Shown here in pieces: positions 1 through 55,913 of a stretch of DNA of 55,913 bases. The DNA comes from a virus. Lineage: Duplodnaviria > Heunggongvirae > Uroviricota > Caudoviricetes. Positions within the stretch are counted from its first letter, which is position 1. The number at the start of each line of letters is the position of its first letter. Under the pieces are notes generated by a model. That model worked only from the letters and a program-made list of their open reading frames with translations. It ran no database searches and was not told the DNA's origin. The stretch lies in IMG/VR virus record IMGVR_UViG_2778261121_000001, positions 1-55,913 of that record; one strand, written 5' to 3'. The translations under genes and the position numbers were made by a program.

Positions 1-110
1 CCATAACCTATTGATATTTAAGGGTATGATTGCAGGTATGGAAGGGGAGTAGTGGCGATCAACGGATTCTTATAGAAAAGAATCAAATTGTGACCGCCAT
101 TATCAATGTT

Positions 111-845
111 TTACATAGTTTTGTTTAGCAGAGAGAGAATTTCATCACTAATTTCACTCGCCTGTTTGATAGCCAATGCAGTTACCTCTTCTATGGTTGG
201 TGACTGTTGATGCTCATGTTTGGTTTCAGTTATGACAATGTGTTCTTCACCTGAATTTGCGCATAGTGCCGCATTGACGATAAGGTTTGAGTAAGAATTT
301 AGCAGAGCACTGTTGATGAACGCTTTCACGGTATTACTGTCTGCACCAAATACATCTTTTCTGACCGCTTCAGCCTCACAGCGAACCCCTGCAGCAACAT
401 CGTGAAGAACATGTATGGCCTTGGGGCTTGTTTGTTCACAGTACTCAATCATTATTGTCGAATTGTTCTGTTCAACAAACGATCTGATGCCTGACGATTC
501 ACCCATAGCATCGAAGGCAGCGTGACCCGCACTGGTAGAGATATCTTCATAGAGTTCTTCATCGCTATCTTTTTCTTCAGGTGTCGAGGTGTCTTCATCG
601 TCGTAATAGATATTGCCTTTAATCAGTGTTTTGGACACTTGATATAAACAATAAGAAACGAGATTTAAGCATTGGATTTTAGCTGTATTGTCCTTTGTCG
701 CCTCGCTCTTCAGTTCTTTCGCTTCTTCAGTAAGGCTGTTGATAAGACTTTGTATTTTTTCCAACGCGTTAGGCGCACACTCCGCGTTGTCCATAAAGAA
801 TTTATAACCAGTCCCAGGGATTTCTAAACTTTTCAACTTTTTCAT
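111..845 (-). CDS. hypothetical protein (244 aa), last gene of a three-gene operon
   Basis: ORF in track; no recognisable motifs; co-oriented with the two upstream ORFs. Confidence 0.45.
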   Translation of the reverse strand: MKKLKSLEIPGTGYKFFMDNAECAPNALEKIQSLINSLTEEAKELKSEATKDNTAKIQCLNLVSYCLYQVSKTLIKGNIYYDDEDTSTPEEKDSDEELYEDISTSAGHAAFDAMGESSGIRSFVEQNNSTIMIEYCEQTSPKAIHVLHDVAAGVRCEAEAVRKDVFGADSNTVKAFINSALLNSYSNLIVNAALCANSGEEHIVITETKHEHQQSPTIEEVTALAIKQASEISDEILSLLNKTM

Positions 846-890
846 TTCTTTGATAATCCTAAAAACAAACTACCAATGCTTTAATATCTG

Positions 891-1190
891 TTACCAGTTC
901 CAGCACTCAAGCCCTTCAACGACCGGTGCGCCACAATCGAAATGTACAGAGTCAAAACCTACATCAAGTACTTTCTGAATGTTAGCAATTGCGCCTTCGG
1001 ATATACCATATCGACGCAAGTTGTCTTTCCAGACATCATCCTGTAACCCGGCGTGGACAATACAACCGCCGTCAATTTGCGAAACCCAATCCAGCTCATT
1101 GCTTGCGATCATGAATCGGCGAGCATCTTCCTCTGATGTATGAGATGAACTGATCAATGCCACCTGGTAGGATTGAGTAATATTTAACAT
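891..1190 (-). CDS. hypothetical protein (99 aa)
   Basis: ORF in track; 7-nt overlap with the upstream ORF suggests translational coupling. Confidence 0.4.
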   Translation of the reverse strand: MLNITQSYQVALISSSHTSEEDARRFMIASNELDWVSQIDGGCIVHAGLQDDVWKDNLRRYGISEGAIANIQKVLDVGFDSVHFDCGAPVVEGLECWNW

Positions 1191-1432
1191 CCTCTCTCCC
1201 CGTTTGGAAACAACTCATTCGCCGTAGTGGATATAACCTCCCAATTAACGCCGACATCAGCGTTATGGCATTGTCTGATTTTTTGCATCACCTGTACGCA
1301 TTGTTCATCAGTGAGATCTGTCCTTACTTCAGCAATATCTTCTTTGTGCCACATAACCATGAGTAATGGTTCGTCTTCTGGATAGTTTTTCAGTTTCTCG
1401 ATGATTTCTTTTGCTGTTCCAAACATCTTCAT
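1184..1432 (-). CDS. hypothetical protein (82 aa)
   Basis: ORF with AGGA Shine-Dalgarno; preceded at 1437-1456 by the element-specific AAACAACTTGTTTTCTTAT motif. Confidence 0.45.
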   Translation of the reverse strand: MKMFGTAKEIIEKLKNYPEDEPLLMVMWHKEDIAEVRTDLTDEQCVQVMQKIRQCHNADVGVNWEVISTTANELFPNGERGC

Positions 1433-1436
1433 ATCC

Positions 1437-1456
1437 TAAACAACTTGTTTTCTTAT
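1437..1456 (-). promoter_or_regulatory. conserved 5'-leader motif TAAACAA-S-TTGTTTTCTTAT (instance 1)
   Basis: Near-identical copies at 15756-15775, 16484-16503, 26710-26729 and 38441-38460, each 5-45 nt upstream of a start codon. Confidence 0.5.
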
Positions 1457-1585
1457 GTGCTTTATTATCTCAAACAACAAAACACAGAAAACAAATTGTT
1501 TTAGGGTTTGTGCAAATCAGAAGGTATTGCGTCTATATGAAAATGCCCAGCGTATTGCTGGGCATTGTGAAGAATGGTTGTTTAG

Positions 1586-3619
1586 TTACTTAACTTGGTG
1601 GCCTGGTTTAGCACCAGCATCCGGGCTTAACAGGAAGATATCTTTCCCACCGGGGCCAGCAGCCATCACCATACCTTCGGAGATACCGAAGCGCATTTTA
1701 CGCGGAGCCAGGTTAGCCACCATAATGGTGTGACGACCAATCAGTGCCTGTGGGTCTGGATAAGCAGAACGGATGCCTGAGAAGACATTGCGTTTTTCAC
1801 CACCTAGATCCAGCGTCAGACGCAGCAGTTTGTCAGAACCTTCAACAAACTCTGCGTTTTCAATCAGCGCCACGCGCAGGTCAACTTTGGCGAAGTCGTC
1901 AAAGGTGATAGTTTCCTGAATCGGGTCGTCAGCCAGTGGGCCAGTTACCGGTGCGGCTGTGGCTTTCACTTCTTCTTTGGATGCTTCCACCAGTGCTTCA
2001 ACCTGCTTCATATCGATGCGGTTATACAGTGCCTTGAACGGATTCACTTTATGGCCCAGCAACGGTTGCTGGATGCCATCCCAGGTCAGTTCTGTATTCA
2101 GGAATGCTTCTGCACGTTCAGTCAGTTTCGGCAGTACCGGCTTCAGGTACGTCATCAGCACGCGGAACAGGTTAATGCCCATAGAGCAAATCGCCTGCAG
2201 ATCGGCATCGCGTCCTTCCTGCTTCGCCACCACCCACGGAGCCTGTTCATCGACATAGCGGTTAGCCAGGTCAGCCAATGCCATGATTTCACGGATAGCT
2301 TTACCAAATTCACGGCTTTCCCATGCTTCGCCAATCACTTCAGCGGCATCAGTAAAGGTTTTGTACAGTTGCGGGTCAGCCAGTTCGCTTGCCAGCACGC
2401 CGTCAAAACGCTTGTTGATAAAGCCTGCATTACGGGAGGCCAGGTTAACCACTTTGTTCACGATATCGGCATTCACGCGCTGAACGAAATCCTCCAGGTT
2501 GAGATCGATATCATCAATGCGCGAAGAGAGTTTCGCAGTGTAGTAGTAACGCAGGCTGTCAGCGTCAAAATGATTCAGCCAGGTGCTGGCTTTAATAAAG
2601 GTGCCGCGAGACTTGGACATCTTCGCGCCGTTCACCGTCACATAGCCGTGAACAAACAGGTTGGTCGGCTTGCGGAAGTTGCTGCCTTCCAGCATGGCAG
2701 GCCAGAACAGGCTGTGGAAGTAAACAATATCTTTACCGATGAAGTGGTACAGCTCGGCGGTGGAGTCTTTCTTCCAGTATTCATCGAAGCTGGTGGTATC
2801 GCCGCGCTTGTCGCACAGATTCTTGAAGGAACCCATGTAGCCAATCGGCGCGTCCAGCCAGACGTAGAAATATTTGCCCGGCGCGTTCGGAATTTCAAAA
2901 CCGAAGTAAGGCGCATCGCGGGAGATATCCCACTGTTGCAGGCCGGATTCAAACCACTCCTGCATTTTATTTGCCACCTGCTCCTGCAACGCACCGCTGC
3001 GGGTCCATGCCTGCAACATTTCGCTGAAAGAAGGCAGATCAAAGAAGAAGTGTTCGGAATCACGCATTACCGGGGTAGCGCCAGAAACCACCGATTTCGG
3101 CTCGATCAATTCAGTCGGGCTATATGTTGCGCCGCAGACTTCACAGTTATCGCCGTATTGATCTGGCGCTTTACATTTCGGGCAGGTGCCTTTTACAAAA
3201 CGATCCGGCAGGAACATGCCTTTTTCCGGGTCGTACAACTGAGAGATAGTGCGGTTTTTAATAAAACCGTTCTCTTTCAGGCGAGTATAGATAAGCTCAG
3301 ACAACTGACGGTTCTCTTCGCTGTGCGTCGAGTGATAGTTGTCATAGCTGATGTTAAAGCCTGCGAAATCAGTCTGGTGTTCCTGACTCATTTCGCCAAT
3401 CATCTGCTCCGGTGTGATACCAAGCTGCTGTGCTTTCAGCATGATCGGCGTACCGTGGGCATCGTCGGCACAGATGAAATTAACCTCGTGGCCGCGCATT
3501 CGCTGGTAACGAACCCAGACATCAGCCTGGATGTGCTCCAGCATATGGCCGAGGTGGATTGAGCCGTTAGCGTACGGCAGCGCGCACGTCACCAGAATTT
3601 TCTTCGCGACTTGGGTCAT
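1586..3619 (-). CDS. metG: methionine--tRNA ligase
   Basis: Translation from [29 protein letters not shown] to the C-terminus matches E. coli MetG almost residue for residue; start set at the MTQ methionine rather than the longer track ORF. Confidence 0.95.
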
Positions 3620-3776
3620 AGTAGGCATTACTTCTTTGTAGTGAAAAGGGGCTTGATAGTAACAAAATGGCCTTATGTCTGCCATGTGATAACAGCATTT
3701 CTCATAAATGATTAAATGTCGTAGCTGGAGTACACTACAAGGCGACAATTGCGCAAATTAAAATAAAGGAGACGGG

Positions 3777-4877
3777 ATGAGCGAGTCCAAATCGCCGGAT
3801 GCCCTGAGAGCAATGGTAGCCGGTACGCTGGCTAATTTTCAGCACCCAACCCTGAAACACAACCTGACTACGCTTAAAGCGTTACACCATGTTGCGTTGA
3901 TGGATGACACACTGCATGTCGAACTAATCATGCCTTTCGTGTGGAATAAGCCTTTTGAAGACCTGAAAGAGCAATGTAGTGGTGATCTGCTCCGTATCAC
4001 TGGCGCAAAGGCTATTGACTGGAAGCTGTCGTACAACATTGCCACGCTTAAGCGCGTCAAAAACCAACCAGGCATTAATGGCGTTAAGAATATTATCGCC
4101 GTAAGCTCAGGCAAGGGCGGTGTAGGCAAATCGTCCACAGCAGTAAACTTGGCACTGGCGTTGGCTGCTGAAGGTGCGAAAGTTGGTATTTTGGATGCCG
4201 ATATCTACGGGCCATCAATTCCAACCATGCTGGGCGCGGAAAACCAACGTCCAACCTCACCAGACGGTACTCACATGGCACCTATTATGTCTCATGGCCT
4301 GGCAACCAATTCTATTGGTTATCTGGTCACCGACGACAATGCGATGGTGTGGCGTGGACCGATGGCTAGCAAGGCGCTGATGCAGATGTTGCAGGAAACA
4401 CTGTGGCCTGATCTGGACTATCTCGTTCTCGATATGCCGCCGGGCACTGGTGATATTCAATTGACGCTGGCGCAGAACATTCCTGTAACGGGTGCTGTGG
4501 TGGTAACTACGCCGCAAGATATCGCGCTGATCGATGCGAAGAAAGGCATTGTGATGTTCGAAAAAGTCGAAGTGCCGGTACTGGGTATCGTCGAAAACAT
4601 GAGTGTGCATATTTGCAGTAACTGCGGTCATCACGAGCCAATTTTCGGCACCGGTGGCGCAGAGAAACTGGCCGAGAAATACAACACGCAGTTGTTAGGC
4701 CAAATGCCACTTCATATCTCACTTCGTGAAGATCTGGATAACGGAACACCAACCGTTATTAGTCGTCCAGATAGCGAATTTACGGCTATTTATCGTGACC
4801 TCGCAGATCGCGTTGCTGCCCAAATGTATTGGCAAGGTGAAGTAATACCTGGCGAAATCGCATTCCGCGCAGTGTGA
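3777..4877 (+). CDS. apbC: iron-sulfur cluster carrier ATPase ApbC/Mrp
   Basis: Walker A SSGKGGVGKSS plus CxxC near the C-terminus; strong similarity to E. coli Mrp; divergent from metG as in enterobacterial chromosomes. Confidence 0.93.
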   Translation: MSESKSPDALRAMVAGTLANFQHPTLKHNLTTLKALHHVALMDDTLHVELIMPFVWNKPFEDLKEQCSGDLLRITGAKAIDWKLSYNIATLKRVKNQPGINGVKNIIAVSSGKGGVGKSSTAVNLALALAAEGAKVGILDADIYGPSIPTMLGAENQRPTSPDGTHMAPIMSHGLATNSIGYLVTDDNAMVWRGPMASKALMQMLQETLWPDLDYLVLDMPPGTGDIQLTLAQNIPVTGAVVVTTPQDIALIDAKKGIVMFEKVEVPVLGIVENMSVHICSNCGHHEPIFGTGGAEKLAEKYNTQLLGQMPLHISLREDLDNGTPTVISRPDSEFTAIYRDLADRVAAQMYWQGEVIPGEIAFRAV

Positions 4878-4914
4878 TAAAAAGGCGGTGCATTGCACCG
4901 CCTAATCAGTTCTC

Positions 4915-5304
4915 CTACATCACGGGACAATCATCAAACTCGCCACTTCTTGCGTCGTTGATAATGTGAGTGATCACACCAAACACGGCATTGCTGCCCG
5001 TGCATCCATCGTCATCCTTTGGCAATGCTTCCTTCTTACCGGTTCTTAAATCCTCCAGATGCTGACGTGGGTACTTCCGGTATCTTTTTACGCGATATTC
5101 CCCATCCAGAGCGCATACAAGCAGAGAACCATCAACCGGGGTAAGTGAGGAATCGACCACCAGCAATGCACCCTGTAATATTCCCTCACGATGATGACTA
5201 TCAGCTGCCCTCATGAAGTAGGTCGCTGAAGGATGTCTAATTATCTGCTGATCAAGAGAAATACGGCTCTCAGCATAATCCGCCGCAGGAGAAGGGAAGC
5301 CCAT
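4915..5304 (-). CDS. UmuD'-like protein (pre-processed UmuD homolog, HumD-like)
   Basis: Begins GFPSPAADY, the position of the UmuD autocleavage product, and aligns with the UmuD C-terminal domain; LexA box immediately upstream. Confidence 0.7.
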   Translation of the reverse strand: MGFPSPAADYAESRISLDQQIIRHPSATYFMRAADSHHREGILQGALLVVDSSLTPVDGSLLVCALDGEYRVKRYRKYPRQHLEDLRTGKKEALPKDDDGCTGSNAVFGVITHIINDARSGEFDDCPVM

Positions 5305-5320
5305 AATACTCGCCTCTTAG

Positions 5321-5340
5321 TACTGTATACACATACAGTG
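5321..5340. promoter_or_regulatory. LexA (SOS) box
   Basis: TACTGTATACACATACAGTG fits CTGT-N8-ACAG, 17 nt upstream of the 4915..5304 start codon. Confidence 0.65.
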
Positions 5341-5528
5341 TATATTGAAGCTATATATTTTTGAACTCTATCTCTTAAAAAAGATGTTAATAAGATGCTA
5401 ACTATTGAAAGGCATAAATATATACAATTCAAACAAACGTTATTTTTAACAAATTTTTTCTTCCCATTGACTTTTTCGAACGCCTTGTCAGGTCTAAAGT
5501 GCGCAGAAGTCACTTTTTCCTTCCTGAG

Positions 5529-5537
5529 TTATCCACA
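5529..5537. promoter_or_regulatory. DnaA box (TTATCCACA)
   Basis: Perfect consensus 9-mer in an AT-rich ORF-free region; the same TTATCCACAGGC 12-mer recurs at 35078. Confidence 0.4.
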
Positions 5538-5635
5538 GGCTTATGCACTTGCATGAAAAATCTATTCACACTATCTTAATTCGCAAGACACTGATGTTGC
5601 AGTATTGAGGGTATGTTGGGTTAAAAATAGACATT

Positions 5636-5666
5636 AAAAAGCCCAGTTGACTAGGCTGGGCTTTTT
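5636..5666. terminator. bidirectional intrinsic terminator-like hairpin
   Basis: AAAAA-GCCCAG-loop-CTGGGC-TTTTT. Confidence 0.5.
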
Positions 5667-5966
5667 AAAAGGAAACAGAGTTTGCGGCTCTGTTCCTGAG
5701 CCATAAGTATCTGGCGACTGAATTAAGATTAACCGAATGTACTGGATTCATCAAGAAACGTTGAGTGGTCATACTAGGTAATAATGACCATTTACTAAAC
5801 ATCGTTGTTCTCAAAGAAGATTTAAGTCCAGGTTTTTGGTGACTCTAAAACCTTACCTTAACTCGAAATCGTGCCGTAAGTATCTGGCGACTACAGATAT
5901 TGCAACTGCAAAGGCAAGCCCAAAGGTATTTGCAGCTAGGCGCGATAAAACTAAGTGAGGCCTGTT

Positions 5967-6050
5967 ATGGTTAACTTACTGTTCAAAATCGTGCCGCCGA
6001 TGTTCGCGATTATCAAAGCGATCATTGAGTACGTAAACCAGCGTCCATAA
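5967..6050 (+). CDS. candidate small hydrophobic peptide (27 aa, MVNLLFKIVPPMFAIIKAIIEYVNQRP)
   Basis: ATG with GAGG 8 nt upstream; followed directly by a strong plus-strand terminator; below the ORF-track size cutoff. Confidence 0.25.
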   Translation: MVNLLFKIVPPMFAIIKAIIEYVNQRP

Positions 6051-6064
6051 CGCTAGTTGCTACA

Positions 6065-6096
6065 GGCCCCATCAAGAGCATGGGGCCTCTTTATCG
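6065..6096 (+). terminator. intrinsic terminator
   Basis: GGCCCCAT-loop-ATGGGGCC followed by a T-rich run. Confidence 0.55.
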
Positions 6097-6105
6097 TACT
6101 ATTGC

Positions 6106-6771
6106 TTATTTTTTACGGACTGAGTTGTTCACTGCTCTGGCAATTTTCTCCCGCAATTGCTGCGCTCCGTGGTACTGAACCGCAATATCCCGCAACTCGT
6201 TCACCAGTTCTCTAATCTGGTGATCTTTAAGCTCATTATTTGGGTGATGGGTAACAACTCTGGTTAATTCACCCTTGTCTTTTGCTCTTACGTATGCAGC
6301 TCTTGTGCATTCGACCCATGTATTACCGCCTACATTAACTTCGTAGATTAGGCTGGACTTATCTATCAATTCGGAACAAATACGGGCCGTGGTCTGGCAA
6401 CTAGAGCATTCGCAGTTATCGCGGAAACCGTGGTCTACTGGCTTCGGTTTCACATCATCAACTTTTTCTACCCTATTGGAATTTAAATACTTCGAAGCCT
6501 TGCTATGCCAATCGCTGGTTTTAGGATCTTGTCCATCCATCAAACGCCAGGCTTCAGCGATTAACTCATAACTAGTGACTGTAGCTTCCTGCGCATCACC
6601 AATAAGTCGTGTAATCTCTCTTTCAAGCCGACCGCCTAGCTCTGTTTTAGTGCAATGTTCTGACCAATCGCCAGCCTCAAGCAGCGCGAGAATGCTTAAA
6701 ATATCGTCCAATAGATCAGTGGTATTATCGACTTCCTTCTGAAACTCACCGGCTACTGATTTATGCATCAT
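6106..6771 (-). CDS. hypothetical protein (221 aa)
   Basis: ORF in track; first of a tightly packed run of minus-strand genes with overlapping stop/start codons. Confidence 0.5.
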   Translation of the reverse strand: MMHKSVAGEFQKEVDNTTDLLDDILSILALLEAGDWSEHCTKTELGGRLEREITRLIGDAQEATVTSYELIAEAWRLMDGQDPKTSDWHSKASKYLNSNRVEKVDDVKPKPVDHGFRDNCECSSCQTTARICSELIDKSSLIYEVNVGGNTWVECTRAAYVRAKDKGELTRVVTHHPNNELKDHQIRELVNELRDIAVQYHGAQQLREKIARAVNNSVRKK

Positions 6772-7421
6772 TCGTCATCCTCATCCGAGTCATCCTCATC
6801 ACAGGATGAGAGTAGTGGGTTAGTCATTCGCCCTACTTGAGTGGCGTAGCCACGCCGACAGAGATTGCGCAGCACACTGTATATTTCGAACATCTCGGTT
6901 CGTTCATCGCCAACATCAAGCTCAGATGCTATAGCGTGGCATTCAGTCGCGAGAGCCGATATTTTCTGAAATAACTCTGCATTATTCACTGTTCGACTCC
7001 TGCGGCGTTCTGGTAGTGGCATCCAGTGTGTGACATTGCTAATCAGACCATATTCATTAGTTTGAGGATGGTTGCCGTTATCGTCTCCGTATTTAAGACT
7101 CTCCATAAAGCCATAATGCCTATCACCATTAACGCTCACAAAGCCGTAATAAGCAGGTATAACGCCGATCTCACACGTAACCAGTAAAGGAAAACTAGTT
7201 CTCCAATTTAGCTCGCCAATTACAGGCATTCGCTCACTACAGCTTATCCAACCATCCTTAGATGCGGCTGTATTGGCATAGGCCTTACGGTGCTTCTGTA
7301 GCTCTGCTGCAATCGCTCTCACGACTTCAACTGGTGCCCTTGCAGCAAACTCAATGTTGGTGATCAGCTCATTAAGATATTTCTCGCTTGGGTAACATTT
7401 CTTATTGTTAACGGTGGTCAT
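6768..7421 (-). CDS. phage protein with a DUF551-like THWMPLPE motif and acidic C-tail
   Basis: ORF in track; motif recalled from phage DUF551 proteins, recognised by eye only. Confidence 0.45.
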   Translation of the reverse strand: MTTVNNKKCYPSEKYLNELITNIEFAARAPVEVVRAIAAELQKHRKAYANTAASKDGWISCSERMPVIGELNWRTSFPLLVTCEIGVIPAYYGFVSVNGDRHYGFMESLKYGDDNGNHPQTNEYGLISNVTHWMPLPERRRSRTVNNAELFQKISALATECHAIASELDVGDERTEMFEIYSVLRNLCRRGYATQVGRMTNPLLSSCDEDDSDEDDE

Positions 7422-7606
7422 TAGGCAGCTCTCTCAACAACAAGCAATTCGTCGTAGTCATAATCAGTTTCGGAACCATCCGTACCGAACAGAGTCACTT
7501 TGTCATCTTCCATCCAAAAAGATTTAACCGCACATTGTTGACCTTTAGATGTTATGAGCACATCACCAGGGATTACGTCTTCAGCGCGAACTTCTAGTGT
7601 TCTCAT
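7421..7606 (-). CDS. hypothetical protein (61 aa)
   Basis: ORF in track, stop/start overlap with neighbours. Confidence 0.4.
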   Translation of the reverse strand: MRTLEVRAEDVIPGDVLITSKGQQCAVKSFWMEDDKVTLFGTDGSETDYDYDELLVVERAA

Positions 7607-8133
7607 CGTGCTGACCCCTCTTTGGTTAAAATGCCTGCTGCAATGCTGTTTATGATGCTGTCAGTGCATGGAGTAGAAAGCTGGGCATCTCCAGCAATTT
7701 TCATGACCTCAACATCCGCATATCGAATACCGAGGTGTATCAGACCGGCTATACCTGACTTAAGTCGAACATTTTCCATAAACAGATCTTTTTCCCGCTG
7801 TTTAGCGGCTTCCAACTCCATCGACAATTTTTCCAACTGCTCTTTATGCTTCTTGTATTCCTGATACGCGTGCCAAGACTGACCTTTGCGCACACTATCA
7901 GTGATATCAGCAACCTGCTCTGGTGTTAGCGTGGTCAGTGGCTGTGCTGGAAAAATCATCACTTGCCCGGCATCCCAATCAAAACCAGCCTGAATTGACT
8001 GAACCTCAACTGATGGTGTTGAACCGATGCGACCAGGCGAATGAACAACGATCGTTACATCCATATCTCGACGATGGCTGTGGTTGTTGGACAAAATACG
8101 ATTCACCAACTCAGAAAATTTGGAAAATTTCAT
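7603..8133 (-). CDS. hypothetical protein (176 aa from the MKFSKF start)
   Basis: ATG at 8131-8133 with GAGGG Shine-Dalgarno and ATGA overlap with the upstream stop; the longer track ORF to 8262 would overlap the upstream gene. Confidence 0.45.
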
Positions 8134-8453
8134 GTTGATCCCTCTTTCTCTCCCCGGATAATTCTGTTGCACACATCCACACACTCGTCGCAGATGAAAA
8201 CGGCGTCCCCAGCAATTAACTTTTTGACGGCGTACTGGGATTTGTTGCAGAAGCTGCAACAAAGTGTTCGCCTGACTGATAAGGATGGAGCGCCAGATGT
8301 CAGCCGCTCCATATCGTTCTTGCGACGCAATATCACACGGCTGAACTCAACCAGTTTCTCCGGGGATATCTCCTCCTCCGTAGCGAGCGTCTCTAGTCGT
8401 TCGAGTATGTTGAAGGCTTTTTCCTGGGTAATAGCAGAATGCGATGTGGTCAT
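8130..8453 (-). CDS. small protein with a ClpX-type C4 zinc-binding domain
   Basis: [34 protein letters not shown] closely resembles the ClpX N-terminal zinc-binding domain; start set at the MTTSHS ATG with AAGGAG Shine-Dalgarno. Confidence 0.55.
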
Positions 8454-8454
8454 C

Positions 8455-9177
8455 TCACTCTCCTTTGATGCGAATGCCAGCGGCGCGGGAATCATTCCAT
8501 CGCTTTACTTCTTCACGAATTACGTCAATGCATTCTTTCGAATCCATTAGGTAATCTTCATCAAAAAGACGTTCCTGTTCGTTTTCTATCGCAACAATGA
8601 TTGCTTCAACTAACTTTTGTGCCTGAGAACCACTTTCTAACTCTGCTATGCGCTTACTTCCATCCGCGATTACTCCCTCGTAATATTCACGCTGCTCGTT
8701 GAGTTTTGATTTTGCGGCTTCCAACGCCGCAACCAATTCGTCTACAGTTCCGGCAGCTTGCAGTGCGTAATCGGTAATAGACATCTCATGATCAATTTCA
8801 GTACCGTTCTCATTAGTTGAGGTGATAGCAAAATAATCAGAGTCGATTTCGTTATCAGCTAAGTGGCGTAGCGTATCGGCAACAAGCTGACCGTTTTCGA
8901 TTAACAGCTTCCCTACCGTTAGCGCAATATCCTCGTTCTCCTGGTCGCGAGATTTGATGTATTGCTGGTTTCTTTCCCGTTCATCCAGTAGCGCCAGCAC
9001 GGTTTCTGGTCCGGCCAGAATTTTGAAGGCGTTGAGCGCATCAATATCAACACCGCTATCTTTAAGTTCCTGCTCGCTTATCAGATCATCATCAACTGGC
9101 AACATTAACAGGCGTTCCATTGCCGGAATTGCACGCTCTGCCGCCTCACGCAGTGCCTGATAGTTAATTTTGGTCAT
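8455..9177 (-). CDS. hypothetical acidic protein (240 aa)
   Basis: ORF in track. Confidence 0.5.
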
Positions 9178-9178
9178 A

Positions 9179-9478
9179 TCACATCACCCTGAATCCGTTG
9201 CATTTACGTAAAAAATCGCAGATATAGCCCTTCATTTTTTCGTGCCAATCTCGATCATTCCCATTGCACCAACCATCAGGTGGAGTCCAGTTTTCTATCA
9301 GAGCAGCCATTTTCTTTGCTTTTGCAGGAGTAGCTGTTGCGGTATCGCAGTAATGACGAGTGTCGATCAACGTATCCATACCATCGATATCAAGTACGCA
9401 AAACCATGTGTGATTCGGCATTTCAACAGATGGTATTTGTTGCCCACGTCGACGTTTATCAATAAGACATACAGTCAC
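9179..9478 (-). CDS. hypothetical protein (99 aa)
   Basis: ORF in track. Confidence 0.45.
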   Translation of the reverse strand: MTVCLIDKRRRGQQIPSVEMPNHTWFCVLDIDGMDTLIDTRHYCDTATATPAKAKKMAALIENWTPPDGWCNGNDRDWHEKMKGYICDFLRKCNGFRVM

Positions 9479-9981
9479 TGGTTGCCTCCTTCACGTAGCT
9501 CGGCGGCAAAAGCTACTGCGTGATCATGATGTTCAAGTGTGTATGCACACTCCGCAAACATCTCCACGCCCTGCGCACGTACTTCAGCCAGAAAAGCGTC
9601 GGTGGCTGGAGTTTCTATGCACTGCATTTCATGCAATGTCTGCATGTCCATAAAATCCCCGTCAGGCTCTGTGATAGTGGCGTTATATGCCGAGTAAATT
9701 TTTGACGCTTCATGTGCCAGTTCCGCAGCCTTAGATCGCAATGCCACATTCTCCGCCGCTAATGCGTCTCTCTGCGCCCGCAACTTCTCAATTTCGGCAG
9801 CCATGTAGTAACCAACCATAGCGAAAGTGGCGAAAGGGTAGTCAGAATCATCAGGAGATACGGAGGCCATTAGCAGACCATCGTGCATGTTCTGGCTTCC
9901 ATCAGTGATGGATACCGCATAAGAATCGCTGGTTTCCCGTTTATACAATACGACGACCGGGTTCTTGATTTTCTCTCTCAT
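9475..9981 (-). CDS. hypothetical protein (168 aa)
   Basis: ORF in track; overlapping stop/start. Confidence 0.45.
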   Translation of the reverse strand: MREKIKNPVVVLYKRETSDSYAVSITDGSQNMHDGLLMASVSPDDSDYPFATFAMVGYYMAAEIEKLRAQRDALAAENVALRSKAAELAHEASKIYSAYNATITEPDGDFMDMQTLHEMQCIETPATDAFLAEVRAQGVEMFAECAYTLEHHDHAVAFAAELREGGNQ

Positions 9982-10523
9982 TACGATGCCTCTAACTTAT
10001 CTAACTCTTTCAGCCCTTCACGTACCGCGTTCACAATGCGTTCCAGATACTGGTATTTCGGGTTTGGTACCGTTGGCCAGTCGGCATACCACGGATCATC
10101 ACCAAAGAGATTCAGCAGTTTGTTACCGACGCCGAAACAACAGCAGCTTTCTTTTACGTCATCGGCGTTTTCCGCCTCGTCCCACATTTCACGAGCCAGT
10201 ACGGCGTCGATTTCTCTCTCTCTTCGTAACTTTATGATTTCTGACTTCACGAAAAGCAGATTTGCATCGTTGTCATCGTCGACCGTGCTTCGCAGTTGAG
10301 AGTCGAAATAGCCGATTAGATACTCGTTGCTGACCCGCTTAATGAACGTCTGCACATCATCACCGCCCATAGCAAACCAAGCCGCAGTCCACGCTTTTCC
10401 GTAGCAGATGATGGTGATTCTTCCCTTACCAGGTTCGTAGTTTTCAATCATCACTCGAACCGGATCGAGGCGTTCCAGATCCGTCAGCACAAAGGAAAGA
10501 ACATCTATTTTTTCGACCTTCAT
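9981..10523 (-). CDS. hypothetical protein (180 aa from the MKVEK start)
   Basis: ATG at 10521-10523 with GGAGG Shine-Dalgarno and ATGA overlap with the upstream stop. Confidence 0.45.
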   Translation of the reverse strand: MKVEKIDVLSFVLTDLERLDPVRVMIENYEPGKGRITIICYGKAWTAAWFAMGGDDVQTFIKRVSNEYLIGYFDSQLRSTVDDDNDANLLFVKSEIIKLRREREIDAVLAREMWDEAENADDVKESCCCFGVGNKLLNLFGDDPWYADWPTVPNPKYQYLERIVNAVREGLKELDKLEAS

Positions 10524-11161
10524 GCAGCCTCCCACGCGCTCCAGATCAGCGATTTGTGTTTTTCATAACGTTTGATGTGTACCGGTTTCAGAAGCGCAAT
10601 ACCTTCAGTGACTTTCGCCATTGCGCTTAATAGCAACGGGTGTTCTATACCTATCCTCTCCATGTACTCGACAACATCAGCGTTGGCACCAATCTCTTTG
10701 CCGTGAAAGAGTACGTCCAGCATCAGTTCTTTCTCTGCGAGGTAGACAGCTGAAAACTCGGGATCGCGACTCACGATAGAAGAGGTATTGTCGAGCAGGT
10801 CAGCCAGCTTGATCATGCGCGTCTGCATGTCGAGATTTTGCTCCAGCTCCCGGACATTGATGATGAAACGCTGTATTCGATTGCCGTCTTCTGGCCTTGC
10901 AATGTTGGTCAGAGCCTGAACCATTTCAGCTACGCGCTCACCGAAGTGATCACGAACCATCTCTATGGTTACATGGGTGTCTTCGACCACATCATGCAGA
11001 AGCGCCGCGATTTGCATCTCCACGGTTCCGTCATGCAATGCAACAATCTCTCGGACAGCAACCGGGTGGTTGATGTAGTCTTCGCCGGTATATTTTCTTT
11101 TCTGACCAACGCCACCATGAGCGCCAGCGGCGAACATATGAGCTTCGGAAATACTAGACAT
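10520..11161 (-). CDS. HD-domain small alarmone hydrolase (SpoT/Mesh1-like)
   Basis: RelA/SpoT-type HD motifs (HDVVEDT and the N-terminal H...HP region); 213 aa with no synthetase domain. Confidence 0.6.
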   Translation of the reverse strand: MSSISEAHMFAAGAHGGVGQKRKYTGEDYINHPVAVREIVALHDGTVEMQIAALLHDVVEDTHVTIEMVRDHFGERVAEMVQALTNIARPEDGNRIQRFIINVRELEQNLDMQTRMIKLADLLDNTSSIVSRDPEFSAVYLAEKELMLDVLFHGKEIGANADVVEYMERIGIEHPLLLSAMAKVTEGIALLKPVHIKRYEKHKSLIWSAWEAA

Positions 11162-11280
11162 TCTTAACTCCGTTGTTTTCTAGTTGTGGTTATTTTCACA
11201 AATAAGAAAAGGTAGAAAACAATTTATTTAAGGCCACAACTTATGGCCTTTATTTATTCATGCCGAAGGATTTGTAGCGT

Positions 11281-11661
11281 CTAATTGCCGGATAAAATGG
11301 GGTGAGGTGCTTGCCAGTAGGCTCCACCGGTCCATGTGAACCCCATGCGAATAAGAGTGTTTATTGCGGCTTTGGTAGACTCCGATTCGACACTGGCTTT
11401 TCGAAACTCTTGAACCTCTTTCGCCAACTTGTATGTAATTGTGCAGGGGACGATTGCAGCCCAGCCTTTCTCATGACTGTTAATGACCATCTGGATGTGG
11501 CCATCCAGAATAGGTTGATTAGGCATGTTATTGAAAATGTCTGCCTGTTTTTGAATGTGAAGAAAAAGCCTTGCCAGCTCCATTTGCTCACTACGAGACA
11601 AGGGATTATCAAGAGGGCTTTTTGCAAAAGCGGCTATACGCTGTGCGTCAATGCCAAACAT
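11281..11661 (-). CDS. hypothetical protein (126 aa)
   Basis: ORF in track. Confidence 0.45.
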   Translation of the reverse strand: MFGIDAQRIAAFAKSPLDNPLSRSEQMELARLFLHIQKQADIFNNMPNQPILDGHIQMVINSHEKGWAAIVPCTITYKLAKEVQEFRKASVESESTKAAINTLIRMGFTWTGGAYWQAPHPILSGN

Positions 11662-12365
11662 CAGCGCACCTCACCATCTTTATGGCTGGACTTAACTTCC
11701 GCCATTAAATGTCTGACGTAATCGACAAGAGAGCCGCCTGGTGGAATCTGGCATTCCTCGACTAACTGGAAGTAGATATCCGCTGCATTACGTGTATTGC
11801 TACCTGTGCATATTTTTTCTTCACGAAGAGCATTACGTTCGTTGATCAAACGAACGCACTCGCCGTTACGCTGCTCCACAACGGCCTCAAGTTCTGCGAC
11901 GCGTTCACCTGGCGTCTTACCTTCTTTGCGTTGGATGGTAACGACGAAATCGCCAATTGCAGGGACGTTGTAATCCAGCTCAAGGTAGTTTTTGGCACCG
12001 CTGCGGACGAACTCACCCGCGAACATGGTAGCGAACATCGCAGAGGCCACTTCGCCGTTGAAAAGTGACTCCAGATCTAACGGAGTCCCAGCAGCAATAG
12101 CCTCTTTTGCTGTATCCATTGCATCCATGAACCGATCAAACTCACTAGCGCGCTTTTCCAGGTCTTTCCATTGCTCGCTCCAACGTTTGGCAACGAAGTC
12201 TATGAATGTTTTCGCGGATTCATCAAAATTCCCCTCAAACTTAACGATGCCTTTATCAATAATGATCTGGCCTACCGCATCCTCTGCATAACCTTTCAAT
12301 GTAAACTTGAAAGGAAAATCGGAATGGCCTGTGACGTTAAAATGCTCTAACTGGAGGTTGCTCAT
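11661..12365 (-). CDS. hypothetical protein (234 aa)
   Basis: ORF in track; start in the conserved GAAAAACACATG context. Confidence 0.5.
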   Translation of the reverse strand: MSNLQLEHFNVTGHSDFPFKFTLKGYAEDAVGQIIIDKGIVKFEGNFDESAKTFIDFVAKRWSEQWKDLEKRASEFDRFMDAMDTAKEAIAAGTPLDLESLFNGEVASAMFATMFAGEFVRSGAKNYLELDYNVPAIGDFVVTIQRKEGKTPGERVAELEAVVEQRNGECVRLINERNALREEKICTGSNTRNAADIYFQLVEECQIPPGGSLVDYVRHLMAEVKSSHKDGEVR

Positions 12366-12426
12366 GTGTTTTTCTCTTATCGTTTAGTTACTACATTCTT
12401 ACACAAATTAAGTAAGCATTTACCTA

Positions 12427-14112
12427 TCATTTAACGCGTTTGAAAACGTATACGCTGACTGTGATCCCGGTATCTTCAAACTCGTTGGTAAACGACTTCC
12501 CTTTGGCATAAACGTAATTATCCATCGTCATCCAGCTCAGGATTGGCGCAGTGCCCGGCAATACTGCTACAAGACGACCGCCGAGTTTCAGATGCCCCAG
12601 CGCAGCCAGCGTGTGCTCTCTATGACGACCAAGCGAGTACGGCGGGTTCATAACGATTTTGTCGAACTGATAACCTGCGTTGTCCTCAGACCACTTTATG
12701 AAGTCGCAGCAAATCGTGTTCGTATACCCTTTTCCACGCAGGATATCAGCGAAGAGAGGTGCGATTTCTATGCAGGTAACATCTTCCAGATCGGCGTTAA
12801 TATAGGCCAGAAGATCCCCACGTCCGGCTTGAGGCTCCAACAGCTTCTCACCAGGCTTCAATTCAGTGGCTCTTGCAACGTACTCAGCAATCAAGCGTGG
12901 GGTAGGGTAGAACTGGTGTGATTTTGTATCCGGTATTAAACCGGTAGCCACAATCGTATTTAGCGTATGGCCGATGTCATACGGGAACTGCCAGTGCTTT
13001 TTCTCCTGCACGCCGCCAATGAAGCTCAGTGTGCGCTCAAGCTCTTCCACCTGCGACTTCTGGAGAGCTGAATCAGAGAAGTACCATACGCCTTTGTCTT
13101 TGCTCAATCGCCCGTCACGAAGCGCAGTGCGAACCGGCACGGAGATCGTCTTCTGGATTAACCCGAACTGCTTTGGTGCCCGTGTTTTTGGCGCAGTTCG
13201 GCATGGCGCGGGAATTGCAGCAGGCATACTGTAAGCCAGCACCTCATTCAACTTCCAGGCCACGTCAGGATGTATTTCAAAGTGAACGTTGCCGTTCTTG
13301 AACATCTTCACGCGCATCAGATTTCCATCGACGTTCATCCAGTCACCGGTCTGGCAGTCGTTTGCCCGATACGCAGCTGATAGCACCTCAGCAGTGCGGT
13401 TGATGGTAATAAATTCTTTGTGCGCGAAGAAATGAAGCAAGACACGCAGATCGTCGATGTAGTCCTCTTTGCGATAGTTCACGCTAACGCTGTCCCGCCA
13501 GAAATCAGAAATGCAGTCAGCGATTATCAGACGCTCGCTGAAACCGTTTGTCTTATTTGTCTTGTGCGCAGGACTCAGCGCCTTAAACAAGCCATACACG
13601 CGCTCAGAGAGATATTTGTGCCTGTCATTCAGCAAATTAAGCATCGTGGGTATGACCGTTTCTGCTTTGAACTCCGGTACACCAACGAACTCTTTAACCT
13701 TCATCTGGTAGCCGGTTCTGTCAGTTTTGATGACTTCCTGTTTGCCCTCTATAAACTGCTCGCGCCACTCATCTCGACGGGAAGCTGGCATGATCAGCAA
13801 AACGTTAGTCATGTCCGTGACCTTCCTCCAGTACTCGGCCCAAATATTCTGTTTCACCCATTCCAGATCGACTTTATCCAACCAACCTCGATTTAAACGC
13901 GAGCGATCTTCATCTGGTCGATGGTTTAGTCTCAGCAGGCGATTAATCATGTTGTGGCGTTCGTCGCCATAAACGAAGTCGTGAACCTGATACATGAAGG
14001 CGATCTCTTTCTCGCACTCGGCCACAATTTCGTGGATGACGTTCATTTCCTGCCGATAGTCGATAGCAGTGTTTGAGTTGGCATCGTCGATGATGGAAAG
14101 GGCTGTATTCAT
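12427..14112 (-). CDS. DNA amino-methyltransferase (C-terminal NPPY domain) fused to a ~380-aa N-terminal domain of unknown function
   Basis: C-terminal FYPTP, LEPQAGRGDL (motif I) and NPPY (motif IV); N-terminal domain has no recognisable motif. Confidence 0.7.
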   Translation of the reverse strand: MNTALSIIDDANSNTAIDYRQEMNVIHEIVAECEKEIAFMYQVHDFVYGDERHNMINRLLRLNHRPDEDRSRLNRGWLDKVDLEWVKQNIWAEYWRKVTDMTNVLLIMPASRRDEWREQFIEGKQEVIKTDRTGYQMKVKEFVGVPEFKAETVIPTMLNLLNDRHKYLSERVYGLFKALSPAHKTNKTNGFSERLIIADCISDFWRDSVSVNYRKEDYIDDLRVLLHFFAHKEFITINRTAEVLSAAYRANDCQTGDWMNVDGNLMRVKMFKNGNVHFEIHPDVAWKLNEVLAYSMPAAIPAPCRTAPKTRAPKQFGLIQKTISVPVRTALRDGRLSKDKGVWYFSDSALQKSQVEELERTLSFIGGVQEKKHWQFPYDIGHTLNTIVATGLIPDTKSHQFYPTPRLIAEYVARATELKPGEKLLEPQAGRGDLLAYINADLEDVTCIEIAPLFADILRGKGYTNTICCDFIKWSEDNAGYQFDKIVMNPPYSLGRHREHTLAALGHLKLGGRLVAVLPGTAPILSWMTMDNYVYAKGKSFTNEFEDTGITVSVYVFKRVK

Positions 14113-14154
14113 AATTGCACCATTAAGAAGTGATTTGTTTAATGGTGCAATTAT
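14111..14154 (-). promoter_or_regulatory. perfect 16-bp inverted repeat sequestering the methyltransferase start codon
   Basis: ATAATTGCACCATTAA-N12-TTAATGGTGCAATTAT; the ATG at 14110-14112 lies at the base of the stem; no U-tract follows. Confidence 0.5.
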
Positions 14155-14215
14155 TTCAAAAATGAAAAGGTACTAAATAGAAATAAACAGGCAATCCTTC
14201 AAATAAAGGCATTGG

Positions 14216-14830
14216 CTAATCATACTTGGAGGTATTTATCACCAGAATTTTGTTTGTATAAATCTTCTTAATATCCCATGTGACATTACCGGAATACCAT
14301 TGACCGTTATATACTTGGTTTCCAGTTGCACCTGTCATTGTTACATAGACAGGTCTGTCGTAATCGGTTCGTCTATAGTTATATACTCCAACCATAGCAG
14401 GCATTACCGCACATGGATACCCCATATCTATTGTAAATTGAGGGTCAGAAATAGTGATAAGTTTCGCATCAAGGGGCATCATCTCACCGTGATACACCAT
14501 TGCGCCTGCGCTGTTATACATGGCAATGCCATAGCCAGAATGTGGTAACACCATATCAGAAAAAGCATAAACTGTTATTGTTCCGGGGCTACCATTTACC
14601 TGATGCAATCTGAGAGCATTGTATCCGTTACTATGCTCATGAATAAACATCATGTTCGCCTTATTACTGCTTTTTATGAAAAAAAAACATGATTTGTTTG
14701 ATGGGATTGATGTTTGAAAAACAGAACCTTTAGATGTAGACATTGTCCCTTTATTAATCAGATTTTGCGGAGTAAATTCTGGACTCATCCACAAACTTCC
14801 ATCTGATTGAGTAATTGACATCCCGAACAT
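14216..14830 (-). CDS. hypothetical protein (204 aa), AT-rich cassette gene 2
   Basis: ATG at 14828-14830 with GGGGA Shine-Dalgarno 2 nt after the upstream stop; visibly lower GC than its surroundings; contains a T9 tract. Confidence 0.4.
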   Translation of the reverse strand: MFGMSITQSDGSLWMSPEFTPQNLINKGTMSTSKGSVFQTSIPSNKSCFFFIKSSNKANMMFIHEHSNGYNALRLHQVNGSPGTITVYAFSDMVLPHSGYGIAMYNSAGAMVYHGEMMPLDAKLITISDPQFTIDMGYPCAVMPAMVGVYNYRRTDYDRPVYVTMTGATGNQVYNGQWYSGNVTWDIKKIYTNKILVINTSKYD

Positions 14831-14832
14831 AA

Positions 14833-15114
14833 TTATCCCCAGTATGTGTATATGTAAGAACCAAGCCCCGTATATAAATTTGACCAACTAACCGTATTTC
14901 CATTAATAGTAACATTTGGAACAGGTAAATTGATGTAGTTGTCGTTGTTAAGAGGCATTAATGACCACACGGCATGTAGTGATTTACCCGGTGGCGGATT
15001 AGAGTACGTCTTAGAGCCTGATGACGCCGTAAATCGATCAAGAAAAAAAATAGGTGTAAGGAAGCCAGTAACGTTAATTCCTTTATTGTTGTAAATCCCT
15101 GTACCGTATGCCAT
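14833..15114 (-). CDS. hypothetical protein (93 aa), AT-rich cassette gene 1
   Basis: ORF with AAGGATGA Shine-Dalgarno; AT-rich; contains a T8 tract. Confidence 0.4.
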   Translation of the reverse strand: MAYGTGIYNNKGINVTGFLTPIFFLDRFTASSGSKTYSNPPPGKSLHAVWSLMPLNNDNYINLPVPNVTINGNTVSWSNLYTGLGSYIYTYWG

Positions 15115-15168
15115 TTTTCATCCTTGTTTTTATCAACATAATATGGCCGATCATGCGGCCATATCAGA

Positions 15169-15738
15169 TCAATTAGAGCTTTGAAAGGCTTTGTGTGGTT
15201 GTGTTGCGAGGTTATGTCGATGGCTTAACTCACGCATCATGTCTTCAAGGCGACTCTTTGTGTCGTCGAGTTGGTCGGCCATTGCTCCCAAAAGCTGACG
15301 AACGGCCATCGGATCATCGCTGTTTAGTGATGGCATTTTATAACCCGCCTGAGAAGACATAAGATTGAACGCAGACATCAACATCGTTAGAGAGGATTTA
15401 AGCCCAGCAATTTCACGATCTTTGCTGGCAATAATCGCCTCACTCTTGTTAGTGTCATCAGTTCGTTGAGTCTCGCTCACCATATCCAAAGTCGCCTGCA
15501 ACTTATCAGCGCGCTCTTTTTCAGCAAGATAATGAACACCGAAATGATGTGCTAAAGCTACAACCTGAGTTGGCTCTTCAAAGGTGGACTCAAAATTAAG
15601 TGCTGTAACCACTCTCTCAAATATGGAAACGTCTTCTATTCCTCGAAGAATGGCTAACATTTTGACCAGTTCATTAGCATCCATTTCTTCGAATAAGGCG
15701 TTTTGTTCATCAGCTATCGCTTTGCATTTCTTGCACAT
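15169..15738 (-). CDS. hypothetical protein (189 aa)
   Basis: ORF in conserved start context; 5'-leader motif at 15756-15775. Confidence 0.5.
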   Translation of the reverse strand: MCKKCKAIADEQNALFEEMDANELVKMLAILRGIEDVSIFERVVTALNFESTFEEPTQVVALAHHFGVHYLAEKERADKLQATLDMVSETQRTDDTNKSEAIIASKDREIAGLKSSLTMLMSAFNLMSSQAGYKMPSLNSDDPMAVRQLLGAMADQLDDTKSRLEDMMRELSHRHNLATQPHKAFQSSN

Positions 15739-15877
15739 GTGTTTTTCCTAATGCTTAAACAAGTTGTTTTCTTATTGGCTTTATTGTGATGTGGCATAAA
15801 AGGGGAGCAAGCTAAACGTAAAGGTGCAAACTCTCTATTTCGGTCAACGAAACACAAGGGCCATTTGGCCCTTGTCA

Positions 15878-16036
15878 TTAACACGTTGCTTTACGGACTA
15901 GCGGATAAGCGAAGTAGATCGCCAGACCAATGAGGACGCCATCAGAAATGACAGACATCATCTTTCCCGTAAAATCCACCAACACCGCCATCACCAGAAG
16001 AGCAATGACGGTCACAAGCCGGAATCTCTCAAGCAT
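15878..16036 (-). CDS. candidate small membrane protein (52 aa)
   Basis: Translated by hand: MLERFRLVTVIALLVMAVLVDFTGKMMSVISDGVLIGLAIYFAYPLVRKATC; TAATG stop/start overlap with the TerB-like gene; below track cutoff. Confidence 0.35.
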   Translation of the reverse strand: MLERFRLVTVIALLVMAVLVDFTGKMMSVISDGVLIGLAIYFAYPLVRKATC

Positions 16037-16461
16037 TAGAGATAAGCATCCAGTGACAACTGAAGCGCCTGTGCGATCTTTTTCAGTGCCAGCTCTTCTT
16101 GTTCGCCAATACCGTCTTGGTCGGCAATATCAAGGCACAGACACAGTACATCTACTGCATCATTAGTCCCGGCCACATCAGCCAGCTCACGTAAAGCCTG
16201 GGCATTAGCGCGGCGCGGTGAGGCTTCGTATTGAGCACGGATATTGGCGCTCATTTGGGCAATCTCACCAGCAAACGGAGAAAACGCAGGCAGAGCTGCA
16301 ATTGTTTTCTCAAGAATGGAAATTTCCTTTGCGTCGCATGTGCCATCGGCATAGGAGATCATGTACGCGCCCCACACGGTGGCTTCAACCGCATCTCGGT
16401 TCTCCATTTTTTTGACCTCGATAACAGCTTTACGAGTTTTCTTTTTGAATAAACCTAACAT
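16036..16461 (-). CDS. TerB-like (tellurite-resistance TerB domain) protein
   Basis: 141 aa; resemblance to TerB judged by eye over the helical core and acidic C-terminal region; 5'-leader motif at 16484-16503. Confidence 0.5.
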   Translation of the reverse strand: MLGLFKKKTRKAVIEVKKMENRDAVEATVWGAYMISYADGTCDAKEISILEKTIAALPAFSPFAGEIAQMSANIRAQYEASPRRANAQALRELADVAGTNDAVDVLCLCLDIADQDGIGEQEELALKKIAQALQLSLDAYL

Positions 16462-16554
16462 GTGCTTTCCTTTTGTTATTTGTTAAAACAAGTTGTTTTC
16501 TAGTTACATGAATTGCTTACGAAAAGACGGTCAATGCATATGCACTAACAACCG

Positions 16555-16752
16555 TCAGAAATAACCAAGTACCGAACCGACTGGAAAAACAAAAATCCCA
16601 ACAACACGAGCCAAGGTCATACCAGCCTGAAACTGGAGATCACCAGAGCAAACGAGTTTTACAATGTTCGATACCCAACCGGCGGCCATGAGAGCTATGA
16701 AAGCCAGAATCGCCAGCCAAGTTTTTCCAAAGTGATTTGAAAACCAGTTCAT
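16555..16752 (-). CDS. small membrane protein (65 aa, two hydrophobic helices)
   Basis: ORF in track; stop/start overlap with the upstream ORF. Confidence 0.4.
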   Translation of the reverse strand: MNWFSNHFGKTWLAILAFIALMAAGWVSNIVKLVCSGDLQFQAGMTLARVVGIFVFPVGSVLGYF

Positions 16753-17000
16753 ACAACCGCCTTAGTCACAGCATGATCCTGAGTAACTGGATGAACTTGA
16801 GGTATCGCATCCACCGTCATCCCATCCAGAGTGACAGGACGCTCTACTGGAGTGGTGGTAATTGTCGTCGACGGAGGTGTGGTGATGGATGAACCCGGCA
16901 TCAAAAGGCTCTGGCCGGCTGGAACGGCTATCGTCGCCAGTGAAACTATAATGAGAACGTAGGCCATTGGTTTCAGCCTCTTTCTTTGAAAATTTTCCAT
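16749..17000 (-). CDS. membrane/secreted protein (83 aa, N-terminal hydrophobic segment, Pro/Thr-rich)
   Basis: ORF in track; embedded in a different frame within 16762..17256. Confidence 0.35.
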   Translation of the reverse strand: MENFQRKRLKPMAYVLIIVSLATIAVPAGQSLLMPGSSITTPPSTTITTTPVERPVTLDGMTVDAIPQVHPVTQDHAVTKAVV

Positions 17001-17256
17001 TCGAACTGTCCTTGTTGTTTTTCTCCTTCACTAAAGGCCGTGTACTTTTCGCTTCGCGTGAAGAACCAGAGGTAACAATCGCCCCCACGTTCGCAACAAC
17101 TGACGCTTGCTTATCTAAACGTTCATTCAGCAACCGAACGGCAGTCTCTAGTTCATCAAGACGTGACAGAACACGACCGCTAAATAATTCGGCCAAAATT
17201 TGACGTAGTGAACGAGGACGTTTAGTTGCAGAAGTGAAATAGGTTTGACGTGCCAT
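16762..17256 (-). CDS. hypothetical protein (164 aa; C-terminal half low-complexity and overlapping the 83-aa ORF)
   Basis: ORF in track; the N-terminal ~85 aa look genuine, the remainder may be overlap artefact. Confidence 0.35.
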   Translation of the reverse strand: MARQTYFTSATKRPRSLRQILAELFSGRVLSRLDELETAVRLLNERLDKQASVVANVGAIVTSGSSREAKSTRPLVKEKNNKDSSNGKFSKKEAETNGLRSHYSFTGDDSRSSRPEPFDAGFIHHHTSVDDNYHHSSRASCHSGWDDGGCDTSSSSSYSGSCCD

Positions 17257-17401
17257 GTGGACTCCATCCAGTGTCAGAAAGAGTTGCGGCTGGCGATTGC
17301 CAGCCGCCTTTCTCGTTCCATCCTGGAACTGTGTCTTACCGACACATTGTCATCCTGACGCCGATAAGATACATGATTTAAAATGATAGGTAAACACTTA
17401 C

Positions 17402-17995
17402 TTACTGCTTGTTGTAAACAAAACCAATATCTTTCTTGTGAGGCATATCTGCTGCGGAAAAAGCTGCGATCTTCGCGAGTCGATCACATATTTCATTTTC
17501 ACGATGCCCGGCGTGACCTTTAACCCACTTCCAGCGAATATTATGTCGACTTGCAGCCTCATCCAGACGCTTCCACAGATCAACATTCTTTACCGGTTTT
17601 TTGTCAGAAGTCACCCATCCATTGCGTTTCCACCATTTCATCCACTGTGTCATGCCGTTTTTCAGATACTGGCTATCAGAGTGCAAAATAACGTTGCATG
17701 GATATTTCAAACGCTCCAGCCCGATAAGTGCCCCCATCATCTCCATGCGGTTATTGGTGGTGCTATGAAAACCATCTGAGAACTCGCGTTCCTCACCACG
17801 ATACTGGAGAACTATACCGTAACCGCCCGGGCCACCCGGATTTTTAAGGCAAGAGCCATCACTGAAGATTTTCACGGTTTTAAGCTGGGGATTGAACTCT
17901 ACGACAGGCGTTGTGGAATTGGTGCGGGGAGAATTTTTGTTTTTGGCTTTTTTGCGAGTTTTTGCTTGCGATCGGGCTGGTGTCTTCGTCGTCAT
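17402..17995 (-). CDS. rnhA: ribonuclease HI
   Basis: High similarity to E. coli RnhA ([30 protein letters not shown]); start set at MTTKTP with AGGAG Shine-Dalgarno. Confidence 0.85.
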
Positions 17996-18580
17996 ATAAA
18001 CTCCTGAATCAAGCGCCGCGCCGATTTTTTTCCTCGCGCGTGCGCACACGCGTGCGTGTTAATAATTATTAAAATAAACAAATTACTTCCCAGAACAGGT
18101 TTTTATAAACCTGAACTGAACGAACGAAGTGAGTGAAGTTCACCTCGAACGAAGTGAGAGGTTGTCTTTTCAGGTAATACTCTCCCAGGGAGGTGAGTAT
18201 AAAAATCCCTCACCAACCTGGTCGTTTCATAACCTGAAAAGTCATGGTCTAAGTCTACTGCCAGCTTAGACTTGGGAAGTTATGGATGACAGCACCCCAG
18301 AACCGAGATCTTCCCACACTTTATGAAGGGGAGTACTGGATTCAACCTCTCGAAACACCCCAGACTCGACAATCATAAAGTGACCCTTGTCTCTGCTCAC
18401 TTTGGTTCCCCCTTCCCCGACACCTAAACGGCACCAGTTCTACGCTGGTAGTGAGCTTTTTTTAAACCTGACGCCAGTGACGCTTACCCCCACCCATCAG
18501 GTCGAGTCTCCAGTCTACGACTGGAAACTATCAGATCTTAGCACTTACAAATCATCTTATGAATAGTTTGTACTTATCTA

Positions 18581-18811
18581 TCATTGCGATTGATTATTTT
18601 CTCGACCATGTAGTTGAACATTCAAGGCAAACACCTCGTTGATCAACTCACCTAAAAGCTGTTCAACAAGTTCGCGATGCTCCCCAAGATGCAAGCACTT
18701 AATTGCCCATTCGTACAAGTTGAAAGCCTGCTCGCGATCTTTCATCATTTCACGGGCCTGGGCCAGAAAATCGCTCTCTACGAGCGCAACGACATTAGTC
18801 GGGTATGACAT
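18581..18811 (-). CDS. hypothetical protein (76 aa)
   Basis: ORF; start set at the ATG with AAGGA Shine-Dalgarno. Confidence 0.4.
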   Translation of the reverse strand: MSYPTNVVALVESDFLAQAREMMKDREQAFNLYEWAIKCLHLGEHRELVEQLLGELINEVFALNVQLHGRENNQSQ

Positions 18812-18996
18812 GTTAGTTTCCTTAAAGTGATTCATAAAATCGATTTTAAAGCGTCTGGGAAGGGGTTCTAGTGGATTCTGTAGTGATGTTCAGGTCTGGA
18901 GTCTCTGATACAAAACAGCCTGCTTCCGTATATTAATAATTAATATGTAGTTATTTATATATACAGAAGCAGGCTAATTACAGACGCCAGAACAAA

Positions 18997-19590
18997 CTAA
19001 GCAGCCTTCTTTGATGGTCTTTTTTTTCTGACCACATTCGCAGGATCATACCCTCCCAGACTTTTCATGACGTCCAAAGGGATCTTGCTTATAGAGTGCC
19101 CAGCGTCCTGACAGAATCCTCGAAAAACAACGAGCATACTGCCACCGGGGTTGATGTTTACTTCTACCTGACCAAAATTGACGTCAGGCTCGACAAACGC
19201 TACGCGGCCACCAGACAGAATAATCGTCTCATTCGCATACTCTGTTGCACGCTCATACCACTTTGTATCGAGGGATTGAGGAATTAGCATCACTGTTGTA
19301 ACTCCGCGAGCCTGCTCACGAATAGCCGCATCAATCCAGGGGGAGATTTTGGAGTAGGGTGGATTGAGGAAGGCAATTGTACCTGGCTGTCCCCATTCAG
19401 ATTTCAAAGCATCACGCTCAATGCCTATGAAATTAGGCAGCTTTGCGTTGTCCTTGTTGCAGGCAACGTCAACATCAAATGTCACTCCAAGATAACGTTG
19501 AATGGCAGAAAACAGCCAATCAGGTGTTCTCCAGAGGTCACGAAGAGAGTTGTCGCGCTTTCGCTGTTTGATTTTTTCGGCTGCAATCAT
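18997..19590 (-). CDS. phage Dam-type DNA N6-adenine methyltransferase
   Basis: 197 aa with NPPY motif; palindromic operator-like motif 10 nt upstream of the start. Confidence 0.75.
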   Translation of the reverse strand: MIAAEKIKQRKRDNSLRDLWRTPDWLFSAIQRYLGVTFDVDVACNKDNAKLPNFIGIERDALKSEWGQPGTIAFLNPPYSKISPWIDAAIREQARGVTTVMLIPQSLDTKWYERATEYANETIILSGGRVAFVEPDVNFGQVEVNINPGGSMLVVFRGFCQDAGHSISKIPLDVMKSLGGYDPANVVRKKRPSKKAA

Positions 19591-19654
19591 CTTCTTTCTC
19601 GATAGGTAAGTGATTACCTATTTTTGCATTTGATTTTATGTCTGGCAATCAAAT

Positions 19655-19733
19655 AAAACGCGCCAGAAATGCAAACGAGAAGCTCTCTGGCGCGTTTTTG
19701 TGGTGCTGGGTATGTGATTGGCTTACCCAGCAC
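19655..19733 (-). terminator. tandem terminator hairpins
   Basis: AACGCGCCAGA/TCTGGCGCGTT stem with U-tract, then a 10-bp GTGCTGGGTA/TACCCAGCAC stem, downstream of the 19774 stop. Confidence 0.5.
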
Positions 19734-19773
19734 TATAAAGCTCTCTATGGGCTTTATTTTCAGTAGGGGAACG

Positions 19774-20583
19774 TCATCCAATAGTGTACTCCGCGACAAA
19801 CTTCTTAACGATCGGTGATTCTTCGTTCAATGTTAGATTTCCACCGTCTCTAACGGCAATTCCTGTCGCTGGAAATACAGCCATCATTTGACCAGCCTGA
19901 GTTGACGCAGTGTTAAGCGGATACGGTTTTTCTGGATTGCTCATTAAAGCAATCTTAATACTATTACTTGTAGCCTTCTTTTCTGTGAGAAGGTGTCTCA
20001 TGGAAATTACCGTGTAAACACTAATATCTGGACCTCCGCTAAACCAATTAAGAAGGTTTAATATCTTATCCTTTGCTTTGACAGGCGCGTTCTCATAAGC
20101 ATCTAAAAAAATATCTTTCTCTAAACCCGCTTTATTGAAAAACGCATCATCTTTATCACTTAGAGTAAAACGAGGACCTCTTGCAGTACGCGCTTTTTTA
20201 TTTGTGTTGCTATCATTTGACTGTTGAACTTTTAATTCATCATTAATCTCAACACACCCTTCAACCTCGATGATCCCCAACTGTTCTGGTTCGTTTTCGG
20301 CAGCTTCACCACTTTCAGCGTTAATTACGTTTATAGGCTCATGCGCTAACTCCAACTCATTTAAAGCTGAGCTGAAATCACCTGCTTTTTCTTCATTGAA
20401 CAGTTCTTCGGCAACATCATCAGAACTCATGGCTACGCCAGCATCGAGGCCTAGAAGCAGATCGTCAATATCATCAGTATTTTCAACCTGTGCAGCTTTT
20501 TTTACCGGTTCATCAAGTGATTGCAACATAGCTGTCAGTTCGTCCAGATCATCATTTGTCATTACATTTTCAACCGAACTCAT
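19774..20583 (-). CDS. hypothetical acidic protein (269 aa)
   Basis: ORF in track. Confidence 0.5.
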   Translation of the reverse strand: MSSVENVMTNDDLDELTAMLQSLDEPVKKAAQVENTDDIDDLLLGLDAGVAMSSDDVAEELFNEEKAGDFSSALNELELAHEPINVINAESGEAAENEPEQLGIIEVEGCVEINDELKVQQSNDSNTNKKARTARGPRFTLSDKDDAFFNKAGLEKDIFLDAYENAPVKAKDKILNLLNWFSGGPDISVYTVISMRHLLTEKKATSNSIKIALMSNPEKPYPLNTASTQAGQMMAVFPATGIAVRDGGNLTLNEESPIVKKFVAEYTIG

Positions 20584-20741
20584 GTAAGTCTCCTTCTGTT
20601 TGGTTACATTTGCGTTTCGATGGCTACATTTTGACTAAACCTATCAGGCGGAAAAGTATTAAATACAGGCAGGAAATGATTGAAAGGCGACTGTTCTTTA
20701 AAAGAAAGCCTACTTTAAACTTTTTAAAGTAGGCTTTTGTT

Positions 20742-21299
20742 TTACACAATTTCAGAGGGTAATTTAAAAAATCCGTACTTATTACGTGCCTTAAAGAAGC
20801 ATTGCATCATTAAGTTTGTGTCATATAAGGCACTATGTGCTTTGGCATGATCGTATATAAAGCCAAGAGAGAAGGCCAACTCTTCAAGGCGGGGACGTTT
20901 ACCGTCTTCTGTGGCCCACAATCCAGATAACATAGTATCTATAACAGGAACGTCTGGCAGTCTTACTCCATACCCTGAAAACTCGTGTCGAATAAATGGT
21001 ATATCAAACGCTTCGCCGTTATGAGCAATCCACGCACTACATGCCACCATATAAGCGCCAATTTCGCTGGCATGATTTGACAACAAAGGTTCAGCTGCGA
21101 GCTGTTCCAATGAAATGCCATGAACGGCTTGAGCTTTCGGATCTATGTTTCTGCGAGGGTTAAAACGCATCTCCAGACTATCAATATGTCTCTGTGTCTC
21201 CAGTTCATAGCGGGTAATTGCGATTTCAATAATTTTATGACCAGCAAGGAAATCCAGTCCCGTAGACTCGATATCGATGCCTGCAACAATCGTTGTCAT
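20742..21299 (-). CDS. DnaQ-like 3'-5' exonuclease (DEDDh family)
   Basis: N-terminal GIDIESTG (Exo I) and C-terminal H-x4-D motifs. Confidence 0.7.
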   Translation of the reverse strand: MTTIVAGIDIESTGLDFLAGHKIIEIAITRYELETQRHIDSLEMRFNPRRNIDPKAQAVHGISLEQLAAEPLLSNHASEIGAYMVACSAWIAHNGEAFDIPFIRHEFSGYGVRLPDVPVIDTMLSGLWATEDGKRPRLEELAFSLGFIYDHAKAHSALYDTNLMMQCFFKARNKYGFFKLPSEIV

Positions 21300-21308
21300 C
21301 AGAACTCC

Positions 21309-21728
21309 TTACAACTTCTTAGCGCCCTTAAGTAGTGCGCTACGTACAAATTGAGCCGCTTTTTTCAAAGTTTCTTCACTGGTTTCACAGACAATCGGAT
21401 CTTTCCACTTACCTGACGCAGTGTTGAGAATATTGATTTGGTTGCTATCCAGACAAACAGAGATATAAAGCACCGTGCCACCAGCCAGCATCAAATGCAT
21501 AGGAAACAGAGGCTTTTTACTGTCTTCACTGAACTGAGACATGGCGATGTTAATGGCTTCACCTACTTGTGCGCCAACAAGCCCCTGCGCAGTTTCGAAT
21601 ATGGCACGAATAGCCAGACGAGCCTCTCGATCGGTCATAAGCGACCGGGAATGTTCGTCCGCTACACGAATCAAAGCCTCTGTTGTTTTCCGATCCAGTT
21701 CATCTTCAAGCAACATTTCACTAAACAT
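21309..21728 (-). CDS. hypothetical protein (139 aa)
   Basis: ORF in track. Confidence 0.45.
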   Translation of the reverse strand: MFSEMLLEDELDRKTTEALIRVADEHSRSLMTDREARLAIRAIFETAQGLVGAQVGEAINIAMSQFSEDSKKPLFPMHLMLAGGTVLYISVCLDSNQINILNTASGKWKDPIVCETSEETLKKAAQFVRSALLKGAKKL

Positions 21729-21789
21729 TTTTTATCCTTAACCCATTTTGAGAGTTTTATTGTCGCAATGTCGAAGAGGCGAACAATTT

Positions 21790-22434
21790 CTAATGAACGG
21801 TTACTCGGCCACAGAACCGGTTTTCTATCTTTTCTACCGCGTTATCGAGCATTCTCATTACTGATCTGGCTCTTGCTTCAACTGTGCGATACCGGTTGGA
21901 AACGACGAAGGTTTGCAGATCTCCCCTTTGCGGATGCAGGTGAATTTTTGTCAGTTCCCCGCACATCAACGCATCAATACGAGCGACATACAGACGGTCT
22001 AATGATGCTCGTTGTGACCGCAAGTAATCTCGCTCTGAGAGAGCGACCCCTGGGCGTAGGCCAGCAATGGCGTTAAAGTTTGAAATAGCAGTTTTGTGGC
22101 AAAACTTTTCGATATCGAGGGCTAACTCAATACATCGATCTTCATTGGTATGGCCGACCAAATCCAACGTGTAGGCCATAACATCAGCAGGTGTGCGATC
22201 GATAACAAAGCCTTCAACACCACGCGTAAGTAGCTCTATATGCTTTGCTATTTCCATTTGAATCTGAAGCCGCTCATATAGAGGCATAGACTCACCTACT
22301 CGAACACCGAGTCGGCTCATCAAACTTCCGACACCAGCATCCACGTAAGGGATTCCGTAATGTTTGTCGATATATTTTGCCAGGGTTGTTTTCCCACTGC
22401 CCTGAGCACCAGTGATCCCAATCCGGTAATCCAT
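21790..22434 (-). CDS. P-loop NTPase, probable nucleotide kinase
   Basis: Walker A GAQGSGKTT at the N-terminus; sits in the nucleotide-metabolism cluster. Confidence 0.55.
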   Translation of the reverse strand: MDYRIGITGAQGSGKTTLAKYIDKHYGIPYVDAGVGSLMSRLGVRVGESMPLYERLQIQMEIAKHIELLTRGVEGFVIDRTPADVMAYTLDLVGHTNEDRCIELALDIEKFCHKTAISNFNAIAGLRPGVALSERDYLRSQRASLDRLYVARIDALMCGELTKIHLHPQRGDLQTFVVSNRYRTVEARARSVMRMLDNAVEKIENRFCGRVTVH

Positions 22435-22910
22435 TACGACCTTCTGTATACGATCTGCGAAAAGCCAGGCTCTTCCTCGCTGGCTCGTTGGGTAAAAACT
22501 GTTTCAACAGGCACAAAGCCTAAATTACGCATCATGCTTGCCGGGAAGAATGCATCGGCGTTTGGCACATCAACGCCGATGTGGGAGAGCCAAATCTCTT
22601 CAACATGCGGCATGAATAGCGAGTAAATTTGTTCCCCGCCAATAACCCACACAGGCTCTGGTAATCGCAACACATCATCCACACCAGCAGGGTAGAATCC
22701 ATTTGGTACAAAGCCATGAGAGCGCGTCAAAACGAGGTTATGACGCTCTGGAAGAGGGCGTTTGAGACTTTCCATCGTTTTACGCCCCATAACGACAGTG
22801 GCGTTTTTGGTGAGTCTCTTAAATAGCTTCAGATCGGTAGAACAACGCCAGGGGAGTTCATTCGCTATGCCGATCTCATAGTTACGGCCAACAGCAGCGA
22901 TCATCTTCAT
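22434..22910 (-). CDS. dihydrofolate reductase
   Basis: Aligns with FolA across its length (IG..N.LPW, VMGR.T.ES, VIGG..IY). Confidence 0.8.
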   Translation of the reverse strand: MKMIAAVGRNYEIGIANELPWRCSTDLKLFKRLTKNATVVMGRKTMESLKRPLPERHNLVLTRSHGFVPNGFYPAGVDDVLRLPEPVWVIGGEQIYSLFMPHVEEIWLSHIGVDVPNADAFFPASMMRNLGFVPVETVFTQRASEEEPGFSQIVYRRS

Positions 22911-23368
22911 TTGCTCACCTCATAGATGACCGGTCGATGGTGAGAGTCAGCTAAAGCGGCACGGAGTCGAGGATCGTGCACCAGCGCAGCGATAAGCAGA
23001 TCGCCTTTATGCTCCGCTAATGTGCGCTTAATATGCTTCTCATAACTGGTGCCATTCGGTACAAGATGAAGCCAGTCATAATCAACGCCAAAATCTTTCA
23101 GCCATCGTTTAGTTGGCGCTTCAAGAGTTTCAGAGCGGCTACTGATAAGCACCACTTCAGCCCCTGAGCGAGCAAAACCACGCAACATACGGCTGGTGGG
23201 GAAAATGAGTTCATCACCGGCAATGAGCTGGCCTGCATCCGCGTCAGATACTGATTTACGATGGCTGGCATTTGCCAGCACACCTTCAATTTCGCATAAG
23301 ACATACATACCTCTTGCCATATCACACCGCCACTGGAACCTTGATCCACGGTAGAGGGTCATAGCCAA
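22907..23368 (-). CDS. hypothetical protein (153 aa)
   Basis: ORF in track between the DHFR and thymidylate synthase genes. Confidence 0.4.
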   Translation of the reverse strand: MAMTLYRGSRFQWRCDMARGMYVLCEIEGVLANASHRKSVSDADAGQLIAGDELIFPTSRMLRGFARSGAEVVLISSRSETLEAPTKRWLKDFGVDYDWLHLVPNGTSYEKHIKRTLAEHKGDLLIAALVHDPRLRAALADSHHRPVIYEVSK

Positions 23369-24425
23369 GAATTAAAACCTCGTCCCATTTGAAATCATCC
23401 AACTCTGACCATTCATGAGGGAAAATAACGACCGGATCTGAATGCTCTGGAGCCTGTCGTTTCATTAGCTCACACACACCTTCCATGTGGTTGTTGTACA
23501 AATGCACGTCAAAGCCAAAATGCACAAATGCACCGGCCATGTGACCCGTAATCTTCGCGAGAAAATGAGTGAGAATGCCATAGCCAGCAATATTGAATGG
23601 CATACCAACAAAAGTGTCTACGCTACGCTGTACGAGGCAGGAGTTGAGGATGCGTTTGGGGATTCCAAGTTCATCCAGTTCAGCTTCAGTAACACTGCCG
23701 TCCATATCCAGATCGTATAGCATCTTGGTGTAGATAGACTCGTAACCGAGGCGACTGTGTTGAAGACCAATGTCAGTTGCCATCGTTAAACGGGTTTCAA
23801 AATCCAGCTCACGACTCCACAAAGAGAAGACAAAGTGGCAAGGTGGCAGTTTCATATCCTCAAGCTCGCCTACGTTCCATGCGTTAAGCATGATGCGACG
23901 ATCGGTAGGGTTCGTGCGCAGTGTATCGACAATACGCTGTAGCTGATCGATTTCACGGGACAGCACTACGCGATCTTCACTGATACCCAGGTATCCCTCG
24001 ACTTTGTACCCGCGTTCACGGAAAGTATCGATCTTGCTCAGATATTCACTATGGCTCACGATTCGGGTATCTTCCCATCGACGCCACTGCTTACCGTAAA
24101 CCGGCCCCAAATCGCCATTCTCATCGGCCCATGCATCCCAAATCTTAACGCCGTTATCCTTGAGAAATTGGATGTTTCCCGTGCCTTTCAGATACCACTC
24201 AAGTTCGACAAGTAGTGGCTTAAGATTTACCGCCTTTCCAGAAATAAGCGGCACAGTCCCACCAGTAAGCATGTAGTAAGAGGGAACGTAGCAGGTGCTT
24301 AAAGTACCAGTGCCTGTGCGATCATCAGCCTGCACGCCGCTTTTAAGCACCGTCTCAATAACTTTTGCATACGATGCGTTTGTTACCTGACCGTTCGTAT
24401 GCTCTCGATTCAAAAGGAGTGACAC
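23322..24425 (-). CDS. thymidylate synthase family protein with two large insertions
   Basis: DRTGTGT, WADENGDLGPVYGKQWR and catalytic PPCH motifs conserved; 367 aa versus ~264 for ThyA; GTG start with GAGG Shine-Dalgarno. Confidence 0.85.
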   Translation of the reverse strand: MSLLLNREHTNGQVTNASYAKVIETVLKSGVQADDRTGTGTLSTCYVPSYYMLTGGTVPLISGKAVNLKPLLVELEWYLKGTGNIQFLKDNGVKIWDAWADENGDLGPVYGKQWRRWEDTRIVSHSEYLSKIDTFRERGYKVEGYLGISEDRVVLSREIDQLQRIVDTLRTNPTDRRIMLNAWNVGELEDMKLPPCHFVFSLWSRELDFETRLTMATDIGLQHSRLGYESIYTKMLYDLDMDGSVTEAELDELGIPKRILNSCLVQRSVDTFVGMPFNIAGYGILTHFLAKITGHMAGAFVHFGFDVHLYNNHMEGVCELMKRQAPEHSDPVVIFPHEWSELDDFKWDEVLILGYDPLPWIKVPVAV

Positions 24426-24595
24426 AAAAACCTCACAAAGATAAGTAATTACTTATTCATCGTGTGAGTTTACATTCATTGAGAGAACAAGACCAGACAG
24501 ATAAAAAAATGGTGGCCATAGGCCACCAAAACGAATAGTCATTCCAGAGTTTTATTACGCATGTTAAATATACACAGATAGATAACTACCTACAA

Positions 24596-25465
24596 TTATT
24601 TTTTGATCATTCCGTACATTGCTGAGGCTTTAGCTTGCTCAACAAAGGAGGATAAATCGACATCACTATAGGTTGGAGACTTCAGAATCTTTCCATCGGA
24701 AATTCGAAAACCGATCATCTTATCGGTACCATCAGCATGGCGAAATCCCAGGTCTGAAGAGTCGTATTTGCAGTTGGCCACAGCCTGGCGACGTTCCTCT
24801 ACATCAGCAGGCCATAATTTTGTCATGTTAGACCGATGAATTTCGCCAACCAGCTCGACTACATTGATACCGAGGAAATCAGCCAGTCGATAGGTCATCA
24901 TGCACGCCACATAGATTTTGTTCATGACACGGCGCAGTTCCTGAATCAGCTCAGAATCCTTAACAGTCTTGTTCTCAAGTTTATCTGCCAGCTCTTCGAG
25001 CATACATGACGCCTCACGAGCTTCCTGAAATGGCATTGCCATATCATCGAAAACAGTGTTACCGGGCACAAAAATTGTCTGCATAAAGCGATCAATGCTC
25101 TGTTCCTGCGTGTAATAGGTCATGCCGGTAGAAATACCACCTTTGATGGCGACCATCGTACCAACACCAACGTATAAAAAGTCGGCCATTGCATCCAGCA
25201 GTTGCTCAATATCCCCATTCATTGCGGCTGGAATACCTTCCACTACAGCTTCTTCATGAATCAGGCTTGCACGGAGACGAAGCAGCTCTGGTGTCGGCAT
25301 AACGCGTCTCGGATGCTGGAAGAGTTCATGAAACTGATCGACCATCTTGTAAATACTTTCAGTAGCTACACCATGACCTTCATGCAACTCATATGGTTCT
25401 GGCTTAAATCCAATGAGACGATCGGTGGCAAGTTTCAGGTGGTCAGTCAGTTTGGTAAAGTTCAT
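24596..25465 (-). CDS. hypothetical protein, possibly a tandem MazG-like NTP pyrophosphohydrolase
   Basis: Weak by-eye resemblance to EExxE/D-containing all-alpha NTP-PPase repeats. Confidence 0.35.
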   Translation of the reverse strand: MNFTKLTDHLKLATDRLIGFKPEPYELHEGHGVATESIYKMVDQFHELFQHPRRVMPTPELLRLRASLIHEEAVVEGIPAAMNGDIEQLLDAMADFLYVGVGTMVAIKGGISTGMTYYTQEQSIDRFMQTIFVPGNTVFDDMAMPFQEAREASCMLEELADKLENKTVKDSELIQELRRVMNKIYVACMMTYRLADFLGINVVELVGEIHRSNMTKLWPADVEERRQAVANCKYDSSDLGFRHADGTDKMIGFRISDGKILKSPTYSDVDLSSFVEQAKASAMYGMIKK

Positions 25466-25542
25466 GCTAGTTTTGTTCCTTCTTAATTCTTGTGATCCAT
25501 TGTGGCCCAGCGTTGCCAGGCCACATAATGCTTTGTATCGGT

Positions 25543-26685
25543 TTACAGGTCTGCAAACTGGCTTAGAGAAGCCTTATCCACGGTAGAATCGATCTGACCT
25601 ACCAGATATGTGCTTTGCTCTGCCTCTTGTGGTGCAATTTGCAGTGTGTCGGTTAACAACCACTTGTTCATCCAGACCAGCGGATCTGTGGTAACTTCTG
25701 GAAATAAAGCCTTCAGGCCAAGACGATTCATAGCCAGATTGGTGCGGTATTTTACATAGGTCTTCAGAATATCCGCGTTTAAACCAATCATCGAACCGTC
25801 TTTGAAGAGATAGTCTGCCCAGTTCATTTCTTGTTCGGCGACTGATTTCATGGTGTCGTAAATGACGTTTTCTTCATCAGCAGCAATCTCTTTCCACAAT
25901 AAGCCTTCGCGACCGGTACGCATGAAGCGGATCATGCGTTCAGTTCCTTCGCAATGCAGAGCTTCATCACGGGCAATAAAGCGCATAATTTTGGTGTTAC
26001 CCTCAAGCAACTTCCGTTCGCCAAAGGCAAACGTACATGCAAAACTTACATAGAAACGGATCGCCTCAAGCGCATTAATGGACACCAACGTGCGGAAAAG
26101 CTGACGGTGCAAAGGGTATGGCTCCCAGCCATATTCATTTACGTACAGACGTTCAAACTCTTTCTCACCTAACGACTGGCGCTCGCAGGTCATCCCATAA
26201 AGCCTGTCATATTCAGCAGAGATACTGATCGCTCGGTTGATGATTTCTTCATCCGTAACAATACCGTCAAAAACAATACTCGGATCGTCCACCATGCCAC
26301 GAATAATGTGGGTGTAGCTGCGGCTATGGATAGTCTCAGAGAAAGACCATGTTTCAACCCACGTTTCCAGTTCAGGAATAGAGATAAGCGGCAGAAGCGT
26401 TGCATTTGGGCTACGTCCCTGAACTGAATCGAGTAACGTTTGATAACGGAGATTGCTCAGAAAAATGTGACGTTCGTGGTCCCGCAGCTTCGTGTTGAAG
26501 TCGATACGATCACTCGAAATATCAACTTCTTCCGGCCGCCAGAAGAAAGACAATTGACGTTCAATCAACTTTTCAAAATCACGGTATTTTTGCTGATCGT
26601 AACGTGCCACGTTGACAGATTGTCCGAGGAACATAGGCTCTTTGGTTGCATCATTAGCACCCAAACGGAACGTTGAATATGACAT
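25543..26685 (-). CDS. nrdB: ribonucleotide reductase class Ia beta subunit
   Basis: 380 aa; resemblance to NrdB recognised by eye; conserved start context and 5'-leader motif. Confidence 0.85.
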
Positions 26686-26785
26686 GTGTTTTTCCTTTTT
26701 TGATGTGTTTAAACAAGTTGTTATCTTATGTGTTTAAACAAGGCTTACAAATCAAAGATAAGGTGGGGATATACCCCACCATATG

Positions 26786-29101
26786 TCAGATTTTGCAGGC
26801 TCCGTCGCACTCATCTTCTGGCTCGACGGCTACAGCTTGCGTAAGTGGATTCTGCGCTTCGTCGTCATCACGCTTTCCTGCACCATCTCTGGTGTTGTGG
26901 TAGTAAAGCGTTTTAACTCCCATCTTGTAGGCGAGAAGCAAATCTGACAGTAGCGTCATCATTGGGACTTTATCGCCTTCAAAGCGAGAAGGGTCATAGT
27001 TGGTATTGGCTGAAATAGCCTGGTCAAAGAACTTCTGGATGATCGCCACCTTTGTCAGATAGCCGCGGTTGTCCGGCATATCCCACAGGTATTCATACTG
27101 TTCCTTCAGTTTTTCAAACTCAGGCACGACCATCTTAACGATGCCGTCCTTAGAAGATTTCACCGACACCGGTCCACGAGGCGGTTCGATGCCGTTGGTG
27201 GAATTAGTGATCTGGCTGGAAGTCTCGCATGGCATTTGTGCCGTCAGTGTGGAGTTGCGAAGGCCGTATTTTGCAATACGTTCACGCAGTTCTTCCCACG
27301 GCATCTTTAACTCAAAGTTGGTTTCGCCACTTTCGTCTAATGAAGAACGGTAATGGTCGATCGGCAACTGACCAATTGCGTACTTGGTCTGCTCAAACCA
27401 GTCACACTCACCTTTTGCTTCAGCAAGTCGGCAGCTGGCATCAAGAAGGTAATACTGGATAGCTTCGAACGTTTCATGCACCAGTTTATTGCCAGCGGTA
27501 TCAGAATAATGAACGCCATTCTTTGCCAGGTAATAAGCAAAGTTGGTTACACCAATTCCCAAGCTACGACGAGCTTTGGCAGGCACTTCGGCTGCCTCCA
27601 TCGGATAGTCTTGATAATCCAGTAACGAATCCAGTGCAGCAACGGCATAGAACGCCACCTCTTTAAGAGACTCCAGTGAACGGATGGCTCCGAGGTTAAA
27701 AGCGGATAAAGTGCATAGCGCGATCTCACCGTTCGGGTCGTCGGTAAATGCCAGTGGACGAGTGGGTAGAGTGATCTCCATGCACAGGTTTGACTGGCGA
27801 ACAGGTGCAAGAGCAGGAATGAAAGCGCCATGCTCGTTAATATGATCGACGTTCGCAATATAAATTCGGCCCGTGGACGCTCGTTCCTGCATCAGAGATG
27901 AGAACAGCTCAATGGCAGGTACTGACTTCTTGCGAATTGAATCATCGGCTTCGTATTTATGGTACAGCTTTTCAAACAGCTCCTGGTCTGTGAAGAAGGC
28001 TTCGTACATATCAGGCACATCATGCGGGCTGAACAGAGTGATGTTCTCGCTTCTGACGAGTCGACGGTACATTAGACGGTTACTCATGACGCCGTAATCA
28101 AGATGGCGAACGCGGTTTTCATCAATACCACGGTTATTTTTCACCACCAGCAGACTTTCAACTTCAAGATGCCAGATCGGGTAAAACGCTGTTGCTGCGC
28201 CACCACGAACACCACCTTGCGAACAAGATTTAACAGCCGTCTGGAAATGCTTCAGGAATGGAATAACTCCAGTATGGGTGGCTTCACCATTGCGGATCTC
28301 GCTGCCCAGCGCACGGATACGGCCAAAACCAATACCAATTCCAGCACGACGTGAAACGTAGTCGATAATTGCGGCTGAAGCTGCACTAATCCCTTTCAGA
28401 CTATCGCCAGACTCAATCAGCACACAACTGGAGAACTGACGGGTTGGAGTACGGACGCCGGCCATGATTGGTGTGGGCAGAGACAGTTTGAACGTACTTG
28501 TAACGTCATAGAAACCTTTGACCATCTCCATACGTGTTTTGCCAGCGCAGTCGTCTTCCCAATTCTGGAACAGACACATGCCTACCAGCATATAGATATG
28601 TTGCGGCCCCTCATGAATCTCACCAGTAACACGGTTTTGAACGAGGTATTTGCTTTGCAACTGCACCGTAGCTGCATAGCCAAAAAGATCGTCACGTTTC
28701 GGCTTAATGTAATTGCCGAGTTCTTCGATCTCTTCAAACGAATAATGTGTCAGCAAATCCTTGTCATAAACGCCCTTGTTAACGTTCTTGACAATATGTT
28801 GGTAGAAGTTCGGATAGTCGTAACGACCGAAGGCATCTTTGCGGATTTTAAAAATGTTCAGGCGGGCAGCCACCTGTGAGTAATTTGGTGCTTCTGGTGA
28901 GATCAAATCAGCGGCAGATTTAACCAAAGCCTCATGCAACTGGCTGGTGGTAATCCCATCAAAAATGCTGGCCGCAGCTCCCATTGCTACAGCGGATGCG
29001 CTTACACCACGAATGCCTTCTACGCCATACATTACGACGCGGTTGTATTTTTCTTCGGATAACGGCTCTGTTTGGCCGTTACGTTTTACGATGCTTATCA
29101 T
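26786..29101 (-). CDS. nrdA: ribonucleotide reductase class Ia alpha subunit
   Basis: 771 aa aligning with E. coli NrdA through the active site and C-terminal CxxC tail. Confidence 0.9.
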   Translation of the reverse strand: MISIVKRNGQTEPLSEEKYNRVVMYGVEGIRGVSASAVAMGAAASIFDGITTSQLHEALVKSAADLISPEAPNYSQVAARLNIFKIRKDAFGRYDYPNFYQHIVKNVNKGVYDKDLLTHYSFEEIEELGNYIKPKRDDLFGYAATVQLQSKYLVQNRVTGEIHEGPQHIYMLVGMCLFQNWEDDCAGKTRMEMVKGFYDVTSTFKLSLPTPIMAGVRTPTRQFSSCVLIESGDSLKGISAASAAIIDYVSRRAGIGIGFGRIRALGSEIRNGEATHTGVIPFLKHFQTAVKSCSQGGVRGGAATAFYPIWHLEVESLLVVKNNRGIDENRVRHLDYGVMSNRLMYRRLVRSENITLFSPHDVPDMYEAFFTDQELFEKLYHKYEADDSIRKKSVPAIELFSSLMQERASTGRIYIANVDHINEHGAFIPALAPVRQSNLCMEITLPTRPLAFTDDPNGEIALCTLSAFNLGAIRSLESLKEVAFYAVAALDSLLDYQDYPMEAAEVPAKARRSLGIGVTNFAYYLAKNGVHYSDTAGNKLVHETFEAIQYYLLDASCRLAEAKGECDWFEQTKYAIGQLPIDHYRSSLDESGETNFELKMPWEELRERIAKYGLRNSTLTAQMPCETSSQITNSTNGIEPPRGPVSVKSSKDGIVKMVVPEFEKLKEQYEYLWDMPDNRGYLTKVAIIQKFFDQAISANTNYDPSRFEGDKVPMMTLLSDLLLAYKMGVKTLYYHNTRDGAGKRDDDEAQNPLTQAVAVEPEDECDGACKI

Positions 29102-29118
29102 GTATCACCAAATAAAGA

Positions 29119-29140
29119 GGGCCACTAAATATAGTGGCCC
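29119..29140 (-). promoter_or_regulatory. hairpin in the nrdA 5' leader
   Basis: GGGCCACT-loop-AGTGGCCC followed on the minus strand by UCUUUAUUU; lies between the operator-like motif and the nrdA start. Confidence 0.4.
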
Positions 29141-29174
29141 ATGTTAATAGATAAGCACTTACCTATCAATGAAA

Positions 29175-29744
29175 TCAAATGAGAGACTTAAGAACATCGC
29201 GCACCTGGCGGAACTGATCTGTTTGCATACCGGTATGGATGGCAGCCACCGCATCAGCCAAATGTTCGTTTTTGTTCACGAGAACATCCTGTCCAGATTG
29301 CTTACGACGCAGCCACGGTGCTTTAGGGTGTTTTTTCGTAGCCCACTGGATAATCTCTTCTTTCGATGTAGTAAGTTTATTGCCGACAAAATGCTTGATT
29401 TCGTTTGGAGTAACCTGGATCAATGGCTTATCCACACACGCAAGTACACCGATACAAATACCGTAAGACGTCTGCGAACGAGAGTTTTGGCTCCCAACCG
29501 GTAGCTCACAAAAAACCATATTTGCCTTATCAATGATTGGCTTCGCAACACGCCATATTTCACTGGCGCGGCGCAGATCGTCACTGTTCACACGAACGGT
29601 CTTTTTGTTACTCCCCGCTTTAGTCTCAACAAGAGTAAGGCCGTGAATCTCAAGTTCGTCCGTCTCAAGGTCTAAAGTGCCCACAGCAAGCCCAAAGTTG
29701 CTCATTGAGGGATCAACACCAACTACGCTGATTTTTTTACTCAT
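29175..29744 (-). CDS. RuvC-like Holliday junction resolvase (putative)
   Basis: 189 aa; N-terminal VVGVDPS resembles the RNase H-fold resolvase start; placed in the recombination cluster. Confidence 0.5.
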   Translation of the reverse strand: MSKKISVVGVDPSMSNFGLAVGTLDLETDELEIHGLTLVETKAGSNKKTVRVNSDDLRRASEIWRVAKPIIDKANMVFCELPVGSQNSRSQTSYGICIGVLACVDKPLIQVTPNEIKHFVGNKLTTSKEEIIQWATKKHPKAPWLRRKQSGQDVLVNKNEHLADAVAAIHTGMQTDQFRQVRDVLKSLI

Positions 29745-29753
29745 ATAGTCTCC

Positions 29754-30497
29754 TTACCATGTTCCCCATATAGGGTTTTCCAATAATCTCGCCTCCAACG
29801 AATTGGCTACTATTGCCGTTTGCAACGTTGGTTGGGGATAGTTTGCAAAGTCTGAATACTCATTTTCCTGCGTGACACGTTTATCTGCGGCATGTTTAAC
29901 ACCACTTGCTATGAAATGACGCATGATGCCCAATAGCCTCCGACTGTCTGCACTATCGTTTGCTAAAACATGAGGGAGCTGAAGTTCGATTTCTACCATT
30001 TCTCCATACTTACCAACAAACTGTAGTTTGTCCGCACTGTACTTTTTATCCCTCCTTTGGATAAGGAAACCAGTAAAAGCATCACCTGGCGATGCCAAAC
30101 TATCCACCCGCTTATTGGCAAGTCGAATAAGGTTCGTGAAAGCCATACAGTGATGCGCACCCATTCCCCCAAAGAACCCTTCGCTATTAATGTTAAGATC
30201 TTCAGTTTCATGGGATGCAATAAACCCAGGCCCGACGTTGGGAAGATATCCCCCCTCAACAAAAGGATTAATCAGGATCGGCGCAATACATCCAGGTGGT
30301 AGTGATTTCAAACTTTGCATCAATGGCGTCTCGGATATTAGACCAAGCAACGCGGCGAATTGTACTCCGTCAATATTGTTGCTTCCCCACAGAATACGTG
30401 GAGCCGCACCATTGGAAGTATGCCCATTGATCAGTTTTATCGACTGCATCACTGCAAATACCTGCAAAAACTGCGAGCGGCTTAATTTAAACGACAT
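29754..30497 (-). CDS. hypothetical protein (247 aa)
   Basis: ORF in track between the resolvase-like and SbcC-like genes. Confidence 0.45.
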   Translation of the reverse strand: MSFKLSRSQFLQVFAVMQSIKLINGHTSNGAAPRILWGSNNIDGVQFAALLGLISETPLMQSLKSLPPGCIAPILINPFVEGGYLPNVGPGFIASHETEDLNINSEGFFGGMGAHHCMAFTNLIRLANKRVDSLASPGDAFTGFLIQRRDKKYSADKLQFVGKYGEMVEIELQLPHVLANDSADSRRLLGIMRHFIASGVKHAADKRVTQENEYSDFANYPQPTLQTAIVANSLEARLLENPIWGTW

Positions 30498-32403
30498 AGC
30501 TGCGCCCCTCTTTAACTTCCAGCGTAATAGTTTCCCGGAACCATGACTTCATCTCTTTATGGGAGATAATCAGCACAGTACCTCGCTCGCGAGCTTTGGA
30601 CTCCAGAATACCCATGAGGCGTTCAAGACCGGCTGTATCGAGTGCATCGTCAATTTCGTCGCCGATAAACAAATCGATGTTTTTACTCGCCCGGTTACTA
30701 ACCAGATCCTGCAATGCCAAAGAACACGCAATGCGAACCTTCCGCTTCTCACCACCAGAGAGGGTCTGGAACGACTTACTTGAACCTTTCTTCTGCACAC
30801 TAATGTTGAATTTGTCGCGATACTCACCTTTTTTAGTGACATCCATCGTCGACCACTCAGCAGTAATATTCCCGTCAGACAACGTATTGAGATACTCGGC
30901 AGTGCGTGTATTCAGGAAAGGCGTAACAGACGTCAAAATATGAGAACGCACCCCGGCAGGAGAGTAGACCTGACGAGCTTTTTCCAATAGCAACGTTTGT
31001 TCCTGAATAGCCTTCAACTCATCTTTTAAGGACTTGAAGGTAGACTTACTGGATACCAAGTTATCTTCGTGTCTGGCGATAAGAGCAATAAACGGATTAA
31101 TCTCTTTTGATATACGATCGACCTCAGTACGAGCACGAGTCACAAGAGACTCAATAGCAACAACCTCCTTCTCACGATGACGCAAAGATGAGAGTTGTTT
31201 CGTAAGCTCTTCAATCCGGGCAATGATAGCCGTTACATCAGGTGTCGTTTTAACAAGGGCAGACTCAATGCTTAACGCTTTCTCAAGATTCGTTTTGTGT
31301 TTAGCCATTGCCTCTGCAAGTGTCTTCGCCTGACCAATTTCCTGACGTGCTTGTTCAATGAAACTCTCCTTCACCGTTGATAGATCTTCTTCGCAGTAGG
31401 CTTTGCCACAAGTAGGGCATGGTGATCCCACTTTAGTACCAACCTCTTCTGCTTTGGTCTTAAAATTACGCGCGCGGTTCATTGCATCAGCCTGACTATT
31501 TTCTGTAGCTTTGATGCTTGCCCGAATATCAGTTATCGCACCACGAACTTTGAGCAACTTGGCGTCATGTTCTTCTTTTGAGGCTAACTTTTTGCGCTCA
31601 CTTTCGATTGCCTTCTCGGTATCACGTATCTGTTCGGGAAGAGTGCGGATCTCAAGTTCAACTTCCGTTAACTCAACTTCGGCACTGGCCAGCCCAGCCA
31701 GGGCATCGTCATAACGTTTAGAACGCTCTTGCTCCCATGATTCAGAGGAGGCTTTCGCTGACTCAATTTCTGACTGTGTTGCCTCAATGGTCGAGATTGT
31801 CGACTCCAATTTGGTTTTAACCACATCCATACGTGCGGCAGCTGCATTAGCTCGCTCACGAGCAATAGCGTAGGCGCGTGTCAGTCTGTCAACGCCAGCG
31901 GCTTCTTCTACGATGGTTTTGAGGTTTTTGTCGGACATTCCAGGTAAATCTGGCATAGCTTCTTGGCTCGCATAGATGGAAGCCATGAAAACCTCTTTAG
32001 ATGCACCGATCAGACGCTCGACGAACTCCTGCGTCAGCGCATCTTTGCCTTTCGTCATATCGCCATCTTCACCACGAACGATAAGACGATTTTTGAACTC
32101 TTTGTGTTTACGGTGACGAATGATTGCGTATCTCTTGCCTTCATCCTCGATGGTTACTGCAACACGACAGTTCTTTTCATGGTCGGTAGACAACACATCG
32201 TCACCCTTCACACCATGAGCTGTTTCGCCATAAAGACACCACATCAGGCTATTCATTAGCGTTGACTTTCCAGAGCCATTACTTGATGCGGAACTATCAT
32301 CACTATTAACACCCTGAATAAGCACTAAACCACGCTGATCTAACTCGACCTCCGCGCTGGCGATAGCCATAAAATTCTCAACCTGGAGCTTTAAAAACTT
32401 CAT
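30487..32403 (-). CDS. SbcC/Rad50-like ATPase (phage gp46-like)
   Basis: N-terminal P-loop GSGKST, central CPTC zinc hook, C-terminal LSGGEKRK signature and DE Walker B. Confidence 0.8.
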   Translation of the reverse strand: MKFLKLQVENFMAIASAEVELDQRGLVLIQGVNSDDSSASSNGSGKSTLMNSLMWCLYGETAHGVKGDDVLSTDHEKNCRVAVTIEDEGKRYAIIRHRKHKEFKNRLIVRGEDGDMTKGKDALTQEFVERLIGASKEVFMASIYASQEAMPDLPGMSDKNLKTIVEEAAGVDRLTRAYAIARERANAAAARMDVVKTKLESTISTIEATQSEIESAKASSESWEQERSKRYDDALAGLASAEVELTEVELEIRTLPEQIRDTEKAIESERKKLASKEEHDAKLLKVRGAITDIRASIKATENSQADAMNRARNFKTKAEEVGTKVGSPCPTCGKAYCEEDLSTVKESFIEQARQEIGQAKTLAEAMAKHKTNLEKALSIESALVKTTPDVTAIIARIEELTKQLSSLRHREKEVVAIESLVTRARTEVDRISKEINPFIALIARHEDNLVSSKSTFKSLKDELKAIQEQTLLLEKARQVYSPAGVRSHILTSVTPFLNTRTAEYLNTLSDGNITAEWSTMDVTKKGEYRDKFNISVQKKGSSKSFQTLSGGEKRKVRIACSLALQDLVSNRASKNIDLFIGDEIDDALDTAGLERLMGILESKARERGTVLIISHKEMKSWFRETITLEVKEGRSYVV

Positions 32404-32678
32404 ATAACACCTCTGATACCGTGTGTTAGCTTTTGGCCTTCTTTCAATCTGAACTCCGTATGCGCCGGGAAGGATCTGCGCCTCAATACGCCTTTTCTTG
32501 TTAACCTTCCAAGATAAAACGCTACGGGATTTCCTTGTGGCGGGTAGGGCTTGTGAAACATCACCGTCTGGCCTCGTTCAAGTCTTTTCATCGTGATGGC
32601 AAAGTCTCGAAAGCTCCCATAACGACTTTGCTTCACACAGCCTCCGAACTCTCCGCTTCGGTGAGGATTTCCTGACAC
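32400..32678 (-). CDS. possible small basic protein (92 aa, GTG start)
   Basis: ORF fills the 229-bp gap between the sbcD- and sbcC-like genes with stop/start overlap; start uncertain. Confidence 0.25.
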   Translation of the reverse strand: MSGNPHRSGEFGGCVKQSRYGSFRDFAITMKRLERGQTVMFHKPYPPQGNPVAFYLGRLTRKGVLRRRSFPAHTEFRLKEGQKLTHGIRGVI

Positions 32679-33718
32679 AAAATATCCAATTTGCTCAGAT
32701 CAAATCCGCCGTCAGTATCGTGGACAATCTTGCAATAAGCAGATACCGACTCTCCCAGGCTATCGATTTTGCTGGTTTCAGTTGTGCTGGCTGTCCCTTC
32801 CATCATTGATGACTTACGGATGAAGTTGCACACGACACCTTTTGCACCCATTGTTTTGAGGATGTTCTGGTACTTAATGCCTTCTTCATCGTTCTCAATT
32901 ACGGCGCGGAAACGCACGTAGTTGCCGCGAATTTGGTCATCAGCAACATCATCTTCCAGGTTAATGAATTTAGGCGCACTGGTTTCGTAGTGACTGAAAC
33001 TGCCGTCCGGGTTTACGATCATGTAGCCAGCCAGAGATCCAACATCTCCCCAATTTTGATGAGTCAGTGCACCGACACTGATAACTCCAGGAATGACCTC
33101 TTTGTGGTTGTGGTAATGCCCACTAAGCACGAGACGAAAGCCGATATCCTTTAACTCCTGCGCATCGATACCGACGTCAGGCATTGTTGGAATGGCTTTG
33201 TTAATGGATGTATGGATAACAACGTCATGATTATCACCTTCTACGCTCTTACGTAATGCTTTCAGATCGCTGATAAGCTCCGCATGATTGTTACGCCAGC
33301 TAATCAGGTGGACAGTCACATCACCAATTTTTATTGAGTGTGGGCGATTGCCACATACGATTACCACGCCGATAGAACTCAGCGATGCTGCTGCGTTGGC
33401 GCTATATACTGAATCGTTGGTTTCAAGATCGTGATTACCGGCCAGCATTACTACTGTCAGATCAAGCTCGTTGATAATCCACTTGTACGTTTCAGTTACG
33501 TAATGCAAAACAGAAGGGGACACAGTTCCTCGGACGTGAAATGTATCACCGGCAACCAACATGTACTTACAACCGGCCTTCTTCATGGCGATGGCTGCTT
33601 CTTTCGTTGCTTCCAACTGTATTTCAAGTCTGGAGTTAAGCCCCTCAGCGTTCGTCGTGGAGAACGCATCCCATTTGTGGTAGTGGCAGTCAGAAATGAC
33701 GCCGTATGGCAAAGTCAT
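32633..33718 (-). CDS. SbcD/Mre11-like nuclease (phage gp47-like)
   Basis: Calcineurin-like phosphoesterase motifs (DCHYH, GDTFH, GNHD). Confidence 0.8.
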   Translation of the reverse strand: MTLPYGVISDCHYHKWDAFSTTNAEGLNSRLEIQLEATKEAAIAMKKAGCKYMLVAGDTFHVRGTVSPSVLHYVTETYKWIINELDLTVVMLAGNHDLETNDSVYSANAAASLSSIGVVIVCGNRPHSIKIGDVTVHLISWRNNHAELISDLKALRKSVEGDNHDVVIHTSINKAIPTMPDVGIDAQELKDIGFRLVLSGHYHNHKEVIPGVISVGALTHQNWGDVGSLAGYMIVNPDGSFSHYETSAPKFINLEDDVADDQIRGNYVRFRAVIENDEEGIKYQNILKTMGAKGVVCNFIRKSSMMEGTASTTETSKIDSLGESVSAYCKIVHDTDGGFDLSKLDILCQEILTEAESSEAV

Positions 33719-33972
33719 GTGTTTTTCCTTTGTGGTTATTTTGATACAAATTCTAAGAGCAATGAGGAGGTAAACAACTATGCATAACGGTATGTTAGGA
33801 ATGAAACGAGCGCCTTAATATACAAAATTTATAAGTAAGTATATACCTATTTATCGTGGCGCAACTTTGCTTGTCTGTATGACTAAAAATAAGACTGGAT
33901 CACTGTAGAACGCTATGAGAGCTATTTTGAGGGGGCGTAGATTCTATCTACGCCAATATACGATCTGGAGGG

Positions 33973-34617
33973 TTACAGCGCGTCAGTGGGCTTTTTACGC
34001 GCTGCATTTATGCTTATGACGCCAGCTTTAGGACGTGGATCGACAAGGTTCAGTTCTTCTTCGCTATGGTATTCAAGGTCGAACTCACGTTTTACATGTC
34101 TGATGTAGATTGCAGTGAGCAGGCTATCTTTGGTCAGGAAGTGTCCGTAGGATTTGCGGATCACTTCTTCAACCTTCTCGATTTTCTCACCACCCATGCA
34201 GAGGTGATTAAACCGGCTGTGTTTCCGCAACATCTCGTCAACTGGGCCTGAGTAAACCTTGTCTACTTTCCCAAAACGAATGATTTTTCCTGTATCTGCG
34301 GATACAAGGCAAATCAGTTTGTCTGGTGATAAACGATCTCGCCACGTTACTCCTGAACGGAGTGTGTTGAAGTAGGGCGCATCCAATCCGATGATCGGTT
34401 TACGAAATGCGAGCAATGGAACGTACCTGATACAACTATTCAAATGAAAGTTCACACCAGCCTTATCAAGTTTAATTCTGGTTTCGTAGATCGGGCACTT
34501 CGCCGCTATACCGCAGATATCACAAAGTAACTTCTGCTTATTCAGGTTGGAATTTGATTCGATAGTGTAGGAGCCGTCCTCAAGACGACGAACCCAGCGC
34601 GTGCGTTTTAGATCCAT
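33973..34617 (-). CDS. hypothetical protein (214 aa) adjacent to the origin
   Basis: ORF in track. Confidence 0.45.
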   Translation of the reverse strand: MDLKRTRWVRRLEDGSYTIESNSNLNKQKLLCDICGIAAKCPIYETRIKLDKAGVNFHLNSCIRYVPLLAFRKPIIGLDAPYFNTLRSGVTWRDRLSPDKLICLVSADTGKIIRFGKVDKVYSGPVDEMLRKHSRFNHLCMGGEKIEKVEEVIRKSYGHFLTKDSLLTAIYIRHVKREFDLEYHSEEELNLVDPRPKAGVISINAARKKPTDAL

Positions 34618-34718
34618 AATCGTTTTTTCAGTAGTTATTGGCCGATGCTACGATAACTCATTAGGCATACCTTAATCTGCATTTGCCTGTTTTACTTATC
34701 CCAGTTATCCACTGGATA

Positions 34719-34776
34719 GATCCAAATAAGAGATCCCAAGTAAGATCAAATAGAAGATCCAAAGAGATCCCCGATC
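34719..34776. promoter_or_regulatory. cluster of six GATC sites
   Basis: GATC at 34719, 34732, 34744, 34756, 34766 and 34773 within 58 bp. Confidence 0.5.
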
Positions 34777-34817
34777 GCCTCTAGCCGTTGCGGTTACTGG
34801 TCTGAAAGGGTGTTGCC

Positions 34818-34920
34818 ATCCACTATGGAGAGCAAAGAAACCTCTGTAGAGAGCTGAATAACCGCTATGAAGAGTAAAACAACCACTCTGGAGAGCTGTA
34901 TATATCCACTGTAGAGAGTA
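34818..34920. repeat. iteron array A (5 copies, ~21-bp period)
   Basis: Repeats of (A/T)NCCACTRTRGAGAGC at 34818, 34839, 34860, 34881 and 34905. Confidence 0.7.
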
Positions 34921-35077
34921 GAGCACATTGTCTTTTATGGATAACTTAATGACTTAATTCTTCATTAACATACTGATATACATAGATATATTTTAAACTC
35001 TACTCTTAGTCATGATTCTTATGTCCTTAAATATCCACAGAAGAGTAGAGTTACCTGTTCTTGAAATCCTCTGATTT

Positions 35078-35086
35078 TTATCCACA
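35078..35086. promoter_or_regulatory. DnaA box (TTATCCACA) in the AT-rich spacer between iteron arrays
   Basis: Perfect consensus 9-mer with AT-rich DNA and GATC sites on either side. Confidence 0.5.
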
Positions 35087-35198
35087 GGCCCGATCCAGTA
35101 ATTCAGATCACAAAGAGAACCAAAGAGACCCATAAAGACCCAATAAGATCCCCGCCCACCTCAAACCGTTGCGCCATCTGCCTTCAGACATGATCGAT

Positions 35199-35320
35199 AT
35201 CCACTATAGAGAGCGAATAATCCACTATAGGGAGCAAAGCAACCACTATAGAGAGGAGAAAAACCACTATAGACGGTAGGATAACCGCTGTGATGAGTGC
35301 TACTATCCACTGTAATCAGC
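35199..35320. repeat. iteron array B (6 copies, ~21-bp period)
   Basis: ATCCACTATAGAGAGC-type repeats at 35199, 35220, 35241, 35263, 35284 and 35305, directly upstream of repA. Confidence 0.7.
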
Positions 35321-35360
35321 AAAGGCCACCAAAGCCGTCGAATAACAAGAGACATTTGGA

Positions 35361-36416
35361 ATGAGCGAAAACGGCAATAAAAACATAGCGATCGTTGAAG
35401 CATTTTCAGAAACAGATAAAAAGACAGGCGAAGTTGTTACGTTGGTTCCTAACACTAATAACACTGTTCAGCCTGTTGCTTTGATGCGTCTGGGCCTCTT
35501 CGTTCCGACGCTGAAATCGACATCCAGAGGAAGAAAGGGGCAAATGGTCTCTATGGATGCCTCTGCTGAACTCAAACAGCTGTCTCTGGCAAAAGCCGAA
35601 GGGTACGAAGACATAAGGATCTCTGGCCTTCGGCTTGATATGGATAACGACTTTAAAACGTGGGTGGGAATAATCCACGCGTTTGCCAAACACAAGGTCG
35701 TTGGCGATACTGTCACGTTGCCGTTCGTTGAGTTTGTAAGGCTGTGTGGCATTCCGACCGCCAGGTCATCAGCGAAGTTACGCAAACGCCTGGACAGTTC
35801 GCTAAGCCGTATTGCCACAAATACCATCTCGTTCCGTAGCAAAGGCTCTGATGAGTTTTACGTAACGCATCTTGTGCAAACGGCAAAATATAGTGTCAAG
35901 CACGATACGGTCGAACTGAAAGCAGATCCCAAGATTTTCGAACTCTACCAGTTCGACAAAAAGGTTCTTCTGCAACTCCGGGCTATAAACGAACTCTCAA
36001 GAAAAGAATCCGCTCAGGCGCTTTATACTTTTATTGAAAGTTTGCCGCCTGATCCGGCACCAATATCACTAGCCCGTTTACGCGCCAGACTTAATCTGAC
36101 AAGTCGCACTATTACTCAGAATGCGACGGTAAGAAAGGCTATGGAACAGCTGCGAGAGATAGGATATCTCGATTACACGGAAGTTAAGCGCGGAAACTCG
36201 GTCTACTTCGTCATCCACTATAGGCGGCCAAAGTTACGCCAGGCACAAATATCAACAAAAATCGATAATGATGAGACGGAATATAGCCTCCCAGATGAGA
36301 ATCAAGATGACATTATCGACGTTGTGCCTGACGAAAAAGAAGGCAAAATGGTCATGTTGAGTAAAGAAGAACTGGCGCTTCTCGAAGAGTTGCGCAAGGC
36401 AAAGACTCGCAAATAG
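35361..36416 (+). CDS. repA: plasmid replication initiator (RepA-like, iteron-binding)
   Basis: 351-aa plus-strand ORF flanked by iteron arrays on both sides; family assigned from this P1-type arrangement, not from a sequence motif. Confidence 0.7.
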
Positions 36417-36417
36417 C

Positions 36418-36900
36418 CCAACCACTGTAGTTAGTAGTAAGGCTCACTATCCACTGTAGTGAGCCTTACTTATATCTGTAATTCGCTATCCACTATAGTG
36501 AGTATCGTTATCTGTTGATAACCACTGTAGGCAGTAGAATGCAAATACTGAATCAAATGTTAGTGATCACTAACACTGATGAAACAAGGGCTGCGAGGTT
36601 AGTGGTCACTGGGTATCTTGGAAAATTTACTGTCTATAGTGGTTGTTGTCGCCCTCATCTTTGAGCGTATCCACTGTGGCGAGTGGATATCCACTGAAAA
36701 CAGCAAAGGCTTACTCACCATAGTGGATACCCGCTGGACATCTCACTCCAATACTCACCATAGTGGTTGTTTGATGCGAATGAAAGGCTGTCTACTCGCT
36801 ACAGTGGTTAGCAGATATGTAGGAAGAGAGGACTGCAGACCACAGTGGATAATGAGCTGATACGAATGCGGTGAGCTGGCTACTCACCGCAGTGGTTGGT
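36418..36900. repeat. downstream iteron array (about 11 copies, both orientations)
   Basis: CCACTGTAG/CCACTATAG cores and their reverse complements between the repA stop and the next gene. Confidence 0.7.
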
Positions 36901-36904
36901 GCTA

Positions 36905-37117
36905 TTAGTGTATTTTCTTTAACAGACCCCAAAGTGTTCCGGCTTTTGTAGTCAGTTTTCCTGTTTCTGGATCGTACATACGCCATTCACGCCGCTGGTG
37001 GACGATATACCCATCTTCACGCTCCAGACGCTCAAGAACGCCAGGCTGCTTGAAACCCTTAGCACGCCAGTATCCGCTTGTTTTCTCGATTTCCAGACCT
37101 GCTAGTGTTAATGCCAT
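36905..37117 (-). CDS. hypothetical protein (70 aa)
   Basis: ORF; TAATG overlap with the upstream gene. Confidence 0.4.
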   Translation of the reverse strand: MALTLAGLEIEKTSGYWRAKGFKQPGVLERLEREDGYIVHQRREWRMYDPETGKLTTKAGTLWGLLKKIH

Positions 37118-37452
37118 TATCCAACCTCCTTGCAGTCATCGAAAAGGTAGCTTTGCTGAGAAGCGTGAACGCCATAGAAGCCCTTGTATTTGTTGTATAC
37201 GAAGTGGTCTTCTCCGACGCCGGTTAATTTGCCATTACGGTTTGTGAGATATGGGGATGACAATACTCGATCGTCACGCACAACATAGAACTGGTCGCCG
37301 CTGTCTACGACCATCGCTCCATATGGTGCTTTTATGACGTCGGTAAGAGCGCCATTCTTAACGTCGGCTACAGACATTTCACACTGATAAACAGTGGTGT
37401 CGGCCACAACGATCGAAGAAAGGAACAACAGCGCGAATGGGATGGCCTTCAT
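37117..37452 (-). CDS. secreted protein (111 aa, cleavable signal peptide, two Cys)
   Basis: N-terminal MKAIPFALLFLSSIVVA signal-like segment. Confidence 0.5.
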   Translation of the reverse strand: MKAIPFALLFLSSIVVADTTVYQCEMSVADVKNGALTDVIKAPYGAMVVDSGDQFYVVRDDRVLSSPYLTNRNGKLTGVGEDHFVYNKYKGFYGVHASQQSYLFDDCKEVG

Positions 37453-37628
37453 GCTGCCACCTCTTTGATTACATCAAATGCTGAATTAAATACGAGCACG
37501 ATAGCCAAAGCGTTTATGACTACGTCGTTCACCGGGGAAAAGACTTTACGAATGACACCAGTGAAAATGCAGTCGATGACAAAAGCTATTGACACGATGA
37601 GCAACAAGTATTCAATAAAAATCTTCAT
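37449..37628 (-). CDS. candidate small membrane protein (59 aa)
   Basis: Hand-translated hydrophobic ORF with ATGA overlap to the downstream gene; no clear Shine-Dalgarno. Confidence 0.3.
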   Translation of the reverse strand: MKIFIEYLLLIVSIAFVIDCIFTGVIRKVFSPVNDVVINALAIVLVFNSAFDVIKEVAA

Positions 37629-37667
37629 GATAGGTAGATACTAACTTATATAAATTTTACTGTAAAC

Positions 37668-37943
37668 TCACTCAAAAGTGCTGATGCTTAGAATACGCTC
37701 AAGATGTGCGGCATCTTCATCACTGATTTGTTGAGTCTCTTCTACATACCAACAGTTGCCGTTATGCCAACAAACACCATCATCATCAACCATCACTGAA
37801 TCAGCGTCATGACCTGTATATTCAACGAGAATACGCTGGATCAGCGCGTCAATTTCTTCGTCGTTAAGGCCATCGGCTTTGACGATAAAAAGCGGAAATG
37901 CGTCATAGACAGTGCTGGTAACGATTCGAACTAAAACTCTCAT
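37668..37943 (-). CDS. hypothetical acidic protein (91 aa)
   Basis: ORF in conserved start context. Confidence 0.45.
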   Translation of the reverse strand: MRVLVRIVTSTVYDAFPLFIVKADGLNDEEIDALIQRILVEYTGHDADSVMVDDDGVCWHNGNCWYVEETQQISDEDAAHLERILSISTFE

Positions 37944-37998
37944 GTGTTTTTCCTTTTGTGGTTAGTGTTTACTTATTTTGTTAGTTATGAATAGGCGA

Positions 37999-38424
37999 TC
38001 AATCGTCTTGTTTAGGGAAAAACTGTTCAATAACTCTGTCAACGGCTGTGTCTATATGGAGTAGATGCCACACAACCATATCTTTGCTCCCCATGCCTTG
38101 TGTGAATATCACGTCATACTTACGCCATGCGCAGTGGAACCAATATGCTGAGTTATCAATTGGTAAATCCTCTCCCGCCTCTTTGAAGTATTTCAGCAGC
38201 ATTGCTTGCTCTGCCGTTGGCGTTGGACCTATTTCCTGAGCGTACATACGGATGAATCGCTGCCAGTCTGTCTCGTCGGGGGTTGGATCTGGTGGGGTCA
38301 TTTCTGCGATAGCGTTTCGTAGCTGATGCGCCCAATCAGGTTCAGGAAAGCCTTTTGCTACTTCATCATCAATAACATCCAGAGCCACGTTTGCGGCATC
38401 GTAGAGTTTCTTAATAGCTGTCAT
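37999..38424 (-). CDS. hypothetical protein (141 aa)
   Basis: ORF; 5'-leader motif at 38441-38460. Confidence 0.45.
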   Translation of the reverse strand: MTAIKKLYDAANVALDVIDDEVAKGFPEPDWAHQLRNAIAEMTPPDPTPDETDWQRFIRMYAQEIGPTPTAEQAMLLKYFKEAGEDLPIDNSAYWFHCAWRKYDVIFTQGMGSKDMVVWHLLHIDTAVDRVIEQFFPKQDD

Positions 38425-38474
38425 GTTTTCTTATCCTTTTAAACAAATTGTTTTCTTAATAAGATAATTGCGAT

Positions 38475-38498
38475 AAAAAAGGCGTCCAACTGGACGCC
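38475..38498 (-). terminator. intrinsic terminator downstream of the SPFH gene
   Basis: GGCGTCCA-GT-TGGACGCC followed by UUUUUU on the minus strand. Confidence 0.6.
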
Positions 38499-38516
38499 TG
38501 ATCTTCTTAAGTAGAG

Positions 38517-39347
38517 TTATTTCACTGTAATGAAAGGAGTGTTAGCGCCTTGAGTCATGTACTGCGGTAACTGACCATTCCATTTATTGATGGCTTCCAG
38601 TTCCATAACGTTCGGGTTTTGACGCAGAGCTTCACCGCGCAGACGAATGGCATCTGCTTCTGCCTGCGCACGAGCACGGATAGCATCAGCTTCACCATTA
38701 GCCTGTTCACGCAGCATATTCGCCTCAGCTTTACGTTGTTCTACTTCCTGCTGACGTTGCAGAGTACGCTGGTTAGCCGTTACTTTGGCGTTGATAGATT
38801 CTATGACGGTTTTTGGGTAATCAGGCTTTCCAACCCATGACAGGCTCAGTACCTCAATACCAACCGGAGACATCTCTTTCTGAATATCTTTCAGTGCGTT
38901 GTCCAGCAATTGTGCCTTACCACCGTCGATAAATGAGTCAGTGGTCATACGGCTGGCCAAACGGTTTAGAGAGTCGGCAATTTTCTGACGCAGATCTGAT
39001 TCGGTGATATCGTCTACGCCTTTGCGATAGGTCTGGAACACCGTCGTTACCTTGTCACGATTAACCAGATACGCAACGCCAATTTTGTGACCAATAGCAG
39101 TACCGTCACTCATCTGGAATGTGAACGGCTCGTCGTAGGTCTTCATTTGTTTGAAGGTCGGGAATACGTAAAGTTCGGTGTTAAGACCTGTCCATTGGCG
39201 ACCAACGCCAACCACTTCACCAATCCCTTTGTCTTCACCTAATTTGTTTACTTTGATGCCAACGTATCCAGGCTCCACGCGATCGCAGCCAGTAAGACCC
39301 ATTGTGCAAATAGCCGCCAGAGCAACTGCAAGTAAACCTTTCTTCAT
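38517..39347 (-). CDS. SPFH/band-7 (prohibitin/HflKC-like) lipoprotein
   Basis: Lipobox LTGC after a signal peptide; Ala/Glu/Arg/Gln-rich coiled-coil C-terminus; SPFH assignment by eye from the overall lipoprotein/coiled-coil layout. Confidence 0.6.
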   Translation of the reverse strand: MKKGLLAVALAAICTMGLTGCDRVEPGYVGIKVNKLGEDKGIGEVVGVGRQWTGLNTELYVFPTFKQMKTYDEPFTFQMSDGTAIGHKIGVAYLVNRDKVTTVFQTYRKGVDDITESDLRQKIADSLNRLASRMTTDSFIDGGKAQLLDNALKDIQKEMSPVGIEVLSLSWVGKPDYPKTVIESINAKVTANQRTLQRQQEVEQRKAEANMLREQANGEADAIRARAQAEADAIRLRGEALRQNPNVMELEAINKWNGQLPQYMTQGANTPFITVK

Positions 39348-39350
39348 TAC

Positions 39351-39551
39351 TTATTTCCCCTTTGCTTTGATTAATGAGTTAATAAACTTACGACCAGCAA
39401 TAAGACCGATTACAGGAGCACCAAAACCAACGATAACTCCAAACATGACTGCTAAATCACTCTTGGTAGAAATCAGCGACGGAACCAGTAAACCGTAGAT
39501 GAGAGCCACTGAAAGGCCTGTGGTTACTGCCAATAGATAGATTTTGATCAT
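39351..39551 (-). CDS. small two-helix membrane protein (66 aa), partner of the SPFH protein
   Basis: ORF in conserved start context, 3 nt upstream of the SPFH gene. Confidence 0.5.
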   Translation of the reverse strand: MIKIYLLAVTTGLSVALIYGLLVPSLISTKSDLAVMFGVIVGFGAPVIGLIAGRKFINSLIKAKGK

Positions 39552-39581
39552 GTGTTTTCCTATGTGGTTGTTATGTGAAAA

Positions 39582-39609
39582 TGATAAGTAAGCACTTATA
39601 TATTTTCAA
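39582..39609 (-). promoter_or_regulatory. sigma70-like promoter TTGAAA-N17-TATCAT overlapped by the palindromic operator-like motif
   Basis: -35 at 39604-39609 and -10 at 39582-39587 on the minus strand; TAAGTGCTTACTTA lies in the spacer. Confidence 0.45.
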
Positions 39610-39614
39610 GAGAT

Positions 39615-39637
39615 AAAAAAGGCGTCCTGTGGACGCC
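39615..39637 (-). terminator. intrinsic terminator downstream of the recA-like gene
   Basis: GGCGTCC-ACA-GGACGCC followed by UUUUUU on the minus strand. Confidence 0.6.
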
Positions 39638-39643
39638 TTGTGT

Positions 39644-41983
39644 TTACTCTTCTACTGACTCGGTGGGATTGTCTTTTGATCTCCGGTCGTCGATTGCCTG
39701 TAAAGCCGCAATGATTTCAGCTAGTGGCTTCTCCCGATACATCTCGACGATCTGTGATTTGGTGTATTTCTTGTCACCAATTTCTACTCGACCGCTGGCG
39801 TTCTTTGGCAGGTATCCTTCTTCCAGCATGTACTCGACGAGCGATTCGATAACGTCGAGGCCACGAGTAGGATCGAAGTAGAATTTCCAGGTGCATTTGC
39901 CATACGGTGGTGCAACTTTGTTTTTGATGCATTCTGCGCCTACGTCCTGGCCGATCTTCTCTTTACCATCCTTCATCACCGATGCACCAAGACGGATACG
40001 TACAGAAGCGTAGAACTTCGGTGAATCTCCACCTGGCGACGTAGTAGGGTCGCCAAACATTACACCGATTTTTGTGCGAACCTGATTCAAGAAGATGATG
40101 CAGGCGTTGTATTTGCGTGCCCACAAAGCCAGAGTAGGGAAGTTCGCACTCGTCGCACGAGCCAGTGCCGTATTGTCGTTCATGTTTAGCTGATCTTTGT
40201 CTTTGGCTGTGCCTTCAGCCATCTTTTCGAACTTCTCGGCTTTGGAGTTCGGAACCATAGACGCAAGAGAGTCAGCCACGATACAGATAGGTGCTGATTC
40301 GGGGATAAGCTCTTCATCACGAACCAATTTAAGTATTGTGCCGATCAACTCTACAGAGTCTTCGAAGGTATCTGGCTGCTTGTACACCCACTGACCGTCA
40401 TCCTCATCTGCGTTCAGGCCATTGGCTACAGCCAGGCCAACGTCAAAACTGTTTTCATGATCGAGGAATACCGCCAGACCATCTTGTTTTTGAGCGGAGA
40501 TCATCGCTGCTGTTGCAAGGAATGTGTTGTGGCTGATAATCCCGTTAGACCAGAAAGAGTGTGTTTCCGGCATCGCTACGTCGAACGTTGGTGCTTCACC
40601 TTCCTCAATAGCCACGACTTCGTCGTAGAACAAGTTAGAGCCAATTACCGCTGCCAGTTGTGCAAACAGATGCTCGTTAAAACGATTCTTTCTGCCAATG
40701 AAGGAGACATAGATTTCTCGCAGTTTGTCTATTCCGACACGATCGCCGCGGCCAATAACGTGGTCTACCAGAGCGTAGTCTTCACGGGTGGTCTTGGTGA
40801 GCGACTCGTAGAGTGATTTCACTAAGCCGCTGATGTGCGGAACATAGCCTGAGTAAGTGCGGTCAAAACCAATGTCCCGTTTGGTTGCCACTGATAAACG
40901 TGCCGGAGATTCGAAACCAATCGTTGACAGAAAAAGGTCGTAATTAGAGCCACTGAATGACAGCCGGTAATATGTATTTTCATAACCCGCGACGTGTTTT
41001 TCAGAGATAGTTGACGTAATCCCCAGATTCAGGAGCATGAGGCGAATTTGCTGTAGCAGCAGCCCACTCGCGCTCACAACCTCAATGCAGCGACCATCAT
41101 TGACGTGGCATTCCAGCTCAAAGTAGCCGCGAAGGAATGCAATTTGAGCCTCGCTATTGGCGCGACGCACACTCAACGGAACCTGCTTGCCAGCAGCTTT
41201 CTCATACTCCAGACCATATTCTTTAAAAAGCAGCGAACGCACCTCTTTGCTAAACAGCACATGGTCTTCCGAGCCGTTATGTTTTCTCGTAACTGGCATC
41301 TTGTCTGATACCAGCGAAATGAGGCGGTAGTACTCATCCTTGATGAAAGGATCTGTGTTAGAAAAATTCACTGAATTTTCAGAGGCCACGTATCCGTCAG
41401 CAATTAAATAGCCCATCAGTTTTGCGATATTGGCATCCAGGTGCTGATCGCCGAATTGATGTGTGCCAACCATTGAAGGAATCGTGTCGCCTACACTGAT
41501 TTTTTCAGCATGTCGCCAGACGACATTACCTAAGTCGTCAACCACACGGATTGGGTGACGGAACGTAGCCTCGATATAACCGCCTGATGCCAGCTTAATA
41601 CGCTTGAATTTGCGATGGTTGTTCCATGTCAGGTGTGAGGTCTTCTCTATCACGCCATTTTCATTGATGAGTCCAACGTTATGCTCTACATCGCGAGTAG
41701 TGCATGTCGCTTTGTACCCTTCAATCTCAAACAACTCTTTCACTGTTACCATTCCACGCTCCGTCAGCAGCATGGTGTCTGCGGTAACACATTTCCCCGC
41801 ACTTGGAGGACCGAATACTTCGACGATACGACCACATGGGAAGCCGCCATCGTAACGACCGGAAATAGCTTTGTTTAACGGAGGAAAGCCTGTGTCAATC
41901 CAATGAGTTACTTTCTGAATTTCGTCGTTGCTACCGATTTTCTTTTTCAGAGCAAGTGCCAGTGCGGATTTTCCTTTTGCCAT
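39644..41983 (-). CDS. RecA-like recombinase interrupted by an intein
   Basis: Exteins (64 + 293 aa) give a RecA-sized protein with Walker A GPPSAGK|TFLAT split by the intein. Confidence 0.8.
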   Translation of the reverse strand: MAKGKSALALALKKKIGSNDEIQKVTHWIDTGFPPLNKAISGRYDGGFPCGRIVEVFGPPSAGKCVTADTMLLTERGMVTVKELFEIEGYKATCTTRDVEHNVGLINENGVIEKTSHLTWNNHRKFKRIKLASGGYIEATFRHPIRVVDDLGNVVWRHAEKISVGDTIPSMVGTHQFGDQHLDANIAKLMGYLIADGYVASENSVNFSNTDPFIKDEYYRLISLVSDKMPVTRKHNGSEDHVLFSKEVRSLLFKEYGLEYEKAAGKQVPLSVRRANSEAQIAFLRGYFELECHVNDGRCIEVVSASGLLLQQIRLMLLNLGITSTISEKHVAGYENTYYRLSFSGSNYDLFLSTIGFESPARLSVATKRDIGFDRTYSGYVPHISGLVKSLYESLTKTTREDYALVDHVIGRGDRVGIDKLREIYVSFIGRKNRFNEHLFAQLAAVIGSNLFYDEVVAIEEGEAPTFDVAMPETHSFWSNGIISHNTFLATAAMISAQKQDGLAVFLDHENSFDVGLAVANGLNADEDDGQWVYKQPDTFEDSVELIGTILKLVRDEELIPESAPICIVADSLASMVPNSKAEKFEKMAEGTAKDKDQLNMNDNTALARATSANFPTLALWARKYNACIIFLNQVRTKIGVMFGDPTTSPGGDSPKFYASVRIRLGASVMKDGKEKIGQDVGAECIKNKVAPPYGKCTWKFYFDPTRGLDVIESLVEYMLEEGYLPKNASGRVEIGDKKYTKSQIVEMYREKPLAEIIAALQAIDDRRSKDNPTESVEE
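40526..41791 (-). mobile_element. intein with LAGLIDADG homing-endonuclease domain (422 aa)
   Basis: Starts with Cys after GPPSAGK, ends with HN before Thr; LAGLIDADG-like blocks (LMGYLIADGYV, FLRGYFELECHV). Confidence 0.7.
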
Positions 41984-41985
41984 GA

Positions 41986-42258
41986 TCAGGCTCCTTTTGT
42001 TTCGTTGATTCGTTTTAAAGCGGCGGATTCATCGAATACAATCGCATCGTGGTTAAGGAGTCTGGATACACGAGCGAGGATTTTTACGACCTGCTCGCTG
42101 ACTAATCCAAACTCGCGATCTGTCGCTTTCATTCCGGCAGTGCCTAGAATTGACGGCAGTGCGATGACAGCGTACTCACCGTGATAAAAGACAATCTCTT
42201 TTGCCAGTTGGGTAGGGGTGGTGGTAGCGCCATTAATAATCGATTTAAGCATTAGCAA
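41986..42258 (-). CDS. hypothetical protein (90 aa)
   Basis: ORF in track between the FEN and recA-like genes. Confidence 0.4.
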   Translation of the reverse strand: MLMLKSIINGATTTPTQLAKEIVFYHGEYAVIALPSILGTAGMKATDREFGLVSEQVVKILARVSRLLNHDAIVFDESAALKRINETKGA

Positions 42259-43247
42259 TACCTTTCGAATGGAAGAACAAACACTTCAAGGTCTTCAAGG
42301 AACGAACGGAAATTCAGCTCGTAGCACAGTTGCTCGAATGCTTTCACGTCACGATTGCCTTTGATTGTTTCGATTTCGGTAGGCGGAAACTTCGTCTCAA
42401 TCAGGTTCATTAGCGTGATGTTTCTCTTGAACGCTTCGAGCATTCGACAGCCTGTTTTCTCGTTGAAGGCATTCTTCGCTAGTTTGTTGAAGGCGGTCTT
42501 ATGACGCCCTTTATTAACCACGATTGAGCCGTCGTTGATGCCGCGTACCATCGTTGCGACACTTCCCCATTCATGCAGCAGCTCTTTCGCACCGCCAGCA
42601 CCAATGCCTCCAACACCGCTAATGTTGTCCGAGTTATCGCCTTGTAATGCTTTTGCTTCCAAAAATGCGCGAGGCGTGGCGAATCCTGTCAGCTCCGCAA
42701 ATTGCTCAAAATTAACCTGCTTGTTTTTGGCGTCTTCACGCAGGCTTACCCAGCTTACGTTTTCGCGAACTAACTGAAGCCAGTCGCTATCGCCTGTTAA
42801 CAGATAGATGTGTTCAACGATTGGCTGCGGTGCAATACTGGATACCAGCAGCCCGGCCAGATCATCCGCTTCTGCATCTTTTGCAATGAGTTGGGTAACT
42901 CCAAGCGCGGTCATCATTTTGAGGATGTATGGCTTCTGGATAGCAAAGCCTTCCTTCATCTTTTTTATATCAGGGTCGTTGTCGCGATTTGCCTTGTAAT
43001 CCGGGTAAAAGTCGCGACGCTTGTCACTAAATCCATCCCAAAGAATCATAGGTCGGGCATGGAGGATGGAGGCATAACGACGAACGTTCTTAACGAAGCC
43101 GAAAGCAGCCTGTACTTCCATTTCGCCGTTATACAATTTGTCAGATTTTTGGTGGTAATAACCCAGGCTATTGCCATCTACGAAGAGATAATTCACCGGT
43201 ACATTCCTTCCAAAAAGTAAGGCGTCCGTAGACGCCTTACTGGTCAC
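42252..43247 (-). CDS. 5'-3' exonuclease / flap endonuclease
   Basis: N-terminal YLFVDGNSLGYY start typical of the Pol I 5'-exo/FEN family; helix-hairpin-helix GIGAGGAKEL; GTG start lies inside the upstream hairpin. Confidence 0.7.
   Translation of the reverse strand: MTSKASTDALLFGRNVPVNYLFVDGNSLGYYHQKSDKLYNGEMEVQAAFGFVKNVRRYASILHARPMILWDGFSDKRRDFYPDYKANRDNDPDIKKMKEGFAIQKPYILKMMTALGVTQLIAKDAEADDLAGLLVSSIAPQPIVEHIYLLTGDSDWLQLVRENVSWVSLREDAKNKQVNFEQFAELTGFATPRAFLEAKALQGDNSDNISGVGGIGAGGAKELLHEWGSVATMVRGINDGSIVVNKGRHKTAFNKLAKNAFNEKTGCRMLEAFKRNITLMNLIETKFPPTEIETIKGNRDVKAFEQLCYELNFRSFLEDLEVFVLPFERYC
43212..43240 (-). terminator. terminator-like hairpin downstream of the SSB gene
   Basis: GTAAGGCGTC-TACG-GACGCCTTAC followed by UUUUU on the minus strand. 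Confidence 0.5.
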
Positions 43248-43256
43248 GTAATGGGA

Positions 43257-44285
43257 TTACAGAGAGTCCAGTTCTCTCAGCAGGTCATCAATACCTTCAT
43301 CTTCCGTCGCAGATGCGGTTGCTACAGATGTCGCTGCGACTGCTTCAGACTCTTTGACTGATACGGTAACGGCAGCGGAACTTGCCTCTGGTTTAAATTC
43401 AGTTTCAACGGCACGGAGGATTTCTTCATCAACCAGACTGGTTGGTTCAGAAGCCGGTGTGTGTGCGGTTGCTACAGCCGTCGCTCCTTCTGTATGACCA
43501 GTGACAGAGCCAAATCCAGGCAGTGCCGCGGCCGATGTTTTCGCGGTAGAGGAAATTGCTGGTGCCGATGCAGAGGCAGTTGGTGCTGCGATGCCAATCA
43601 GACGACCCATAGTGCGAACTGTCGAGAGAAGACGAGTTTCATCAGCCTGATTTGCGTATGCGATCAGATCATGCTGGGTATTCCAGAATTTATCTTCGAT
43701 ATCGCCTTTGTAGACTTTACGCTTAGGCGAGACGTCATATTTGGTATCGCGACCAGAGCCAGTACGTTTAATCAGGAAAGCGTAGCCTTCCTCTTTGCTC
43801 AGTGGATTACCGATATCATCAGCGATGTCTTCGGTGATTGCTTTGCAGATATCATCGAATACAGTGGAAGGCAGTTCGATTAACTGGCATTTCTCTGCAT
43901 CGGCGAAATCCTCACGAGCTGAAAGAATGCCGTTGACCAGGTAGCGAGGAGTGGCACGCATTTGACCGATGCGTTCTTCCATTGCTTTGTTACCCTTGTG
44001 ACGAGCGCGACCTTCCATCACCATTTCGCATAGCTGACAAGCGCGACCGTGAGTATGTTGCTCACAAATATAAGCGTTGGTTGCTTCTTTACCTTCCTCG
44101 TTCTGATACTTAACGTAGTGCATACCGAAAGTCTGGAAGAACTTACCGTTTGGGTCGTCTTTATTCGGGAAGATGCGGATATAGTTGACGCCGTCTTTTA
44201 AGCGAGTCAGATCAACGTTGTTACCACGTTTGGCAGCAATGTCTTCACGAGTTTTGTTAAGCAAATCAAGTAATGTCTTAGACAT
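43257..44285 (-). CDS. single-stranded DNA-binding protein (T4 gp32-like, putative)
   Basis: Cys/His cluster CEQHTHGRACQLC and acidic C-terminal tail ending DDLLRELDSL. Confidence 0.5.
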   Translation of the reverse strand: MSKTLLDLLNKTREDIAAKRGNNVDLTRLKDGVNYIRIFPNKDDPNGKFFQTFGMHYVKYQNEEGKEATNAYICEQHTHGRACQLCEMVMEGRARHKGNKAMEERIGQMRATPRYLVNGILSAREDFADAEKCQLIELPSTVFDDICKAITEDIADDIGNPLSKEEGYAFLIKRTGSGRDTKYDVSPKRKVYKGDIEDKFWNTQHDLIAYANQADETRLLSTVRTMGRLIGIAAPTASASAPAISSTAKTSAAALPGFGSVTGHTEGATAVATAHTPASEPTSLVDEEILRAVETEFKPEASSAAVTVSVKESEAVAATSVATASATEDEGIDDLLRELDSL

Positions 44286-44402
44286 GTGTTTCTCCTTGTT
44301 GTGATTTGGCCGATGGCGCTATGCGCGTTGGGCTTTCGTTCATTCGTGGCTCTTTCGAACTGTTAAATAATAGATCAGTACTTACTTATTATCTATCAAA
44401 AA

Positions 44403-44834
44403 TCAACGGGGAGTAATAAAGCGTTCAGAGCCTAATCGCTCTAATTCAACGATGGCCATCTTTGACGCCTGAACGATCATGTCTCGGCGATGCGAAAAGG
44501 CGGCGACAGCATGTTTGTATATGTCTGCGATGTGCCGTGCTTCATCCAACTTCTGCCGTTTAGACAGATACTGTGGGTTTGTTTTAACCTTAGCGTCCAG
44601 TACAGACTCGTTGAACTTAATGCCGTTCATACTCAAGTTCTTACGCTCTGTGTCGTATAGCTTTGCTTCAACAGCTTCAAGGTTAAGTTTTGCCTCTGCG
44701 ACACTTCTTTCTGCATGAGCGAGTTTTGAGCCATACTCCATTAAAAGGCGGGGTTGTCTACGCCAGACTTCCTCCAGATTGTCTCGGTCAAACTCGAGAT
44801 CAGACATTATTTTCTCGTAAATATCGGTGATCAT
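44403..44834 (-). CDS. hypothetical protein (143 aa)
   Basis: ORF in track. Confidence 0.45.
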   Translation of the reverse strand: MITDIYEKIMSDLEFDRDNLEEVWRRQPRLLMEYGSKLAHAERSVAEAKLNLEAVEAKLYDTERKNLSMNGIKFNESVLDAKVKTNPQYLSKRQKLDEARHIADIYKHAVAAFSHRRDMIVQASKMAIVELERLGSERFITPR

Positions 44835-44959
44835 GTGCTTTCCCTTTTACTTATCATTTTATATTGATTATATCATTGTGATGATAAGGCAAGGAGTTCG
44901 AGGATAGGGGATATGAGGGGATAAGGGAAAACATGGCCATAGAGGCCATGTTTATTGGA

Positions 44960-46129
44960 TCACGTCTTAATAGTTTCTGCTACGTCGGCTAATATAGCTT
45001 CTAGTCGTTCTCCCTCTTCAGGTCTGAAGTAAAGAATGTTGGGGTTAAACCCGTAAAAGACAGTAACGTCAAGGTCTGGAAGATACTCCTTCCTGCCGAC
45101 CAAATCGGATGGCTTGTTTTTGTTGTTAAACAATGAAGTTGCCCGGCTGCCACACGTCAGCACATAGGTCGGACGCACCAGATTGATCTCTTCACGCATA
45201 AAGTCGGTGAACTGGCCGATCTCGTCTTTGGTGTAGTCTTTTTCTTTGTCTTTAACCTTCTTGCAAACGCCTGTGACATAGAGATCGCCCATGCGTAAAT
45301 CTCCAGCCGTCAATAGCTTGGCCTTAAAATCGTCGTATCCGTTCTCCATAAAGTAACCGGTTCGAGCATCATTGCCGTTCGCATTGTCCAGAATGATCAT
45401 GATTTTCGGCTTAATACCAATGCTGGGGCGGATTAGTTCATCACCTAAGCCCATTTCAGCCGCCATCCGTGTCATGAGCACGTTAATCTCAGCCGAACGT
45501 TTGGGGTTCATCTCAAACGGACGTGAGGCTTTAACTGCGTCTATGACAAGATTTCCCATCAATTCAGCCTGGTCGCGTAGGCGCTCTGGATCAGTTGCTG
45601 GCAGACTACCTGGCTCGATGGATGCAAACGCCCCTACTTTTTGCAGCGATTCGCGCACTCGACTATTACAGGCACGTTTCTCGACAGCTTCTTCGAATTG
45701 CGCAAGTGACTCGAATTTGCCACCAACCTTTTCTCGCGCTCTCATGATGGCCTGGCAGCCATTCTCAGAACACCCCTTCACAGCAGAGAAGGGCGCATAC
45801 AGCACCTGGCTGCCATCTTCAAGCGTGCGGATCTCGATTCGGTTAGATGACACGTTAACGTCTGGTGGCAATACGCGAATACCATAGGTCAGCGCATCTT
45901 TAACCAGCCCCTGGTGTTTATCTTCGCCAAGAATAGTGAGAGCAGCAGCGAAAAACTCTGCGGGATAATGAGTTTTCAACCACATAGATTGATAACTGAT
46001 CAAGGAGTAAGCAACAGAGTGTGATTTGTTAAAGGCGTATCCACCGAACTTTTCAAAGGCGTCCCATATTTCCTGGGCTTTCTCAGGGCTAAGACCTTCC
46101 TGCTCGGAAATAACTTTTGCAATTTTCAT
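44960..46129 (-). CDS. DNA polymerase III alpha (DnaE) C-terminal fragment
   Basis: Begins MKIAKVI...FEKFGGYAFNKSHS, aligning with the DnaE fingers region; own ATG in the conserved GGGAAAACACATG context. Confidence 0.75.
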   Translation of the reverse strand: MKIAKVISEQEGLSPEKAQEIWDAFEKFGGYAFNKSHSVAYSLISYQSMWLKTHYPAEFFAAALTILGEDKHQGLVKDALTYGIRVLPPDVNVSSNRIEIRTLEDGSQVLYAPFSAVKGCSENGCQAIMRAREKVGGKFESLAQFEEAVEKRACNSRVRESLQKVGAFASIEPGSLPATDPERLRDQAELMGNLVIDAVKASRPFEMNPKRSAEINVLMTRMAAEMGLGDELIRPSIGIKPKIMIILDNANGNDARTGYFMENGYDDFKAKLLTAGDLRMGDLYVTGVCKKVKDKEKDYTKDEIGQFTDFMREEINLVRPTYVLTCGSRATSLFNNKNKPSDLVGRKEYLPDLDVTVFYGFNPNILYFRPEEGERLEAILADVAETIKT

Positions 46130-46149
46130 GTGTTTTCCCGTTGCTAGCT

Positions 46150-46851
46150 TCAAATGCTTGCTTTTTTTAAGATATTTGCGATTTGAGTGTTAGATATGCC
46201 GAATTTTTCTCGCAACTTTTCGTAGGTTGCGCCAGCTTTGCGCAAGGCGACCACTTCAGCTCTTGCTTCGTCATCCAGCTTTTTGGATGCCCTTGAGGCA
46301 ACGATCGGCCCACCAATACGTGCCCATTTCTTCCCGGTGACGATATGGTGAATATAAAGCTCAGTTAAACCATATTCGGCCGCGAGGTCTTTGTTCAGAG
46401 CACCCTCTGACTTTTTAATGCGAATAGCAATGACGACTTCGTTGGTTAGCTTGGCGTTGTAGCGCCTCTCACCAAACTCAACGGTATCGTGTGCAATGGC
46501 GTCAGCCATGTTGTCGACTTGAGTGCCATACGCGAGATTGAAGGGCGCATTGTTTGATGGTTTACCGTCAAGATGACGAATAAGTAAGCCTTCTGGTCGT
46601 TCTCCGTGGAATGCAGTTGCTACCAGATAATGAACTGTGCGGTCGTATTTGACGCCGTTGACGCTTAGTTTCACGCCAAGATGTCCAAAATCATTGATTA
46701 CGCGAGGTTTTAGGATTTGCCCCTTCTTCACCCATTCGCCCCCTTTGGGGGCTGTTTGTATAACATCTAATGAGCGAATGCGTCCTAAACTGGATGCTTC
46801 GTAATAACCTTCAAATTCAGGAATAGATTTCCAAACTTCTTCCACCGTCAA
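46150..46851 (-). CDS. HNH homing endonuclease inserted within dnaE
   Basis: 233-aa ORF in a different frame from both dnaE halves, overlapping the upstream stop and ending 18 nt before the downstream ATG; family assigned from the split-gene context, no HNH or NUMOD motif checked. Confidence 0.6.
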   Translation of the reverse strand: MTVEEVWKSIPEFEGYYEASSLGRIRSLDVIQTAPKGGEWVKKGQILKPRVINDFGHLGVKLSVNGVKYDRTVHYLVATAFHGERPEGLLIRHLDGKPSNNAPFNLAYGTQVDNMADAIAHDTVEFGERRYNAKLTNEVVIAIRIKKSEGALNKDLAAEYGLTELYIHHIVTGKKWARIGGPIVASRASKKLDDEARAEVVALRKAGATYEKLREKFGISNTQIANILKKASI

Positions 46852-49211
46852 ACTCCAAAATCAACAATATCAGCGTTGTCACTCATCGCTTCGTCATAGG
46901 TCCTGCGTTTGCCGTCAGAGCACAGCAGCATGGCCTTTTTGTGGACTTCTACTGTGCTTCCGTCTTCAAGTGACAGTGTCACCCAGCCTGCTTGTGCTCG
47001 TTCTACAAAATCGCTGCCGATCGCTTTCATCTTTTCCATGTTCTTCTTACCGATGGCGGAACGCAGAGCATCAGCCTCCGCCATAGAGAATCCAGCGAGC
47101 ACACGAGAGCTTTTCATAATTTGCTCTTGATAGAGCAAAACGCCGTTAGTTTCTTTGGTTGTTTCCTCAAGACGAGGATGAATTGAATGTGGAGCCATAA
47201 AACCTTTGGCGACAGAAACATAGTCATCCAACATGCCTGACTGAATTGGCCCCGGCCGGAAGAGCGCAGTTGTAGCAACAACCGTTTTAAAGCTCATTGG
47301 CTCAATTCCACCACCTAAATCTTTAAGCAGCTTGCGCATTGGGCCTGATTCAAGCTGGAAAACACCTTGAGTGTACCCAGCAGCAAAACCATCCAGCACC
47401 TTGCGATCCTCAAGAGAAATGGCATCAAGATTGATATCTTCACCTGTGTTCTCTTTTATGTAGCGTTTTGCACTATCGAGCAAATCGAGAGTTGCCAGGC
47501 CAAGCACGTCTAGCTTAATTAGGCCCATAGCCTCGCAGTAACGCTTGTCAAATGCGATACAACGCGCGTCACCACGGCGTTCAACCGGTGTACGTTCTGT
47601 CAGAGGAACACCTGCTACGATCATCCCTGCCGCATGTCTACCAAAGCCACGCATAAGGCTTTGTAACTTGCAGGCTGCATTGAATGCATCAGGATATTTT
47701 GTTGCGTATTTGTCGAGACTTGCCAGTTGTTCGCGCAGCTCTTCCAATGGAAGGCTATCATCCTCGACGTTCTTCAGTTCTTTTGATACCGCCATATCTG
47801 CGGACTCCACACCATAAATACGAGCGGTGTCACGTAGTGCAGAGGCTGCGCCCAGGTAGGTGAAGTTCGGAATGCCTGCAACGTAATCTTCGCCGTAGCG
47901 TTCATTCAGATACTCGATCACCTCATGGCGACGTGCCTGGCTGAAGTCCAAGTCCGCATCTGGCAAGTCGAGACGCTCAGGGTTGATGAAACGCTCAAAC
48001 AGAAGACCGTGACGGATTGGGTCGACGTTGGTTATGCCTATGCACCACGCCACCAGAGAACCGGCAGAGGAACCACGACCAGGCCCGACAGGAATGCCAG
48101 TTTCACGGCTGTGATTCATCAGATCGCGTACCATCAGGAAGTAACCACAAAATCCCAGGCGAGTCAGCGTGTCCATTTCGTACTTAAGCCGTTCAACATA
48201 AATCCTGTTCTCAGAAGCCGGTGGTGTGTAGCCAAACTCTTTTGTGGTAAGACGTTTACGCAGCCCAGCAACGGCCAGTTTCATCAGCGTTGCAGGCTCG
48301 TCGTCTGCCATCTTTGGCAGTGCTGGTGGCAATTCATGCCAGCGCCATGTGCAGGCATCGATAATGGTATCCTGCGTTGTTGAGGCCATTGCAGCTGTTA
48401 CCGGCACATCCATGCGAACGGAGAAGGCTTTAAGAGCCTCAAGGAGATGGCGGCGACCATTGACGGCGTTATCTCGCTGGTGGGGGATACGCAGACGATG
48501 CGGCTGGTCGATTTTGATGTTGTTCGTAACCATGTGCGCAATGTCTTTAATGTCTGCATCGTCGATCGATTCGTAATAAGCGGGATAGAACGCTACTGGC
48601 TCTATTTTCAGTGCTCTGGCGACTTTCATCGCCCGGACGTTAATCTGGTCGTAGAATGGTGTAGGGTGCGGATAAACCACACTATAGAAGTTGTCTTTTC
48701 CACCTGCTGTAATCAGTGAGCTTATGATTTTTGCAAAATCGTTGCGTTGGAACACGCTACCGATGTCGGAAGTGAGCAGGATGATGTTGCCTTTGGCATA
48801 TGTAGAAACCAACTGTTCGAGCGAGAGACGCGGTACAAAGTAGAACTGTTCTCGTGTGTTGGCCACCGTCATTAGTTCGCAGATGTCGCGATATCCTTGC
48901 TCATTTTTAATTAGAGCGGTAAACGAGTAGTTACGTCCTCGCTCTAATGATTCCATACATCCCTTAGACTCTTTAGCAAGTTTAGCCCGGTACTCGTATG
49001 TGGGATCATCAACGATATTTAGTTTCACACCACAAATAACCGCCATGTCGTCACCAGCGGCACGTTGTAGTGGAATAACACTCGCAATATTCATGCTATC
49101 TGCTGAAATTACAGCGGTGTAGCCAGCTTCTCTGGCAATCTTCACCGCGTTTTCCGCTTTTAAAGCCGACTCCCCAAGTGAGAAGTCAGTTCGAACCATC
49201 AGTGCCTTCAT
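46848..49211 (-). CDS. DNA polymerase III alpha (DnaE) N-terminal fragment (PHP and polymerase core)
   Basis: 787 aa aligning with the DnaE N-terminal two thirds; conserved start context. Confidence 0.85.
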   Translation of the reverse strand: MKALMVRTDFSLGESALKAENAVKIAREAGYTAVISADSMNIASVIPLQRAAGDDMAVICGVKLNIVDDPTYEYRAKLAKESKGCMESLERGRNYSFTALIKNEQGYRDICELMTVANTREQFYFVPRLSLEQLVSTYAKGNIILLTSDIGSVFQRNDFAKIISSLITAGGKDNFYSVVYPHPTPFYDQINVRAMKVARALKIEPVAFYPAYYESIDDADIKDIAHMVTNNIKIDQPHRLRIPHQRDNAVNGRRHLLEALKAFSVRMDVPVTAAMASTTQDTIIDACTWRWHELPPALPKMADDEPATLMKLAVAGLRKRLTTKEFGYTPPASENRIYVERLKYEMDTLTRLGFCGYFLMVRDLMNHSRETGIPVGPGRGSSAGSLVAWCIGITNVDPIRHGLLFERFINPERLDLPDADLDFSQARRHEVIEYLNERYGEDYVAGIPNFTYLGAASALRDTARIYGVESADMAVSKELKNVEDDSLPLEELREQLASLDKYATKYPDAFNAACKLQSLMRGFGRHAAGMIVAGVPLTERTPVERRGDARCIAFDKRYCEAMGLIKLDVLGLATLDLLDSAKRYIKENTGEDINLDAISLEDRKVLDGFAAGYTQGVFQLESGPMRKLLKDLGGGIEPMSFKTVVATTALFRPGPIQSGMLDDYVSVAKGFMAPHSIHPRLEETTKETNGVLLYQEQIMKSSRVLAGFSMAEADALRSAIGKKNMEKMKAIGSDFVERAQAGWVTLSLEDGSTVEVHKKAMLLCSDGKRRTYDEAMSDNADIVDFGV

Positions 49212-49389
49212 GTGTTTTTACCTTTCTGGTTTTTTTGATTTTGTCATTGGGGAAGCCTACGAACTTCCCATGCATCGAAATCGCAACTTCTTTTGCTGAT
49301 TGGTGACAATCGGGCTTGTCTGGACACACCAGACAAGCCTTACCAGTTTCAGAAGCAGCGATAAGAGAGCCGAAACATCCTTTACGCAC
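49186..49389 (-). CDS. possible small Cys-rich protein (67 aa)
   Basis: ORF in track overlapping the dnaE start by 26 nt; contains C-x-x-C-x5-C-H. Confidence 0.25.
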   Translation of the reverse strand: MRKGCFGSLIAASETGKACLVCPDKPDCHQSAKEVAISMHGKFVGFPNDKIKKTRKVKTHEGTDGSN

Positions 49390-49391
49390 GA

Positions 49392-50627
49392 TTAACCAAA
49401 TATTTTTTGAACAACTTCACGAGCTGCTTGTGCAGAAGCTGAAGGGAGTTTGTTAATGAAAGAACGCTCAATACCTGTCACAAAGTCGCCTCTCATCATT
49501 CCAATCTTGGCCGACAACAAAAGCTCACGAGGCCCAATCGGTTGGCTGATGTTGTGTTCTTCGTATCCATCGCGAACGATACCGGCAAACTTAACCATCT
49601 TTTCAGCGTATTCATCCACGATGCCAGCATTTATCAACATGTTGATCTCTGCCTCTTTGCTCATGTATTTCACATTCGAAACGATGCCAAAACGCGAAAA
49701 GTTCGCGGCGTTCTGGATGTTTGTACCCTGGTACAAGCCGGTTTCATCACCAGATCCGTTCGTGTTGCCAGTGCCAATGAAAGCAAACCGTTCATGCGGA
49801 GTAATGCGACGCCATTCTGGAGTCGCCTCTTTGATGACCAACGCTTCACCTTCCAGCACTGGCTGATACACGCCAAGAATTTGTGGAAACGCAAAGTCGT
49901 ATTCATCCGCGAGGTAAACCCAGCCATGCTTCATTGCGAGCGCAAGCAAGCCAGGTTCGAAATACGTAGAGCCATCACGCGCCAGAATTTGCCCCGTAAC
50001 ATGTGCCTCTTCCATTGATGCTGTATGTTGGGCACGGATCAACGGACGATTGAGCAAAGCACATAGCTGTGTAGGCAATGACGATTTGCCTGTTCCTGCA
50101 TGACCCCACAAATAGCCAGGTATGCCAAGTTCAAGCATCATGAAAATATCTTTGATCAGTTCGAAGTTGCCATATACGTAGCCTTTCTTCACTTCGGGAA
50201 CGAACTCTGGATACGGCGTATTGACGTTGACGCTAACCATGAGCGGCGTCCCACGTTTTGTTCCGAGTTCTTCCACCGTTACGTTTAGCAGTTCGTGAGC
50301 TGCGACCAGATCTGTCTTGTACTCAACTGTGCCTGTGTAGCCAGGGCTACTGGTCAAGCCAGAAGATTTGGCCATTTCGCTTTTTTGCTCGGCACGTTTA
50401 GCTTGAATTGCATCAAGTGCCTTTTTCGATAGCGTTGGCTCATCTGGAAACTGCGTTGTGTACATTTTCAGTACGGTGTCAGGATCGGCATCTTTTACTG
50501 ACTCAGGAATGCCCTCGCAATTACCATTGGCTACATGGGACTTAAAATAGTGAAATGATTTGCCGCACCACTTGCAAACAAGGTAATCAGAATGATTTTT
50601 TTCATTTTGCAGTGCAGTAGTCGTCAT
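49392..50627 (-). CDS. AAA+ ATPase (MoxR/CobS-like) with N-terminal zinc ribbon
   Basis: Walker A GHAGTGKS, Walker B YLADEYD, N-terminal CKWCGK...C. Confidence 0.7.
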   Translation of the reverse strand: MTTTALQNEKNHSDYLVCKWCGKSFHYFKSHVANGNCEGIPESVKDADPDTVLKMYTTQFPDEPTLSKKALDAIQAKRAEQKSEMAKSSGLTSSPGYTGTVEYKTDLVAAHELLNVTVEELGTKRGTPLMVSVNVNTPYPEFVPEVKKGYVYGNFELIKDIFMMLELGIPGYLWGHAGTGKSSLPTQLCALLNRPLIRAQHTASMEEAHVTGQILARDGSTYFEPGLLALAMKHGWVYLADEYDFAFPQILGVYQPVLEGEALVIKEATPEWRRITPHERFAFIGTGNTNGSGDETGLYQGTNIQNAANFSRFGIVSNVKYMSKEAEINMLINAGIVDEYAEKMVKFAGIVRDGYEEHNISQPIGPRELLLSAKIGMMRGDFVTGIERSFINKLPSASAQAAREVVQKIFG

Positions 50628-50722
50628 GCGTTTTTCCTTTGTTCTCTAATGAGCGTTCAACTTCTTATATAAATATACCATTAACTATCGTAAGTGGTTA
50701 CTTATCATTAAGGCTGTTTTAT

Positions 50723-52831
50723 TCAATTCAAAATGATACGAGATAGTTCAGTAACTACAGATGAACCAAGACTATCAACGCTCGTTACCAGGGCATGATT
50801 TGAGTAAAATCTCTCCGGTGCGTCAGTCATGATGCCAATTGCCATCAAATCAATGTCAGTCTGCGTTTCAATTTGCTTCGCAACCGAACGCAAATGAGCG
50901 TCAAAACCTCTCCCAACAGCCCACGGCGCGCCATCGCTCAGAACAAGCATGATCTTCCTGTCCTCCAAGCGACCGGAAAATAACGATGCAAGGCTGGCTA
51001 TGCTTTCACCATCCACGTTATTAAGAAGTGGGAATGTGTAGCCTACGCACCCCATACGTGAGCGAACTTCGCGAGAATTTACCTTTTCATTCCAATTTTT
51101 GATGATAGGTAGCATTAAAGATTCAAAGCGAGAGAACTCATACTTGACAGCCTTAAGTTCTCCTGCCGCCATATGACTACCAAATGTAGTGAAGCCGGTG
51201 ATAATGTTGGGAACATTTATTCGATCAAGGGCATCGGCGATGGTATATGCACTTGCAAGAGCCAATTGTATCGTTATACCACTCATTGAACCTGATAAAT
51301 CAATCACTTGTTGAACACAGGCGTTAACGGCTTTAGATTCTTCTTTTTTACGAAACACGCGATCATCATTCATTGCTAATCTGTAGATACTAGAACCATG
51401 AATGCGCCCCCGACGCTGGCCCGGTATAAACTGAACTCTGTTTCTGCTTGCTATTGCACGTTCCAGGTCTTTTGCTAGCGTCGACGAAACACCTGACGAA
51501 AGATGCTTTTCAATATATTTGTCGAAGAGCTGGTTGCCTTCAGGAACGATGCGATAGCGGCTGATTGGATATCCTCCTAAATCAATATCGGAGAATGTTT
51601 TAATAAGCCGTTTGATATGGGCTTCTGCCTGATCAATCGAGCCGATGAAGTCGTATGAGCGATTGTATGGCCTGTATTCGCTTTTCGAGCTTTCTGTTAA
51701 CTCGCTTTTAATCGTTTCGGATAGAGCATCTTCTGTCATGCCTCCGACTTCATCTTCTATGCTATCCAGCTCCTCTAAAGCCTCTTCCAGACTCATTTTT
51801 GACGGAGTTGGAATATCTGAAGAGCCGTCTTCTGTCGTTTTTCTTTTTTCGTGGTCAGCGGTTAATGATTCTGACGCCGCGTTATCAGAAGCACCAGAAT
51901 CTGATACCTCTTTATCATTTTCTGTATCATCGAATATTGTTTCTGATGATTCAGAATTATCTGAATCATCACTGTCGTTATTATCATGTTTGTGCTTACT
52001 ATGTGATTCTGATTTGATAGATTTGTGATTATCTAACGCTGAGGGTGTCTCATGATCTTCGTTATCTTCATTATTTTCTCCAGAGGCATCCGTCTGGTCA
52101 GCGTCTGAAGGATCGGAAGTTTTTCCCGGAGCTGACTCCTTACCTTTGCTTTCACTTTCAGTGTCTTTGAGGATCTTAGCTATGGTCGCAGCCACCTTTA
52201 CACAATCCTCGGTGCAAGACATGTTACGCACGGCCACATCGATACCATGTTCTTTTAATAATGAAATTGGTTTCTCAATGACAGGCCAATATTCATCCAT
52301 GAAATCTACGAACGGTGCTTGGCCATCCCAGGCTCTTACAACCGGACAGAGAAAGAAGTTTAGAAAAAGCGCGCGCTGATCTTTGCCACAATAAGCAATA
52401 GCCTCTGAAGCCTTTGGTTTAAAGACTTTTTCGATTATAAGGCGCTGAGTTGCCATCAGATTACGTCTTGTTCCGTTAAAGACCTGACCCATTTTTCGCT
52501 CGATGAACACGTCTTCTAAGGCATTCCATAGCGACCAGGAAGGAACGCGTCCTTTTTCTCTCATTTTGTTGGACACACGAATATCGGTAAACAAAATGTG
52601 AGCAACCTCATGATCGAGAAATCCGCGCACAGCATTCATCAATGCCGGTGTTGCGTTATCCGGGATTGATGGGATGTTTACGAGAATTGGCTCTCCATCA
52701 TCGTTATAGCGTACATAAGCGTCGTCCCCTCGTTCTGCAACAGGGATGTTTTTACCTGAAAGGAGAGCGACTACTCGTTTTACACTGTCACGGAAGTCCT
52801 GAACCTCTTTGATGGAACGTTTTTTAGACAT
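50723..52831 (-). CDS. von Willebrand factor A protein with long acidic Ser/Asp-rich linker (CobT-like)
   Basis: C-terminal MIDAS motif DLSGSMSG; central acidic low-complexity region. Confidence 0.65.
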   Translation of the reverse strand: MSKKRSIKEVQDFRDSVKRVVALLSGKNIPVAERGDDAYVRYNDDGEPILVNIPSIPDNATPALMNAVRGFLDHEVAHILFTDIRVSNKMREKGRVPSWSLWNALEDVFIERKMGQVFNGTRRNLMATQRLIIEKVFKPKASEAIAYCGKDQRALFLNFFLCPVVRAWDGQAPFVDFMDEYWPVIEKPISLLKEHGIDVAVRNMSCTEDCVKVAATIAKILKDTESESKGKESAPGKTSDPSDADQTDASGENNEDNEDHETPSALDNHKSIKSESHSKHKHDNNDSDDSDNSESSETIFDDTENDKEVSDSGASDNAASESLTADHEKRKTTEDGSSDIPTPSKMSLEEALEELDSIEDEVGGMTEDALSETIKSELTESSKSEYRPYNRSYDFIGSIDQAEAHIKRLIKTFSDIDLGGYPISRYRIVPEGNQLFDKYIEKHLSSGVSSTLAKDLERAIASRNRVQFIPGQRRGRIHGSSIYRLAMNDDRVFRKKEESKAVNACVQQVIDLSGSMSGITIQLALASAYTIADALDRINVPNIITGFTTFGSHMAAGELKAVKYEFSRFESLMLPIIKNWNEKVNSREVRSRMGCVGYTFPLLNNVDGESIASLASLFSGRLEDRKIMLVLSDGAPWAVGRGFDAHLRSVAKQIETQTDIDLMAIGIMTDAPERFYSNHALVTSVDSLGSSVVTELSRIILN

Positions 52832-52929
52832 GGCTAATCCTTTGTTATGAAAACAAATTATTTACTAGTGTGTTTAATGTAGCACTGCGCGAACAGGGAA
52901 CTAAGCCATTCGCGCAGGGAGAAGAGGGG

Positions 52930-53142
52930 TTAACAGATTCTGACGGCTAAAGACCCGGAGCCGGTATTGAGAAGCGTGAAGCGTTTGTTGTTAAGTTCGA
53001 ATATAAAGCCAGTTGTGTCATTCACACCAACCTGAATCTGCTCATTCGGTAGATCGGTGAGGATGTCAGCTACACACTCATCAGCTAATTTCTGTACGTG
53101 TCCGATCTCAAGAGCGATTAGGCTGGAAATAGTGGTTTTCAT
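52930..53142 (-). CDS. hypothetical small protein (70 aa), divergent from the HTH regulator
   Basis: ORF in track; position suggests a Cro/Coi-like role. Confidence 0.4.
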   Translation of the reverse strand: MKTTISSLIALEIGHVQKLADECVADILTDLPNEQIQVGVNDTTGFIFELNNKRFTLLNTGSGSLAVRIC

Positions 53143-53393
53143 TCAATCAATCCATTCTAACTTATACTATGGTAAGGAATACTACTAAAATTTGTATCAA
53201 TACTGAATACATCTATATCAGATGCAAGTTAATTTTCTTACCTATTTGGGGCTAGTTTTTCTCCATGCATGGACCTTTGCTCGGTCTTACAAGTGCCTGC
53301 CGAAAAAAATGATAATAGCTTTACAACCCTAACCTTTGATGTAATATCGGTAAGCACTTACCAGAGAGAATTAAACGCGCAAAGGTTGTAACA

Positions 53394-53780
53394 ATGTCTG
53401 ACAACAAGATTGAATTTATAGAAAGTCGCTATGCTGCTTTTATCGCAGGGCTGATTGAATCCTCACCTATGAGTCAGGCACAAATAGCCCGACTTATTGG
53501 TTATAAAAATGCCAACAACCTTTCTTTAATTAAAAGTGGCAAAATTCCTTTGCCTATCGATAAGGTTCGTCCGTTGGCGCTGGCGCTGGGTATTGAGCCA
53601 AGTCGTCTTATGATGATGGTGCTGGAAGAACGCCAACCTGAACTCGCAGCATTTTTATACAAAGAAGGCACCGCTCCTCTTAACGAGGACGAAAAACAGG
53701 TTCTTGCTGCATATAACGAGCGATTCGGTAAAGAGAAAGGCGCATCACAAAAGGTTGTTGAGGCCATAAAGTCTCTATGA
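53394..53780 (+). CDS. helix-turn-helix (XRE-family) transcriptional regulator, candidate repressor
   Basis: HTH MSQAQIARLIGYKNANNLSLIKSG; GGTAAGCACTTACC palindrome at 53349-53362 upstream. Confidence 0.65.
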   Translation: MSDNKIEFIESRYAAFIAGLIESSPMSQAQIARLIGYKNANNLSLIKSGKIPLPIDKVRPLALALGIEPSRLMMMVLEERQPELAAFLYKEGTAPLNEDEKQVLAAYNERFGKEKGASQKVVEAIKSL

Positions 53781-54878
53781 AAAATTTACACGAATAAGCT
53801 CTGTTGATAGACGATCTCCCTTGAATTTGTGGTCAATTTCGTCTAAATCCGGTTGCTCTACGATTGATGCGATGTACGTCGAGAAACTTTCTAAGGCGTC
53901 TCGCATCTCGTCCATATAATCGTGTCGGTCGTAGACCCGATCTATCCCCTCAAGACTGTGGTTCATGATTTTGCGTGATACCTCCTGGCTTATGCCTAAT
54001 GCTGGGAAGTAACTACGCGCAGTACGGCGCAAATCTCGGGGTGTAAATGGCTCAAGCTCCATCAGTTCTGGTCGTTCCAGAATACGACGTAATGCCTGGG
54101 CTATTGCCACTTTAGACATAGGAAGGTCTTTCCCGATTTTTTTATTCGAAGGCACGAGCCACTGGCTGCCTTTACCGTATTCGAACAACTCTTCAATACA
54201 TGTGCGCATTAATGTGCTTAAAGGCAGCGAATGCTCACGGGCAGATTTGTTCCTCTTGCCTTGATTCCAAACCCCACGCTTAAGATTGAACTCACTTTTT
54301 TTAGCCCGCAGTACTTCGTCAGGTCGTCTTGCGGATACAAGACACAGCCTGGCCGCCCATTTTGTACCAGCGCACACATTGAAGTAGTCCCATATATTCC
54401 AGAACACCCATACCTCTGCGTCGGTCAGCTTCCGCTCGCGAGGTGTTGGCTTTGCGCCACCGGCAACTTTGTTTAGTGACATATCATTTAACGGTGACAC
54501 ATCGATCATCCCCTGGAAGGCACACCAGCTAAGGAACTGCTTCATCAGAGAGAAAACGCGGCGGCCCATAACAATTTTGCCATCCAGTATTAGAGGGTTG
54601 ACCAGTTGGTTCACCATGAACCTATTAATGTCACTTACTTTTACATCGGCAATGTGCGGCAAAACATGTATCAAAATACAATGAACAGCGATCTCTGGCC
54701 GACGTCTTGTTATCAGCAAAGATAAGCGAGTGAATAACATGAATGCGTCCGAGAATCTCATGTCATTGCTGACCTGGGAGATCATAACGGCCTGCATTTG
54801 AGATGCTCTTTCGAGATACTCAATCGCCTCTTTTGAGGTGTTCTCCGCAGCGCGTGCTCTGTCAAAGCTATTTTTCAT
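53775..54878 (-). CDS. tyrosine site-specific recombinase (integrase/Cre-like)
   Basis: C-terminal catalytic signature R...HSLR...Y (PRDLRRT, NHSLEG, YDRHDY). Confidence 0.8.
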   Translation of the reverse strand: MKNSFDRARAAENTSKEAIEYLERASQMQAVMISQVSNDMRFSDAFMLFTRLSLLITRRRPEIAVHCILIHVLPHIADVKVSDINRFMVNQLVNPLILDGKIVMGRRVFSLMKQFLSWCAFQGMIDVSPLNDMSLNKVAGGAKPTPRERKLTDAEVWVFWNIWDYFNVCAGTKWAARLCLVSARRPDEVLRAKKSEFNLKRGVWNQGKRNKSAREHSLPLSTLMRTCIEELFEYGKGSQWLVPSNKKIGKDLPMSKVAIAQALRRILERPELMELEPFTPRDLRRTARSYFPALGISQEVSRKIMNHSLEGIDRVYDRHDYMDEMRDALESFSTYIASIVEQPDLDEIDHKFKGDRLSTELIRVNFS

Positions 54879-54976
54879 ATGACAATCACCGAGTTACGCC
54901 GATGCACTGTATAAGTAAACAGTATATTAGGCATAGATTCTTATAGGATCAAGAGTCAAAGTAACTCATTTTTAGT

Positions 54977-55009
54977 AATGATTCCATACATAGTAGGTAT
55001 GGAATCATT
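54977..55009. other. candidate recombinase target site: 13-bp perfect inverted repeats around a 7-bp spacer
   Basis: AATGATTCCATAC-ATAGTAG-GTATGGAATCATT, 99 bp upstream of the recombinase start. Confidence 0.5.
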
Positions 55010-55061
55010 TAGACGTTGTTTTTTGAATTTTAAGGGAAACAGGAGTGAGTGTTTGGTGGGA

Positions 55062-55087
55062 ATAAAAAACGGCTCCTGTGAGCCGTT
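55062..55087 (-). terminator. intrinsic terminator downstream of the glutaredoxin gene
   Basis: AACGGCTC-ACAGG-AGCCGTT followed by UUUUUAUU on the minus strand. Confidence 0.45.
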
Positions 55088-55091
55088 AAAA

Positions 55092-55337
55092 TCAGAGGGT
55101 GCTGACATGTGCGGCCAGCTCTGTGTATCCGCCAATCGGTTGACCATCGATCAGCACTTGGGGGATAGTCTCTACCGGTTTACCAACAATTTCACTTAGT
55201 TTTTCCTTGTCGATACCGGCAGTGGTGATGTCGATGTACTCATAATCACCGTAGCCATGTCCCTTTAGTTGCTTCGCCAGCTCGACCGCACGTTTGCAGT
55301 ATGAGCAGTTATCTCGTCCGTAGATAGTGATCGTCAT
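55092..55337 (-). CDS. glutaredoxin (Grx1/NrdC-like)
   Basis: CSYC active site; C-terminus GKPVETIPQVLIDGQPIGGYTELAAHV closely matches E. coli GrxA; start set at MTITIYG with GAGGT Shine-Dalgarno. Confidence 0.75.
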   Translation of the reverse strand: MTITIYGRDNCSYCKRAVELAKQLKGHGYGDYEYIDITTAGIDKEKLSEIVGKPVETIPQVLIDGQPIGGYTELAAHVSTL

Positions 55338-55511
55338 TGTTACCTCGTAGAATTGATATGTAACTTTACTTACAAAGAAGATAGGTATGTGCATACCTAT
55401 CTTTGCAGTCTGCATTATAAAGCTATTAAAGCCTCGATCAATCTATTAATTAAGGCATTGTTTGGTTAACATTAGCCTAATATTTTATAGTTAGTAGAGT
55501 GAAATACATAC

Positions 55512-55913
55512 ATGCCTTTTTTAATTTTCATTATTATACTACTGCTCACCGTCATTTTTTGGGATTGGGTTGTTTTAAATGGTCAAACTGTTGGAACATT
55601 GGCTACAGCATTTGCTTTTATAGCAACAGCATGGAATGCCTACGAAGCGAGAAAAAGTGCAAAAGCAGCTTTTTCAGCCCTTCAATTAACAACAGAATCA
55701 TTGTTCGAAATGCGAAAGAGTGCATTTAAACAATGGTTTGATTCCTTATTAAATCAACATGATGAGTTATGTCTTCTTGCAAAACAAATTATCGATAAAC
55801 ACAAAATTAATTTAAACAGCGATGAGTTACATAGACTATATTACCCATTGGTAAAACAGCATGAGGTAATACAGTATGTTAAGCATATTATTAATATATT
55901 TGAGTATGTGGAT
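55512..55913 (+). CDS. partial gene for a two-helix membrane protein (5' end only, runs off the window)
   Basis: Open frame of 134 codons with no stop, checked codon by codon; N-terminal MPFLIFIIILLLTVIFWDWVVL and TVGTLATAFAFIATAW hydrophobic segments; strongly AT-rich. Confidence 0.4.
   Translation, partial: MPFLIFIIILLLTVIFWDWVVLNGQTVGTLATAFAFIATAWNAYEARKSAKAAFSALQLTTESLFEMRKSAFKQWFDSLLNQHDELCLLAKQIIDKHKINLNSDELHRLYYPLVKQHEVIQYVKHIINIFEYVD

Follow-up and report, generated by a model that had tools for sequence, protein, structure and literature searches.

A divergent metG-apbC locus as fixed cargo of SSU5-type phage-plasmids

The window analysed here, a 55,913-nucleotide stretch of viral DNA (IMG/VR record IMGVR_UViG_2778261121_000001), carries a metG gene (1586-3619, minus strand) and an apbC gene (3777-4877, plus strand), with element genes on either side. 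These two genes, the three minus-strand ORFs to their left (111-845, 891-1190 and 1184-1432) and the UmuD'-like gene to their right were all confirmed. How did the pair come to lie there? The first-pass annotation offered three explanations: gene capture by a phage-plasmid, two independent insertions, or an assembly chimera.

The element around the pair

Matches and gene order identify the window as part of an extrachromosomal phage-plasmid of the SSU5 supergroup from Escherichia/Shigella, related to pLF82 (phage Cyrano), pECOH89 and pWPMR2-like elements. Positions 1-6000 matched Cyrano and about 100 plasmids of 105-125 kb at ~98% identity and 96% coverage, and positions 6000-30900 matched the same plasmids, including pECOH89 and a plasmid of S. 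sonnei. From 9.9 to 52.8 kb the window is colinear with SSU5 which, with pHCM2, is the prototype of the supergroup (a Salmonella phage); the colinearity holds gene by gene and takes in RepA, the RNR NrdAB, ThyA, DHFR and DnaE, and the shared backbone also includes a RecA-like gene. SSU5, however, has no metG, apbC or humD, and between the same backbone genes it carries ~1.5 kb with SSU5_101-103, one of them ydfZ-like, against ~8.5 kb of cargo in the window. Cyrano (OV696614) is much closer, with ~97.8% identity over positions 1-6000 and the same gene order, namely CYRAN_98 (humD-like), CYRAN_99 (apbC, labelled 'septum site-determining protein'), CYRAN_100 (MetRS), CYRAN_101 and CYRAN_102, but it is without the 82-aa gene of 1184-1432. 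Cyrano is inducible, forms virions and is present at ~5.5 copies per cell; apbC is listed among its morons, and metG is not discussed (Misson et al. 2023, PMC9928086).

Both flanks of the pair are element DNA, as had been proposed, and the genes on the left are not chromosomal neighbours of metG. The 82-aa product of 1184-1432 is a homologue of SSU5_104 (tblastn to SSU5 88395-88634, 74% amino acid identity; DUF1380 in RefSeq relatives), and its gene is polymorphic for presence in an alignment of 11 relatives and in their annotations. Its neighbour at 891-1190, an element backbone gene, encodes a 99-aa DUF5983 protein (Pfam PF19419, E 1e-10) homologous to SSU5_105 (tblastn to SSU5 88631-88945, 44% amino acid identity). 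The gene at 111-845 is variable accessory cargo of the phage-plasmid, swapped for other genes in some relatives; its 244-aa hypothetical product found no match in Pfam but matches CYRAN_102 ('coiled-coil'), and its homologue in the LF82 lysogen is expressed ~6x over the prophage background. On the right lies a P1-type humD-like gene (4915-5304, minus strand; UmuD'-like, Pfam Peptidase_S24), 86-88% identical in nucleotides to humD of P1, P7, D6, RCS47 and SJ46. The interval between the apbC and humD stops is exactly 37 bp (4878-4914), as first counted, and contains the hairpin terminator of the humD-like gene (4883-4903, minus strand; terminator scan and sequence), whose U-tract shares bases with the apbC stop codon. 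A LexA-box-like palindrome, TACTGTATACACATACAGT, can be read at 5321-5339, immediately upstream of the humD-like gene; we take it to fit the LexA consensus CTGT-N8-ACAG. In LF82, CYRAN_98 goes up in macrophages, from log2 7.4 to 12.3.

A leader motif at 1437-1456 had been put forward as a further sign of element DNA, and it is a real, element-specific palindrome, AAACAA-N-TTGTTT. The promoter/operator-like region of the left operon (1433-1510, minus strand) holds two copies (1439-1449 and 1490-1500) and a -10-like GATAAT, and is kept in all 11 aligned phage-plasmid relatives; the orthologous site lies upstream of SSU5_104, and SSU5 has the same dispersed palindrome 13 times. With at most 2 mismatches, the 20-mer of 1437-1456 gave 4 hits, against 0.02 expected. 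The recurrences claimed at 15756, 26710 and 38441 (correctly 38440) are good ones, whereas that at 16484 is a weaker variant retaining only the palindromic core. The first of these, AACAA-N-TTGTT at 15758-15768 (minus strand), is upstream of a minus-strand gene, and the other copies lie at 16487-16497, 26712-26722 and 38442-38452. No copy of the palindrome occurred in the 783 kb of chromosomal DNA that was sampled around metG in enterobacteria.

Boundaries and spread of the block

Both genes are complete. metG encodes a full-length, 677-aa methionyl-tRNA synthetase of Escherichia type (Pfam tRNA-synt_1g, E 5e-166, Anticodon_3 and a C-terminal tRNA_bind) with HLGH and KMSKS motifs and Cys knuckles, and apbC (mrp) a 366-aa Fe-S cluster carrier P-loop NTPase (PF10609, E 2e-102) with the Walker A motif GKGGVGKS and CSNCGH, its core (residues 87-301) being 100% identical to E. 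coli Mrp. The K-12 mrp(apbC)-metG locus (b2113-b2114) has the same genes in the same divergent arrangement and a conserved proximal metG leader. The pair is one 3.3-kb segment of enterobacterial chromosome, namely the mrp-metG locus with its two divergently transcribed genes. In the window, the intergenic region is 63% identical to that of K-12 and 26 bp longer, the terminators are different, and the apbC product is shortened by 3 residues at its N-terminus. Behind metG, an intrinsic-terminator-like hairpin is read from the sequence at 1545-1563 (minus strand; GCCCAGC-loop-GCTGGGC, then ATTTTCAT on the minus strand), which showed no homology to the K-12 terminator when the two were compared, and whose stem carries compensatory changes among relatives (CAGC/GCTG versus CGGC/GCCG). 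Homology to K-12 is limited to positions 1586-4873, i.e. from stop codon to stop codon, and yehE and yehF, the chromosomal neighbours of the locus, are absent from the window. On capture the locus entered the variable accessory region of this lineage, was trimmed to a few bases from both stop codons, and was then fixed.

The 3,292-bp block occurs at the same position in ~190 plasmid records from E. coli, E. albertii and Shigella (100% coverage, 95.9-98.6% identity; six of the records that matched metG-apbC are Shigella plasmids) and in ~30 IMG/VR viral contigs, and its length is unchanged in all 11 aligned phage-plasmid copies. A search of 5,426 closed E. coli genomes found the element-type intergenic region with the apbC 5' end in 217 of them, at 218 places, all plasmid and none chromosomal. 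The phage-plasmid pair always exists alongside normal chromosomal copies. The block is fixed cargo of the SSU5-type lineage, intact in all phage-plasmid relatives examined.

These distributions bear on the two other explanations. That chromosomal reads of metG-apbC were wrongly joined to a phage-plasmid contig is not without precedent: one IMG/VR scaffold joins chromosomal and phage-plasmid DNA via a hybrid metG, at a 126-nt stretch identical in both copies, so chimeras are possible at this locus. However, the same stop-to-stop architecture recurs in ~190 independently assembled plasmids, many of them closed, and in the 217 closed genomes, and no E. coli chromosome comes closer than 82% to the apbC gene or 63% to the intergenic region, so these two are not chromosomal reads; the chance of a chimera is negligible. 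We consider it highly unlikely, too, that the pair is chromosomal, with two independent insertions around it or with the phage-plasmid integrated by recombination at metG. Exact runs of up to 176 nt in common between phage-plasmid and chromosomal metG make such recombination mechanistically possible, and the hybrid scaffold has the structure expected of Campbell-type integration, but the window has no yehE/yehF flank, homology ends at the stop codons, both flanks are SSU5-backbone or element DNA, and the element-type block is on none of the 5,426 closed chromosomes. Capture by a phage-plasmid, with the element identity and captured cargo described above and the metG recombination and mechanism proposed below, is as a whole the explanation we regard as very probable. 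The layout is real and widespread, is ordinary for the lineage and is already in the literature, and so is not a new kind of thing.

Discordant histories of metG and apbC

The pair had been described as near-identical to the E. coli chromosomal genes, which implied recent capture. That premise is wrong. Over its whole length the block shares 88.5% identity with K-12, and its two genes differ widely: metG is 94.2% identical in nucleotides and 98.8% in amino acids (dS 0.29), and apbC 82.0% and 94.8% (dS ~1.6, GC3 0.516), its synonymous sites being apparently saturated relative to Escherichia. Against the chromosomes of the 5,426 closed genomes the window copies are 93.2-94.3% (metG) and ~82% (apbC) identical. 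The phage-plasmid copies show fixed differences from K-12 at 21 of the 2,034 metG sites and at 159 of the 1,101 apbC sites; in trees, the metG sequences are scattered among those of Escherichia, and apbC forms a long branch of its own. The apbC lineage is deeply diverged and private to phage-plasmids.

Among the phage-plasmids themselves, the 157-bp divergent intergenic region (3620-3776), which holds the metG and apbC promoters, is 98.7-100% identical in the 11 copies, and 184 of the 216 genomes carrying positions 3630-4060 match them at 99% identity or more; only 2 distinct ApbC proteins occur in the 11 copies, though pS is 0.087. metG, in contrast, is highly variable, with pairwise identity down to 93.5% in the 11 copies. 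Both genes are intact in all 11 (metG pN/pS 0.015, pS 0.160; apbC pN/pS 0.006) and are under strong purifying selection. The four-gamete test is failed by 48% of metG site pairs, and in one copy (L088) a tract of 24 variable sites in a row is of the E. coli type (p<0.0002); such conversion tracts are significant in some copies only, the window's own giving p=0.21. The histories of the two genes are discordant: metG is highly polymorphic and recombinant and has hardly diverged from the alleles of the host, and apbC with the intergenic region forms a private, nearly invariant lineage. We infer that apbC and the intergenic promoters are probably the old, private part of the capture, with a base composition that has drifted towards that of the element, and that metG has probably been replaced, or repeatedly overwritten, through recombination with Escherichia chromosomal metG, which would explain why it is 94% host-like but highly polymorphic from one phage-plasmid to another. 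The discordance could come partly from different constraint on synonymous sites.

Such exchange could also mean that metG is a hitch-hiker, kept intact through gene conversion from the chromosomal copy, with only apbC, or neither gene, being useful. The polymorphism shared with host alleles, the very few fixed differences, the recombination signals, the low expression of metG and the status of apbC as the older, more strictly conserved partner are all in keeping with this. Conversion, however, gives no protection from whole-gene deletion, which packaging limits should favour, and yet block length is constant in 11 of 11 copies and coverage is 100% in ~190 records; compensatory changes in the metG terminator hairpin, and a functional effect of phage-plasmid metG expression reported in PMC12452169, likewise speak against a hitch-hiker, which we find quite unlikely.

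Expression and possible benefit to the host

In the LF82 lysogen, apbC is expressed at ~92, metG at ~16 and the background at ~10. In this one transcriptome, the phage-plasmid metG is near background in both LB and macrophages, making a constitutive dosage effect doubtful in LF82. Could the pair instead be selected for the lytic cycle, as an auxiliary translation and metabolism module? It would then boost the charging of initiator and elongator Met-tRNA and the maturation of Fe-S proteins while a ~110-kb genome is replicated and expressed. metG is conserved yet near silent in the lysogen, it is co-oriented with the element's early and replication genes, and the lineage is already rich in nucleotide-metabolism genes (nrdAB, thyA, the DHFR gene and CobT-like genes). 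On the other hand, a search of 3620-3776 found no copy of the element palindrome, leaving metG and apbC without this operator in front; metG is insulated by the humD terminator and in macrophages does not follow humD, which goes up ~30-fold; apbC is expressed in lysogeny; and the phenotype published (PMC12452169) is host survival. We therefore regard selection for the lytic cycle, and the boost that it would give, as rather unlikely.

The same paper, citing Tam et al. 2024 (medRxiv 10.1101/2024.10.27.24316207), describes pWPMR2 as a Shigella sonnei phage-plasmid of the SSU5 supergroup that bears an auxiliary metG, and links phage-plasmid metG expression to antimicrobial survival. A bioRxiv preprint (10.1101/2025.09.12.675607), which also cites Tam et al., likewise assigns pWPMR2 to the SSU5 supergroup and notes its presence in E. 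coli CC131, CC23 and CC73. As far as these descriptions go, pWPMR2 resembles the window in that each is an SSU5-type phage-plasmid of Shigella/E. coli bearing a second metG that is highly variable; the link between them, made via descriptions of pWPMR2, is suggested by shared group membership and by an S. sonnei plasmid (NZ_CP034066.1) 98% identical to the window over 25 kb. The published texts consulted on pWPMR2 make no mention of apbC, the invariant intergenic region or the discordant gene ages.

The window MetRS differs from that of K-12 at only 8 positions, all conservative and none in the catalytic motifs, so nothing in its sequence predicts an altered enzyme. Mobile second copies of aminoacyl-tRNA synthetase genes can confer inhibitor resistance, as plasmid mupA/ileS2 does for mupirocin. 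Like the window metG, mupA/ileS2 is an extra synthetase gene on a mobile replicon beside an essential chromosomal copy, but its enzymes are divergent, inhibitor-insensitive paralogues; target replacement is unlikely for a MetRS that shares 98.8% of its residues with the host enzyme and has only conservative changes, all away from the catalytic motifs. Perturbation of MetRS raises persistence (PMC11004401). In the most likely mechanism, published for a relative, the cell would have ~5 extra copies (the copy number being that of Cyrano) of a MetRS gene that is complete, has a promoter and terminator of its own and encodes a dimerisation-competent enzyme; its expression would perturb Met-tRNA charging and translation enough to give rise to a drug-tolerant or persister sub-population, and apbC, expressed in the lysogen as a moron, may add Fe-S carrier capacity. 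A drug-tolerant sub-population would benefit the host and hence the resident phage-plasmid.

Phage-plasmid backbone and flanks of the block

By ORF-by-ORF tblastn, 9.9-52.8 kb of the window is colinear with 86.8 to 43 kb of Salmonella phage SSU5, the prototype of the SSU5 supergroup, at 45-95% amino acid identity. The genes common to both are those for RepA, NrdAB, ThyA, DHFR, DnaE and a RecA-like protein, and RepA (35361-36416) is 91% identical at the amino acid level to SSU5 RepA (SSU5_069). Both gene order with backbone protein homology and the SSU5-type RepA place the window in this supergroup, and, as judged from sequence, the whole of it is SSU5-supergroup phage-plasmid DNA. Of the element, the window has only the half with the replication and accessory genes; the structural and lysis genes are present in Escherichia phage Cyrano, a 98% identical relative that is SOS-inducible, has ~5.5 copies per cell and forms siphovirus particles, with virions detected by qPCR and electron microscopy (PMC9928086). 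Matches to positions 1-6000 (~98% identity, 96% coverage) come from ~100 E. coli and E. albertii plasmids 105-125 kb long, one of them pLF82, which shares its record with Cyrano. The same plasmid set, including pECOH89, an E. marmotae plasmid and a S. sonnei plasmid, matches positions 6000-30900. Replicon typing of the relatives gave IncFIB or rep_cluster_488 and classed them as non-mobilizable.

Two backbone genes were seen to carry insertions. The RecA-like gene (39644-41983, minus strand) encodes 779 amino acids, as against 358 in SSU5, and includes an intein bearing a LAGLIDADG homing endonuclease (Pfam matches at 73-486, Intein_splicing, and 279-356, LAGLIDADG_3). The gene for DnaE (Pol III alpha; 44960-49211, minus strand), a single ORF in SSU5, is split into ORFs 46848-49211 and 44960-46153, between which an HNH/NUMOD4 homing-endonuclease gene (46150-46851) is inserted.

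The first 5.3 kb begins with three minus-strand ORFs (111-845, 891-1190 and 1184-1432), followed by full-length metG (1586-3619, minus strand), the divergent apbC/mrp (3777-4877, plus strand) and a UmuD'/HumD-like S24 gene of the P1 humD type (4915-5304, minus strand), directly upstream of which lies a LexA-box-like palindrome, TACTGTATACACATACAGT (5321-5339). Exactly 37 bp separate the apbC and humD stop codons, as the first-pass annotation had noted; this spacer consists of the humD terminator hairpin (4883-4903), whose U-tract overlaps the apbC stop codon. Downstream of metG is a terminator-like hairpin (1545-1563) and then what resembles the promoter/operator of the left operon. Comparison with phage-plasmid relatives (L001 and L083-L091) revealed compensatory changes in the stem of the metG hairpin, CAGC/GCTG versus CGGC/GCCG, which indicates selection on structure. 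To the right of humD, ~750 bp (5340-6105) contain no ORF of at least 60 amino acids standing out and a strong hairpin terminator (5640-5657, minus strand); Rfam and tRNA scans of the entire window, this stretch included, gave no matches. The suggested comparison of base composition sets the block apart: its G+C content is 0.50-0.53, versus 0.41 on each side and ~0.46 in the remaining window.

The proposal that element-type DNA lies on both sides of the gene pair was borne out. The two ORFs to the left of metG are homologues of SSU5_104 (74% amino acid identity) and SSU5_105 (44%), and the DNA to the right is SSU5-colinear from 9.9 kb on; both flanks are therefore element DNA. SSU5 itself lacks metG, apbC and humD, and has ~1.5 kb of other small genes in place of the ~8.5 kb of cargo in the window, and thus the metG-apbC pair lies in a variable accessory region.

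The left flank is further marked by a leader motif, first noticed as a 20-mer shared with other genes of the element. The motif is real, with four matches at up to two mismatches versus 0.02 expected. At the centre of the motif lies the 13-bp palindrome AAACAA-N-TTGTTT (extended, AGAAAACAANTTGTTTA), with six copies in the window (1439-1449, 1490-1500, 15758-15768, 16487-16497, 26712-26722 and 38442-38452), each in register with a minus-strand gene, downstream of a -10-like ATAAT and 5-25 nt ahead of the ribosome-binding site. SSU5 has 13 copies, including one at the orthologous site upstream of SSU5_104, and 783 kb of enterobacterial chromosomal loci have none, contrary to the possibility that the motif is widespread in the host chromosome. 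The palindrome is thus an operator-like site, dispersed and specific to the element, which supports the assignment of the left flank to the element. Its copies resemble a dispersed operator set of the SSU5 family, with a logic similar to that of the C1 operators of P1; the metG-apbC intergenic region has no copy.

Plasmid location of the metG-apbC block

Three origins had been considered for the arrangement, namely capture by a phage-plasmid, two independent insertions and an assembly chimera. A chimera is excluded by the recurrence of the same architecture elsewhere: ~190 plasmid records have the whole 3,292-bp block bounded by the two stop codons (100% coverage, 95.9-98.6% identity). The element-specific intergenic region with the 5′ end of apbC (3630-4060) occurs in 217 of 5,426 closed E. 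coli genomes, so that ~4% of them carry the block. All 218 places of this stretch are on plasmid replicons and none on chromosomes (at least 99% identical in 184), showing extrachromosomal maintenance in these relatives. Every one of the 5,426 genomes also has the chromosomal metG and apbC; metG was matched in all of them, at 5,424 chromosomal places, with 219 plasmid places adding a second copy.

Two independent insertions at the chromosomal locus are excluded too: neither of the chromosomal neighbours, yehE and yehF, is in the window and the element-type block is on no closed chromosome. A prophage or genomic island beside chromosomal metG is ruled out as well, since similarity to K-12 does not extend past the stop codons, apbC is only 82% identical and none of the closed chromosomes carries the block. 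Aligned, as the first-pass annotation had advised, against SSU5-like phage-plasmids and enterobacterial chromosomes, the window matches the phage-plasmids, and its chromosomal homology is limited to 1586-4873. Gene capture by a phage-plasmid is thus the right reading, given the SSU5-type flanks and the plasmid-borne block. Among 11 aligned relatives the conserved unit extends from ~1433, in the operator region, to ~4890, in the first arm of the humD hairpin, and the cargo on either side of it differs between plasmids.

One 13-kb scaffold (IMGVR_UViG_2740892421_000017, loci L096/L122) joins chromosomal yehE-apbC-metG 5′ DNA to phage-plasmid DNA. In its hybrid metG the 5′ part is of phage-plasmid and the 3′ part of E. 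coli type, with chromosomal DNA beyond, and the crossover falls within 126 nt (window 2666-2791) over which the two metG copies do not differ. The scaffold represents a rare Campbell-type integration at metG or else an assembly chimera. This single IMG/VR scaffold raised the possibility that the element integrates at chromosomal metG, an idea that was rejected, with no such integration in any of the closed E. coli genomes.

Divergence of metG and apbC

The pair had been described as near-identical to the E. coli chromosomal genes, a description that does not hold: metG is 94.2% and apbC 82.0% identical to K-12 (98.8% and 94.8% for the proteins). Synonymous divergence (dS) from K-12 is 0.29 for metG, equal to the distance between K-12 and Escherichia sp. 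E1V33 (0.28), whereas that of apbC, ~1.6, is larger than the distance between K-12 and Salmonella (1.34). GC3 in the window is 0.607 for metG and 0.516 for apbC, versus 0.626 and 0.621 in K-12. Among closed genomes, identity to the window copy is bimodal for both genes, with chromosomal copies at 93.2-94.3% for metG and ~82% for apbC, and phage-plasmid copies at 95-99% for each.

Within the 11 aligned phage-plasmid copies, synonymous polymorphism (pS) is 0.160 in metG and 0.087 in apbC, and there are eight distinct MetG proteins but only two of ApbC; sites fixed in all copies and differing from K-12 number 21 of 2,034 in metG and 159 of 1,101 in apbC. The two genes are about ten-fold apart in polymorphism/divergence ratio. 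Over the 157 bp of intergenic DNA, identity is 63% to K-12 and 98.7-100% among phage-plasmids, and diversity among copies is 0-0.009 over 3486-4055 versus 0.02-0.08 in the gene bodies. In neighbour-joining trees the phage-plasmid metG copies are interleaved with Escherichia, and apbC forms a long private branch within the Escherichia/Salmonella/Citrobacter group.

The four-gamete test is failed by 48% of informative site pairs in metG. In one copy (L088), 24 consecutive variable sites equal K-12 (p<0.0002), and weaker K-12-like tracts are present in three further copies (p about 0.03-0.05). In the copy from the window no K-12-like tract reached significance (p=0.21), and no tract from E. sp. 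E1V33 was significant. Short K-12-like tracts also occur in the conserved core of apbC.

A donor was sought by comparing MetG with species-representative genomes, which yielded 80 loci, a set that does not include E. albertii, E. fergusonii or E. marmotae chromosomes. The closest proteins were from Escherichia: that of E. sp. E1V33 and that of a genome recorded as E. hormaechei, for which the metG comparison gave the K-12 values (99% amino acid and, across the block, ~88% nucleotide identity). In this record (CP170191.1, labelled Enterobacter hormaechei B56 chromosome) the metG G+C content and distances to the window copy are exactly those of K-12, which suggests that an E. coli genome was mislabelled. 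No chromosome in the scan came near the phage-plasmid apbC (best, 95.3% amino acid identity).

These patterns are best read as an old capture of the block, after which the part with apbC and the promoter probably became too diverged to recombine with the host, and the metG part was probably replaced or patched with Escherichia chromosomal alleles. We tentatively suggest, as a possibility and not the favoured expectation, that apbC and the promoter are an ancient, closed lineage private to phage-plasmids, which may be the primary selected cargo, and that metG is an open locus exchanging with the chromosomal metG of Escherichia/Shigella hosts.

Predicted products, expression and significance

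Both genes are intact in all 11 copies (pN/pS 0.015 for metG and 0.006 for apbC). The metG product is predicted to be a class I methionyl-tRNA synthetase, with Pfam domains tRNA-synt_1g (residues 8-397, E 5e-166), Anticodon_3 and tRNA_bind (581-674, C-terminal dimerisation/tRNA-binding), and HLGH (HIGH-type) and KMSKS motifs visible in the translation. An altered, resistant or re-specified synthetase was rejected, because only three changes are fixed in the phage-plasmid copies (S319T, V442I and R538K), two of which are also found in E1V33. ApbC, with PF10609 at residues 103-346 (E 2e-102), a deviant Walker A motif (GKGGVGKS) and a CxxC motif (CSNCGH), is likewise predicted to be an ApbC/Mrp Fe-S cluster carrier of the NBP35/Mrp P-loop NTPases. 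Between residues 87 and 301 its identity to E. coli Mrp is 100%, with changes only in the N- and C-terminal parts.

A sigma-70 consensus scan gave fewer matches than shuffled sequences and did not inform on the metG and apbC promoters. In RNA-seq of LF82, the host lysogen of Cyrano, apbC is expressed at ~9x prophage background and listed as a moron, the humD homologue is up ~30-fold in macrophages, and Cyrano metG is close to background in all five conditions (PMC9928086 supplement). With humD strongly up in macrophages and metG near background, the humD terminator therefore insulates the block.

Both genes are already annotated in RefSeq and ENA records, and the element with its auxiliary metG is already known. 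As in pWPMR2, a S. sonnei phage-plasmid, a second, variable metG resides on an SSU5-type phage-plasmid alongside the chromosomal copy, and the metG of the block is a true extrachromosomal paralogue. pWPMR2 has been assigned to the SSU5 supergroup and found in E. coli CC131, CC23 and CC73 (10.1101/2025.09.12.675607). Phage-plasmid metG expression is described as giving a sub-population predisposed to third-generation-cephalosporin resistance, in a preprint as cited in PMC12452169 (Tam et al. 2024, medRxiv 10.1101/2024.10.27.24316207); literature searches found no published version of this preprint. Perturbation of MetRS is an established route to persistence (PMC11004401).

A second copy of an essential translation gene is unusual cargo for a temperate phage-plasmid, and the metG of a close relative promotes antimicrobial survival in epidemic Shigella, according to published work (as cited in PMC12452169). 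In practice, a metG-apbC block in a phage-plasmid contig should not be taken for misassembly, and SNP calling on metG, association studies and short-read assembly can be misled by extrachromosomal metG, one hybrid scaffold having been found. The points of modest interest that are left are an apbC that was captured along with metG and is strictly conserved, a promoter region that does not vary, and the evidence for exchange with host alleles in metG only. If upheld in the full data set, the contrast between metG and apbC would help to explain the source of the allelic variability. Were the proposed exchange true, the "highly variable", survival-linked metG alleles of phage-plasmids would arise by recombination between phage-plasmid and chromosome, not by mutation, and the element would also shuttle alleles of an essential gene from host to host.

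Follow-up and report, generated by a model that had tools for sequence, protein, structure and literature searches.

At the left edge of a 55,913-nucleotide viral DNA (IMG/VR record IMGVR_UViG_2778261121_000001; the window, i.e., the whole stretch of DNA that was analysed), three genes of the minus strand follow one another closely behind a palindromic motif, and the question arises whether they form a single functional system. The first-pass annotation described them as a compact, translationally coupled operon without recognisable domains, in an accessory position and tied to the regulon of the element by the motif. The element is an SSU5/pHCM2-like phage-plasmid with Escherichia marmotae plasmids as its closest relatives, and it shares 96-98% identity with ~108-kb phage-plasmids and the Escherichia phages Cyrano and CMS-2020a. 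The related plasmids are typed as non-mobilizable. The locus lies downstream of metG at the edge of the window; in the relatives, the annotation shows neither a relaxase nor a mobilisation gene close to it, and its neighbours are metG and phage DNA-metabolism genes. Its features are as follows.

1542..1566, minus strand: terminator-like hairpin after metG, AATGCCCAGC-AATAC-GCTGGGCATT followed by TTCAT (RNAfold, -17.6 kcal/mol)
1489..1501, unstranded: distal palindrome copy AAACAATTTGTTT, 13 bp, exact match, centre at about -38 from the inferred transcription start
1464..1472, minus strand: extended -10 element TGAGATAAT, from an alignment of 12 promoters; transcription start inferred
1438..1450, unstranded: proximal palindrome copy (AAACAAGTTGTTT on the coding strand), exact match, centre at about +14
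1184..1432, minus strand: orfA, optional cassette, 80 aa (ATG at 1426) or 82 aa, from the ORF list and homologue starts
891..1190, minus strand: orfB, conserved anchor of the locus, 99 aa, DUF5983 (YeeW-type) protein, from Pfam
881..910, minus strand: candidate internal orfC promoter, TTGAGT-18 nt-TATTAA, inside the 3' end of orfB, identical in Cyrano
124..890, unstranded: span of the 767-bp orfC cassette, which is missing exactly in Escherichia phage PhiR41_1
111..845, minus strand: orfC, optional cargo gene, 244 aa, from the ORF list and the Cyrano counterpart CYRAN_102

The three co-oriented ORFs (82, 99 and 244 aa) were confirmed. Translational coupling was upheld for orfA and orfB, which overlap by 7 nt (ATGTTAA), but not for orfB and orfC, which are 45 nt apart, orfC having an AGGA of its own. 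No terminator-like site was found between the genes, and their co-orientation, the overlap and the short gap fit a single operon. The hairpin at 1542..1566 separates metG from the orfA promoter; a simple terminator scan did not flag it, and the simple promoter/terminator scan of the locus was uninformative.

The palindrome AAACAAnTTGTTT does stand directly upstream of the trio, in two exact copies that bracket an extended -10 promoter with 51 bp from centre to centre. The proximal copy abuts the ribosome-binding site of orfA, and the distal copy lies 19 nt upstream of the -10 hexamer, a position kept in the 12 aligned promoters. The layout of distal palindrome, 19 nt, TGnGATAAT and AGAAAACAA was found in 12 promoters from nine elements, including the DUF5983/orfA-type promoters of eight further relatives and three other promoters; GAnAATAA is invariant among them, TGn precedes it in most, and one compensatory change in the Klebsiella promoter keeps the half-sites alike. 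When up to one mismatch was allowed, the window held eight palindrome sites versus 0.39 expected, and none of 100 shuffles reached eight. The complete relative NZ_CP072690 (110.7 kb) has 17 sites versus 0.5 expected, 16 of them in the extended AGAAAACAA form and 20-45 nt ahead of the start of a minus-strand (lytic) gene, with the terminase operon among the genes concerned. The proposed tie to the regulon applies to the orfA-orfB promoter and not to orfC, which no palindrome precedes. An Rfam scan gave only sub-threshold matches, caused by the palindromes. The 17th site of NZ_CP072690 (record position 74917) lies in a stretch below orfC that contains no annotated gene.

The three genes rarely travel together. 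In PLSDB, orfC occurs in 40 records, orfA (at least 90% identity) in 27 and the Escherichia-type orfB in 185; all three were found together in only two of 229 related plasmids. Thus, the trio lacks conservation as a unit, a finding that the first-pass annotation had named as speaking against its proposal. B alone, A+B, B+C and A+B with other cargo are all seen. The orfA (243 bp) and orfC (767 bp) cassettes behave as clean, independent indels around orfB: that of orfA (1191-1433) is absent from E. coli relatives, and in PhiR41_1 the flanks of the orfC cassette stand 5 bp apart. By contrast with its optional neighbours, orfB was found here in every SSU5-like relative examined, without orfC in ~78% of the Escherichia-type plasmids and in all other genera. 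The contents of the slot differ between pHCM2, Klebsiella, Citrobacter, Enterobacter, K. oxytoca and PhiR41_1. The place of orfC is taken in the Klebsiella relative by the Uzume defence nuclease UzuA (PADLOC, E 3.2e-57) and in the Citrobacter relative by a UzuA homologue 76% identical to it. The position is accessory, as had been suggested, and also variable. Judged by this distribution, the trio is a patchwork, in which a conserved orfB is flanked by two optional cassettes, and not a conserved three-gene system.

Expression data for the arrangement of orfB and orfC come from published RNA-seq of strain LF82, which carries Cyrano without orfA. The Cyrano gene CYRAN_102 is 99.6% identical to orfC, and the orfB/orfC junction has the same sequence in Cyrano and in the window. 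Over five conditions, CYRAN_102 reached log2 values of 5.6-9.2 and CYRAN_101 (orfB) values of 2.8-5.5, the strandedness of the data not being established; orfC RNA was thus 8-40 times as abundant as orfB RNA in these lysogens. The lowest value tabulated among the neighbours of CYRAN_101 was that of CYRAN_103 (log2 2.32). CYRAN_102 has been listed as a moron, with expression 6-fold over the prophage background (PMC9928086, Table 1). Similar transcript levels, as expected of a single operon, were therefore not seen in LF82. Because orfC RNA exceeds orfB RNA to this degree across an identical junction, the view of the locus as one simple operon is not supported, and the excess gives indirect support to the candidate internal orfC promoter at 881..910.

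The impression that the proteins have no recognisable domains had to be given up for orfB and, in part, for orfA, and it stands for orfC. Scans of the three proteins against Pfam, NCBIfam, PHROG and PADLOC returned DUF5983 in the case of orfB and otherwise nothing but PHROGs without a known function; none of the proteins is similar to known anti-restriction, anti-CRISPR or PsiB models. Homology to housekeeping proteins, which would have counted against the first-pass annotation, was not seen either, as none of the three resembles a chromosomal core gene.

By its profile match, orfB is a DUF5983 (YeeW-type) protein: it scores 42.1 bits against Pfam PF19419 (cut-off 27; E 1.1e-10) over model positions 3-90 of 90, and it shares 16 invariant columns with other members across 11 sequences, down to 35% identity. 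Its AF2 model (pLDDT 69.5) matches phage DUF5983 models in BFVD (Foldseek E 1.3e-4, probability 1.00). A weak glyoxalase-like fold assignment for DUF5983 from the literature was not significant in the comparisons made here. Against plasmids, orfB gave 2302 matches, 1664 of them conjugative, and a contig scan with orfB found one close copy only. A toxin-antitoxin module of the CbtA/CbeA-type DUF5983 context was considered and rejected, given the lack of toxin domains and the uncoupled expression; CbtA/CbeA domains are absent from orfA and orfC by Pfam, and the neighbours are metG and hypothetical genes.

For orfA, all homologues begin at the second ATG (1426), preceded by an AGGA at a distance of 7 nt; the protein therefore probably comprises 80 aa and not 82. 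It is acidic. With the DUF1380 protein of pOXA-48, the orfA family gave an alignment to residues 1-66, at an hhalign probability of 86% and an E of 4.8e-6; the match covers the N-terminal 62 columns only, with 80 aa in orfA versus 136 aa. The Citrobacter orthologue hits the same pOXA-48 protein in BLASTP with an E of 3e-6, and orthologues carry the NCBI label DUF1380, e.g., in NZ_CP072690; against Pfam PF07128 (DUF1380), orfA gave no match with an E limit of 1. The best description is that of a truncated DUF1380 relative corresponding to the N-terminal half.

The product of orfC is predicted to be acidic (pI 4.64, net charge -19), all-helical and soluble, with a central acidic run, DDEDTSTPEEKDSDEELYED. 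A membrane or secreted protein was rejected, the highest hydropathy being 0.99 (orfC). Its sole profile match in the four collections was PHROG 20845, of unknown function; the best PADLOC hit, PDC-M02A, reached only E 0.02 (12.3 bits). A word-indexed search of 5.8 billion proteins returned close relatives only for the trio. When orfC was compared exhaustively with 1.84 billion representatives by phmmer, fragments and one true distant homologue were found (P0036; 21% identity, colinear, pairwise E 8e-12). In this homologue the acidic run is not conserved; it had no PADLOC match, and tblastn with it against plasmids found nothing. PDB searches with single sequences and profiles gave nothing below E 0.3, and the AF2 model of orfC from the single sequence was of low confidence (pLDDT 39). 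As far as these searches reach, orfC is a lineage-restricted orphan. On a divergent SSU5-like contig, the gene of the distant homologue comes after a DUF5983 gene, at a distance of 44 nt. That it again follows such a gene could mean functional coupling and not mere inheritance of the slot.

Taken together, we somewhat favour the reading of a mosaic early-accessory locus, in which orfA and orfB would be repressor-controlled establishment genes and orfC a cargo gene expressed in lysogeny. A sigma-70 extended -10 promoter with the two palindromes around it would drive orfB, and the palindromes would be operators of the lysogeny repressor of the element, dispersed over the genome in a network like that of phage P1. 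The two genes would be silent in the plasmid state and switched on immediately after DNA entry or induction. Their most likely role would be to establish incoming DNA in a new host, through anti-defence or the handling of host DNA-metabolism proteins, since both families are enriched in the first-entering leading regions of conjugative plasmids, an enrichment that is a statistical association. The 767-bp orfC cassette is an independent indel, transcribed in the lysogens of Cyrano and probably from its own promoter, in a slot that is empty or holds other cargo in relatives, the Uzume nuclease included; its gene would most likely benefit the lysogen by phage exclusion or defence.

Other readings of the palindrome and of the gene order have to be weighed against this. 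Tentatively, the palindrome could instead be a leader-RNA or hairpin element, or a site for a phage-specific activator or transcription mode, so that the regulon would work by activation or RNA processing; this is possible but unlikely. The proximal copy does lie within the predicted 5' leader, 20-41 nt from start codons, and the whole promoter region folds strongly (-33.7 kcal/mol, z -5.8); taken alone, however, the leader is no more stably folded than its shuffled versions (z -1.3). The RNA hairpin that 13 palindromic nucleotides can form around a single central one is weak, and the distal copies stand upstream of the -10 element and hence outside the transcript. The half-sites TTGTTTTCT and AGAAAACAA are complementary in the 12 promoters, the one compensatory change included, but complementarity between any two copies follows from the palindrome itself. 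Moreover, the arms are fixed and the centre base is free, as in DNA sites bound by dimers, and the motif-led genes are silent in lysogens, as expected of an operator.

As to the genes, orfB and orfC might form a functional pair, either regulator or antitoxin with effector or sensor with effector, with orfC as the partner of DUF5983. The position of the only distant orfC homologue agrees with it, and DUF5983, which follows the CbtA toxin in E. coli islands, has been called a 'partner' there (PMC10790755). Nevertheless, the pair is considered distinctly doubtful: orfB mostly occurs without orfC, DUF5983 is found in 2302 plasmids versus orfC in 40, their expression in lysogens is uncoupled, and vertical inheritance of a slot that was already occupied can account for their adjacency in the divergent contig (L004). 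That orfC is an acidic DNA-mimic anti-restriction protein (Ocr/ArdA-like) and not a lysogen-benefit gene appears quite improbable. Its acidity, the run, the all-helical and soluble prediction and the adjoining leading-region-type genes are in keeping with such a function, but neither sequence nor profile comparisons relate orfC to ArdA, Ocr or KlcA, established lysogens express it, it lacks the early-promoter palindrome, and its distant homologue does not have the acidic run. Its charge density is well below that of known DNA mimics. Finally, one three-gene operon acting as a single compact system, e.g., a new defence or toxin-type module co-regulated through the leader motif, would account for the co-orientation, the short gaps, the orfA/orfB overlap, the lack of internal terminators and the motif directly upstream, and read-through upon derepression would give a tricistronic RNA. 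Since the trio is so rare, orfA and orfC are independent indels, all gene combinations occur, orfC RNA far exceeds orfB RNA and PADLOC gives no matches, such a system is highly improbable and already largely refuted by distribution.

The mosaic early-accessory reading can be carried further, on a speculative footing that we regard as rather unlikely to hold in full: orfC would be a new single-gene exclusion or defence protein in a hotspot, and orfA-orfB part of a DUF5983/DUF1380-like DNA-entry toolkit released by a P1-like repressor network acting at AAACAAnTTGTTT. The toolkit would then be common to phage-plasmids, conjugative plasmids and CP4-type islands and would neutralise a host barrier. 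Among the uncharacterised families of resistance-plasmid leading regions, DUF5983 and DUF1380 rank with the most abundant, and the bracketed early promoter would give an independent setting for their role at DNA entry, one in which promoters can be induced and plaques or lysogenisation serve as read-outs. Behind orfB, the slot acts as a hotspot for cargo (Uzume, the orphan moron and others), in which new defence or exclusion genes could be sought. The SSU5-like plasmid family is common in clinical Enterobacteriaceae, and the palindrome may offer an entry point to the as yet undescribed circuitry of lysis and lysogeny in SSU5/pHCM2-type elements.

Among known systems, the phage-plasmid P1 has a C1 repressor with a dispersed operator network. 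The SSU5-like element resembles it in the occurrence of a short motif at many promoters of a ~100-kb genome (17 sites in 110.7 kb). In contrast to the asymmetric operator of P1, the motif of the SSU5-like element is a 13-bp palindrome. With prophage morons and defence cargo hotspots such as that of Uzume, orfC would share autonomous expression, judged by its Cyrano counterpart, and it lies in a slot that holds UzuA elsewhere, but it is not similar to UzuA or to any PADLOC model.

Like the other DUF5983 proteins (YeeW of the E. coli CP4-44 island, 'Aec77' and the pOXA-48 member), orfB has the invariant ISxxH, FD and C-terminal WxW; it is 33-45% identical to other members, lacks six residues that they have, and lies in a phage-plasmid early operon, whereas the others follow cbtA or ssb. 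The DUF1380 proteins (PF07128; YcgB/YubF-type) of IncF, IncI and IncL leading regions are matched by orfA over the N-terminal half only, at 80 aa versus ~136 aa. In the pOXA-48 leading region, the DUF5983 homologue follows ssb, is accompanied by DUF4942, DUF1380 and an antirestriction gene, and adjoins mobA and the relaxase. DUF4942 is also encoded in the window, at 12427-14112. Among leading-region-enriched families, DUF1380 ranks 7, DUF5983 72 and DUF4942 24/76 (Samuel et al. 2024, PMC11541004, Supplementary Table 1). Thus, the families DUF1380, DUF5983 and DUF4942 of conjugative leading regions (PMC11541004) recur in the phage-plasmid, and the logic may be the same, with genes expressed first when DNA enters. 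The phage-plasmid differs in that it has no oriT, relaxase or single-stranded entry; where conjugative leading regions use ssDNA (Frpo) promoters, it would use a double-stranded sigma-70 promoter with operator-like palindromes.

The three co-oriented ORFs of 82, 99 and 244 aa that the first-pass annotation placed at the left edge of the window were found, all on the minus strand, and that observation was largely correct. Its interpretation as a three-gene module was not.

1432-1184, minus strand: orfA, 82 aa from the first ATG
1190-891, minus strand: orfB, 99 aa
845-111, minus strand: orfC, 244 aa
3748-1586, minus strand: metG, upstream of orfA, ending in a strong hairpin
1542-1566: hairpin at the metG end, -17.6 kcal/mol

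Since the second ATG (1426) is the start in all orfA homologues and has AGGA 7 nt in front of it, OrfA is probably 80 aa long. Translational coupling, proposed for all three ORFs, is in keeping with the 7-nt overlap (ATGTTAA) of orfA and orfB, but not with the 45-nt gap and separate AGGA in front of orfC. The locus is AT-rich (G+C 36-46%). Together with apbC/mrp, located beyond it on the plus strand, metG forms a host-like insert (1586-4877; G+C 50-54%) within the phage early region; in E. coli LF82, the apbC homologue CYRAN_99 was expressed 9-fold above the prophage background and metG was low. In Rfam, STnc490, an Hfq-binding sRNA of Salmonella, was matched below threshold (1444-1566, minus strand; 27 bits against a gathering threshold of 56, E 0.0076); this match covers the metG terminator and the orfA promoter and is probably a product of the hairpins.

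When bases 1-1600 were compared with complete E. coli genomes, only plasmids matched (227 genomes, 0 chromosomes). The top full-length matches were two Escherichia marmotae plasmids (98-99% identity), and the Escherichia phages Cyrano (pLF82) and CMS-2020a matched as well. The relatives are SSU5/pHCM2-type phage-plasmids: non-mobilizable, about 108 kb, IncFIB wherever a replicon was named, with a full siphovirus morphogenesis module, genes for partition and an extensive block of DNA-metabolism genes, among them nrdAB, thyA, dfr, dnaE, helicase, primase and ligase. The E. marmotae plasmid NZ_CP072690 is collinear with the window save for a few insertions. Compared with the closest complete plasmid, the window has about 1.27 kb of extra or divergent sequence at 40522-41792, within a gene of 779 instead of 357 aa, and about 0.99 kb in place of 0.26 kb at 46027-47016 inside dnaE, which is present as three consecutive ORFs. 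Insertion of mobile elements (intein or homing endonuclease) or frameshifts may account for both segments.

Comparison with the relatives by blastn revealed two clean, independent indels around orfB, and the genes occurred in many combinations.

1191-1433 (orfA): 9 bp instead in E. coli plasmids and Cyrano
124-890 (orfC and leader): 5 bp instead in phage PhiR41_1

Gene combinations at the locus (A, B, C: orfA, orfB, orfC)
B alone: PhiR41_1
A+B: Enterobacter
B+C: Cyrano and eleven PLSDB records having orfC without orfA
A+B+C: only the two E. marmotae plasmids (2 of 229 records)
A+B, 185-aa gene, UzuA, 172-aa gene: Citrobacter
B, UzuA, 171-aa gene: K. pneumoniae
B, 396-aa gene: pHCM2
B, 66-aa gene: K. 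oxytoca

Thus, orfB and its promoter are the conserved anchor. Judged from these alignments, orfA is an optional insert between promoter and orfB, and the site behind orfB serves as a slot for variable cargo, which bears out the accessory position suggested earlier. In PADLOC, the Klebsiella slot gene matches UzuA, the Uzume defence nuclease (E 3.2e-57); its Citrobacter counterpart shares 76% identity with the Klebsiella gene.

L008 (K. pneumoniae plasmid) 5400-6236: GIY-YIG nuclease (UzuA-type) in the slot after the DUF5983 gene
L009 (Citrobacter plasmid) 6046-6882: the same

In both, a conserved protein of about 171 aa with a signal-peptide-like N-terminus follows. Downstream of orfC lies a stretch of 1.4-1.6 kb without annotated genes (window 1-110, continuing left; record L002 11722-13265); each SSU5-like relative examined has one in the corresponding position. 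It contained short ORFs only and no Rfam matches; degenerate direct repeats spaced 90-113 bp apart and a single palindrome site occur in it in the E. marmotae relative. In Cyrano, two small genes are annotated in this stretch, with lysogen log2 values of 2.32 for one and only 2.6-4.7 for the other.

Expression in the plasmid state was taken from a published supplementary table for LF82 (PMC9928086), which carries Cyrano, a near-identical relative without orfA. Its orfB-orfC junction is identical to that of the window (orfB, CYRAN_101; orfC, CYRAN_102).

Expression in LF82 (log2, two values per condition)
LB (BLB columns): orfC 6.0 and 5.6; orfB 2.8 and 3.0
B1 columns: orfC 7.4 and 7.7; orfB 3.4 and 3.0
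B6 columns: orfC 9.2 and 9.0; orfB 3.9 and 3.9
MB1 columns: orfC 8.4 and 8.3; orfB 5.0 and 4.6
MB6 columns: orfC 6.9 and 6.7; orfB 4.9 and 5.5

orfB was low, like the lytic genes, and in LB close to the minimum of its neighbours (2.32, CYRAN_103). The values of orfC were well above those of orfB; therefore, orfC appears to be transcribed separately from orfB while Cyrano is in the plasmid state. A candidate promoter, TTGAGT-18-TATTAA, lies at 881-910 inside the 3' end of orfB, and the motif scan found no palindrome in front of orfC. The gene had already been noted as a moron in Cyrano (PMC9928086).

The palindromic leader motif reported upstream of the ORFs is present as two exact copies before orfA, 51 bp centre to centre. 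With at most one mismatch, AAACAAnTTGTTT occurs at 8 sites in the window (0.39 expected; no shuffle reached 8) and at 17 sites in the complete relative (0.5 expected).

1464-1472: extended -10 element TGAGATAAT, bracketed by the two palindrome copies
11217, 15757, 16486, 26711, 38441 and 52851: other copies, upstream of minus-strand genes
near 11173 and 50639: half-sites

The genes behind the other copies are an HD-domain gene, a 189-aa hypothetical gene, a small ORF, nrdB, a small ORF upstream of an SPFH-domain gene, and cobT/cobS/dnaE. In the relative, 16 of the 17 sites share one polarity and, in the extended form (A/T)AGAAAACAAnTTGTTT, precede a minus-strand start codon by 20-45 nt; the 17th falls within the stretch beyond orfC that has no annotated genes. 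Further genes behind the motif there include a helicase gene, small genes downstream of orfC and the terminase operon, where two copies stand side by side (record 61545 and 61570).

The same layout (distal palindrome, 19 nt, TGnGATAAT(AA), about 13 nt, AGAAAACAA) fronts the DUF5983 gene, or the orfA-type gene where present, in elements from E. coli, Cyrano, pHCM2, Citrobacter, Enterobacter, Klebsiella pneumoniae, K. oxytoca and a metagenomic contig, and also two other genes. Across these promoters the palindrome arms are conserved and the centre base varies; in K. pneumoniae one change is mirrored in both half-sites. From this arrangement we infer a sigma-70 extended -10 promoter with putative operators at about -38 and +14 relative to the predicted start. 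Action of the palindrome at the RNA level is less likely: the whole promoter region folds into a strong hairpin (z -5.8), but it does so because two copies of a palindrome are present, and the leader by itself is no more stably folded than its shuffled versions (z -1.3). Phage P1 has dispersed operators of its C1 repressor; by analogy, the DNA palindromes are putative operators of the lysogeny repressor.

The absence of recognisable domains held only for orfC, which had no match in PADLOC, Pfam or PDB. Its close copies, all at least 95% identical, were confined to 40 Escherichia and Shigella plasmids, and a single colinear homologue (21% identity) was found among 1.84 billion representatives; orfC is an orphan. 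The protein is acidic, soluble and, by low-confidence prediction, all-helical. A functional orfB-orfC link is possible, and is the main uncertainty, because this sole distant homologue again directly follows a DUF5983 gene. Given its expression and the slot contents of the relatives, orfC may be a cargo gene of benefit to the lysogen, possibly in exclusion or defence.

orfB matches DUF5983 (PF19419; 42.1 bits against 27). AF2 modelled it (pLDDT 69.5) as a small alpha/beta domain, which matches predicted structures of phage DUF5983 proteins and has no significant match among solved structures. The Escherichia-type orfB is unusually divergent, with 43-45% identity to those of other SSU5-like elements, which are 60-90% identical among themselves and all contain a 6-residue segment that it lacks. 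orfA is akin to the N-terminal half of the pOXA-48 DUF1380 protein, although the Pfam DUF1380 model did not match it. The genes are thus new members of known uncharacterised families plus one lineage-restricted orphan.

Among leading-region-enriched families, DUF1380 ranks 7 and DUF5983 72 (p 6.6e-199), and DUF4942 is also listed (Samuel et al. 2024, PMC11541004, Supplementary Table 1). Because of this enrichment, orfA and orfB may act in establishment or anti-defence, as early genes that would be released on entry or induction. With this locus, two abundant leading-region families become accessible in a tractable phage-plasmid, and attention is drawn to a candidate operator network and a cargo hotspot in elements of the SSU5 type. 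A 561-aa, methyltransferase-like gene of the leading-region-enriched DUF4942 family lies in the same early region (12427-14112); in K. oxytoca and the metagenomic contig L004 such a gene is just two genes upstream of the DUF5983 gene.

Homologues of orfB were detected by tblastn in 2302 PLSDB plasmids, 1664 of them conjugative. In CP4-44-type islands, DUF5983 sits downstream of cbtA, as YeeW or Aec77 (PMC10790755 for the cbtA partner). In Klebsiella IncFIB/HI1B plasmids the homologue stands behind DUF4942, and in pOXA-48-type IncL plasmids it follows ssb in the leading region, accompanied by DUF4942, DUF1380 and an antirestriction gene, with mobA and the relaxase adjoining.

Follow-up and report, generated by a model that had tools for sequence, protein, structure and literature searches.

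A 13-base palindrome at promoter-like sequences of SSU5-like phage-plasmids, a candidate dispersed DNA operator

In the phage-plasmid P1, operators for C1 are scattered at many lytic, replication and accessory promoters, all kept off by one repressor. These operators are 17 bp long, asymmetric and bound by a C1 monomer. The gp71 stoperators of mycobacteriophage L5 and Cluster A comprise tens of 13-bp sites that lie in short intergenic regions, are oriented with transcription and silence the prophage genome-wide; they are asymmetric and act away from promoters as orientation-dependent elongation blocks. At lac, a primary operator just past the start site (O1, at +11) is joined by an auxiliary upstream operator through looping. 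Omega of pSM19035, KorB of RK2 and SopB of N15, plasmid-wide regulators with a second role in partition, recognize short palindromes across plasmid promoters, the par promoter included; for KorB this is the 13-bp TTTAGCSGCTAAA, present at 12 sites. FljA (on fliC) and T4 RegA instead bind an A/U-rich leader just before the SD/AUG and repress translation, RegA on many early mRNAs.

We analyzed a 55,913-nt stretch of viral DNA (the window), which is 96–99% identical to the Escherichia phage-plasmid Cyrano, of the SSU5 group. Its shared element, the 13-base palindrome AAACAAnTTGTTT together with a left flank that is conserved, lies directly past promoter-like sequences and precedes many genes. The original prediction described five near-identical copies, and all five exist, two of them displaced by one base. 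A search with TAAACAASTTGTTTTCTTAT at ≤3 mismatches gave exactly these matches (1437–1456, 15756–15775, 16485–16504, 26710–26729 and 38440–38459); shuffles gave an expectation of 0.01, and none of 100 reached five. The 13-bp core AAACAANTTGTTT at ≤1 mismatch gave eight matches versus 0.39 expected, adding 1489–1501, 11217–11229 and 52851–52863, and a half-site is also present at about 11163–11186. Beyond the five 20-mers, then, the window has four copies: two inverted upstream, one half-site and one weak. All motif-associated genes lie on the minus strand, so in gene orientation the motif reads ATAAGAAAACAA-n-TTGTTTA, with the consensus (C)A-AyAAGAAAACAA-n-TTGTTTA. The copies are given below with their PWM scores (O1, downstream copy; O2, upstream inverted copy).

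1435–1458, minus strand: O1 of the 82-aa DUF1380-like gene (1184–1432), ACATAAGAAAACAAGTTGTTTAGG, center 1444, score 33.1; -10 GATAAT with TGn at 1464–1469, ending 20 nt upstream of the center
1481–1504, plus strand: O2 of the same promoter, core 1489–1501, center 1495, score 20.9; 51 bp from the O1 center, with a TTGTTTTCT arm at the -35 position
11163–11186, minus strand: half-site O1 of the HD-phosphohydrolase-like gene (10520–11161), CAACTAGAAAACAAC then SD GGAG, center 11172, score 13.0; -10 TGtGAAAAT ends 20 nt upstream
11209–11232, plus strand: O2 of the HD-phosphohydrolase-like gene, core 11217–11229, center 11223, score 19.9; 51 bp from the half-site O1, directly adjoining the terminator hairpin of the upstream operon (11230–11250)
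15754–15777, minus strand: O1 of the 189-aa gene (15169–15738), center 15763, score 35.8; CACAAT ends 20 nt upstream
16483–16506, minus strand: O1 of the TciA/TerB-like gene (16036–16461), center 16492, score 27.9; TTGACC upstream, poor -10
26708–26731, minus strand: O1 in the nrdA–nrdB spacer, before nrdB (25543–26685), center 26717, score 31.9
38438–38461, minus strand: O1 of the 141-aa gene (37999–38424), center 38447, score 31.4; AATTAT ends 17 nt upstream, and the copy comes after a terminator with 3' arm TTGGACGCC
52848–52871, minus strand: weaker O1 of the cobT-like gene (50723–52831), ACACTAGTAAATAATTTGTTTTCA, center 52857, score 17.4

All nine palindrome centers in the window, which is ~85% coding, are intergenic (P about 3e-8). 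The gene set exceeds the five first proposed, adding the HD-phosphohydrolase-like and cobT-like genes. Within the core, both arms carry 1.5–2.0 bits of information, and the free central base 0.04 bits. Conservation is asymmetric at the left flank (AAG-A), and strong sites share the direction of transcription. Both features argue against a DNA operator, since a purely symmetric one needs neither.

Related genomes carry the motif as well: Cyrano, SSU5 and two Klebsiella lineages each have 16–19 copies. Counting perfect AACAAnTTGTT palindromes gives 12 for Cyrano, 13 for SSU5 and 19 for Klebsiella pRHBSTW-00636_4. By PWM scan, Cyrano, SSU5 and pJN2-26 have 16–17 sites each, and Yersinia pMT1 has 7. 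Copies are kept at orthologous places (terS, parA, helicase, cobT, nrdB, tciA), plus other promoters. The half-site at 11172 has orthologous half-sites in SSU5 and Klebsiella, and the cobT site of the window is weaker than its orthologs in SSU5, Klebsiella and pMT1. In an alignment of the nrdA–nrdB spacer no block is better conserved than the motif, and all lineages examined have TAAGAT as the left flank of the nrdB copy. In the Acinetobacter relative pPB364_1 the motif is missing. There are instead 27 copies of another palindrome, ATCAGTCAGTACTGACTGAT, which overlap promoter elements in comparable intergenic positions, nrdA–nrdB among them, a supporting analogy for an operator. That the motif is common to elements of Escherichia, Salmonella, Klebsiella and Yersinia, with a different palindrome in the Acinetobacter relative, could also point to a transcription factor or nucleoid protein of the enterobacterial host, recruited by the element. 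We regard this as most improbable: to our knowledge, the motif is unlike E. coli consensuses such as those of LexA, NrdR, PurR, KdgR, PhoP, IHF, Fnr and RcsB. A second palindrome class occurs within promoter spacers of the same enterobacterial genomes.

To relate the motif to promoters, we scored -10-like hexamers (at least four of six matches, with A2 and T6) at 52 unique strong sites. At 18 sites such a hexamer ended exactly 20 nt before the palindrome center, and at 28 it ended 17–23 nt before it, compared to 11.2 ± 2.8 (maximum 19) in shuffles; T at -20 from the center carries 1.6 bits. With the -10 ending there, the palindrome would lie near +13 of the predicted transcripts. Five of seven window sites have the hexamer. 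At 16492 and 26717 the -10 at the expected place is poor, which speaks against a DNA operator, and a simple sigma-70 scan of window positions 1–20000 called no promoter at sites 1444, 11172, 15763 and 16492. Unlike this promoter-side anchor, the distance from motif to ATG is variable: it is 24, 31 or 62 nt for nrdB and ranges overall from 4 to about 82 nt. Within the window, the 20-mer lies 4, 17, 23, 24 and 15 nt from the listed start codon of the 82-aa, 189-aa, TerB-like, nrdB and 141-aa genes, respectively. What had been called a 5'-leader motif does stand before genes, but is linked to the promoter rather than simply to the leader. At some promoters the inverted upstream copy is also present, exactly 51 bp away (center-to-center) in 9/9 pairs measured; it overlaps the -35 and falls outside the transcript of its promoter.

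These features place the element beside, yet apart from, the DNA-binding systems described above. As with P1 C1, one sequence is dispersed over many promoters of a plasmid-prophage, but here its 13-bp core is perfectly palindromic and sits at about +13, and an inverted copy may be added over the -35. General annotations and domain searches showed no C1 homolog in the element. Like stoperators, the sites are many, 13 bp, intergenic and co-oriented with transcription; unlike them, they have palindromic symmetry and keep a constant 20-nt distance from a -10 hexamer. A copy just past the start site with an auxiliary one upstream, spaced by near whole helical turns (51 bp, about 4.9 turns), recalls lac, yet the auxiliary copy overlaps the -35, far closer than lac O3 (92 bp), and there is no LacI-family protein.

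Many motif promoters are paralogous over about 75 bp, with CCTTTTCTTATyTGaGATAATaACACC in common, and fixed spacings, including the 51 bp, could come partly from common descent. The block might then be the core of a duplicated promoter cassette with no dedicated trans-factor, its discriminator or initial transcribed sequence running into an unstructured A-rich leader that favors promoter escape or ribosome loading, with palindrome and spacings kept by descent and general constraints. The asymmetric AAGA flank at the predicted transcript start fits this, as does the folding of four of five leaders no better than shuffles. We nonetheless consider it distinctly unlikely. A free central base between equally conserved complementary arms is characteristic of dimer binding rather than of a leader. 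Further, the palindrome is found inverted upstream of the -35, beside terminators and at a non-promoter position in SSU5 (87622–87645). It is kept at the non-paralogous nrdB, parA, terS and cobT promoters, across lineages whose proteins are only 30–70% identical, and the motif promoters are silent in the lysogen.

This silence is seen in the LF82(Cyrano) lysogen, where the first genes behind motif promoters score 5.7–25 versus a median of 9.8; parA is the exception at 50, about 5× background (PMC9928086 S1 Table). All other motif genes are thus at or near background despite decent promoter elements. That they behave alike makes one shared regulator plausible. The proposed co-regulated set is thus supported in part, by a conserved, non-random element before genes and by near-uniform silence in the lysogen; the element marks ~16–19 promoters per genome rather than five genes.

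Which protein might bind the motif? Two candidate DNA binders were considered, and the objections to each weigh against a DNA operator. The XRE-type HTH repressor beside the integrase (53394–53780) is absent from SSU5, and its own control region, without the motif, seemingly has a different operator. The partition protein encoded right after the small ParA, outside the window (CYRAN_29), is conserved and expressed in the lysogen (score 89 versus the median of 9.8; PMC9928086 S1 Table). The motif copies could serve at once as its partition sites and silencers, a reading modeled on omega, KorB, whose palindrome has the same 6-1-6 geometry, and the four separate SopB sites of N15, which are inverted-repeat centromere sites (PMC7205306). 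The parA promoter has a high-scoring motif in all four lineages with this par operon, and it alone among motif promoters shows clear activity in the lysogen, as autoregulation predicts. SSU5 and Klebsiella have CYRAN_29 at 91–93% identity, and the Acinetobacter relative has no copy; in a 49%-identical lineage, RGK-IKSRTMS-EDE and FTRSDVIRAAI are invariant, in step with the unchanged motif. The aCcr1 family has a ribbon-helix-helix fold, and CYRAN_29 gives a weak, sub-threshold match to its model. Still, a combined centromere and operator is very unlikely. pMT1 has neither this ParA nor CYRAN_29, yet retains seven sites, which counts against this putative DNA binder; the element's ParB-like proteins show no expression in the lysogen; and upstream of parA there is a single palindrome, not a repeat array. 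Moreover, the CYRAN_29 monomer model is poor (pLDDT 64), and PDB fold, profile and hhalign comparisons gave no match to ParG and so no confirmation of a ribbon-helix-helix.

Alternatively, the 5'-leader AyAAGAAAACAAnUUGUUUA may be bound as RNA by the FljA-family protein of the phage-plasmid, blocking translation and destabilizing mRNA as FljA does on fliC; we consider this rather unlikely. If the -10 assignment is correct, the motif lies within the transcribed leader, strong copies being co-oriented with genes, and reads as an A-rich then a U-rich tract right before the Shine–Dalgarno. The published binding of FljA-family proteins to mRNA leaders fits this position and so counts against a DNA operator; mRNA decay would likewise account for the low RNA-seq signal. 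Such a protein (PF03614, E 1e-80) is encoded in all motif-bearing genomes examined (Cyrano, SSU5, two Klebsiella lineages, pMT1) and missing from the motif-less Acinetobacter relative, and its homologs occur almost only on contigs of about 105–115 kb. Its AlphaFold model (pLDDT 84) has two tandem helix-plus-five-strand units and no HTH, and its best matches in the PDB are Hfq structures without exception (probability 1.0, rmsd about 1.2 Å over 57 residues). The tandem Hfq fold of this model is an RNA-binding fold that would suit A-rich and U-rich tracts. In addition, the middle 8 nt of the motif, CAAGTTGT, recur in the Salmonella/Citrobacter fliC leader, 8 nt ahead of its SD.

Those 8 nt are all that is common with the fliC leader, however. 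It fails the full 17-nt matrix, 17% of random 65-nt windows scoring equally, and in E. coli the fliC leader does not contain the 8-mer. The FljA-like protein is only 34% identical in pRHBSTW-00636_4, where the motif is unchanged, and could be a mere moron silencing host flagellin. TAAGAT at nrdB suggests that the left flank is the -10 itself, leaving half of the motif untranscribed. No RegA homolog was seen, and Rfam gave no match. The original prediction allowed for either a DNA or an RNA operator. Overall, the evidence leans toward DNA rather than RNA as the target, because the two arms of the 13-bp core are symmetric, inverted copies lie 51 bp upstream and thus outside the promoter's transcript, position is fixed to the -10-like hexamer while SD and start-codon distances range widely, and the RNA hairpin is neither stable (only -0.7 kcal/mol, with four of five leaders folding no better than shuffles) nor compensated at C-A mismatches.

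We therefore favor, at about an even chance, a dispersed DNA operator built into a promoter family of the sigma-70 type in SSU5-like phage-plasmids. The best-defined promoters would have a weak -35 (TTGAC/TTTTAC-like), a ~16-bp spacer and a -10 (GATAAT, TATTAT or GAAAAT), often with TGn before it. Some 6–7 nt past the -10 would follow (C)A-AyAAG-AAAACAA-n-TTGTTTA, a layout that centers the palindrome near +13/+14, between the predicted transcription start and the Shine–Dalgarno; some promoters add the second inverted copy, its TTGTTTTCT arm on the -35. A symmetric dimer encoded by the element would bind the palindrome, and at two-copy promoters dimers may bind cooperatively across the core promoter, blocking RNA polymerase binding or escape. 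The palindrome thus most likely marks sites where one regulator holds genes off during the plasmid life of the phage, and replication, nucleotide-metabolism, early and packaging promoters would stay off in plasmid lysogeny.

Nearly all genes of the window lie on the minus strand, so the motif must be read as the reverse complement of the form in which it was first reported. A 20-mer search allowing ≤3 mismatches returned five matches in the window, against 0.01 expected. The original prediction, five copies upstream of genes, was correct, with its coordinates one base off in two cases. In gene orientation the five copies read ATAAGAAAACAA-n-TTGTTTA, and their ends lie 4–24 nt before start codons. 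A search with the 13-bp core added three copies, and a scan with a position weight matrix of the motif (the matrix) added a half-site:

Motif copies in the window
1437, 20-mer match, before the minus-strand 82-aa gene
15756, 20-mer match, before the minus-strand 189-aa gene
16485, 20-mer match, before the minus-strand TciA/TerB-like gene
26710, 20-mer match, before minus-strand nrdB
38440, 20-mer match, before the minus-strand 141-aa gene
1489–1501, 13-bp core copy
11217–11229, 13-bp core copy
52851–52863, 13-bp core copy
11163–11186, half-site from the matrix scan

Scanned across the window for enrichment upstream of genes, all nine motif centres proved to be intergenic, in a sequence that is ~85% coding (P about 3e-8). 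The observation of copies before at least five genes is confirmed, and with nine copies in the window the set is larger than first described.

The window is 99.6% identical over an 8-kb stretch to Escherichia phage Cyrano, which is pLF82, an SSU5-like phage-plasmid of E. coli LF82; over this stretch, Salmonella phage SSU5 and Klebsiella phage-plasmids show ~76% identity. The alignment with Cyrano is mostly at 96–98%, with two stretches at 84–91% and several unaligned gaps, and it diverges past 55027. One such gap (1190–1434) coincides with the 82-aa gene (1184–1432), which Cyrano lacks at this place and which appears, from N-terminal residues compared by eye, to be related to the DUF1380-like gene SSU5_104. 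Here the double-operator promoter cassette has been kept and the gene behind it exchanged.

We compared the full genomes of Cyrano, SSU5, the Klebsiella plasmids pJN2-26 and pRHBSTW-00636_4 (the latter more divergent, with proteins 30–70% identical to those of Cyrano), Yersinia pestis pMT1, and the Acinetobacter relative pPB364_1 (TerL, 59%). Palindrome counts and matrix scans showed that the motif recurs in Cyrano, SSU5, both Klebsiella plasmids and pMT1. Cyrano has 12 perfect AACAAnTTGTT palindromes, SSU5 has 13 and pRHBSTW-00636_4 has 19; the matrix picked out 16–17 sites in each of Cyrano, SSU5 and pJN2-26, whereas pMT1 has 7, in its phage-derived part. Across the four complete relatives there are 16–19 sites per genome, and matrix scans of shuffled genomes gave 0–3 weak matches. 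Recurrent positions are before terS, parA, the DnaB-like helicase gene, cobT, nrdB, tciA and a run of small early genes. In an alignment of the nrdA–nrdB spacer, the motif is the best conserved block, and the nrdB leader 3' of it differs in length (24, 31 or 62 nt to the ATG). A pattern scan of IMG/VR gave mostly single matches, probably due to chance. Our literature searches found no earlier description of the motif.

Alignment of 52 unique strong sites from multiple genomes placed the motif relative to promoter elements. In 18 of the 52 sites, a –10-like hexamer has its last T exactly 20 nt before the palindrome centre (T at this position, 1.6 bits), and such a hexamer ends 17–23 nt upstream of the centre in 28, compared with 11.2 ± 2.8 in shuffles. 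The clearest promoters run TTGAC/TTTTAC(gcc), ~16 bp, (TGn)GATAAT, aACACC, AACAAGAAAACAAnTTGTTTA. Dyad symmetry, of a kind that a dimeric DNA binder could recognize, is evident, with both 6-bp arms at 1.5–2.0 bits each and the central base at 0.04 bits; the left flank AAGA is conserved asymmetrically. Because of the fixed position of the hexamer, the start site is predicted to be an A ~12–13 nt before the centre, which would put the palindrome near +13/+14. Among the downstream sites of the window, five of seven have a –10-like hexamer; it is absent at 16492 and 26717. For nrdB, the conserved TAAGAT within the left flank itself may serve as the –10. A simple sigma-70 scan of window positions 1–20000 called none of the four motif promoters of that stretch, and our assignment of window promoters is an inference from the aligned multi-genome analysis. 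The finding is real: the motif is a promoter-linked, genome-wide regulatory site of SSU5-like phage-plasmids.

At nine promoters, a second, inverted copy lies exactly 51 bp upstream, centre to centre:

Inverted pairs (centre of downstream copy / centre of upstream copy)
window, 1444 / 1495
window, 11172 / 11223
Cyrano, 93171 / 93120
SSU5, 88376 / 88325
SSU5, 85659 / 85608
pJN2-26, 24816 / 24765
pJN2-26, 28596 / 28545
pRHBSTW-00636_4, 83709 / 83658
pRHBSTW-00636_4, 84910 / 84859

The upstream copies have a TTGTTTTCT arm at the –35 position and, given the predicted start site, are not part of the transcript of the promoter they flank. Several adjoin the terminator of the preceding operon. They do not mark divergent promoters, since what they face is either a terminator or a gene running convergently. 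Direct tandem copies with a 25-bp spacing are found upstream of terS and of one Klebsiella gene. The terS leader (nt 40–135 of Cyrano sequence piece L002; also in SSU5 and pJN2-26) carries one or two motif copies at this spacing; 3' of them come a conserved hairpin rich in G+C (AGAGCGC...GCGCTCT) and, after it, GTGTGTTTT. Placed before the late operon, the hairpin might act as a regulated terminator or have a role in packaging.

Several classes of element were considered and rejected. A structured cis-regulatory RNA, hairpin or riboregulator is contradicted by marginal folding energy (only –0.7 kcal/mol for the palindrome) and by the lack of covariation, with variant sites containing uncompensated C-A mismatches, such as TTATTT right arms. 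Four of five leaders fold no better than shuffles (z –0.1 to +1.4), and an Rfam search gave no match at the gathering threshold. Recognition of single-stranded RNA, unlike a structured element, is compatible with these tests. The stem is A/T-only and 5 bp long, which excludes an intrinsic terminator; the true terminators beside some copies are separate hairpins. L5-type stoperators are asymmetric and work inside transcription units, away from promoters; the site differs from them in being palindromic and at a fixed offset from the –10 hexamer. A class II activator site is incompatible with the geometry, the centre being only 11–32 nt from the start codon.

Expression of every Cyrano gene in the lysogen LF82(Cyrano) was taken from published RNA-seq data (PMC9928086, S1 Table; median 9.8). 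For the first genes behind the motif the values are as follows:

Lysogen expression of first genes behind the motif (PMC9928086)
terS, 7.1
parA, 49.8
helicase gene, 21.1
cobT, 7.8
CYRAN_58, 5.7
nrdB, 12.9
tciA, 7.0
CYRAN_87, 7.1
CYRAN_101, 7.5
CYRAN_105, 12.8
CYRAN_106, 12.2
CYRAN_110, 6.7
CYRAN_111, 25.5

With the exception of parA, the values are low (5.7–25.5), which indicates that these promoters, despite their reasonable sigma-70 elements, are off when the element is a plasmid. This silence fits repression, as a correlation only. That the conserved block is a promoter/leader cassette working independently of any factor, we consider improbable. The sites share several features with a P1 C1-like regulon, in which a dispersed repressor operator overlaps sigma-70 promoters, namely many intergenic copies, a fixed promoter position, dyad symmetry and, as a correlative feature, silent targets. 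In kind, the system resembles P1 C1 operators, L5 stoperators, and the KorB or omega regulons. We judge the most likely mechanism to be a DNA operator read by a symmetric repressor, with a roughly even chance of being right; the repressor would bind the DNA and act at the start site and just past it. We found no account of lysogeny control in the SSU5-like group in our literature searches.

A gene for an S24-peptidase-only protein (window 4915–5304, minus strand) is highly expressed in the LF82 lysogen (148 versus the median of 9.8). Its N-terminus, GFPSPAADY, looks UmuD/HumD-like, and a canonical LexA box, CTGTATGTGTATACAG, lies directly upstream (5323–5338). Induction of Cyrano by ciprofloxacin has been reported.

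pPB364_1, the Acinetobacter relative, is devoid of the motif (best matrix score, 13.6). It has instead a ATCAGTCAGTACTGACTGAT palindrome, in 27 copies, at analogous intergenic places that include the nrdA–nrdB spacer. Their positions overlap those of –10-like elements or spacers. One lies between a helix-turn-helix (HTH) regulator gene, whose product is 48% identical to that of the window, and a divergent early operon, and a degenerate copy is found upstream of the pPB364_1 HTH gene (sequence pieces L132–L134). ATCAGTCAGTACTGACTGAT looks like a counterpart, with swapped specificity, to the operators of the enterobacterial elements. One palindrome at most operon promoters is, on this comparison, a conserved family-wide design in which the sequence has been swapped. 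Such a swap is the outcome expected from an operator co-evolving with an element-encoded DNA-binding regulator. The competing view, in which a host factor reads the site, we give a very slim chance.

A second conserved palindrome, TAAGTAnnTACTTA, is found at orthologous places in Cyrano, SSU5 and Klebsiella, with 7–8 copies in each genome; tail genes, thyX, cobS and parB are among the genes it precedes. Its place is the promoter spacer, flanked by a TTGAAA-like –35 and a TATCAT-like –10, and it probably marks a second regulon with its own regulator. The window has three copies:

Copies of the second palindrome in the window
24442–24455, minus-strand thyX
39585–39598, minus-strand gene for a 66-aa membrane protein
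50691–50704, minus-strand cobS

Which protein might bind the motif? The XRE-type HTH repressor (window 53394–53780, plus strand) is encoded beside the integrase gene, and the lysogen expresses it. Homologues occur in Klebsiella (56%), pMT1 (65%) and the Acinetobacter relative (48%). Yet it is unlikely to be the binder, since the matrix scan found no motif copy in its control region, a different palindrome, GGTAAGCACTTACC (also given as GGTAAGnnCTTACC), lies upstream of its gene, and SSU5 keeps the motif sites without having the gene. This other palindrome (53349–53362, ~32–45 nt upstream of the gene) is conserved at the same place in pJN2-26 as GGTAAGTACTTACC, and that genome has six GTAAGnnCTTAC sites. 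GGTAAGCACTTACC is likely the HTH repressor's own operator, distinct from the motif. CYRAN_43 has by far the top expression in the lysogen, about 720x background. At window 55028–55913, where the Cyrano alignment stops, unrelated sequence takes its place. We rejected it as the binder because it is not conserved, being absent even from the window. For other conserved small proteins, PHROGs, Pfam and NCBIfam gave no function.

The motif might alternatively be a type Ib partition centromere or omega-like operator for a partition protein. The parA promoter always has it, as a single copy in four lineages where such a centromere would be expected to form a repeat array, and the small protein encoded after parA, CYRAN_29, is 91–93% conserved, is expressed in the lysogen and retains invariant blocks in a 49%-identical lineage. 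Structure prediction, Foldseek, a profile search of the PDB and an hhalign comparison with ParG did not confirm a ribbon-helix-helix fold for CYRAN_29, of which a weak sub-threshold match to the aCcr1 family model is a faint hint; pMT1 keeps motif sites and lacks CYRAN_29. ParB-like proteins were rejected as binders, as they show no expression in the lysogen. We give this explanation a slim chance. If it were true, palindromes bound by a par protein would be both partition sites and silencers, coupling segregation to prophage silencing.

Second to the DNA operator, and still doubtful, is an RNA leader operator for a FljA-family protein. This FljA-like protein (PF03614, E 1e-80) is encoded outside the window, by CYRAN_114 in Cyrano (sequence piece L003, 15781–16302, minus strand). 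All five motif-bearing genomes encode it, the Acinetobacter relative does not, and its homologues are almost confined to contigs of about 105–115 kb. A chromosomal homologue annotated as phase-1 flagellin repressor has about 40% identity. The family seems to be carried mainly by phage-plasmids, with the flagellar phase-variation repressor as one of its members. The predicted structure (pLDDT 84) has two tandem Hfq/Sm folds and no HTH, and every one of its best matches in the PDB is Hfq. Reportedly, FljA binds an operator in fliC mRNA and blocks translation, and the predicted fold would explain such action on mRNA. The Salmonella/Citrobacter fliC leader includes CAAGTTGT, the central 8 nt of the motif and the only part shared; the E. 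coli fliC leader lacks this 8-mer. The fliC leader is unsupported as a true motif instance, its full matrix score being matched by 17% of random windows. In pRHBSTW-00636_4, identity of the FljA-like protein falls to 34% and the motif is unchanged. The motif is predicted to lie in the transcribed leader. It stands anywhere from 4 to about 82 nt before the ATG, and the inverted copies are placed 5' of the –35. That the FljA-like protein, on its modeled fold, might read the motif as RNA, or as DNA together with nascent RNA, is a tentative idea that we hold unlikely. If true, ~17 operons would be silenced by a dedicated Hfq-like leader-binding repressor, and a copy of a phage global regulator would have become domesticated as FljA, the phase-variation repressor of Salmonella.

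SSU5-like phage-plasmids are common; a TerL search returned about 800 related plasmid records, from Klebsiella, Escherichia, Enterobacter, Salmonella (pHCM2) and Yersinia (pMT1). The class of phage-plasmids includes carriers of resistance genes (PMC9600943). The motif provides a concrete map of one regulon in these elements, comprising about 16–19 promoters for packaging, partition, replication, nucleotide metabolism and many small early genes. It is also a simple handle on the master regulator, as bait for pull-down or as a target for mutation in reporters. Together with the second and third palindrome classes and the swap in Acinetobacter, it suggests that a few global operators wire the family, and that their specificity has changed between host clades.

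Follow-up and report, generated by a model that had tools for sequence, protein, structure and literature searches.

The gene at 4915-5304 is humD, an ordinary and already catalogued phage gene, carried here on an SSU5-like phage-plasmid of Escherichia coli and preceded by a predicted LexA operator. Its product begins at the residue at which UmuD is cut to give UmuD', and HumD very probably serves, once DNA damage has lifted LexA repression, as a ready-made UmuD' which together with host UmuC and RecA would form a polymerase V (Pol V)-like enzyme without the delay imposed by cleavage. Knowledge of the humD family, including the truncation and the control by LexA, dates from 1999-2004 and has already entered automatic annotation. 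What the present instance adds is context only: the SSU5-like element, the apparent P1/P7 origin of the cassette, the degenerate active site and the statistics of operator conservation. The window, i.e. the whole stretch of viral DNA analyzed, encompasses 55,913 nucleotides (IMG/VR record IMGVR_UViG_2778261121_000001, positions 1 to 55,913), and the features discussed are collected in Table 1.

Table 1. Features at the humD locus and elsewhere in the window.
Feature	Position	Strand	Remarks
humD coding sequence	4915..5304	-	129 aa plus stop; pre-truncated UmuD' homologue
C-terminal tail GEFDDCPVM	4915-4953 (last 13 codons)	-	12-13-residue extension conserved in the HumD family, lacking in UmuD
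Intrinsic terminator of humD	4883..4903	-	9-bp stem (7 G-C), 3-nt loop, TTTTT; terminator scan
Shine-Dalgarno-like AAGAGG	5313..5318	-	8 nt before the ATG; read from the sequence
LexA (SOS) box, predicted operator	5321..5340		minus strand reads CACTGTATGTGTATACAGTA; CTGT-N8-ACAG core at 5323-5338
Putative sigma-70 promoter, TTCAAA-17 nt-TACACT	5337..5365 (TTCAAA 5365-5360; TACACT 5342-5337)	-	manual, 8/12
P1/P7-derived remnant (upfO / upf91.x-like)	5367..5556	-	DnaA-box TGTGGATAA at 5529-5537
ClpX N-terminal zinc-finger-like ORF	8130..8495	-	121 aa, motif at end; RefSeq orthologue 'ClpX C4-type zinc finger protein'
HTH regulator gene	53394..53780	+	convergent; overlaps 3' end of the recombinase
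Tyrosine recombinase (Pfam Phage_integrase)	53775..54878	-	downstream of the second LexA box

The HumD protein and its N-terminus

The encoded protein has the N-terminus MGFPSPAADYAESRISLDQQ / MGFPSPAADYAESRISLDQQIIRHPSATYFMRAADSHH, i.e. MGFPSPAADY, and the ORF listing places an in-frame stop ahead of the first start codon, which makes an N-terminal extension impossible. Searches with HMMER against PDB sequences align Gly2 of this protein with residue 1 of UmuD' (1umu_A, E 6.7e-23) and with G25 of full-length UmuD (8gmt_B), and BLASTP gives 42% identity to residues 25-136 of E. coli UmuD, corresponding to UmuD' (E 4e-31). UmuD' arises by RecA*-stimulated self-cleavage of UmuD at Cys24/Gly25. 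As Gly2 aligns with Gly25, the glycine of the cleavage site, the start of HumD is the start of UmuD', just as an earlier note on this DNA had claimed when it placed the beginning of the protein at the UmuD autocleavage point. With glycine as the second residue, the initiator methionine should be stripped by methionine aminopeptidase, judging from the known specificity of this enzyme, leaving the N-terminus of UmuD'. The N-terminal arm and the Cys/Ala-Gly cleavage site typical of self-cleaving S24 proteins of the UmuD / MucA type are absent from HumD.

The same note had described the gene as a UmuD'-like humD and proposed alignment with UmuD and P1 HumD. This description is borne out by the NCBIfam equivalog NF051876 ('HumD family translesion DNA polymerase'), which matches the protein from end to end (residues 1-129 of 129) with 219.8 bits against a cut-off of 120, and by the 91.5% identity to HumD of P1 (AAQ14181.1). 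The homologues of P7, D6, RCS47 and SJ46 are 92-93% identical to the window protein, and CYRAN_98 of Escherichia phage Cyrano is 100% identical. The 129-aa protein also carries a Pfam Peptidase_S24 domain and matches PHROG 811 ('UmuD-like protein'), and on near-identical plasmids the orthologue bears the RefSeq name 'HumD family translesion DNA polymerase' (WP_000506720.1). The S24 domain is the only one in the 129 aa: the HTH or winged-helix N-terminal domain of LexA / CI-type repressors is absent, and of the TIGR00498 lexA model only positions 91-166 are matched, with 27 bits against a cut-off of 111.

When 5.8 billion proteins were searched, 561 clusters were retrieved at E <= 1e-5, distributed across the Enterobacteriaceae. 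Among the best 120 of these clusters, 106 start with MGFPSP; the other 14 comprise ten longer products and four start-motif variants or a fragment. Since a Met stands immediately ahead of GFPSP in seven of the ten longer products, these seven are miscalled starts. An AlphaFold2 model of HumD, generated with a 93-sequence family alignment, reached a mean pLDDT of 46 and a pTM of 0.38, a low quality probably due to alignment rows that are all at least 67% identical. The model is uninformative, and the fold is assigned by sequence homology only.

The predicted operator and the transcription unit

The LexA box upstream of humD has the core CTGTATACACATACAG, and its 20-mer shows three mismatches to the consensus TACTGTATATATATACAGTA, the first base being C, not T. 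None of 100 shuffles gave a LexA match as good. The earlier note had reported a near-consensus box 17 nt upstream of the gene; the box is indeed present, while its distance to the ATG (5304) has to be corrected to 16 nt. Two copies of the bare CTGT-N8-ACAG core are present in the window, where about one is expected by chance, and the chance of finding a core within 50 nt of the humD start codon is about 1e-3 by our own arithmetic. As a core is expected around once per window, the position and the conservation of the box weigh more than the match itself. Both halves of the core, CTGT and ACAG, are retained in all 80 related viral loci in IMG/VR, which represent 33 distinct upstream sequences, and their distance to the ATG is constant, whereas the flanks and the 8 nt between the two halves vary. 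A LexA box is also found upstream of the homologues in P1, N15, phiKO2, HK639 and HK140, as well as in Enterobacter phage MII_001, Hafnia phage yong1 and Aeromonas phage pAEv1818; across these eight phages the protein identity goes down to 44%, and ahead of the coding sequence blastn yields no alignment. The GenBank records of P1 and phiKO2 annotate these positions as LexA binding sites, and humD has been described as LexA-regulated (PMC9603915). These comparisons identify the box as the predicted LexA operator of humD, to which LexA would be expected to bind.

The putative -10 hexamer reaches into the left half of the LexA box. In close relatives it reads TATACT, giving 9/12 matches, and an automated sigma-70 scan with a threshold of 9/12 called no promoter at humD. 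The gene may be transcribed from this promoter, the consensus of which is weak. At the position equivalent to the Shine-Dalgarno-like motif, GAGG or GGAGG is found in the P1, HK639, Hafnia yong1 and Enterobacter phage loci. No divergent gene sharing the humD LexA box (compare lxr in P1 and dinI in phiKO2) was found, and the plus-strand ORFs upstream of humD are short, of low complexity and without RefSeq annotation.

At the other end, the terminator starts 11 nt past the humD stop, and its hairpin has a folding energy of -20.8 kcal/mol (z -3.74), a value reached by none of 200 shuffles. It lies inside the 37-nt gap that separates humD from apbC (3777..4877, plus strand). The two genes are convergent, which gives a more precise form to the earlier statement that humD abuts apbC. 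With a terminator after its stop and a convergent neighbor, humD is monocistronic.

The SSU5-like carrier and traces of P1/P7 DNA

The 1.5-kb humD region is 99.5-99.8% identical to E. coli plasmids of ~110 kb and to the phages Cyrano and CMS-2020a, and the blocks of the window that align with plasmid pR9-658-1 (110,949 bp) are collinear and 97-99% identical. Besides a complete siphovirus structural module, this plasmid encodes RepB, RecA, DnaE, NrdAB, ThyA, DfrA51, a ligase and tRNAs. Over the dnaE region, the identity to Salmonella phage SSU5 is 80.6%. On the strength of the plasmid matches, the siphovirus module and the SSU5-like dnaE region, the element is an SSU5-like phage-plasmid of ~110 kb. 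The phage-plasmid architecture attributed to humD in the earlier note thereby holds for the replicon, which is to be refined to SSU5-like, not P1-like. A DnaB-like helicase, 3'-5' and 5'-3' exonucleases and RNase HI are encoded by the element as well.

More than 100 near-identical plasmid records from E. coli contain the humD locus. Of 12 records of SSU5-like phages, only the four from E. coli have it, and SSU5 and the Klebsiella relatives are without it. The Klebsiella and Enterobacter relatives of the locus were considered as SSU5-like elements with the same neighborhood and rejected as such, being located in N15/phiKO2-like elements and at prophage ends. Relatives differ from the window by insertions 1-2 kb upstream of humD: pR9-658-1 carries ISEcp1-blaCTX-M-15 and pTW10722_119 an IS66-family element. 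The annotation of pR9-658-1 lists no Y-family polymerase, a result that for the window covers the blocks aligned with this plasmid, and in N15-like elements and prophages the homologues are likewise without a flanking umuC. With no Y-family polymerase annotated on the element, HumD would have to rely on the UmuC of the host, as P1 HumD does. Two phage-plasmid papers are silent on humD, LexA and metG.

The neighbor apbC is part of a metG-apbC block (1586-4877) in which the two genes are divergent, as on the chromosome. The block has ~90% nucleotide identity to the chromosomal locus, which is found in all 5,426 E. coli genomes; this homology ends at the apbC stop, and the block occurs on 223 plasmid records. 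Judged by these matches, metG-apbC is a captured chromosomal segment, that is, phage-plasmid cargo and not chromosome. The phage-plasmid would thereby supply a second, diverged methionyl-tRNA synthetase and Fe-S carrier.

The humD cassette itself appears to derive from a P1/P7-like phage-plasmid, this being the simplest reading. The remnant immediately upstream (5367-5556) shares 84.7% identity with DNA of P7 and of P1 variants and 76% with P1 upfO, and its upfO-like reading frame is broken after 14 codons. In P7 and the P1 variants, the matching DNA sits about 1.5-2.6 kb upstream of humD, and in P1 hot and lxr separate the upfO-like region from humD. In tblastn searches of the window, P1 Hot, Lxr, Phd, Doc, PdcA and PdcB had no match, and except for the box the upstream DNA is not alignable with the P1 type strains. 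Such traces of the P1 pmgU...upfO...hot-lxr-humD neighborhood point to an exchange between P1-like and SSU5-like phage-plasmids.

Further upstream, the region 5557-6105 has no annotated gene and matches Cyrano-like phages only. The C-terminus of the adjoining ORF at 6106..6771 (6118-6231) resembles residues 15-52 of P1 PmgU with 50% identity. An Rfam scan of 4700-6300 gave sub-threshold matches only; one of these, to AgrB (RF02891), is full-length (5633-5714, minus strand; 27.6 bits against a gathering threshold of 40, E 0.011-0.044) and corresponds to the hairpin GGAACAGAGCCGCAAACTCTGTTTCC and a terminator at 5657-5640, ~300 nt upstream of the humD LexA box. E. coli AgrB is an antisense regulator of the SOS-induced dinQ toxin, and the match could represent either chance or a small RNA.

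Proposed role of HumD and comparison with known systems

The locus can be read as a self-contained, single-gene unit, which would consist of a weak sigma-70 promoter with its -10 over the LexA operator, a ribosome-binding site, humD and an intrinsic terminator. In an undamaged cell, host LexA on the box would repress transcription. Upon DNA damage, RecA*-stimulated self-cleavage of LexA would derepress humD, and a product starting with Met-Gly-Phe-Pro would, after removal of the Met, have the exact N-terminus of UmuD' (Gly25). HumD would in this way bypass RecA*-mediated self-cleavage, the slow late gate of Pol V, and would dimerize, bind host UmuC and RecA filaments and act as the UmuD'2 part of a Pol V-like polymerase. 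Lesion bypass and mutagenesis would then set in earlier or be stronger, from which both the damaged phage-plasmid and its host would benefit. The primary paper, McLenigan et al. 1999, is said to report that P1 HumD complements UmuD' in mutagenesis and binds UmuC and RecA filaments. By analogy with P1 HumD, the protein encoded in the window would modulate host translesion synthesis during the SOS response, and its partnership with UmuC and the ensuing phenotype are expected, rather than observed, for the window allele. As P1 HumD is poorly expressed and needs a high-copy plasmid for good complementation, its effect under physiological conditions may be small.

With a LexA-controlled, pre-activated UmuD', it would be possible for a temperate phage or phage-plasmid to escape the RecA*-cleavage checkpoint that delays Pol V, and due to this bypass the carriers could mutate more, or earlier, after exposure to DNA-damaging antibiotics. 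Clinical E. coli often harbor SSU5-like phage-plasmids of this kind, some of them with CTX-M-15, and if humD did raise stress-induced mutagenesis, this would be of some epidemiological interest.

It is also conceivable, though unlikely, that HumD is chiefly a modulator or brake, forming heterodimers with UmuD or UmuD' or binding Pol III subunits or the DnaE of the element, and that it alters the DNA-damage checkpoint or the replication of the element largely independently of UmuC-dependent bypass. The C-terminal tail speaks for such a role, as a motif invariant in the family and lacking in UmuD implies an extra interaction surface: EFDDCPV is invariant in a 20-member alignment, each of its positions is invariant or at least 90% conserved in the 93-member alignment, and a conserved Cys lies within the extension. 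UmuD and UmuD' both bind Pol III subunits, P1 humD adjoins hot, a homologue of Pol III theta, and the element has its own DnaE, RecA, 3'-5' exonuclease and ClpX zinc-finger-like protein. However, complementation of UmuD' and binding of UmuC and RecA filaments are the properties reported for P1 HumD, a protein 91.5% identical to that of the window, and nothing here points to a specific alternative partner. This favors a role of HumD as UmuD' in a Pol V-like enzyme.

A second strong LexA box, CACTGTATAAGTAAACAGTA at 54905-54924, has four mismatches to the consensus and lies 26 nt before the ATG of the tyrosine recombinase. Apart from the humD box, no other on the whole ~110-kb element has four mismatches or fewer. 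In the Klebsiella phage-plasmid pJN2-26 the box is kept as TACTGTATATAAACACAGTA, 27 nt before the ATG of a recombinase that is 82.6% identical, the flanks having diverged, and SSU5 is without the entire segment that comprises the recombinase and the second box. Judging from the conserved box, the recombinase may be under SOS control, with a possible link to induction or multimer resolution. It is quite improbable that humD and the recombinase, as the only two LexA-wired accessory modules of the E. coli SSU5-like branch, form an SOS-sensing circuit in which HumD, with its EFDDCPV tail, works with the RecA, the DnaE or the ClpX-type zinc finger of the element and not only with UmuC; if true, HumD would be a phage-autonomous damage-tolerance or induction module rather than a simple Pol V booster. 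The zinc-binding domain of ClpX recognizes UmuD and delivers UmuD' to ClpXP, and, speculatively, a stand-alone zinc finger of this type might affect the stability of HumD or UmuD'.

The active site bears on whether HumD could be an S24 serine protease acting in trans, cutting UmuD, LexA or a phage repressor and thereby speeding up SOS or prophage induction. UmuD is able to self-cleave intermolecularly, and Ser36 and Lys73 of HumD align with the UmuD dyad Ser60 / Lys97, so that the Ser/Lys dyad, which the earlier note had marked for checking, is nominally present. The motif around it is degenerate, however, as GDSM has become A-DSH (Gly deleted, Met replaced by His). In an alignment of 122 sequences (120 family clusters, the query and UmuD'), Lys is found in 119, but the Ser column holds Ser in 77, Thr in 43 and Ala in two (Thr or Ala in 37%), and the position of the preceding Asp is freely variable. 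A nucleophile is not expected to drift in this manner, and the role of UmuD' in mutagenesis is independent of the dyad. The drift is as expected of a protein freed from self-cleavage and argues against a protease role; an active protease is therefore very improbable and was rejected on the drift of the dyad and the selection data.

Least credible of all, and rejected on the selection data, is that humD is a decaying, non-functional passenger of P1/P7 DNA with the LexA box as a relic: although the nearby P1-like DNA is degraded (broken upfO-like frame, hot and lxr absent) and the promoter consensus is weak, dN/dS against P1 humD is 0.05 (dS 0.80, dN 0.042), each of the 49 distinct humD alleles is an intact ORF of 129 codons, the cores of the box do not vary over the 33 upstream variants and the locus is present on the >100 plasmid records, and humD is under strong purifying selection.

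Compared to P1 HumD, the window protein has the same length (129 aa), the same MGFPSPAADY start and the same tail, GEFDDCPV(M/I). In both cases a LexA box precedes the ATG by 16-19 nt, umuC is not adjacent and the gene is carried by a phage-plasmid. Upstream of the P1 gene are a divergent lxr and the nearby hot, and downstream phd-doc, whereas the window has none of these and a terminator facing apbC. The P1 replicon is P1-like and that of the window SSU5-like. E. coli UmuD/UmuD' (1UMU, 1I4V, 8GMT) shares with HumD the S24 domain, nominally the Ser60/Lys97 pair, and LexA regulation (predicted here). HumD differs in having neither the 24-residue arm nor the Cys-Gly site, and is thus without the RecA*-dependent activation step. 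It also differs in the absence of a umuC operon, the degenerate GDSM and the C-terminal extension of 12-13 residues.

A second group consists of N15 gp26, phiKO2 gp23 and the UmuD-like 'moron' genes at the ends of lambdoid/P22-like prophages (HK140, HK639, BTP1), which are 60-71% identical. Like humD, these genes have the truncated architecture, a LexA box upstream and no umuC partner. They usually follow tail-fiber genes, by sopAB or integrase/attP, and are often paired with a divergent dinI, which the window humD is without. The plasmid and integrative conjugative element (ICE) umuDC-like operons resemble humD as SOS-controlled translesion synthesis functions borne by mobile elements. Of these, mucAB, impCAB, rumAB and samAB encode full-length cleavable UmuD homologues and their own Y-family polymerase (PMC7092418), whereas the humD locus provides the pre-cleaved accessory subunit alone.

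Follow-up and report, generated by a model that had tools for sequence, protein, structure and literature searches.

The window, by which we mean the whole stretch of 55,913 nucleotides that was analysed, is an SSU5/pLF82-like phage-plasmid of E. coli, and between its humD gene and the next gene it contains a spacer free of ORFs (Table 1), a stretch that a preliminary description of this DNA had already called ORF-poor. All of the sequence features listed in that description were found again, at most a few bases displaced, and they are non-random. The spacer consists of two parts, a segment that resembles the nrdA promoter (5439-5577) and a module made up of a small RNA (sRNA) and a peptide gene (5634-6096). 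The LexA box at the left end belongs to humD and is not part of this module; in the P1 region homologous to the sequence upstream of humD, a LexA site is annotated before that gene. The left half of the spacer, with the humD LexA box and the nrdA promoter copy, is a separate piece from the module.

Table 1. Positions of the spacer, its flanking genes and the features within it
Feature	Position	Strand	Remarks
humD	4915-5304	minus	Peptidase_S24 match; left flank of spacer
ORF-free spacer	5305-6105		from humD to the next gene
LexA box TACTGTATACACATACAGTG	5321-5340		CTG-N10-CAG; in spacer, ahead of humD; read from sequence
nrdA-promoter-like segment	5439-5577	plus	rightward, toward the common terminator
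DnaA box 1, TTATCCACA	5529-5537		perfect
DnaA box 2, TTATGCACT	5541-5549
nrdA-like -35, TTGCAT	5549-5554	plus
nrdA-like -10, TATCTT	5572-5577	plus	17-nt spacer from -35
Predicted short transcript, ~80 nt	5584-5666	plus	nrdA-like promoter to common terminator
Terminator hairpin (A5-GCCCAG...CTGGGC-T5)	5634-5668	both	common to two convergent transcripts
Candidate antitoxin sRNA, 86 nt	5719->5634	minus	promoter, fold and terminator conserved
sRNA promoter	5726-5754	minus	-35 TTGATG 5754->5749; 17-nt spacer; -10 TAATCT 5731->5726
5' hairpin of peptide mRNA leader (AGGTTTT-TGGTGACTCT-AAAACCT)	5830-5853	plus
sRNA target site	5870-5893, core 5873-5892	plus	mRNA 5' UTR; RNAduplex and covariation
Second leader hairpin (CTGCAAA...TTTGCAG)	5906-5935	plus	RNAalifold consensus
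Shine-Dalgarno GAGG	5957-5960	plus	six nt upstream of ATG
27-aa hydrophobic peptide ORF MVNLLFKIVPPMFAIIKAIIEYVNQRP	5967-6050	plus	ATG 5967, TAA 6048-6050; candidate type I toxin
Intrinsic terminator of peptide mRNA	6064-6096	plus	hairpin and T-rich tail
221-aa ORF	6106-6771	minus	right flank of spacer

The peptide gene and its distribution

The 27-aa ORF of the preliminary description is confirmed, with a GAGG sequence upstream, and a Shine-Dalgarno sequence precedes it in all loci. Its product is hydrophobic, the best 19-aa Kyte-Doolittle window reaching 1.85 in the window (1.85-2.3 across versions), which is a transmembrane level; the hydrophobic stretch contains charged residues, and there are two central prolines. 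In the type-A loci 11/11 distinct versions of the ORF are 27 codons long and free of indels, with variable columns distributed 13/3/20 over the three codon positions, a coding-type substitution pattern, and the replacements among homologues are conservative and hydrophobic. In two loci, a pair of different peptides is encoded in tandem. By size, hydrophobicity and conservation as coding sequence, the gene fits the type I kind, whose peptides are small (<60 aa), hydrophobic and directed to the membrane. Neither the sRNA nor the peptide is annotated in any record, and neither is matched in Rfam (above gathering score), Pfam, NCBIfam, PHROGs or PADLOC; the same four protein collections, together with a BLASTP comparison to DinQ, give the peptide no detectable similarity to any known toxin. 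An exhaustive search of 1.84 billion representatives returned two clusters only, both labelled 'hypothetical protein' and both from virome assemblies.

The module occurs in 115-119 of the 5426 complete E. coli genomes, where 106-110 of its places are on plasmids of ~100-120 kb, and diverged loci in which the order of the parts is kept are found in Citrobacter plasmids, in Kluyvera and in IMG/VR viral contigs. One carrier strain is E. coli LF82, whose phage-plasmid Cyrano/pLF82 is 96.6% identical to the window in this region. The module is also seen where prophages have integrated, remote from any replicon, and in one Citrobacter plasmid it lies near repB; it behaves like a mobile cargo gene ('moron') that turns up in unrelated contexts. 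The loci compared below, 14 distinct ones of which (from E. coli, Citrobacter, Kluyvera and viral contigs) served to examine co-variation, were gathered with a pattern of the mRNA leader and so represent one related lineage of mobile elements, not independent inventions. Matches in the scan of the genome collection were mostly due to chance because the pattern is hairpin-like, and among named genome records they are real only for Citrobacter and Kluyvera.

A candidate sRNA and its predicted target in the peptide mRNA leader

The 18-bp direct repeat noted earlier is present, but it is not exact over 18 positions: the exact part is 16 nt (TAAGTATCTGGCGACT, 5704-5719 and 5877-5892), and a longer match of 20 nt (5700-5719 and 5873-5892) includes a single A/G difference, the copies being spaced 173 nt apart; the chance expectation of exact 16-mer repeats in 850 bp is ~1e-4. 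The reported duplication of a part of the small ORF is there as well (5863-5876 against 5983-5996, 13/14 identical), and taken alone it is only borderline compared with chance. The local rearrangement that had been suggested gives way to a functional reading of the repeat: copy 1 forms the 5' end of an sRNA gene, and the site in the mRNA leader that the sRNA would bind is copy 2.

The predicted start of the sRNA is the A at 5719, and the layout of its promoter (TTGAAG/TTGATG-N17-TAAGCT/TAATCT/TAAGAT) is kept in 26/26 aligned loci, the sequence of the spacer being variable. The RNA is predicted to fold into three hairpins at -33.4 kcal/mol (z = -5.8), its parts being a 5' seed (nt 1-24) contained in stem-loop 1, a second stem-loop with the loop CCGCAAA, and the intrinsic terminator. 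RNAalifold on 16 distinct homologues gave 24 pairs, 6 of them with compensatory changes, and the covariance model R1 scores 99 bits at the window sRNA and finds one strong copy per locus. The sole Rfam model that touches the window sRNA is AgrB (RF02891), at 27.6 bits and under its gathering score of 40; OrzO-P (RF02083; at most 33.3 bits in one homologue only, gathering score 60) and RNAI (RF00106; best homologue 32 bits, gathering score 47) do not match the window. The hairpin at 5634-5668 had been called a bidirectional terminator, which holds because it is symmetrical in the window, with arms of 13 nt (5634-5646 and 5656-5668) that are 100% complementary and flanked by A5 and T5. Among the homologues the U-tract on the minus strand, that of the sRNA, is invariant in all loci, and the plus-strand U-tract varies from 1 to 5 U. 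The second terminator, placed earlier at 6065-6096, was likewise found, with a stem (6064-6088) of 9 pairs, 6/9 of them G-C, and a T-rich tail; every homologue has a hairpin with a T-run behind it here.

Over its first 20-24 nt the sRNA is complementary to positions 5870-5893 of the mRNA leader, and RNAduplex gives this pairing -38.5 kcal/mol compared to -17.0 +/- 2.8 for shuffles. In 11/11 loci tested the cognate duplex is 20-28 bp long and begins at sRNA nt 1 or 2. Both copies of the repeat are present in related elements and co-vary in the 14 distinct homologous loci, where the seed variants (TAAGTATCTGGCGACT, AATGTATCTGGCGACT, ...GGCAGC, ...ATCCGG..., GTAAAACACTGGCGAC and ...GGCTACA) are each altered in both copies. 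Across these 14 distinct sRNA/target pairs, 10/24 base pairs carry double changes and 96.7% of the cells are paired, values reached by 0/500 shuffles, and controls in which the sequences were slid were ~30% paired. The differences between the copies within nt 1-20 are all G-U (15 cells at 4 positions; A-C = 0), which agrees with a minus-strand sRNA pairing to a plus-strand mRNA and not with the opposite strands. Gene conversion might, in principle, also make two short direct repeats co-vary; what speaks against it is that the asymmetry is G-U-only and that the boundary at sRNA +1 is sharp. By sequence, then, each locus encodes a putative antisense RNA able to pair with the mRNA, as the duplex in every locus and the covariation indicate, and such an RNA is characteristic of type I systems.

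The target site is partly presented in a hairpin (TATCTG-GCGACTA-CAGATA) ~75 nt upstream of the Shine-Dalgarno sequence, which by folding prediction is itself largely base-paired (window: P unpaired 0.02), as in standby-site systems. The stem of the leader 5' hairpin co-varies in 14 homologues (A-U/G-C, U-A/C-G), and the second leader hairpin and an outer stem (5869-5875/5939-5945) form a three-way junction in the RNAalifold consensus, where the sequence of the second hairpin was the search pattern and its own conservation was thus selected for. In the window, no convincing promoter of the peptide mRNA came to light, the top candidates agreeing at no more than 6-7/12 positions or being poorly spaced; candidates are weak and roughly consistent in position among loci. 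In most loci a weak sigma-70-like candidate ends 1-5 nt upstream of the leader 5' hairpin, and a conserved block lies directly upstream of this hairpin, where an internal promoter would be.

Other ways in which the leader might act were considered and not adopted. In a structural switch, GGCGCGAU (5939-5946) would be released when the sRNA binds and would then pair with AAATCGTGCC in the ORF, the 11-nt duplicate of the preliminary description, thereby closing the ribosome-binding site; the pairing itself occurs in the minimum-energy fold of the window. As a mechanism for the whole family the switch finds no support: other type-A loci have a C x A mismatch at that pairing, and forcing the target open left the accessibility of the Shine-Dalgarno sequence unchanged in 13/13 loci. 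A mok-like upstream leader ORF starting in the target site was rejected, as the window has AAG and frame and length are not conserved; AATG-type seeds do contain ATG, which is in frame in one lineage and gives an annotated 56-aa protein.

The nrdA-like promoter segment

The perfect DnaA box reported earlier is present, as one of 3 such boxes in the whole window (0.4 expected), and it is there because the segment copies the host nrdA promoter. Over 139 bp, positions 5439-5577 are 83.6% identical to the E. coli ypaB-nrdA intergenic region, with hits in 5426/5426 complete E. coli genomes, and the homology takes in the two DnaA boxes as well as the -35 and -10, as in an nrdAB-type promoter. The homologous P1 sequence is annotated as 'nrdA-like promoter' and 'dnaA box' in GenBank M95666, and positions 5303-5556 are 79% identical to P7, SJ46 and some P1-like records beside humD. 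The window differs from nrdAB in that its promoter leads after ~60 nt to the common terminator and then to the sRNA/peptide module, not to nrd genes, and from P1 in that the module, as judged by R1, is missing downstream there. Boxes 1 and 2, the functional NrdR sites of nrdAB, lie downstream of the start site (PMC12176259); with homology reaching no further than the -10, the copied segment does not include them. All that the window has here is a degenerate palindrome (ACACTGATGTTGCAGT). Other loci have good NrdR box-1-like palindromes, e.g. CCCCTATATATAGTAT in locus L091, including one 15/16 identical to box 1 of E. coli nrdAB, together with an nrd-type promoter of the form TTGTAC-N16-TAGAAT/TACAAT/TAAAAT.

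In 13/13 distinct loci inspected, the sRNA terminator has an nrd-type promoter upstream that faces it, and the same promoter block stands ahead of another cargo gene in an E. coli chromosomal island. From its sequence, the nrdA-like promoter would give rise to a plus-strand transcript of ~80 nt (5584-5666) that contains no ORF. This predicted convergent transcript overlaps the 3' end of the sRNA by ~33 nt, with an identical 10-mer in common at the promoter, and R1 matches 5579-5668 weakly (27.7 bits).

A candidate type I toxin-antitoxin module

That the locus could be of the type I toxin/sRNA kind, one of the options in the preliminary description, is strongly supported by comparison, namely by the conserved promoter, fold and terminator of the sRNA, the co-variation of the repeat and the conservation of the ORF as coding sequence. 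We consider it probable that 5634-6096 is a two-gene type I toxin-antitoxin module like tisB/istR-1, zorO/orzO, shoB/ohsC and dinQ/agrB, and it is likely a new family of this known kind. The 86-nt sRNA would be transcribed from the minus strand (5719->5634) by its conserved sigma-70 promoter and end at the intrinsic terminator, and a divergent plus-strand mRNA, with a 5' end at or shortly before 5830 and a terminator at 6064-6096, would encode the 27-residue peptide, predicted to span the membrane once. The first 20-24 nt of the sRNA would bind the leader at 5870-5893, ~75 nt upstream of the structurally sequestered Shine-Dalgarno sequence, and by analogy to IstR-1 and OrzO this duplex would most likely block the region of ribosome standby or loading and/or trigger cleavage by RNase III. 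The peptide would thus be kept off while the element is present, and once a short-lived sRNA had gone, whether by loss of the plasmid, under stress or upon infection, the peptide could be made and damage the membrane. The module may serve in maintenance of the plasmid or prophage or in defence.

Divergent antitoxins that target long 5' UTRs are a described class, in which the complementarity of IstR-1 is 21 nt and the lower limit for type I antitoxins is 18 nt (PMC4147584). As in tisB/istR-1, zorO/orzO and shoB/ohsC, the candidate antitoxin RNA of the module is encoded divergently from the toxin gene, without overlap. With these systems it also has in common a short perfect complementarity in a long structured 5' UTR and a target far upstream of a sequestered ribosome-binding site (here sRNA 5719->5634, target 5870-5893 and Shine-Dalgarno 5957-5960), for which occlusion of the standby site and/or RNase III cleavage is the expected mechanism (PMC4147584). 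It differs from them in that there is no sequence or model match, the peptide is unrelated and no SOS box is found at the peptide gene: 5720-5830 contains no LexA/SOS box, and the only CTG-N10-CAG read from the window sequence in the spacer is that at 5321-5340.

A close resemblance in parts is also seen with dinQ/agrA-agrB, in the arsR-gor intergenic region of E. coli K-12, which also encodes a 27-aa peptide with a single transmembrane segment. In both, the sRNA gene lies upstream in opposite orientation without overlapping the toxin gene, repeats part of the leader of the toxin mRNA, and is built of a 5' pairing region, an internal hairpin, whose loops look alike (GAGTTGGTGGCTC in the module against GAGTTTGCGGCTC), and a terminator. 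Homology was nevertheless rejected, as the Rfam match is sub-threshold, R1 finds nothing in the K-12 dinQ-agrAB locus, the two loci do not align as DNA and BLASTP gives no alignment of the peptide to DinQ. The module further differs in having no LexA box ahead of the peptide gene, in its complementary stretch of 20-24 nt, compared to ~31 nt in dinQ/agrB, and in being carried on phage-plasmids and prophages.

In a rival reading the RNA pair is real and the peptide, instead of a toxin, is a small membrane protein that the phage-plasmid makes in amounts set by the antisense sRNA; it might modulate a membrane protein of the host, for instance, or act in exclusion or in the timing of lysis. All that comparison shows for the RNA pair and the ORF fits this equally well, and the peptide's lack of similarity to known toxins and the two loci with tandem peptides would agree with it; however, a divergent sRNA pairing through its 5' end, a long structured leader and a hydrophobic peptide of <30 aa are found together in enterobacteria essentially only in type I toxin loci (PMC4147584), and the module behaves as mobile cargo, so we hold such a non-toxic role to be unlikely. 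It is more doubtful still that the peptide mRNA has no promoter of its own and is instead a read-through product, started at the nrd-type promoter (5549-5577) and continued past the hairpin at 5634-5668. In that case the sRNA would be a cis-antisense RNA inside a leader of ~380 nt, with 5873-5892 as an additional site, and the locus would still be a type I system, but one under DnaA/NrdR-type signals. The nrd-type promoters facing the sRNA terminator, the plus-strand side of the hairpin, which has no U-tract in most loci, the failure to find a strong internal promoter and the promoter block ahead of another cargo gene all speak for read-through. Against it, the full plus-strand T5 tract in the window should make termination efficient, a co-varying second site of 20-25 nt would be redundant given a perfect duplex of 86 bp, and the conserved block just upstream of the leader 5' hairpin is where an internal promoter is expected.

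That the spacer controls replication or is related to an origin, or that integration or rearrangement left it as a scar, is highly improbable and largely refuted. Such readings might be suggested by the perfect DnaA box, the AT-rich stretch 5341-5440, the weak RNAI-like scores of homologous sRNAs (~30 bits) and the Citrobacter module near repB. Yet the DnaA boxes lie within the 139-bp nrdA promoter copy, the RNAI scores stay under the gathering score, and modules in integrated prophages are far from any replicon. The segment 5439-5577 is not replication control because the real origin, where iterons, GATC clusters, DnaA boxes and the Rep3 initiator all lie (34650-36416), is ~30 kb away, and no iterons were found in 5300-6150. 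The att scar proposed earlier finds nothing in its support, the spacer having no att-like flanks.

Within the type I reading, the nrd-type promoter may itself be a part of the module and wire the toxin to the replication or dNTP status of the host, an extension that we put forward only tentatively and think rather unlikely. DnaA in the window and the NrdR-like boxes in its relatives would be the sensors, and transcription from this promoter could either read through into the peptide gene or produce a convergent RNA that acts as an 'anti-antitoxin' or by transcriptional interference. If true, replication stress or nucleotide depletion, e.g. during infection by another phage, would release the toxin, and the module would be a nucleotide-supply-keyed counterpart of the SOS-controlled tisB and dinQ.

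A search of full-text literature returned nothing relevant on the peptide motifs, on type I systems of SSU5-like or other phage-plasmids, or on the 'nrdA-like promoter'. To our knowledge type I toxin-antitoxin loci are almost never annotated, and we know of only four E. coli chromosomal families in the divergent short-complementarity subclass (tisB, shoB, zorO and dinQ). The module would be a fifth, present on mobile elements that include prophages, Citrobacter plasmids and the SSU5/pLF82-like phage-plasmids, which occur in about 2% of complete E. coli genomes. The analysis also disposes of a misleading 'origin-like' DnaA box. The family suggests a possible link between toxin control and regulation of the ribonucleotide-reductase type, and provides a natural series of co-varying seed/target pairs that is useful for studies of antitoxin specificity. 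For the SSU5/pLF82-like phage-plasmids themselves, the module is a candidate determinant of stability or defence.

Identity of the element and origin of the left half of the spacer

Matches to the 851 bp around the finding (80-99.6% identity) were obtained from 119 out of 5426 complete E. coli genomes; they occupy 120 places, 110 of them on plasmids of ~100-120 kb. Among these plasmids is pLF82, which is also deposited as phage Cyrano. As metG, apbC and the humD/UmuD'-like gene are found on those plasmids and in the window alike, the window is classed as an SSU5/pLF82-like phage-plasmid. A full-length host-type metG (methionyl-tRNA synthetase) and apbC/mrp adjoin humD (window 1586-4877), and RefSeq annotates the same genes on related plasmids. 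No database record examined has an annotated feature inside the spacer. All of the sequence features that the preliminary description listed for 5341-6105 are present.

Window 5303-5556 matches the region near humD in P7, SJ46 and some P1-like records at ~79% identity; the match to the reference P1 genome is shorter (window 5454-5556 only, 76%). In GenBank M95666 the matching P1 sequence, oriented like the plus strand of the window, bears the labels 'nrdA-like promoter' and 'dnaA box', and window 5439-5577 shows 83.6% identity to the ypaB-nrdA intergenic region in 5426/5426 E. coli genomes. The promoter elements are kept in this alignment, in which homology ends at the -10; in nrdAB, functional NrdR boxes 1 and 2 are located downstream of the start site (PMC12176259) and are outside the segment copied in the window. 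These alignments indicate that the left half of the spacer is an nrdA-promoter copy rather than an origin. The preliminary description had considered a replication-control region; its DnaA box is confirmed (box 1 below), but this role of the spacer was rejected because the box sits in the nrdA-promoter copy and the real replication region, with iterons and Rep3, is at 34650-36416.

Features of the window
Feature	Position	Strand	Remark
humD	4915-5304	minus	Peptidase_S24
Spacer	5305-6105		between humD and leftward operon beginning at 6771
LexA box	5321-5340		assigned to humD, as in P1
DnaA box 1, TTATCCACA	5529-5537		kept in nrdA alignment
DnaA box 2, TTATGCACT	5541-5549		kept in nrdA alignment
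nrdA-like -35, TTGCAT	5549-5554		kept in nrdA alignment
nrdA-like -10, TATCTT	5572-5577		kept, as is 17-nt spacer
nrdB	25543-26685	minus	element's own class I ribonucleotide reductase
nrdA	26786-29101	minus	element's own class I ribonucleotide reductase
Replication region	34650-35330		iterons, GATC clusters, DnaA boxes
Rep3-type initiator	35361-36416		follows iteron/DnaA-box region

The iterons are ~16 nt, ATCCACTATGGAGAGC-like, and lie in two clusters with AGATCC/GATC-rich stretches upstream of the Rep3-type initiator, where DnaA boxes occur near 34707 (TTATCCACT) and at 35078-35086 (TTATCCACA). The third perfect DnaA box of the window is at 29428-29436, and an NrdR-box-like palindrome, GGCCACTATATTTAGTGGCC, stands just upstream of the start of the element's nrdA (~29120-29139).

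Layout of the module and its peptide

The right half of the spacer was found by distant BLAST in Citrobacter plasmids (~68-76% identity), and further loci were gathered with a pattern from the mRNA leader, from ~30 viral contigs and Citrobacter and Kluyvera genomes. Twenty-six distinct loci of ~560 nt align end to end in one common order of parts, each kept in 26/26: a hairpin with an invariant minus-strand U5-6 tract; a second hairpin with a co-varying stem; repeat copy 1; a minus-strand sRNA promoter (TTGAAG/TTGATG-N17-TAAGCT/TAATCT/TAAGAT, spacer variable) positioned so that the start falls on the final base of copy 1 (A at 5719 in the window); a variable spacer of ~60-95 nt; a co-varying 5' hairpin; repeat copy 2 and then a second leader hairpin; and a Shine-Dalgarno, a 26-28-codon ORF and a terminator. 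In the window, the first reported terminator is a perfect 13-nt inverted repeat (5634-5646/5656-5668) with A5 and T5 flanks. The direct repeat, described as 18 bp, is present with altered limits: 16 nt are exact, and 20 nt (5700-5719, 5873-5892) contain one A/G difference. The small ORF (27 codons, 5967-6050, GAGG six nt 5' of the start), the second terminator (6064-6088, then a T-rich tail) and the local duplication (5863-5876 and 5983-5996, 13/14 identical) were all recovered.

By its substitution pattern, the peptide ORF is coding. ORFs of the window's type (type A) have exactly 27 codons in 11/11 distinct versions, with 13 variable columns at first, 3 at second and 20 at third codon positions; residues are replaced within the set I, V, L, M and F. 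At some loci a second peptide type (type B), MFLLLLKLAHPVAVIIMTLLEYWKDR, stands in place of type A, and at two loci both are in tandem; a Citrobacter portucalensis plasmid (L005, 1653-1846) and locus L078 carry two small hydrophobic ORFs behind one leader, type B MQMLLLFLQLAHPVTVIVLTLWGFFKGR first and type-A-like MVTLLLKIVPPIIEIAMAVIDYLNQCL second. Hydrophobicity is at transmembrane level in all versions, and the candidate promoters of the peptide mRNA are weak, sigma-70-like and end just ahead of the 5' hairpin of the leader. The peptide has no match in Pfam, NCBIfam, PADLOC or PHROGs, and among 1.84 billion protein representatives it is matched by only two clusters, both 'hypothetical protein' from virome assemblies. 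In the lineage of IMG/VR contigs L066 and L070, an ATG within the sRNA target AATGTATCTGG shares the reading frame of the peptide ORF, which led gene callers to annotate a 56-aa 'hypothetical protein' (P0002); the window has AAG there. L062 (13350-13494), a viral contig with one homologous locus, also holds the SraC/RyeA-SdsR/RyeB sRNA pair (159 and 112 bits), and its module copy is therefore that of a chromosomally integrated prophage.

Predicted pairing of the sRNA with its target, and the neighboring nrd-type promoter

The minus-strand RNA running from 5719 to 5634 (86 nt) has a predicted three-hairpin fold (-33.4 kcal/mol, z = -5.8), and RNAalifold on 16 distinct sRNA versions gave 24 pairs with compensatory changes in 6. 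The sRNA gene has copy 1 at its 5' end, which makes the sRNA complementary to copy 2 of the plus-strand leader. Predicted cognate duplexes span 20-28 bp, beginning at sRNA nt 1 or 2 (11/11 loci tested), and the window duplex has an energy of -38.5 kcal/mol compared to -17.0 +/- 2.8 for shuffled seeds. When sRNA nt 1-28 were concatenated with the target in 14 distinct loci and a 24-pair helix was counted, 96.7% of cells were paired, with changes on both sides in 10 of 24 pairs; none of 500 shuffles matched any observed pairing measure, and sliding the partner by 1-3 columns reduced pairing to ~30%. In one lineage, for instance, GTAAGTATCTGGCGAC of the window is replaced by GTAAAACACTGGCGAC in each copy. 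Such co-variation of the copies could be due to gene conversion between the repeats. In every locus, however, the predicted sRNA +1 is exactly where the complementary stretch stops, and copy differences in nt 1-20 are all G-U-type (15 cells, 4 positions), never A-C, which is expected only for a minus-strand sRNA pairing with a plus-strand mRNA. These two facts argue that the direct repeat reflects an RNA-RNA duplex of the sRNA 5' end on the mRNA leader. A predicted mRNA hairpin (window TATCTG-GCGACTA-CAGATA) partly presents the target; the stem of this hairpin co-varies (CACTG...CAGTG in L062), and the target lies inside a predicted three-way junction closed by UCGUGCC/GGCGCGA.

Each of the 13 distinct loci inspected has an nrd-type promoter that is located upstream of the sRNA terminator and directed toward it; this promoter may feed or regulate the module. 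Outside the window it reads TTGTAC-N16-TAGAAT/TACAAT/TAAAAT, and after it come a palindrome that agrees with nrdAB NrdR box 1 at up to 15/16 positions and, in some cases, TTATCCACA. Most of these loci have no U-tract on the plus-strand side of the hairpin; the window hairpin is symmetrical. Both convergent window promoters have an identical 10-mer, ATCTTAATTC (5573-5582 and 5720-5729), spanning the -10 and discriminator region. A predicted ~80-nt plus-strand RNA matches the sRNA seed in 14 of its first 18 nt, which is borderline compared to chance, and at 5584-5605 the stem of stem-loop 1 is kept through a C-G to A-U change. The resemblance could mark a paralogous second sRNA (cf. agrA/agrB) or be coincidental, given that a degenerate NrdR-box palindrome aligns at the same spot. 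On E. coli chromosome NZ_LT883142 (L104, 2480-3794), the conserved nrd-type block recurs as TTGTAC-N16-TAGAAT with NrdR-box-like palindromes; after it come a hairpin with a minus-strand T9 tract, an SL2-like hairpin and a 304-aa protein that has no Pfam or PADLOC match. The block is present in 96 E. coli genomes. In this chromosomal island it stands ahead of a different cargo gene, which suggests that a 'promoter plus convergent RNA' cassette can be reused with different cargo genes. In phage P1 (NC_005856 reverse complement; L002, 2886-3023), an unannotated, strongly hydrophobic 45-aa ORF, MTAFFQFLSAFLDAPVISQILAIILIIVLILLLRSVKNGIMHWLT, lies downstream of the nrdA-like promoter on the same strand and opposite upfM, an annotated gene, and the promoters predicted for it; this region could be a cis-antisense type I-like locus.

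Proposed mode of control and relation to known families

Antitoxins of tisB/istR-1-type systems base-pair inside a long 5' UTR at a distance from the ribosome-binding site, and work by standby-site blocking and/or RNase III (PMC4147584). In the predicted fold of the module, the Shine-Dalgarno is mostly paired (unpaired probability 0.02 in the window), and forcing the target site open left its predicted pairing unchanged in 13/13 loci. These predictions fit better with a standby-site or cleavage mechanism than with a refolding switch. An 11-nt duplicate noted in the preliminary description is the alternative partner of GGCGCGAU in the window's minimum-energy fold; this pairing was dropped as a mechanism because other loci do not keep it.

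Searches of the window and relatives gave no above-threshold Rfam match for the sRNA: AgrB reached 27.6 bits in the window (gathering score 40), and OrzO-P and RNAI reached 33 and ~30 bits in relatives (gathering scores 60 and 47). A covariance model of the new sRNA (R1) detects one strong copy per locus; neither the K-12 dinQ-agrAB locus nor the examined P1 region contains a match. The dinQ locus does not align with that of the window, the peptides are without common similarity, and full-text searching found no description of the module. It is therefore predicted to work in a tisB/dinQ-like type I manner, yet falls outside every described family. Among the three alternatives first proposed, which included an att scar, the type I toxin/sRNA locus is the supported one. 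We are highly confident in the existence of a functional sRNA/peptide pair and consider it likely that the module is a bona fide toxin-antitoxin system. Given the sub-threshold or absent matches to known families, it would constitute a new family within a known kind, type I toxin-antitoxin.
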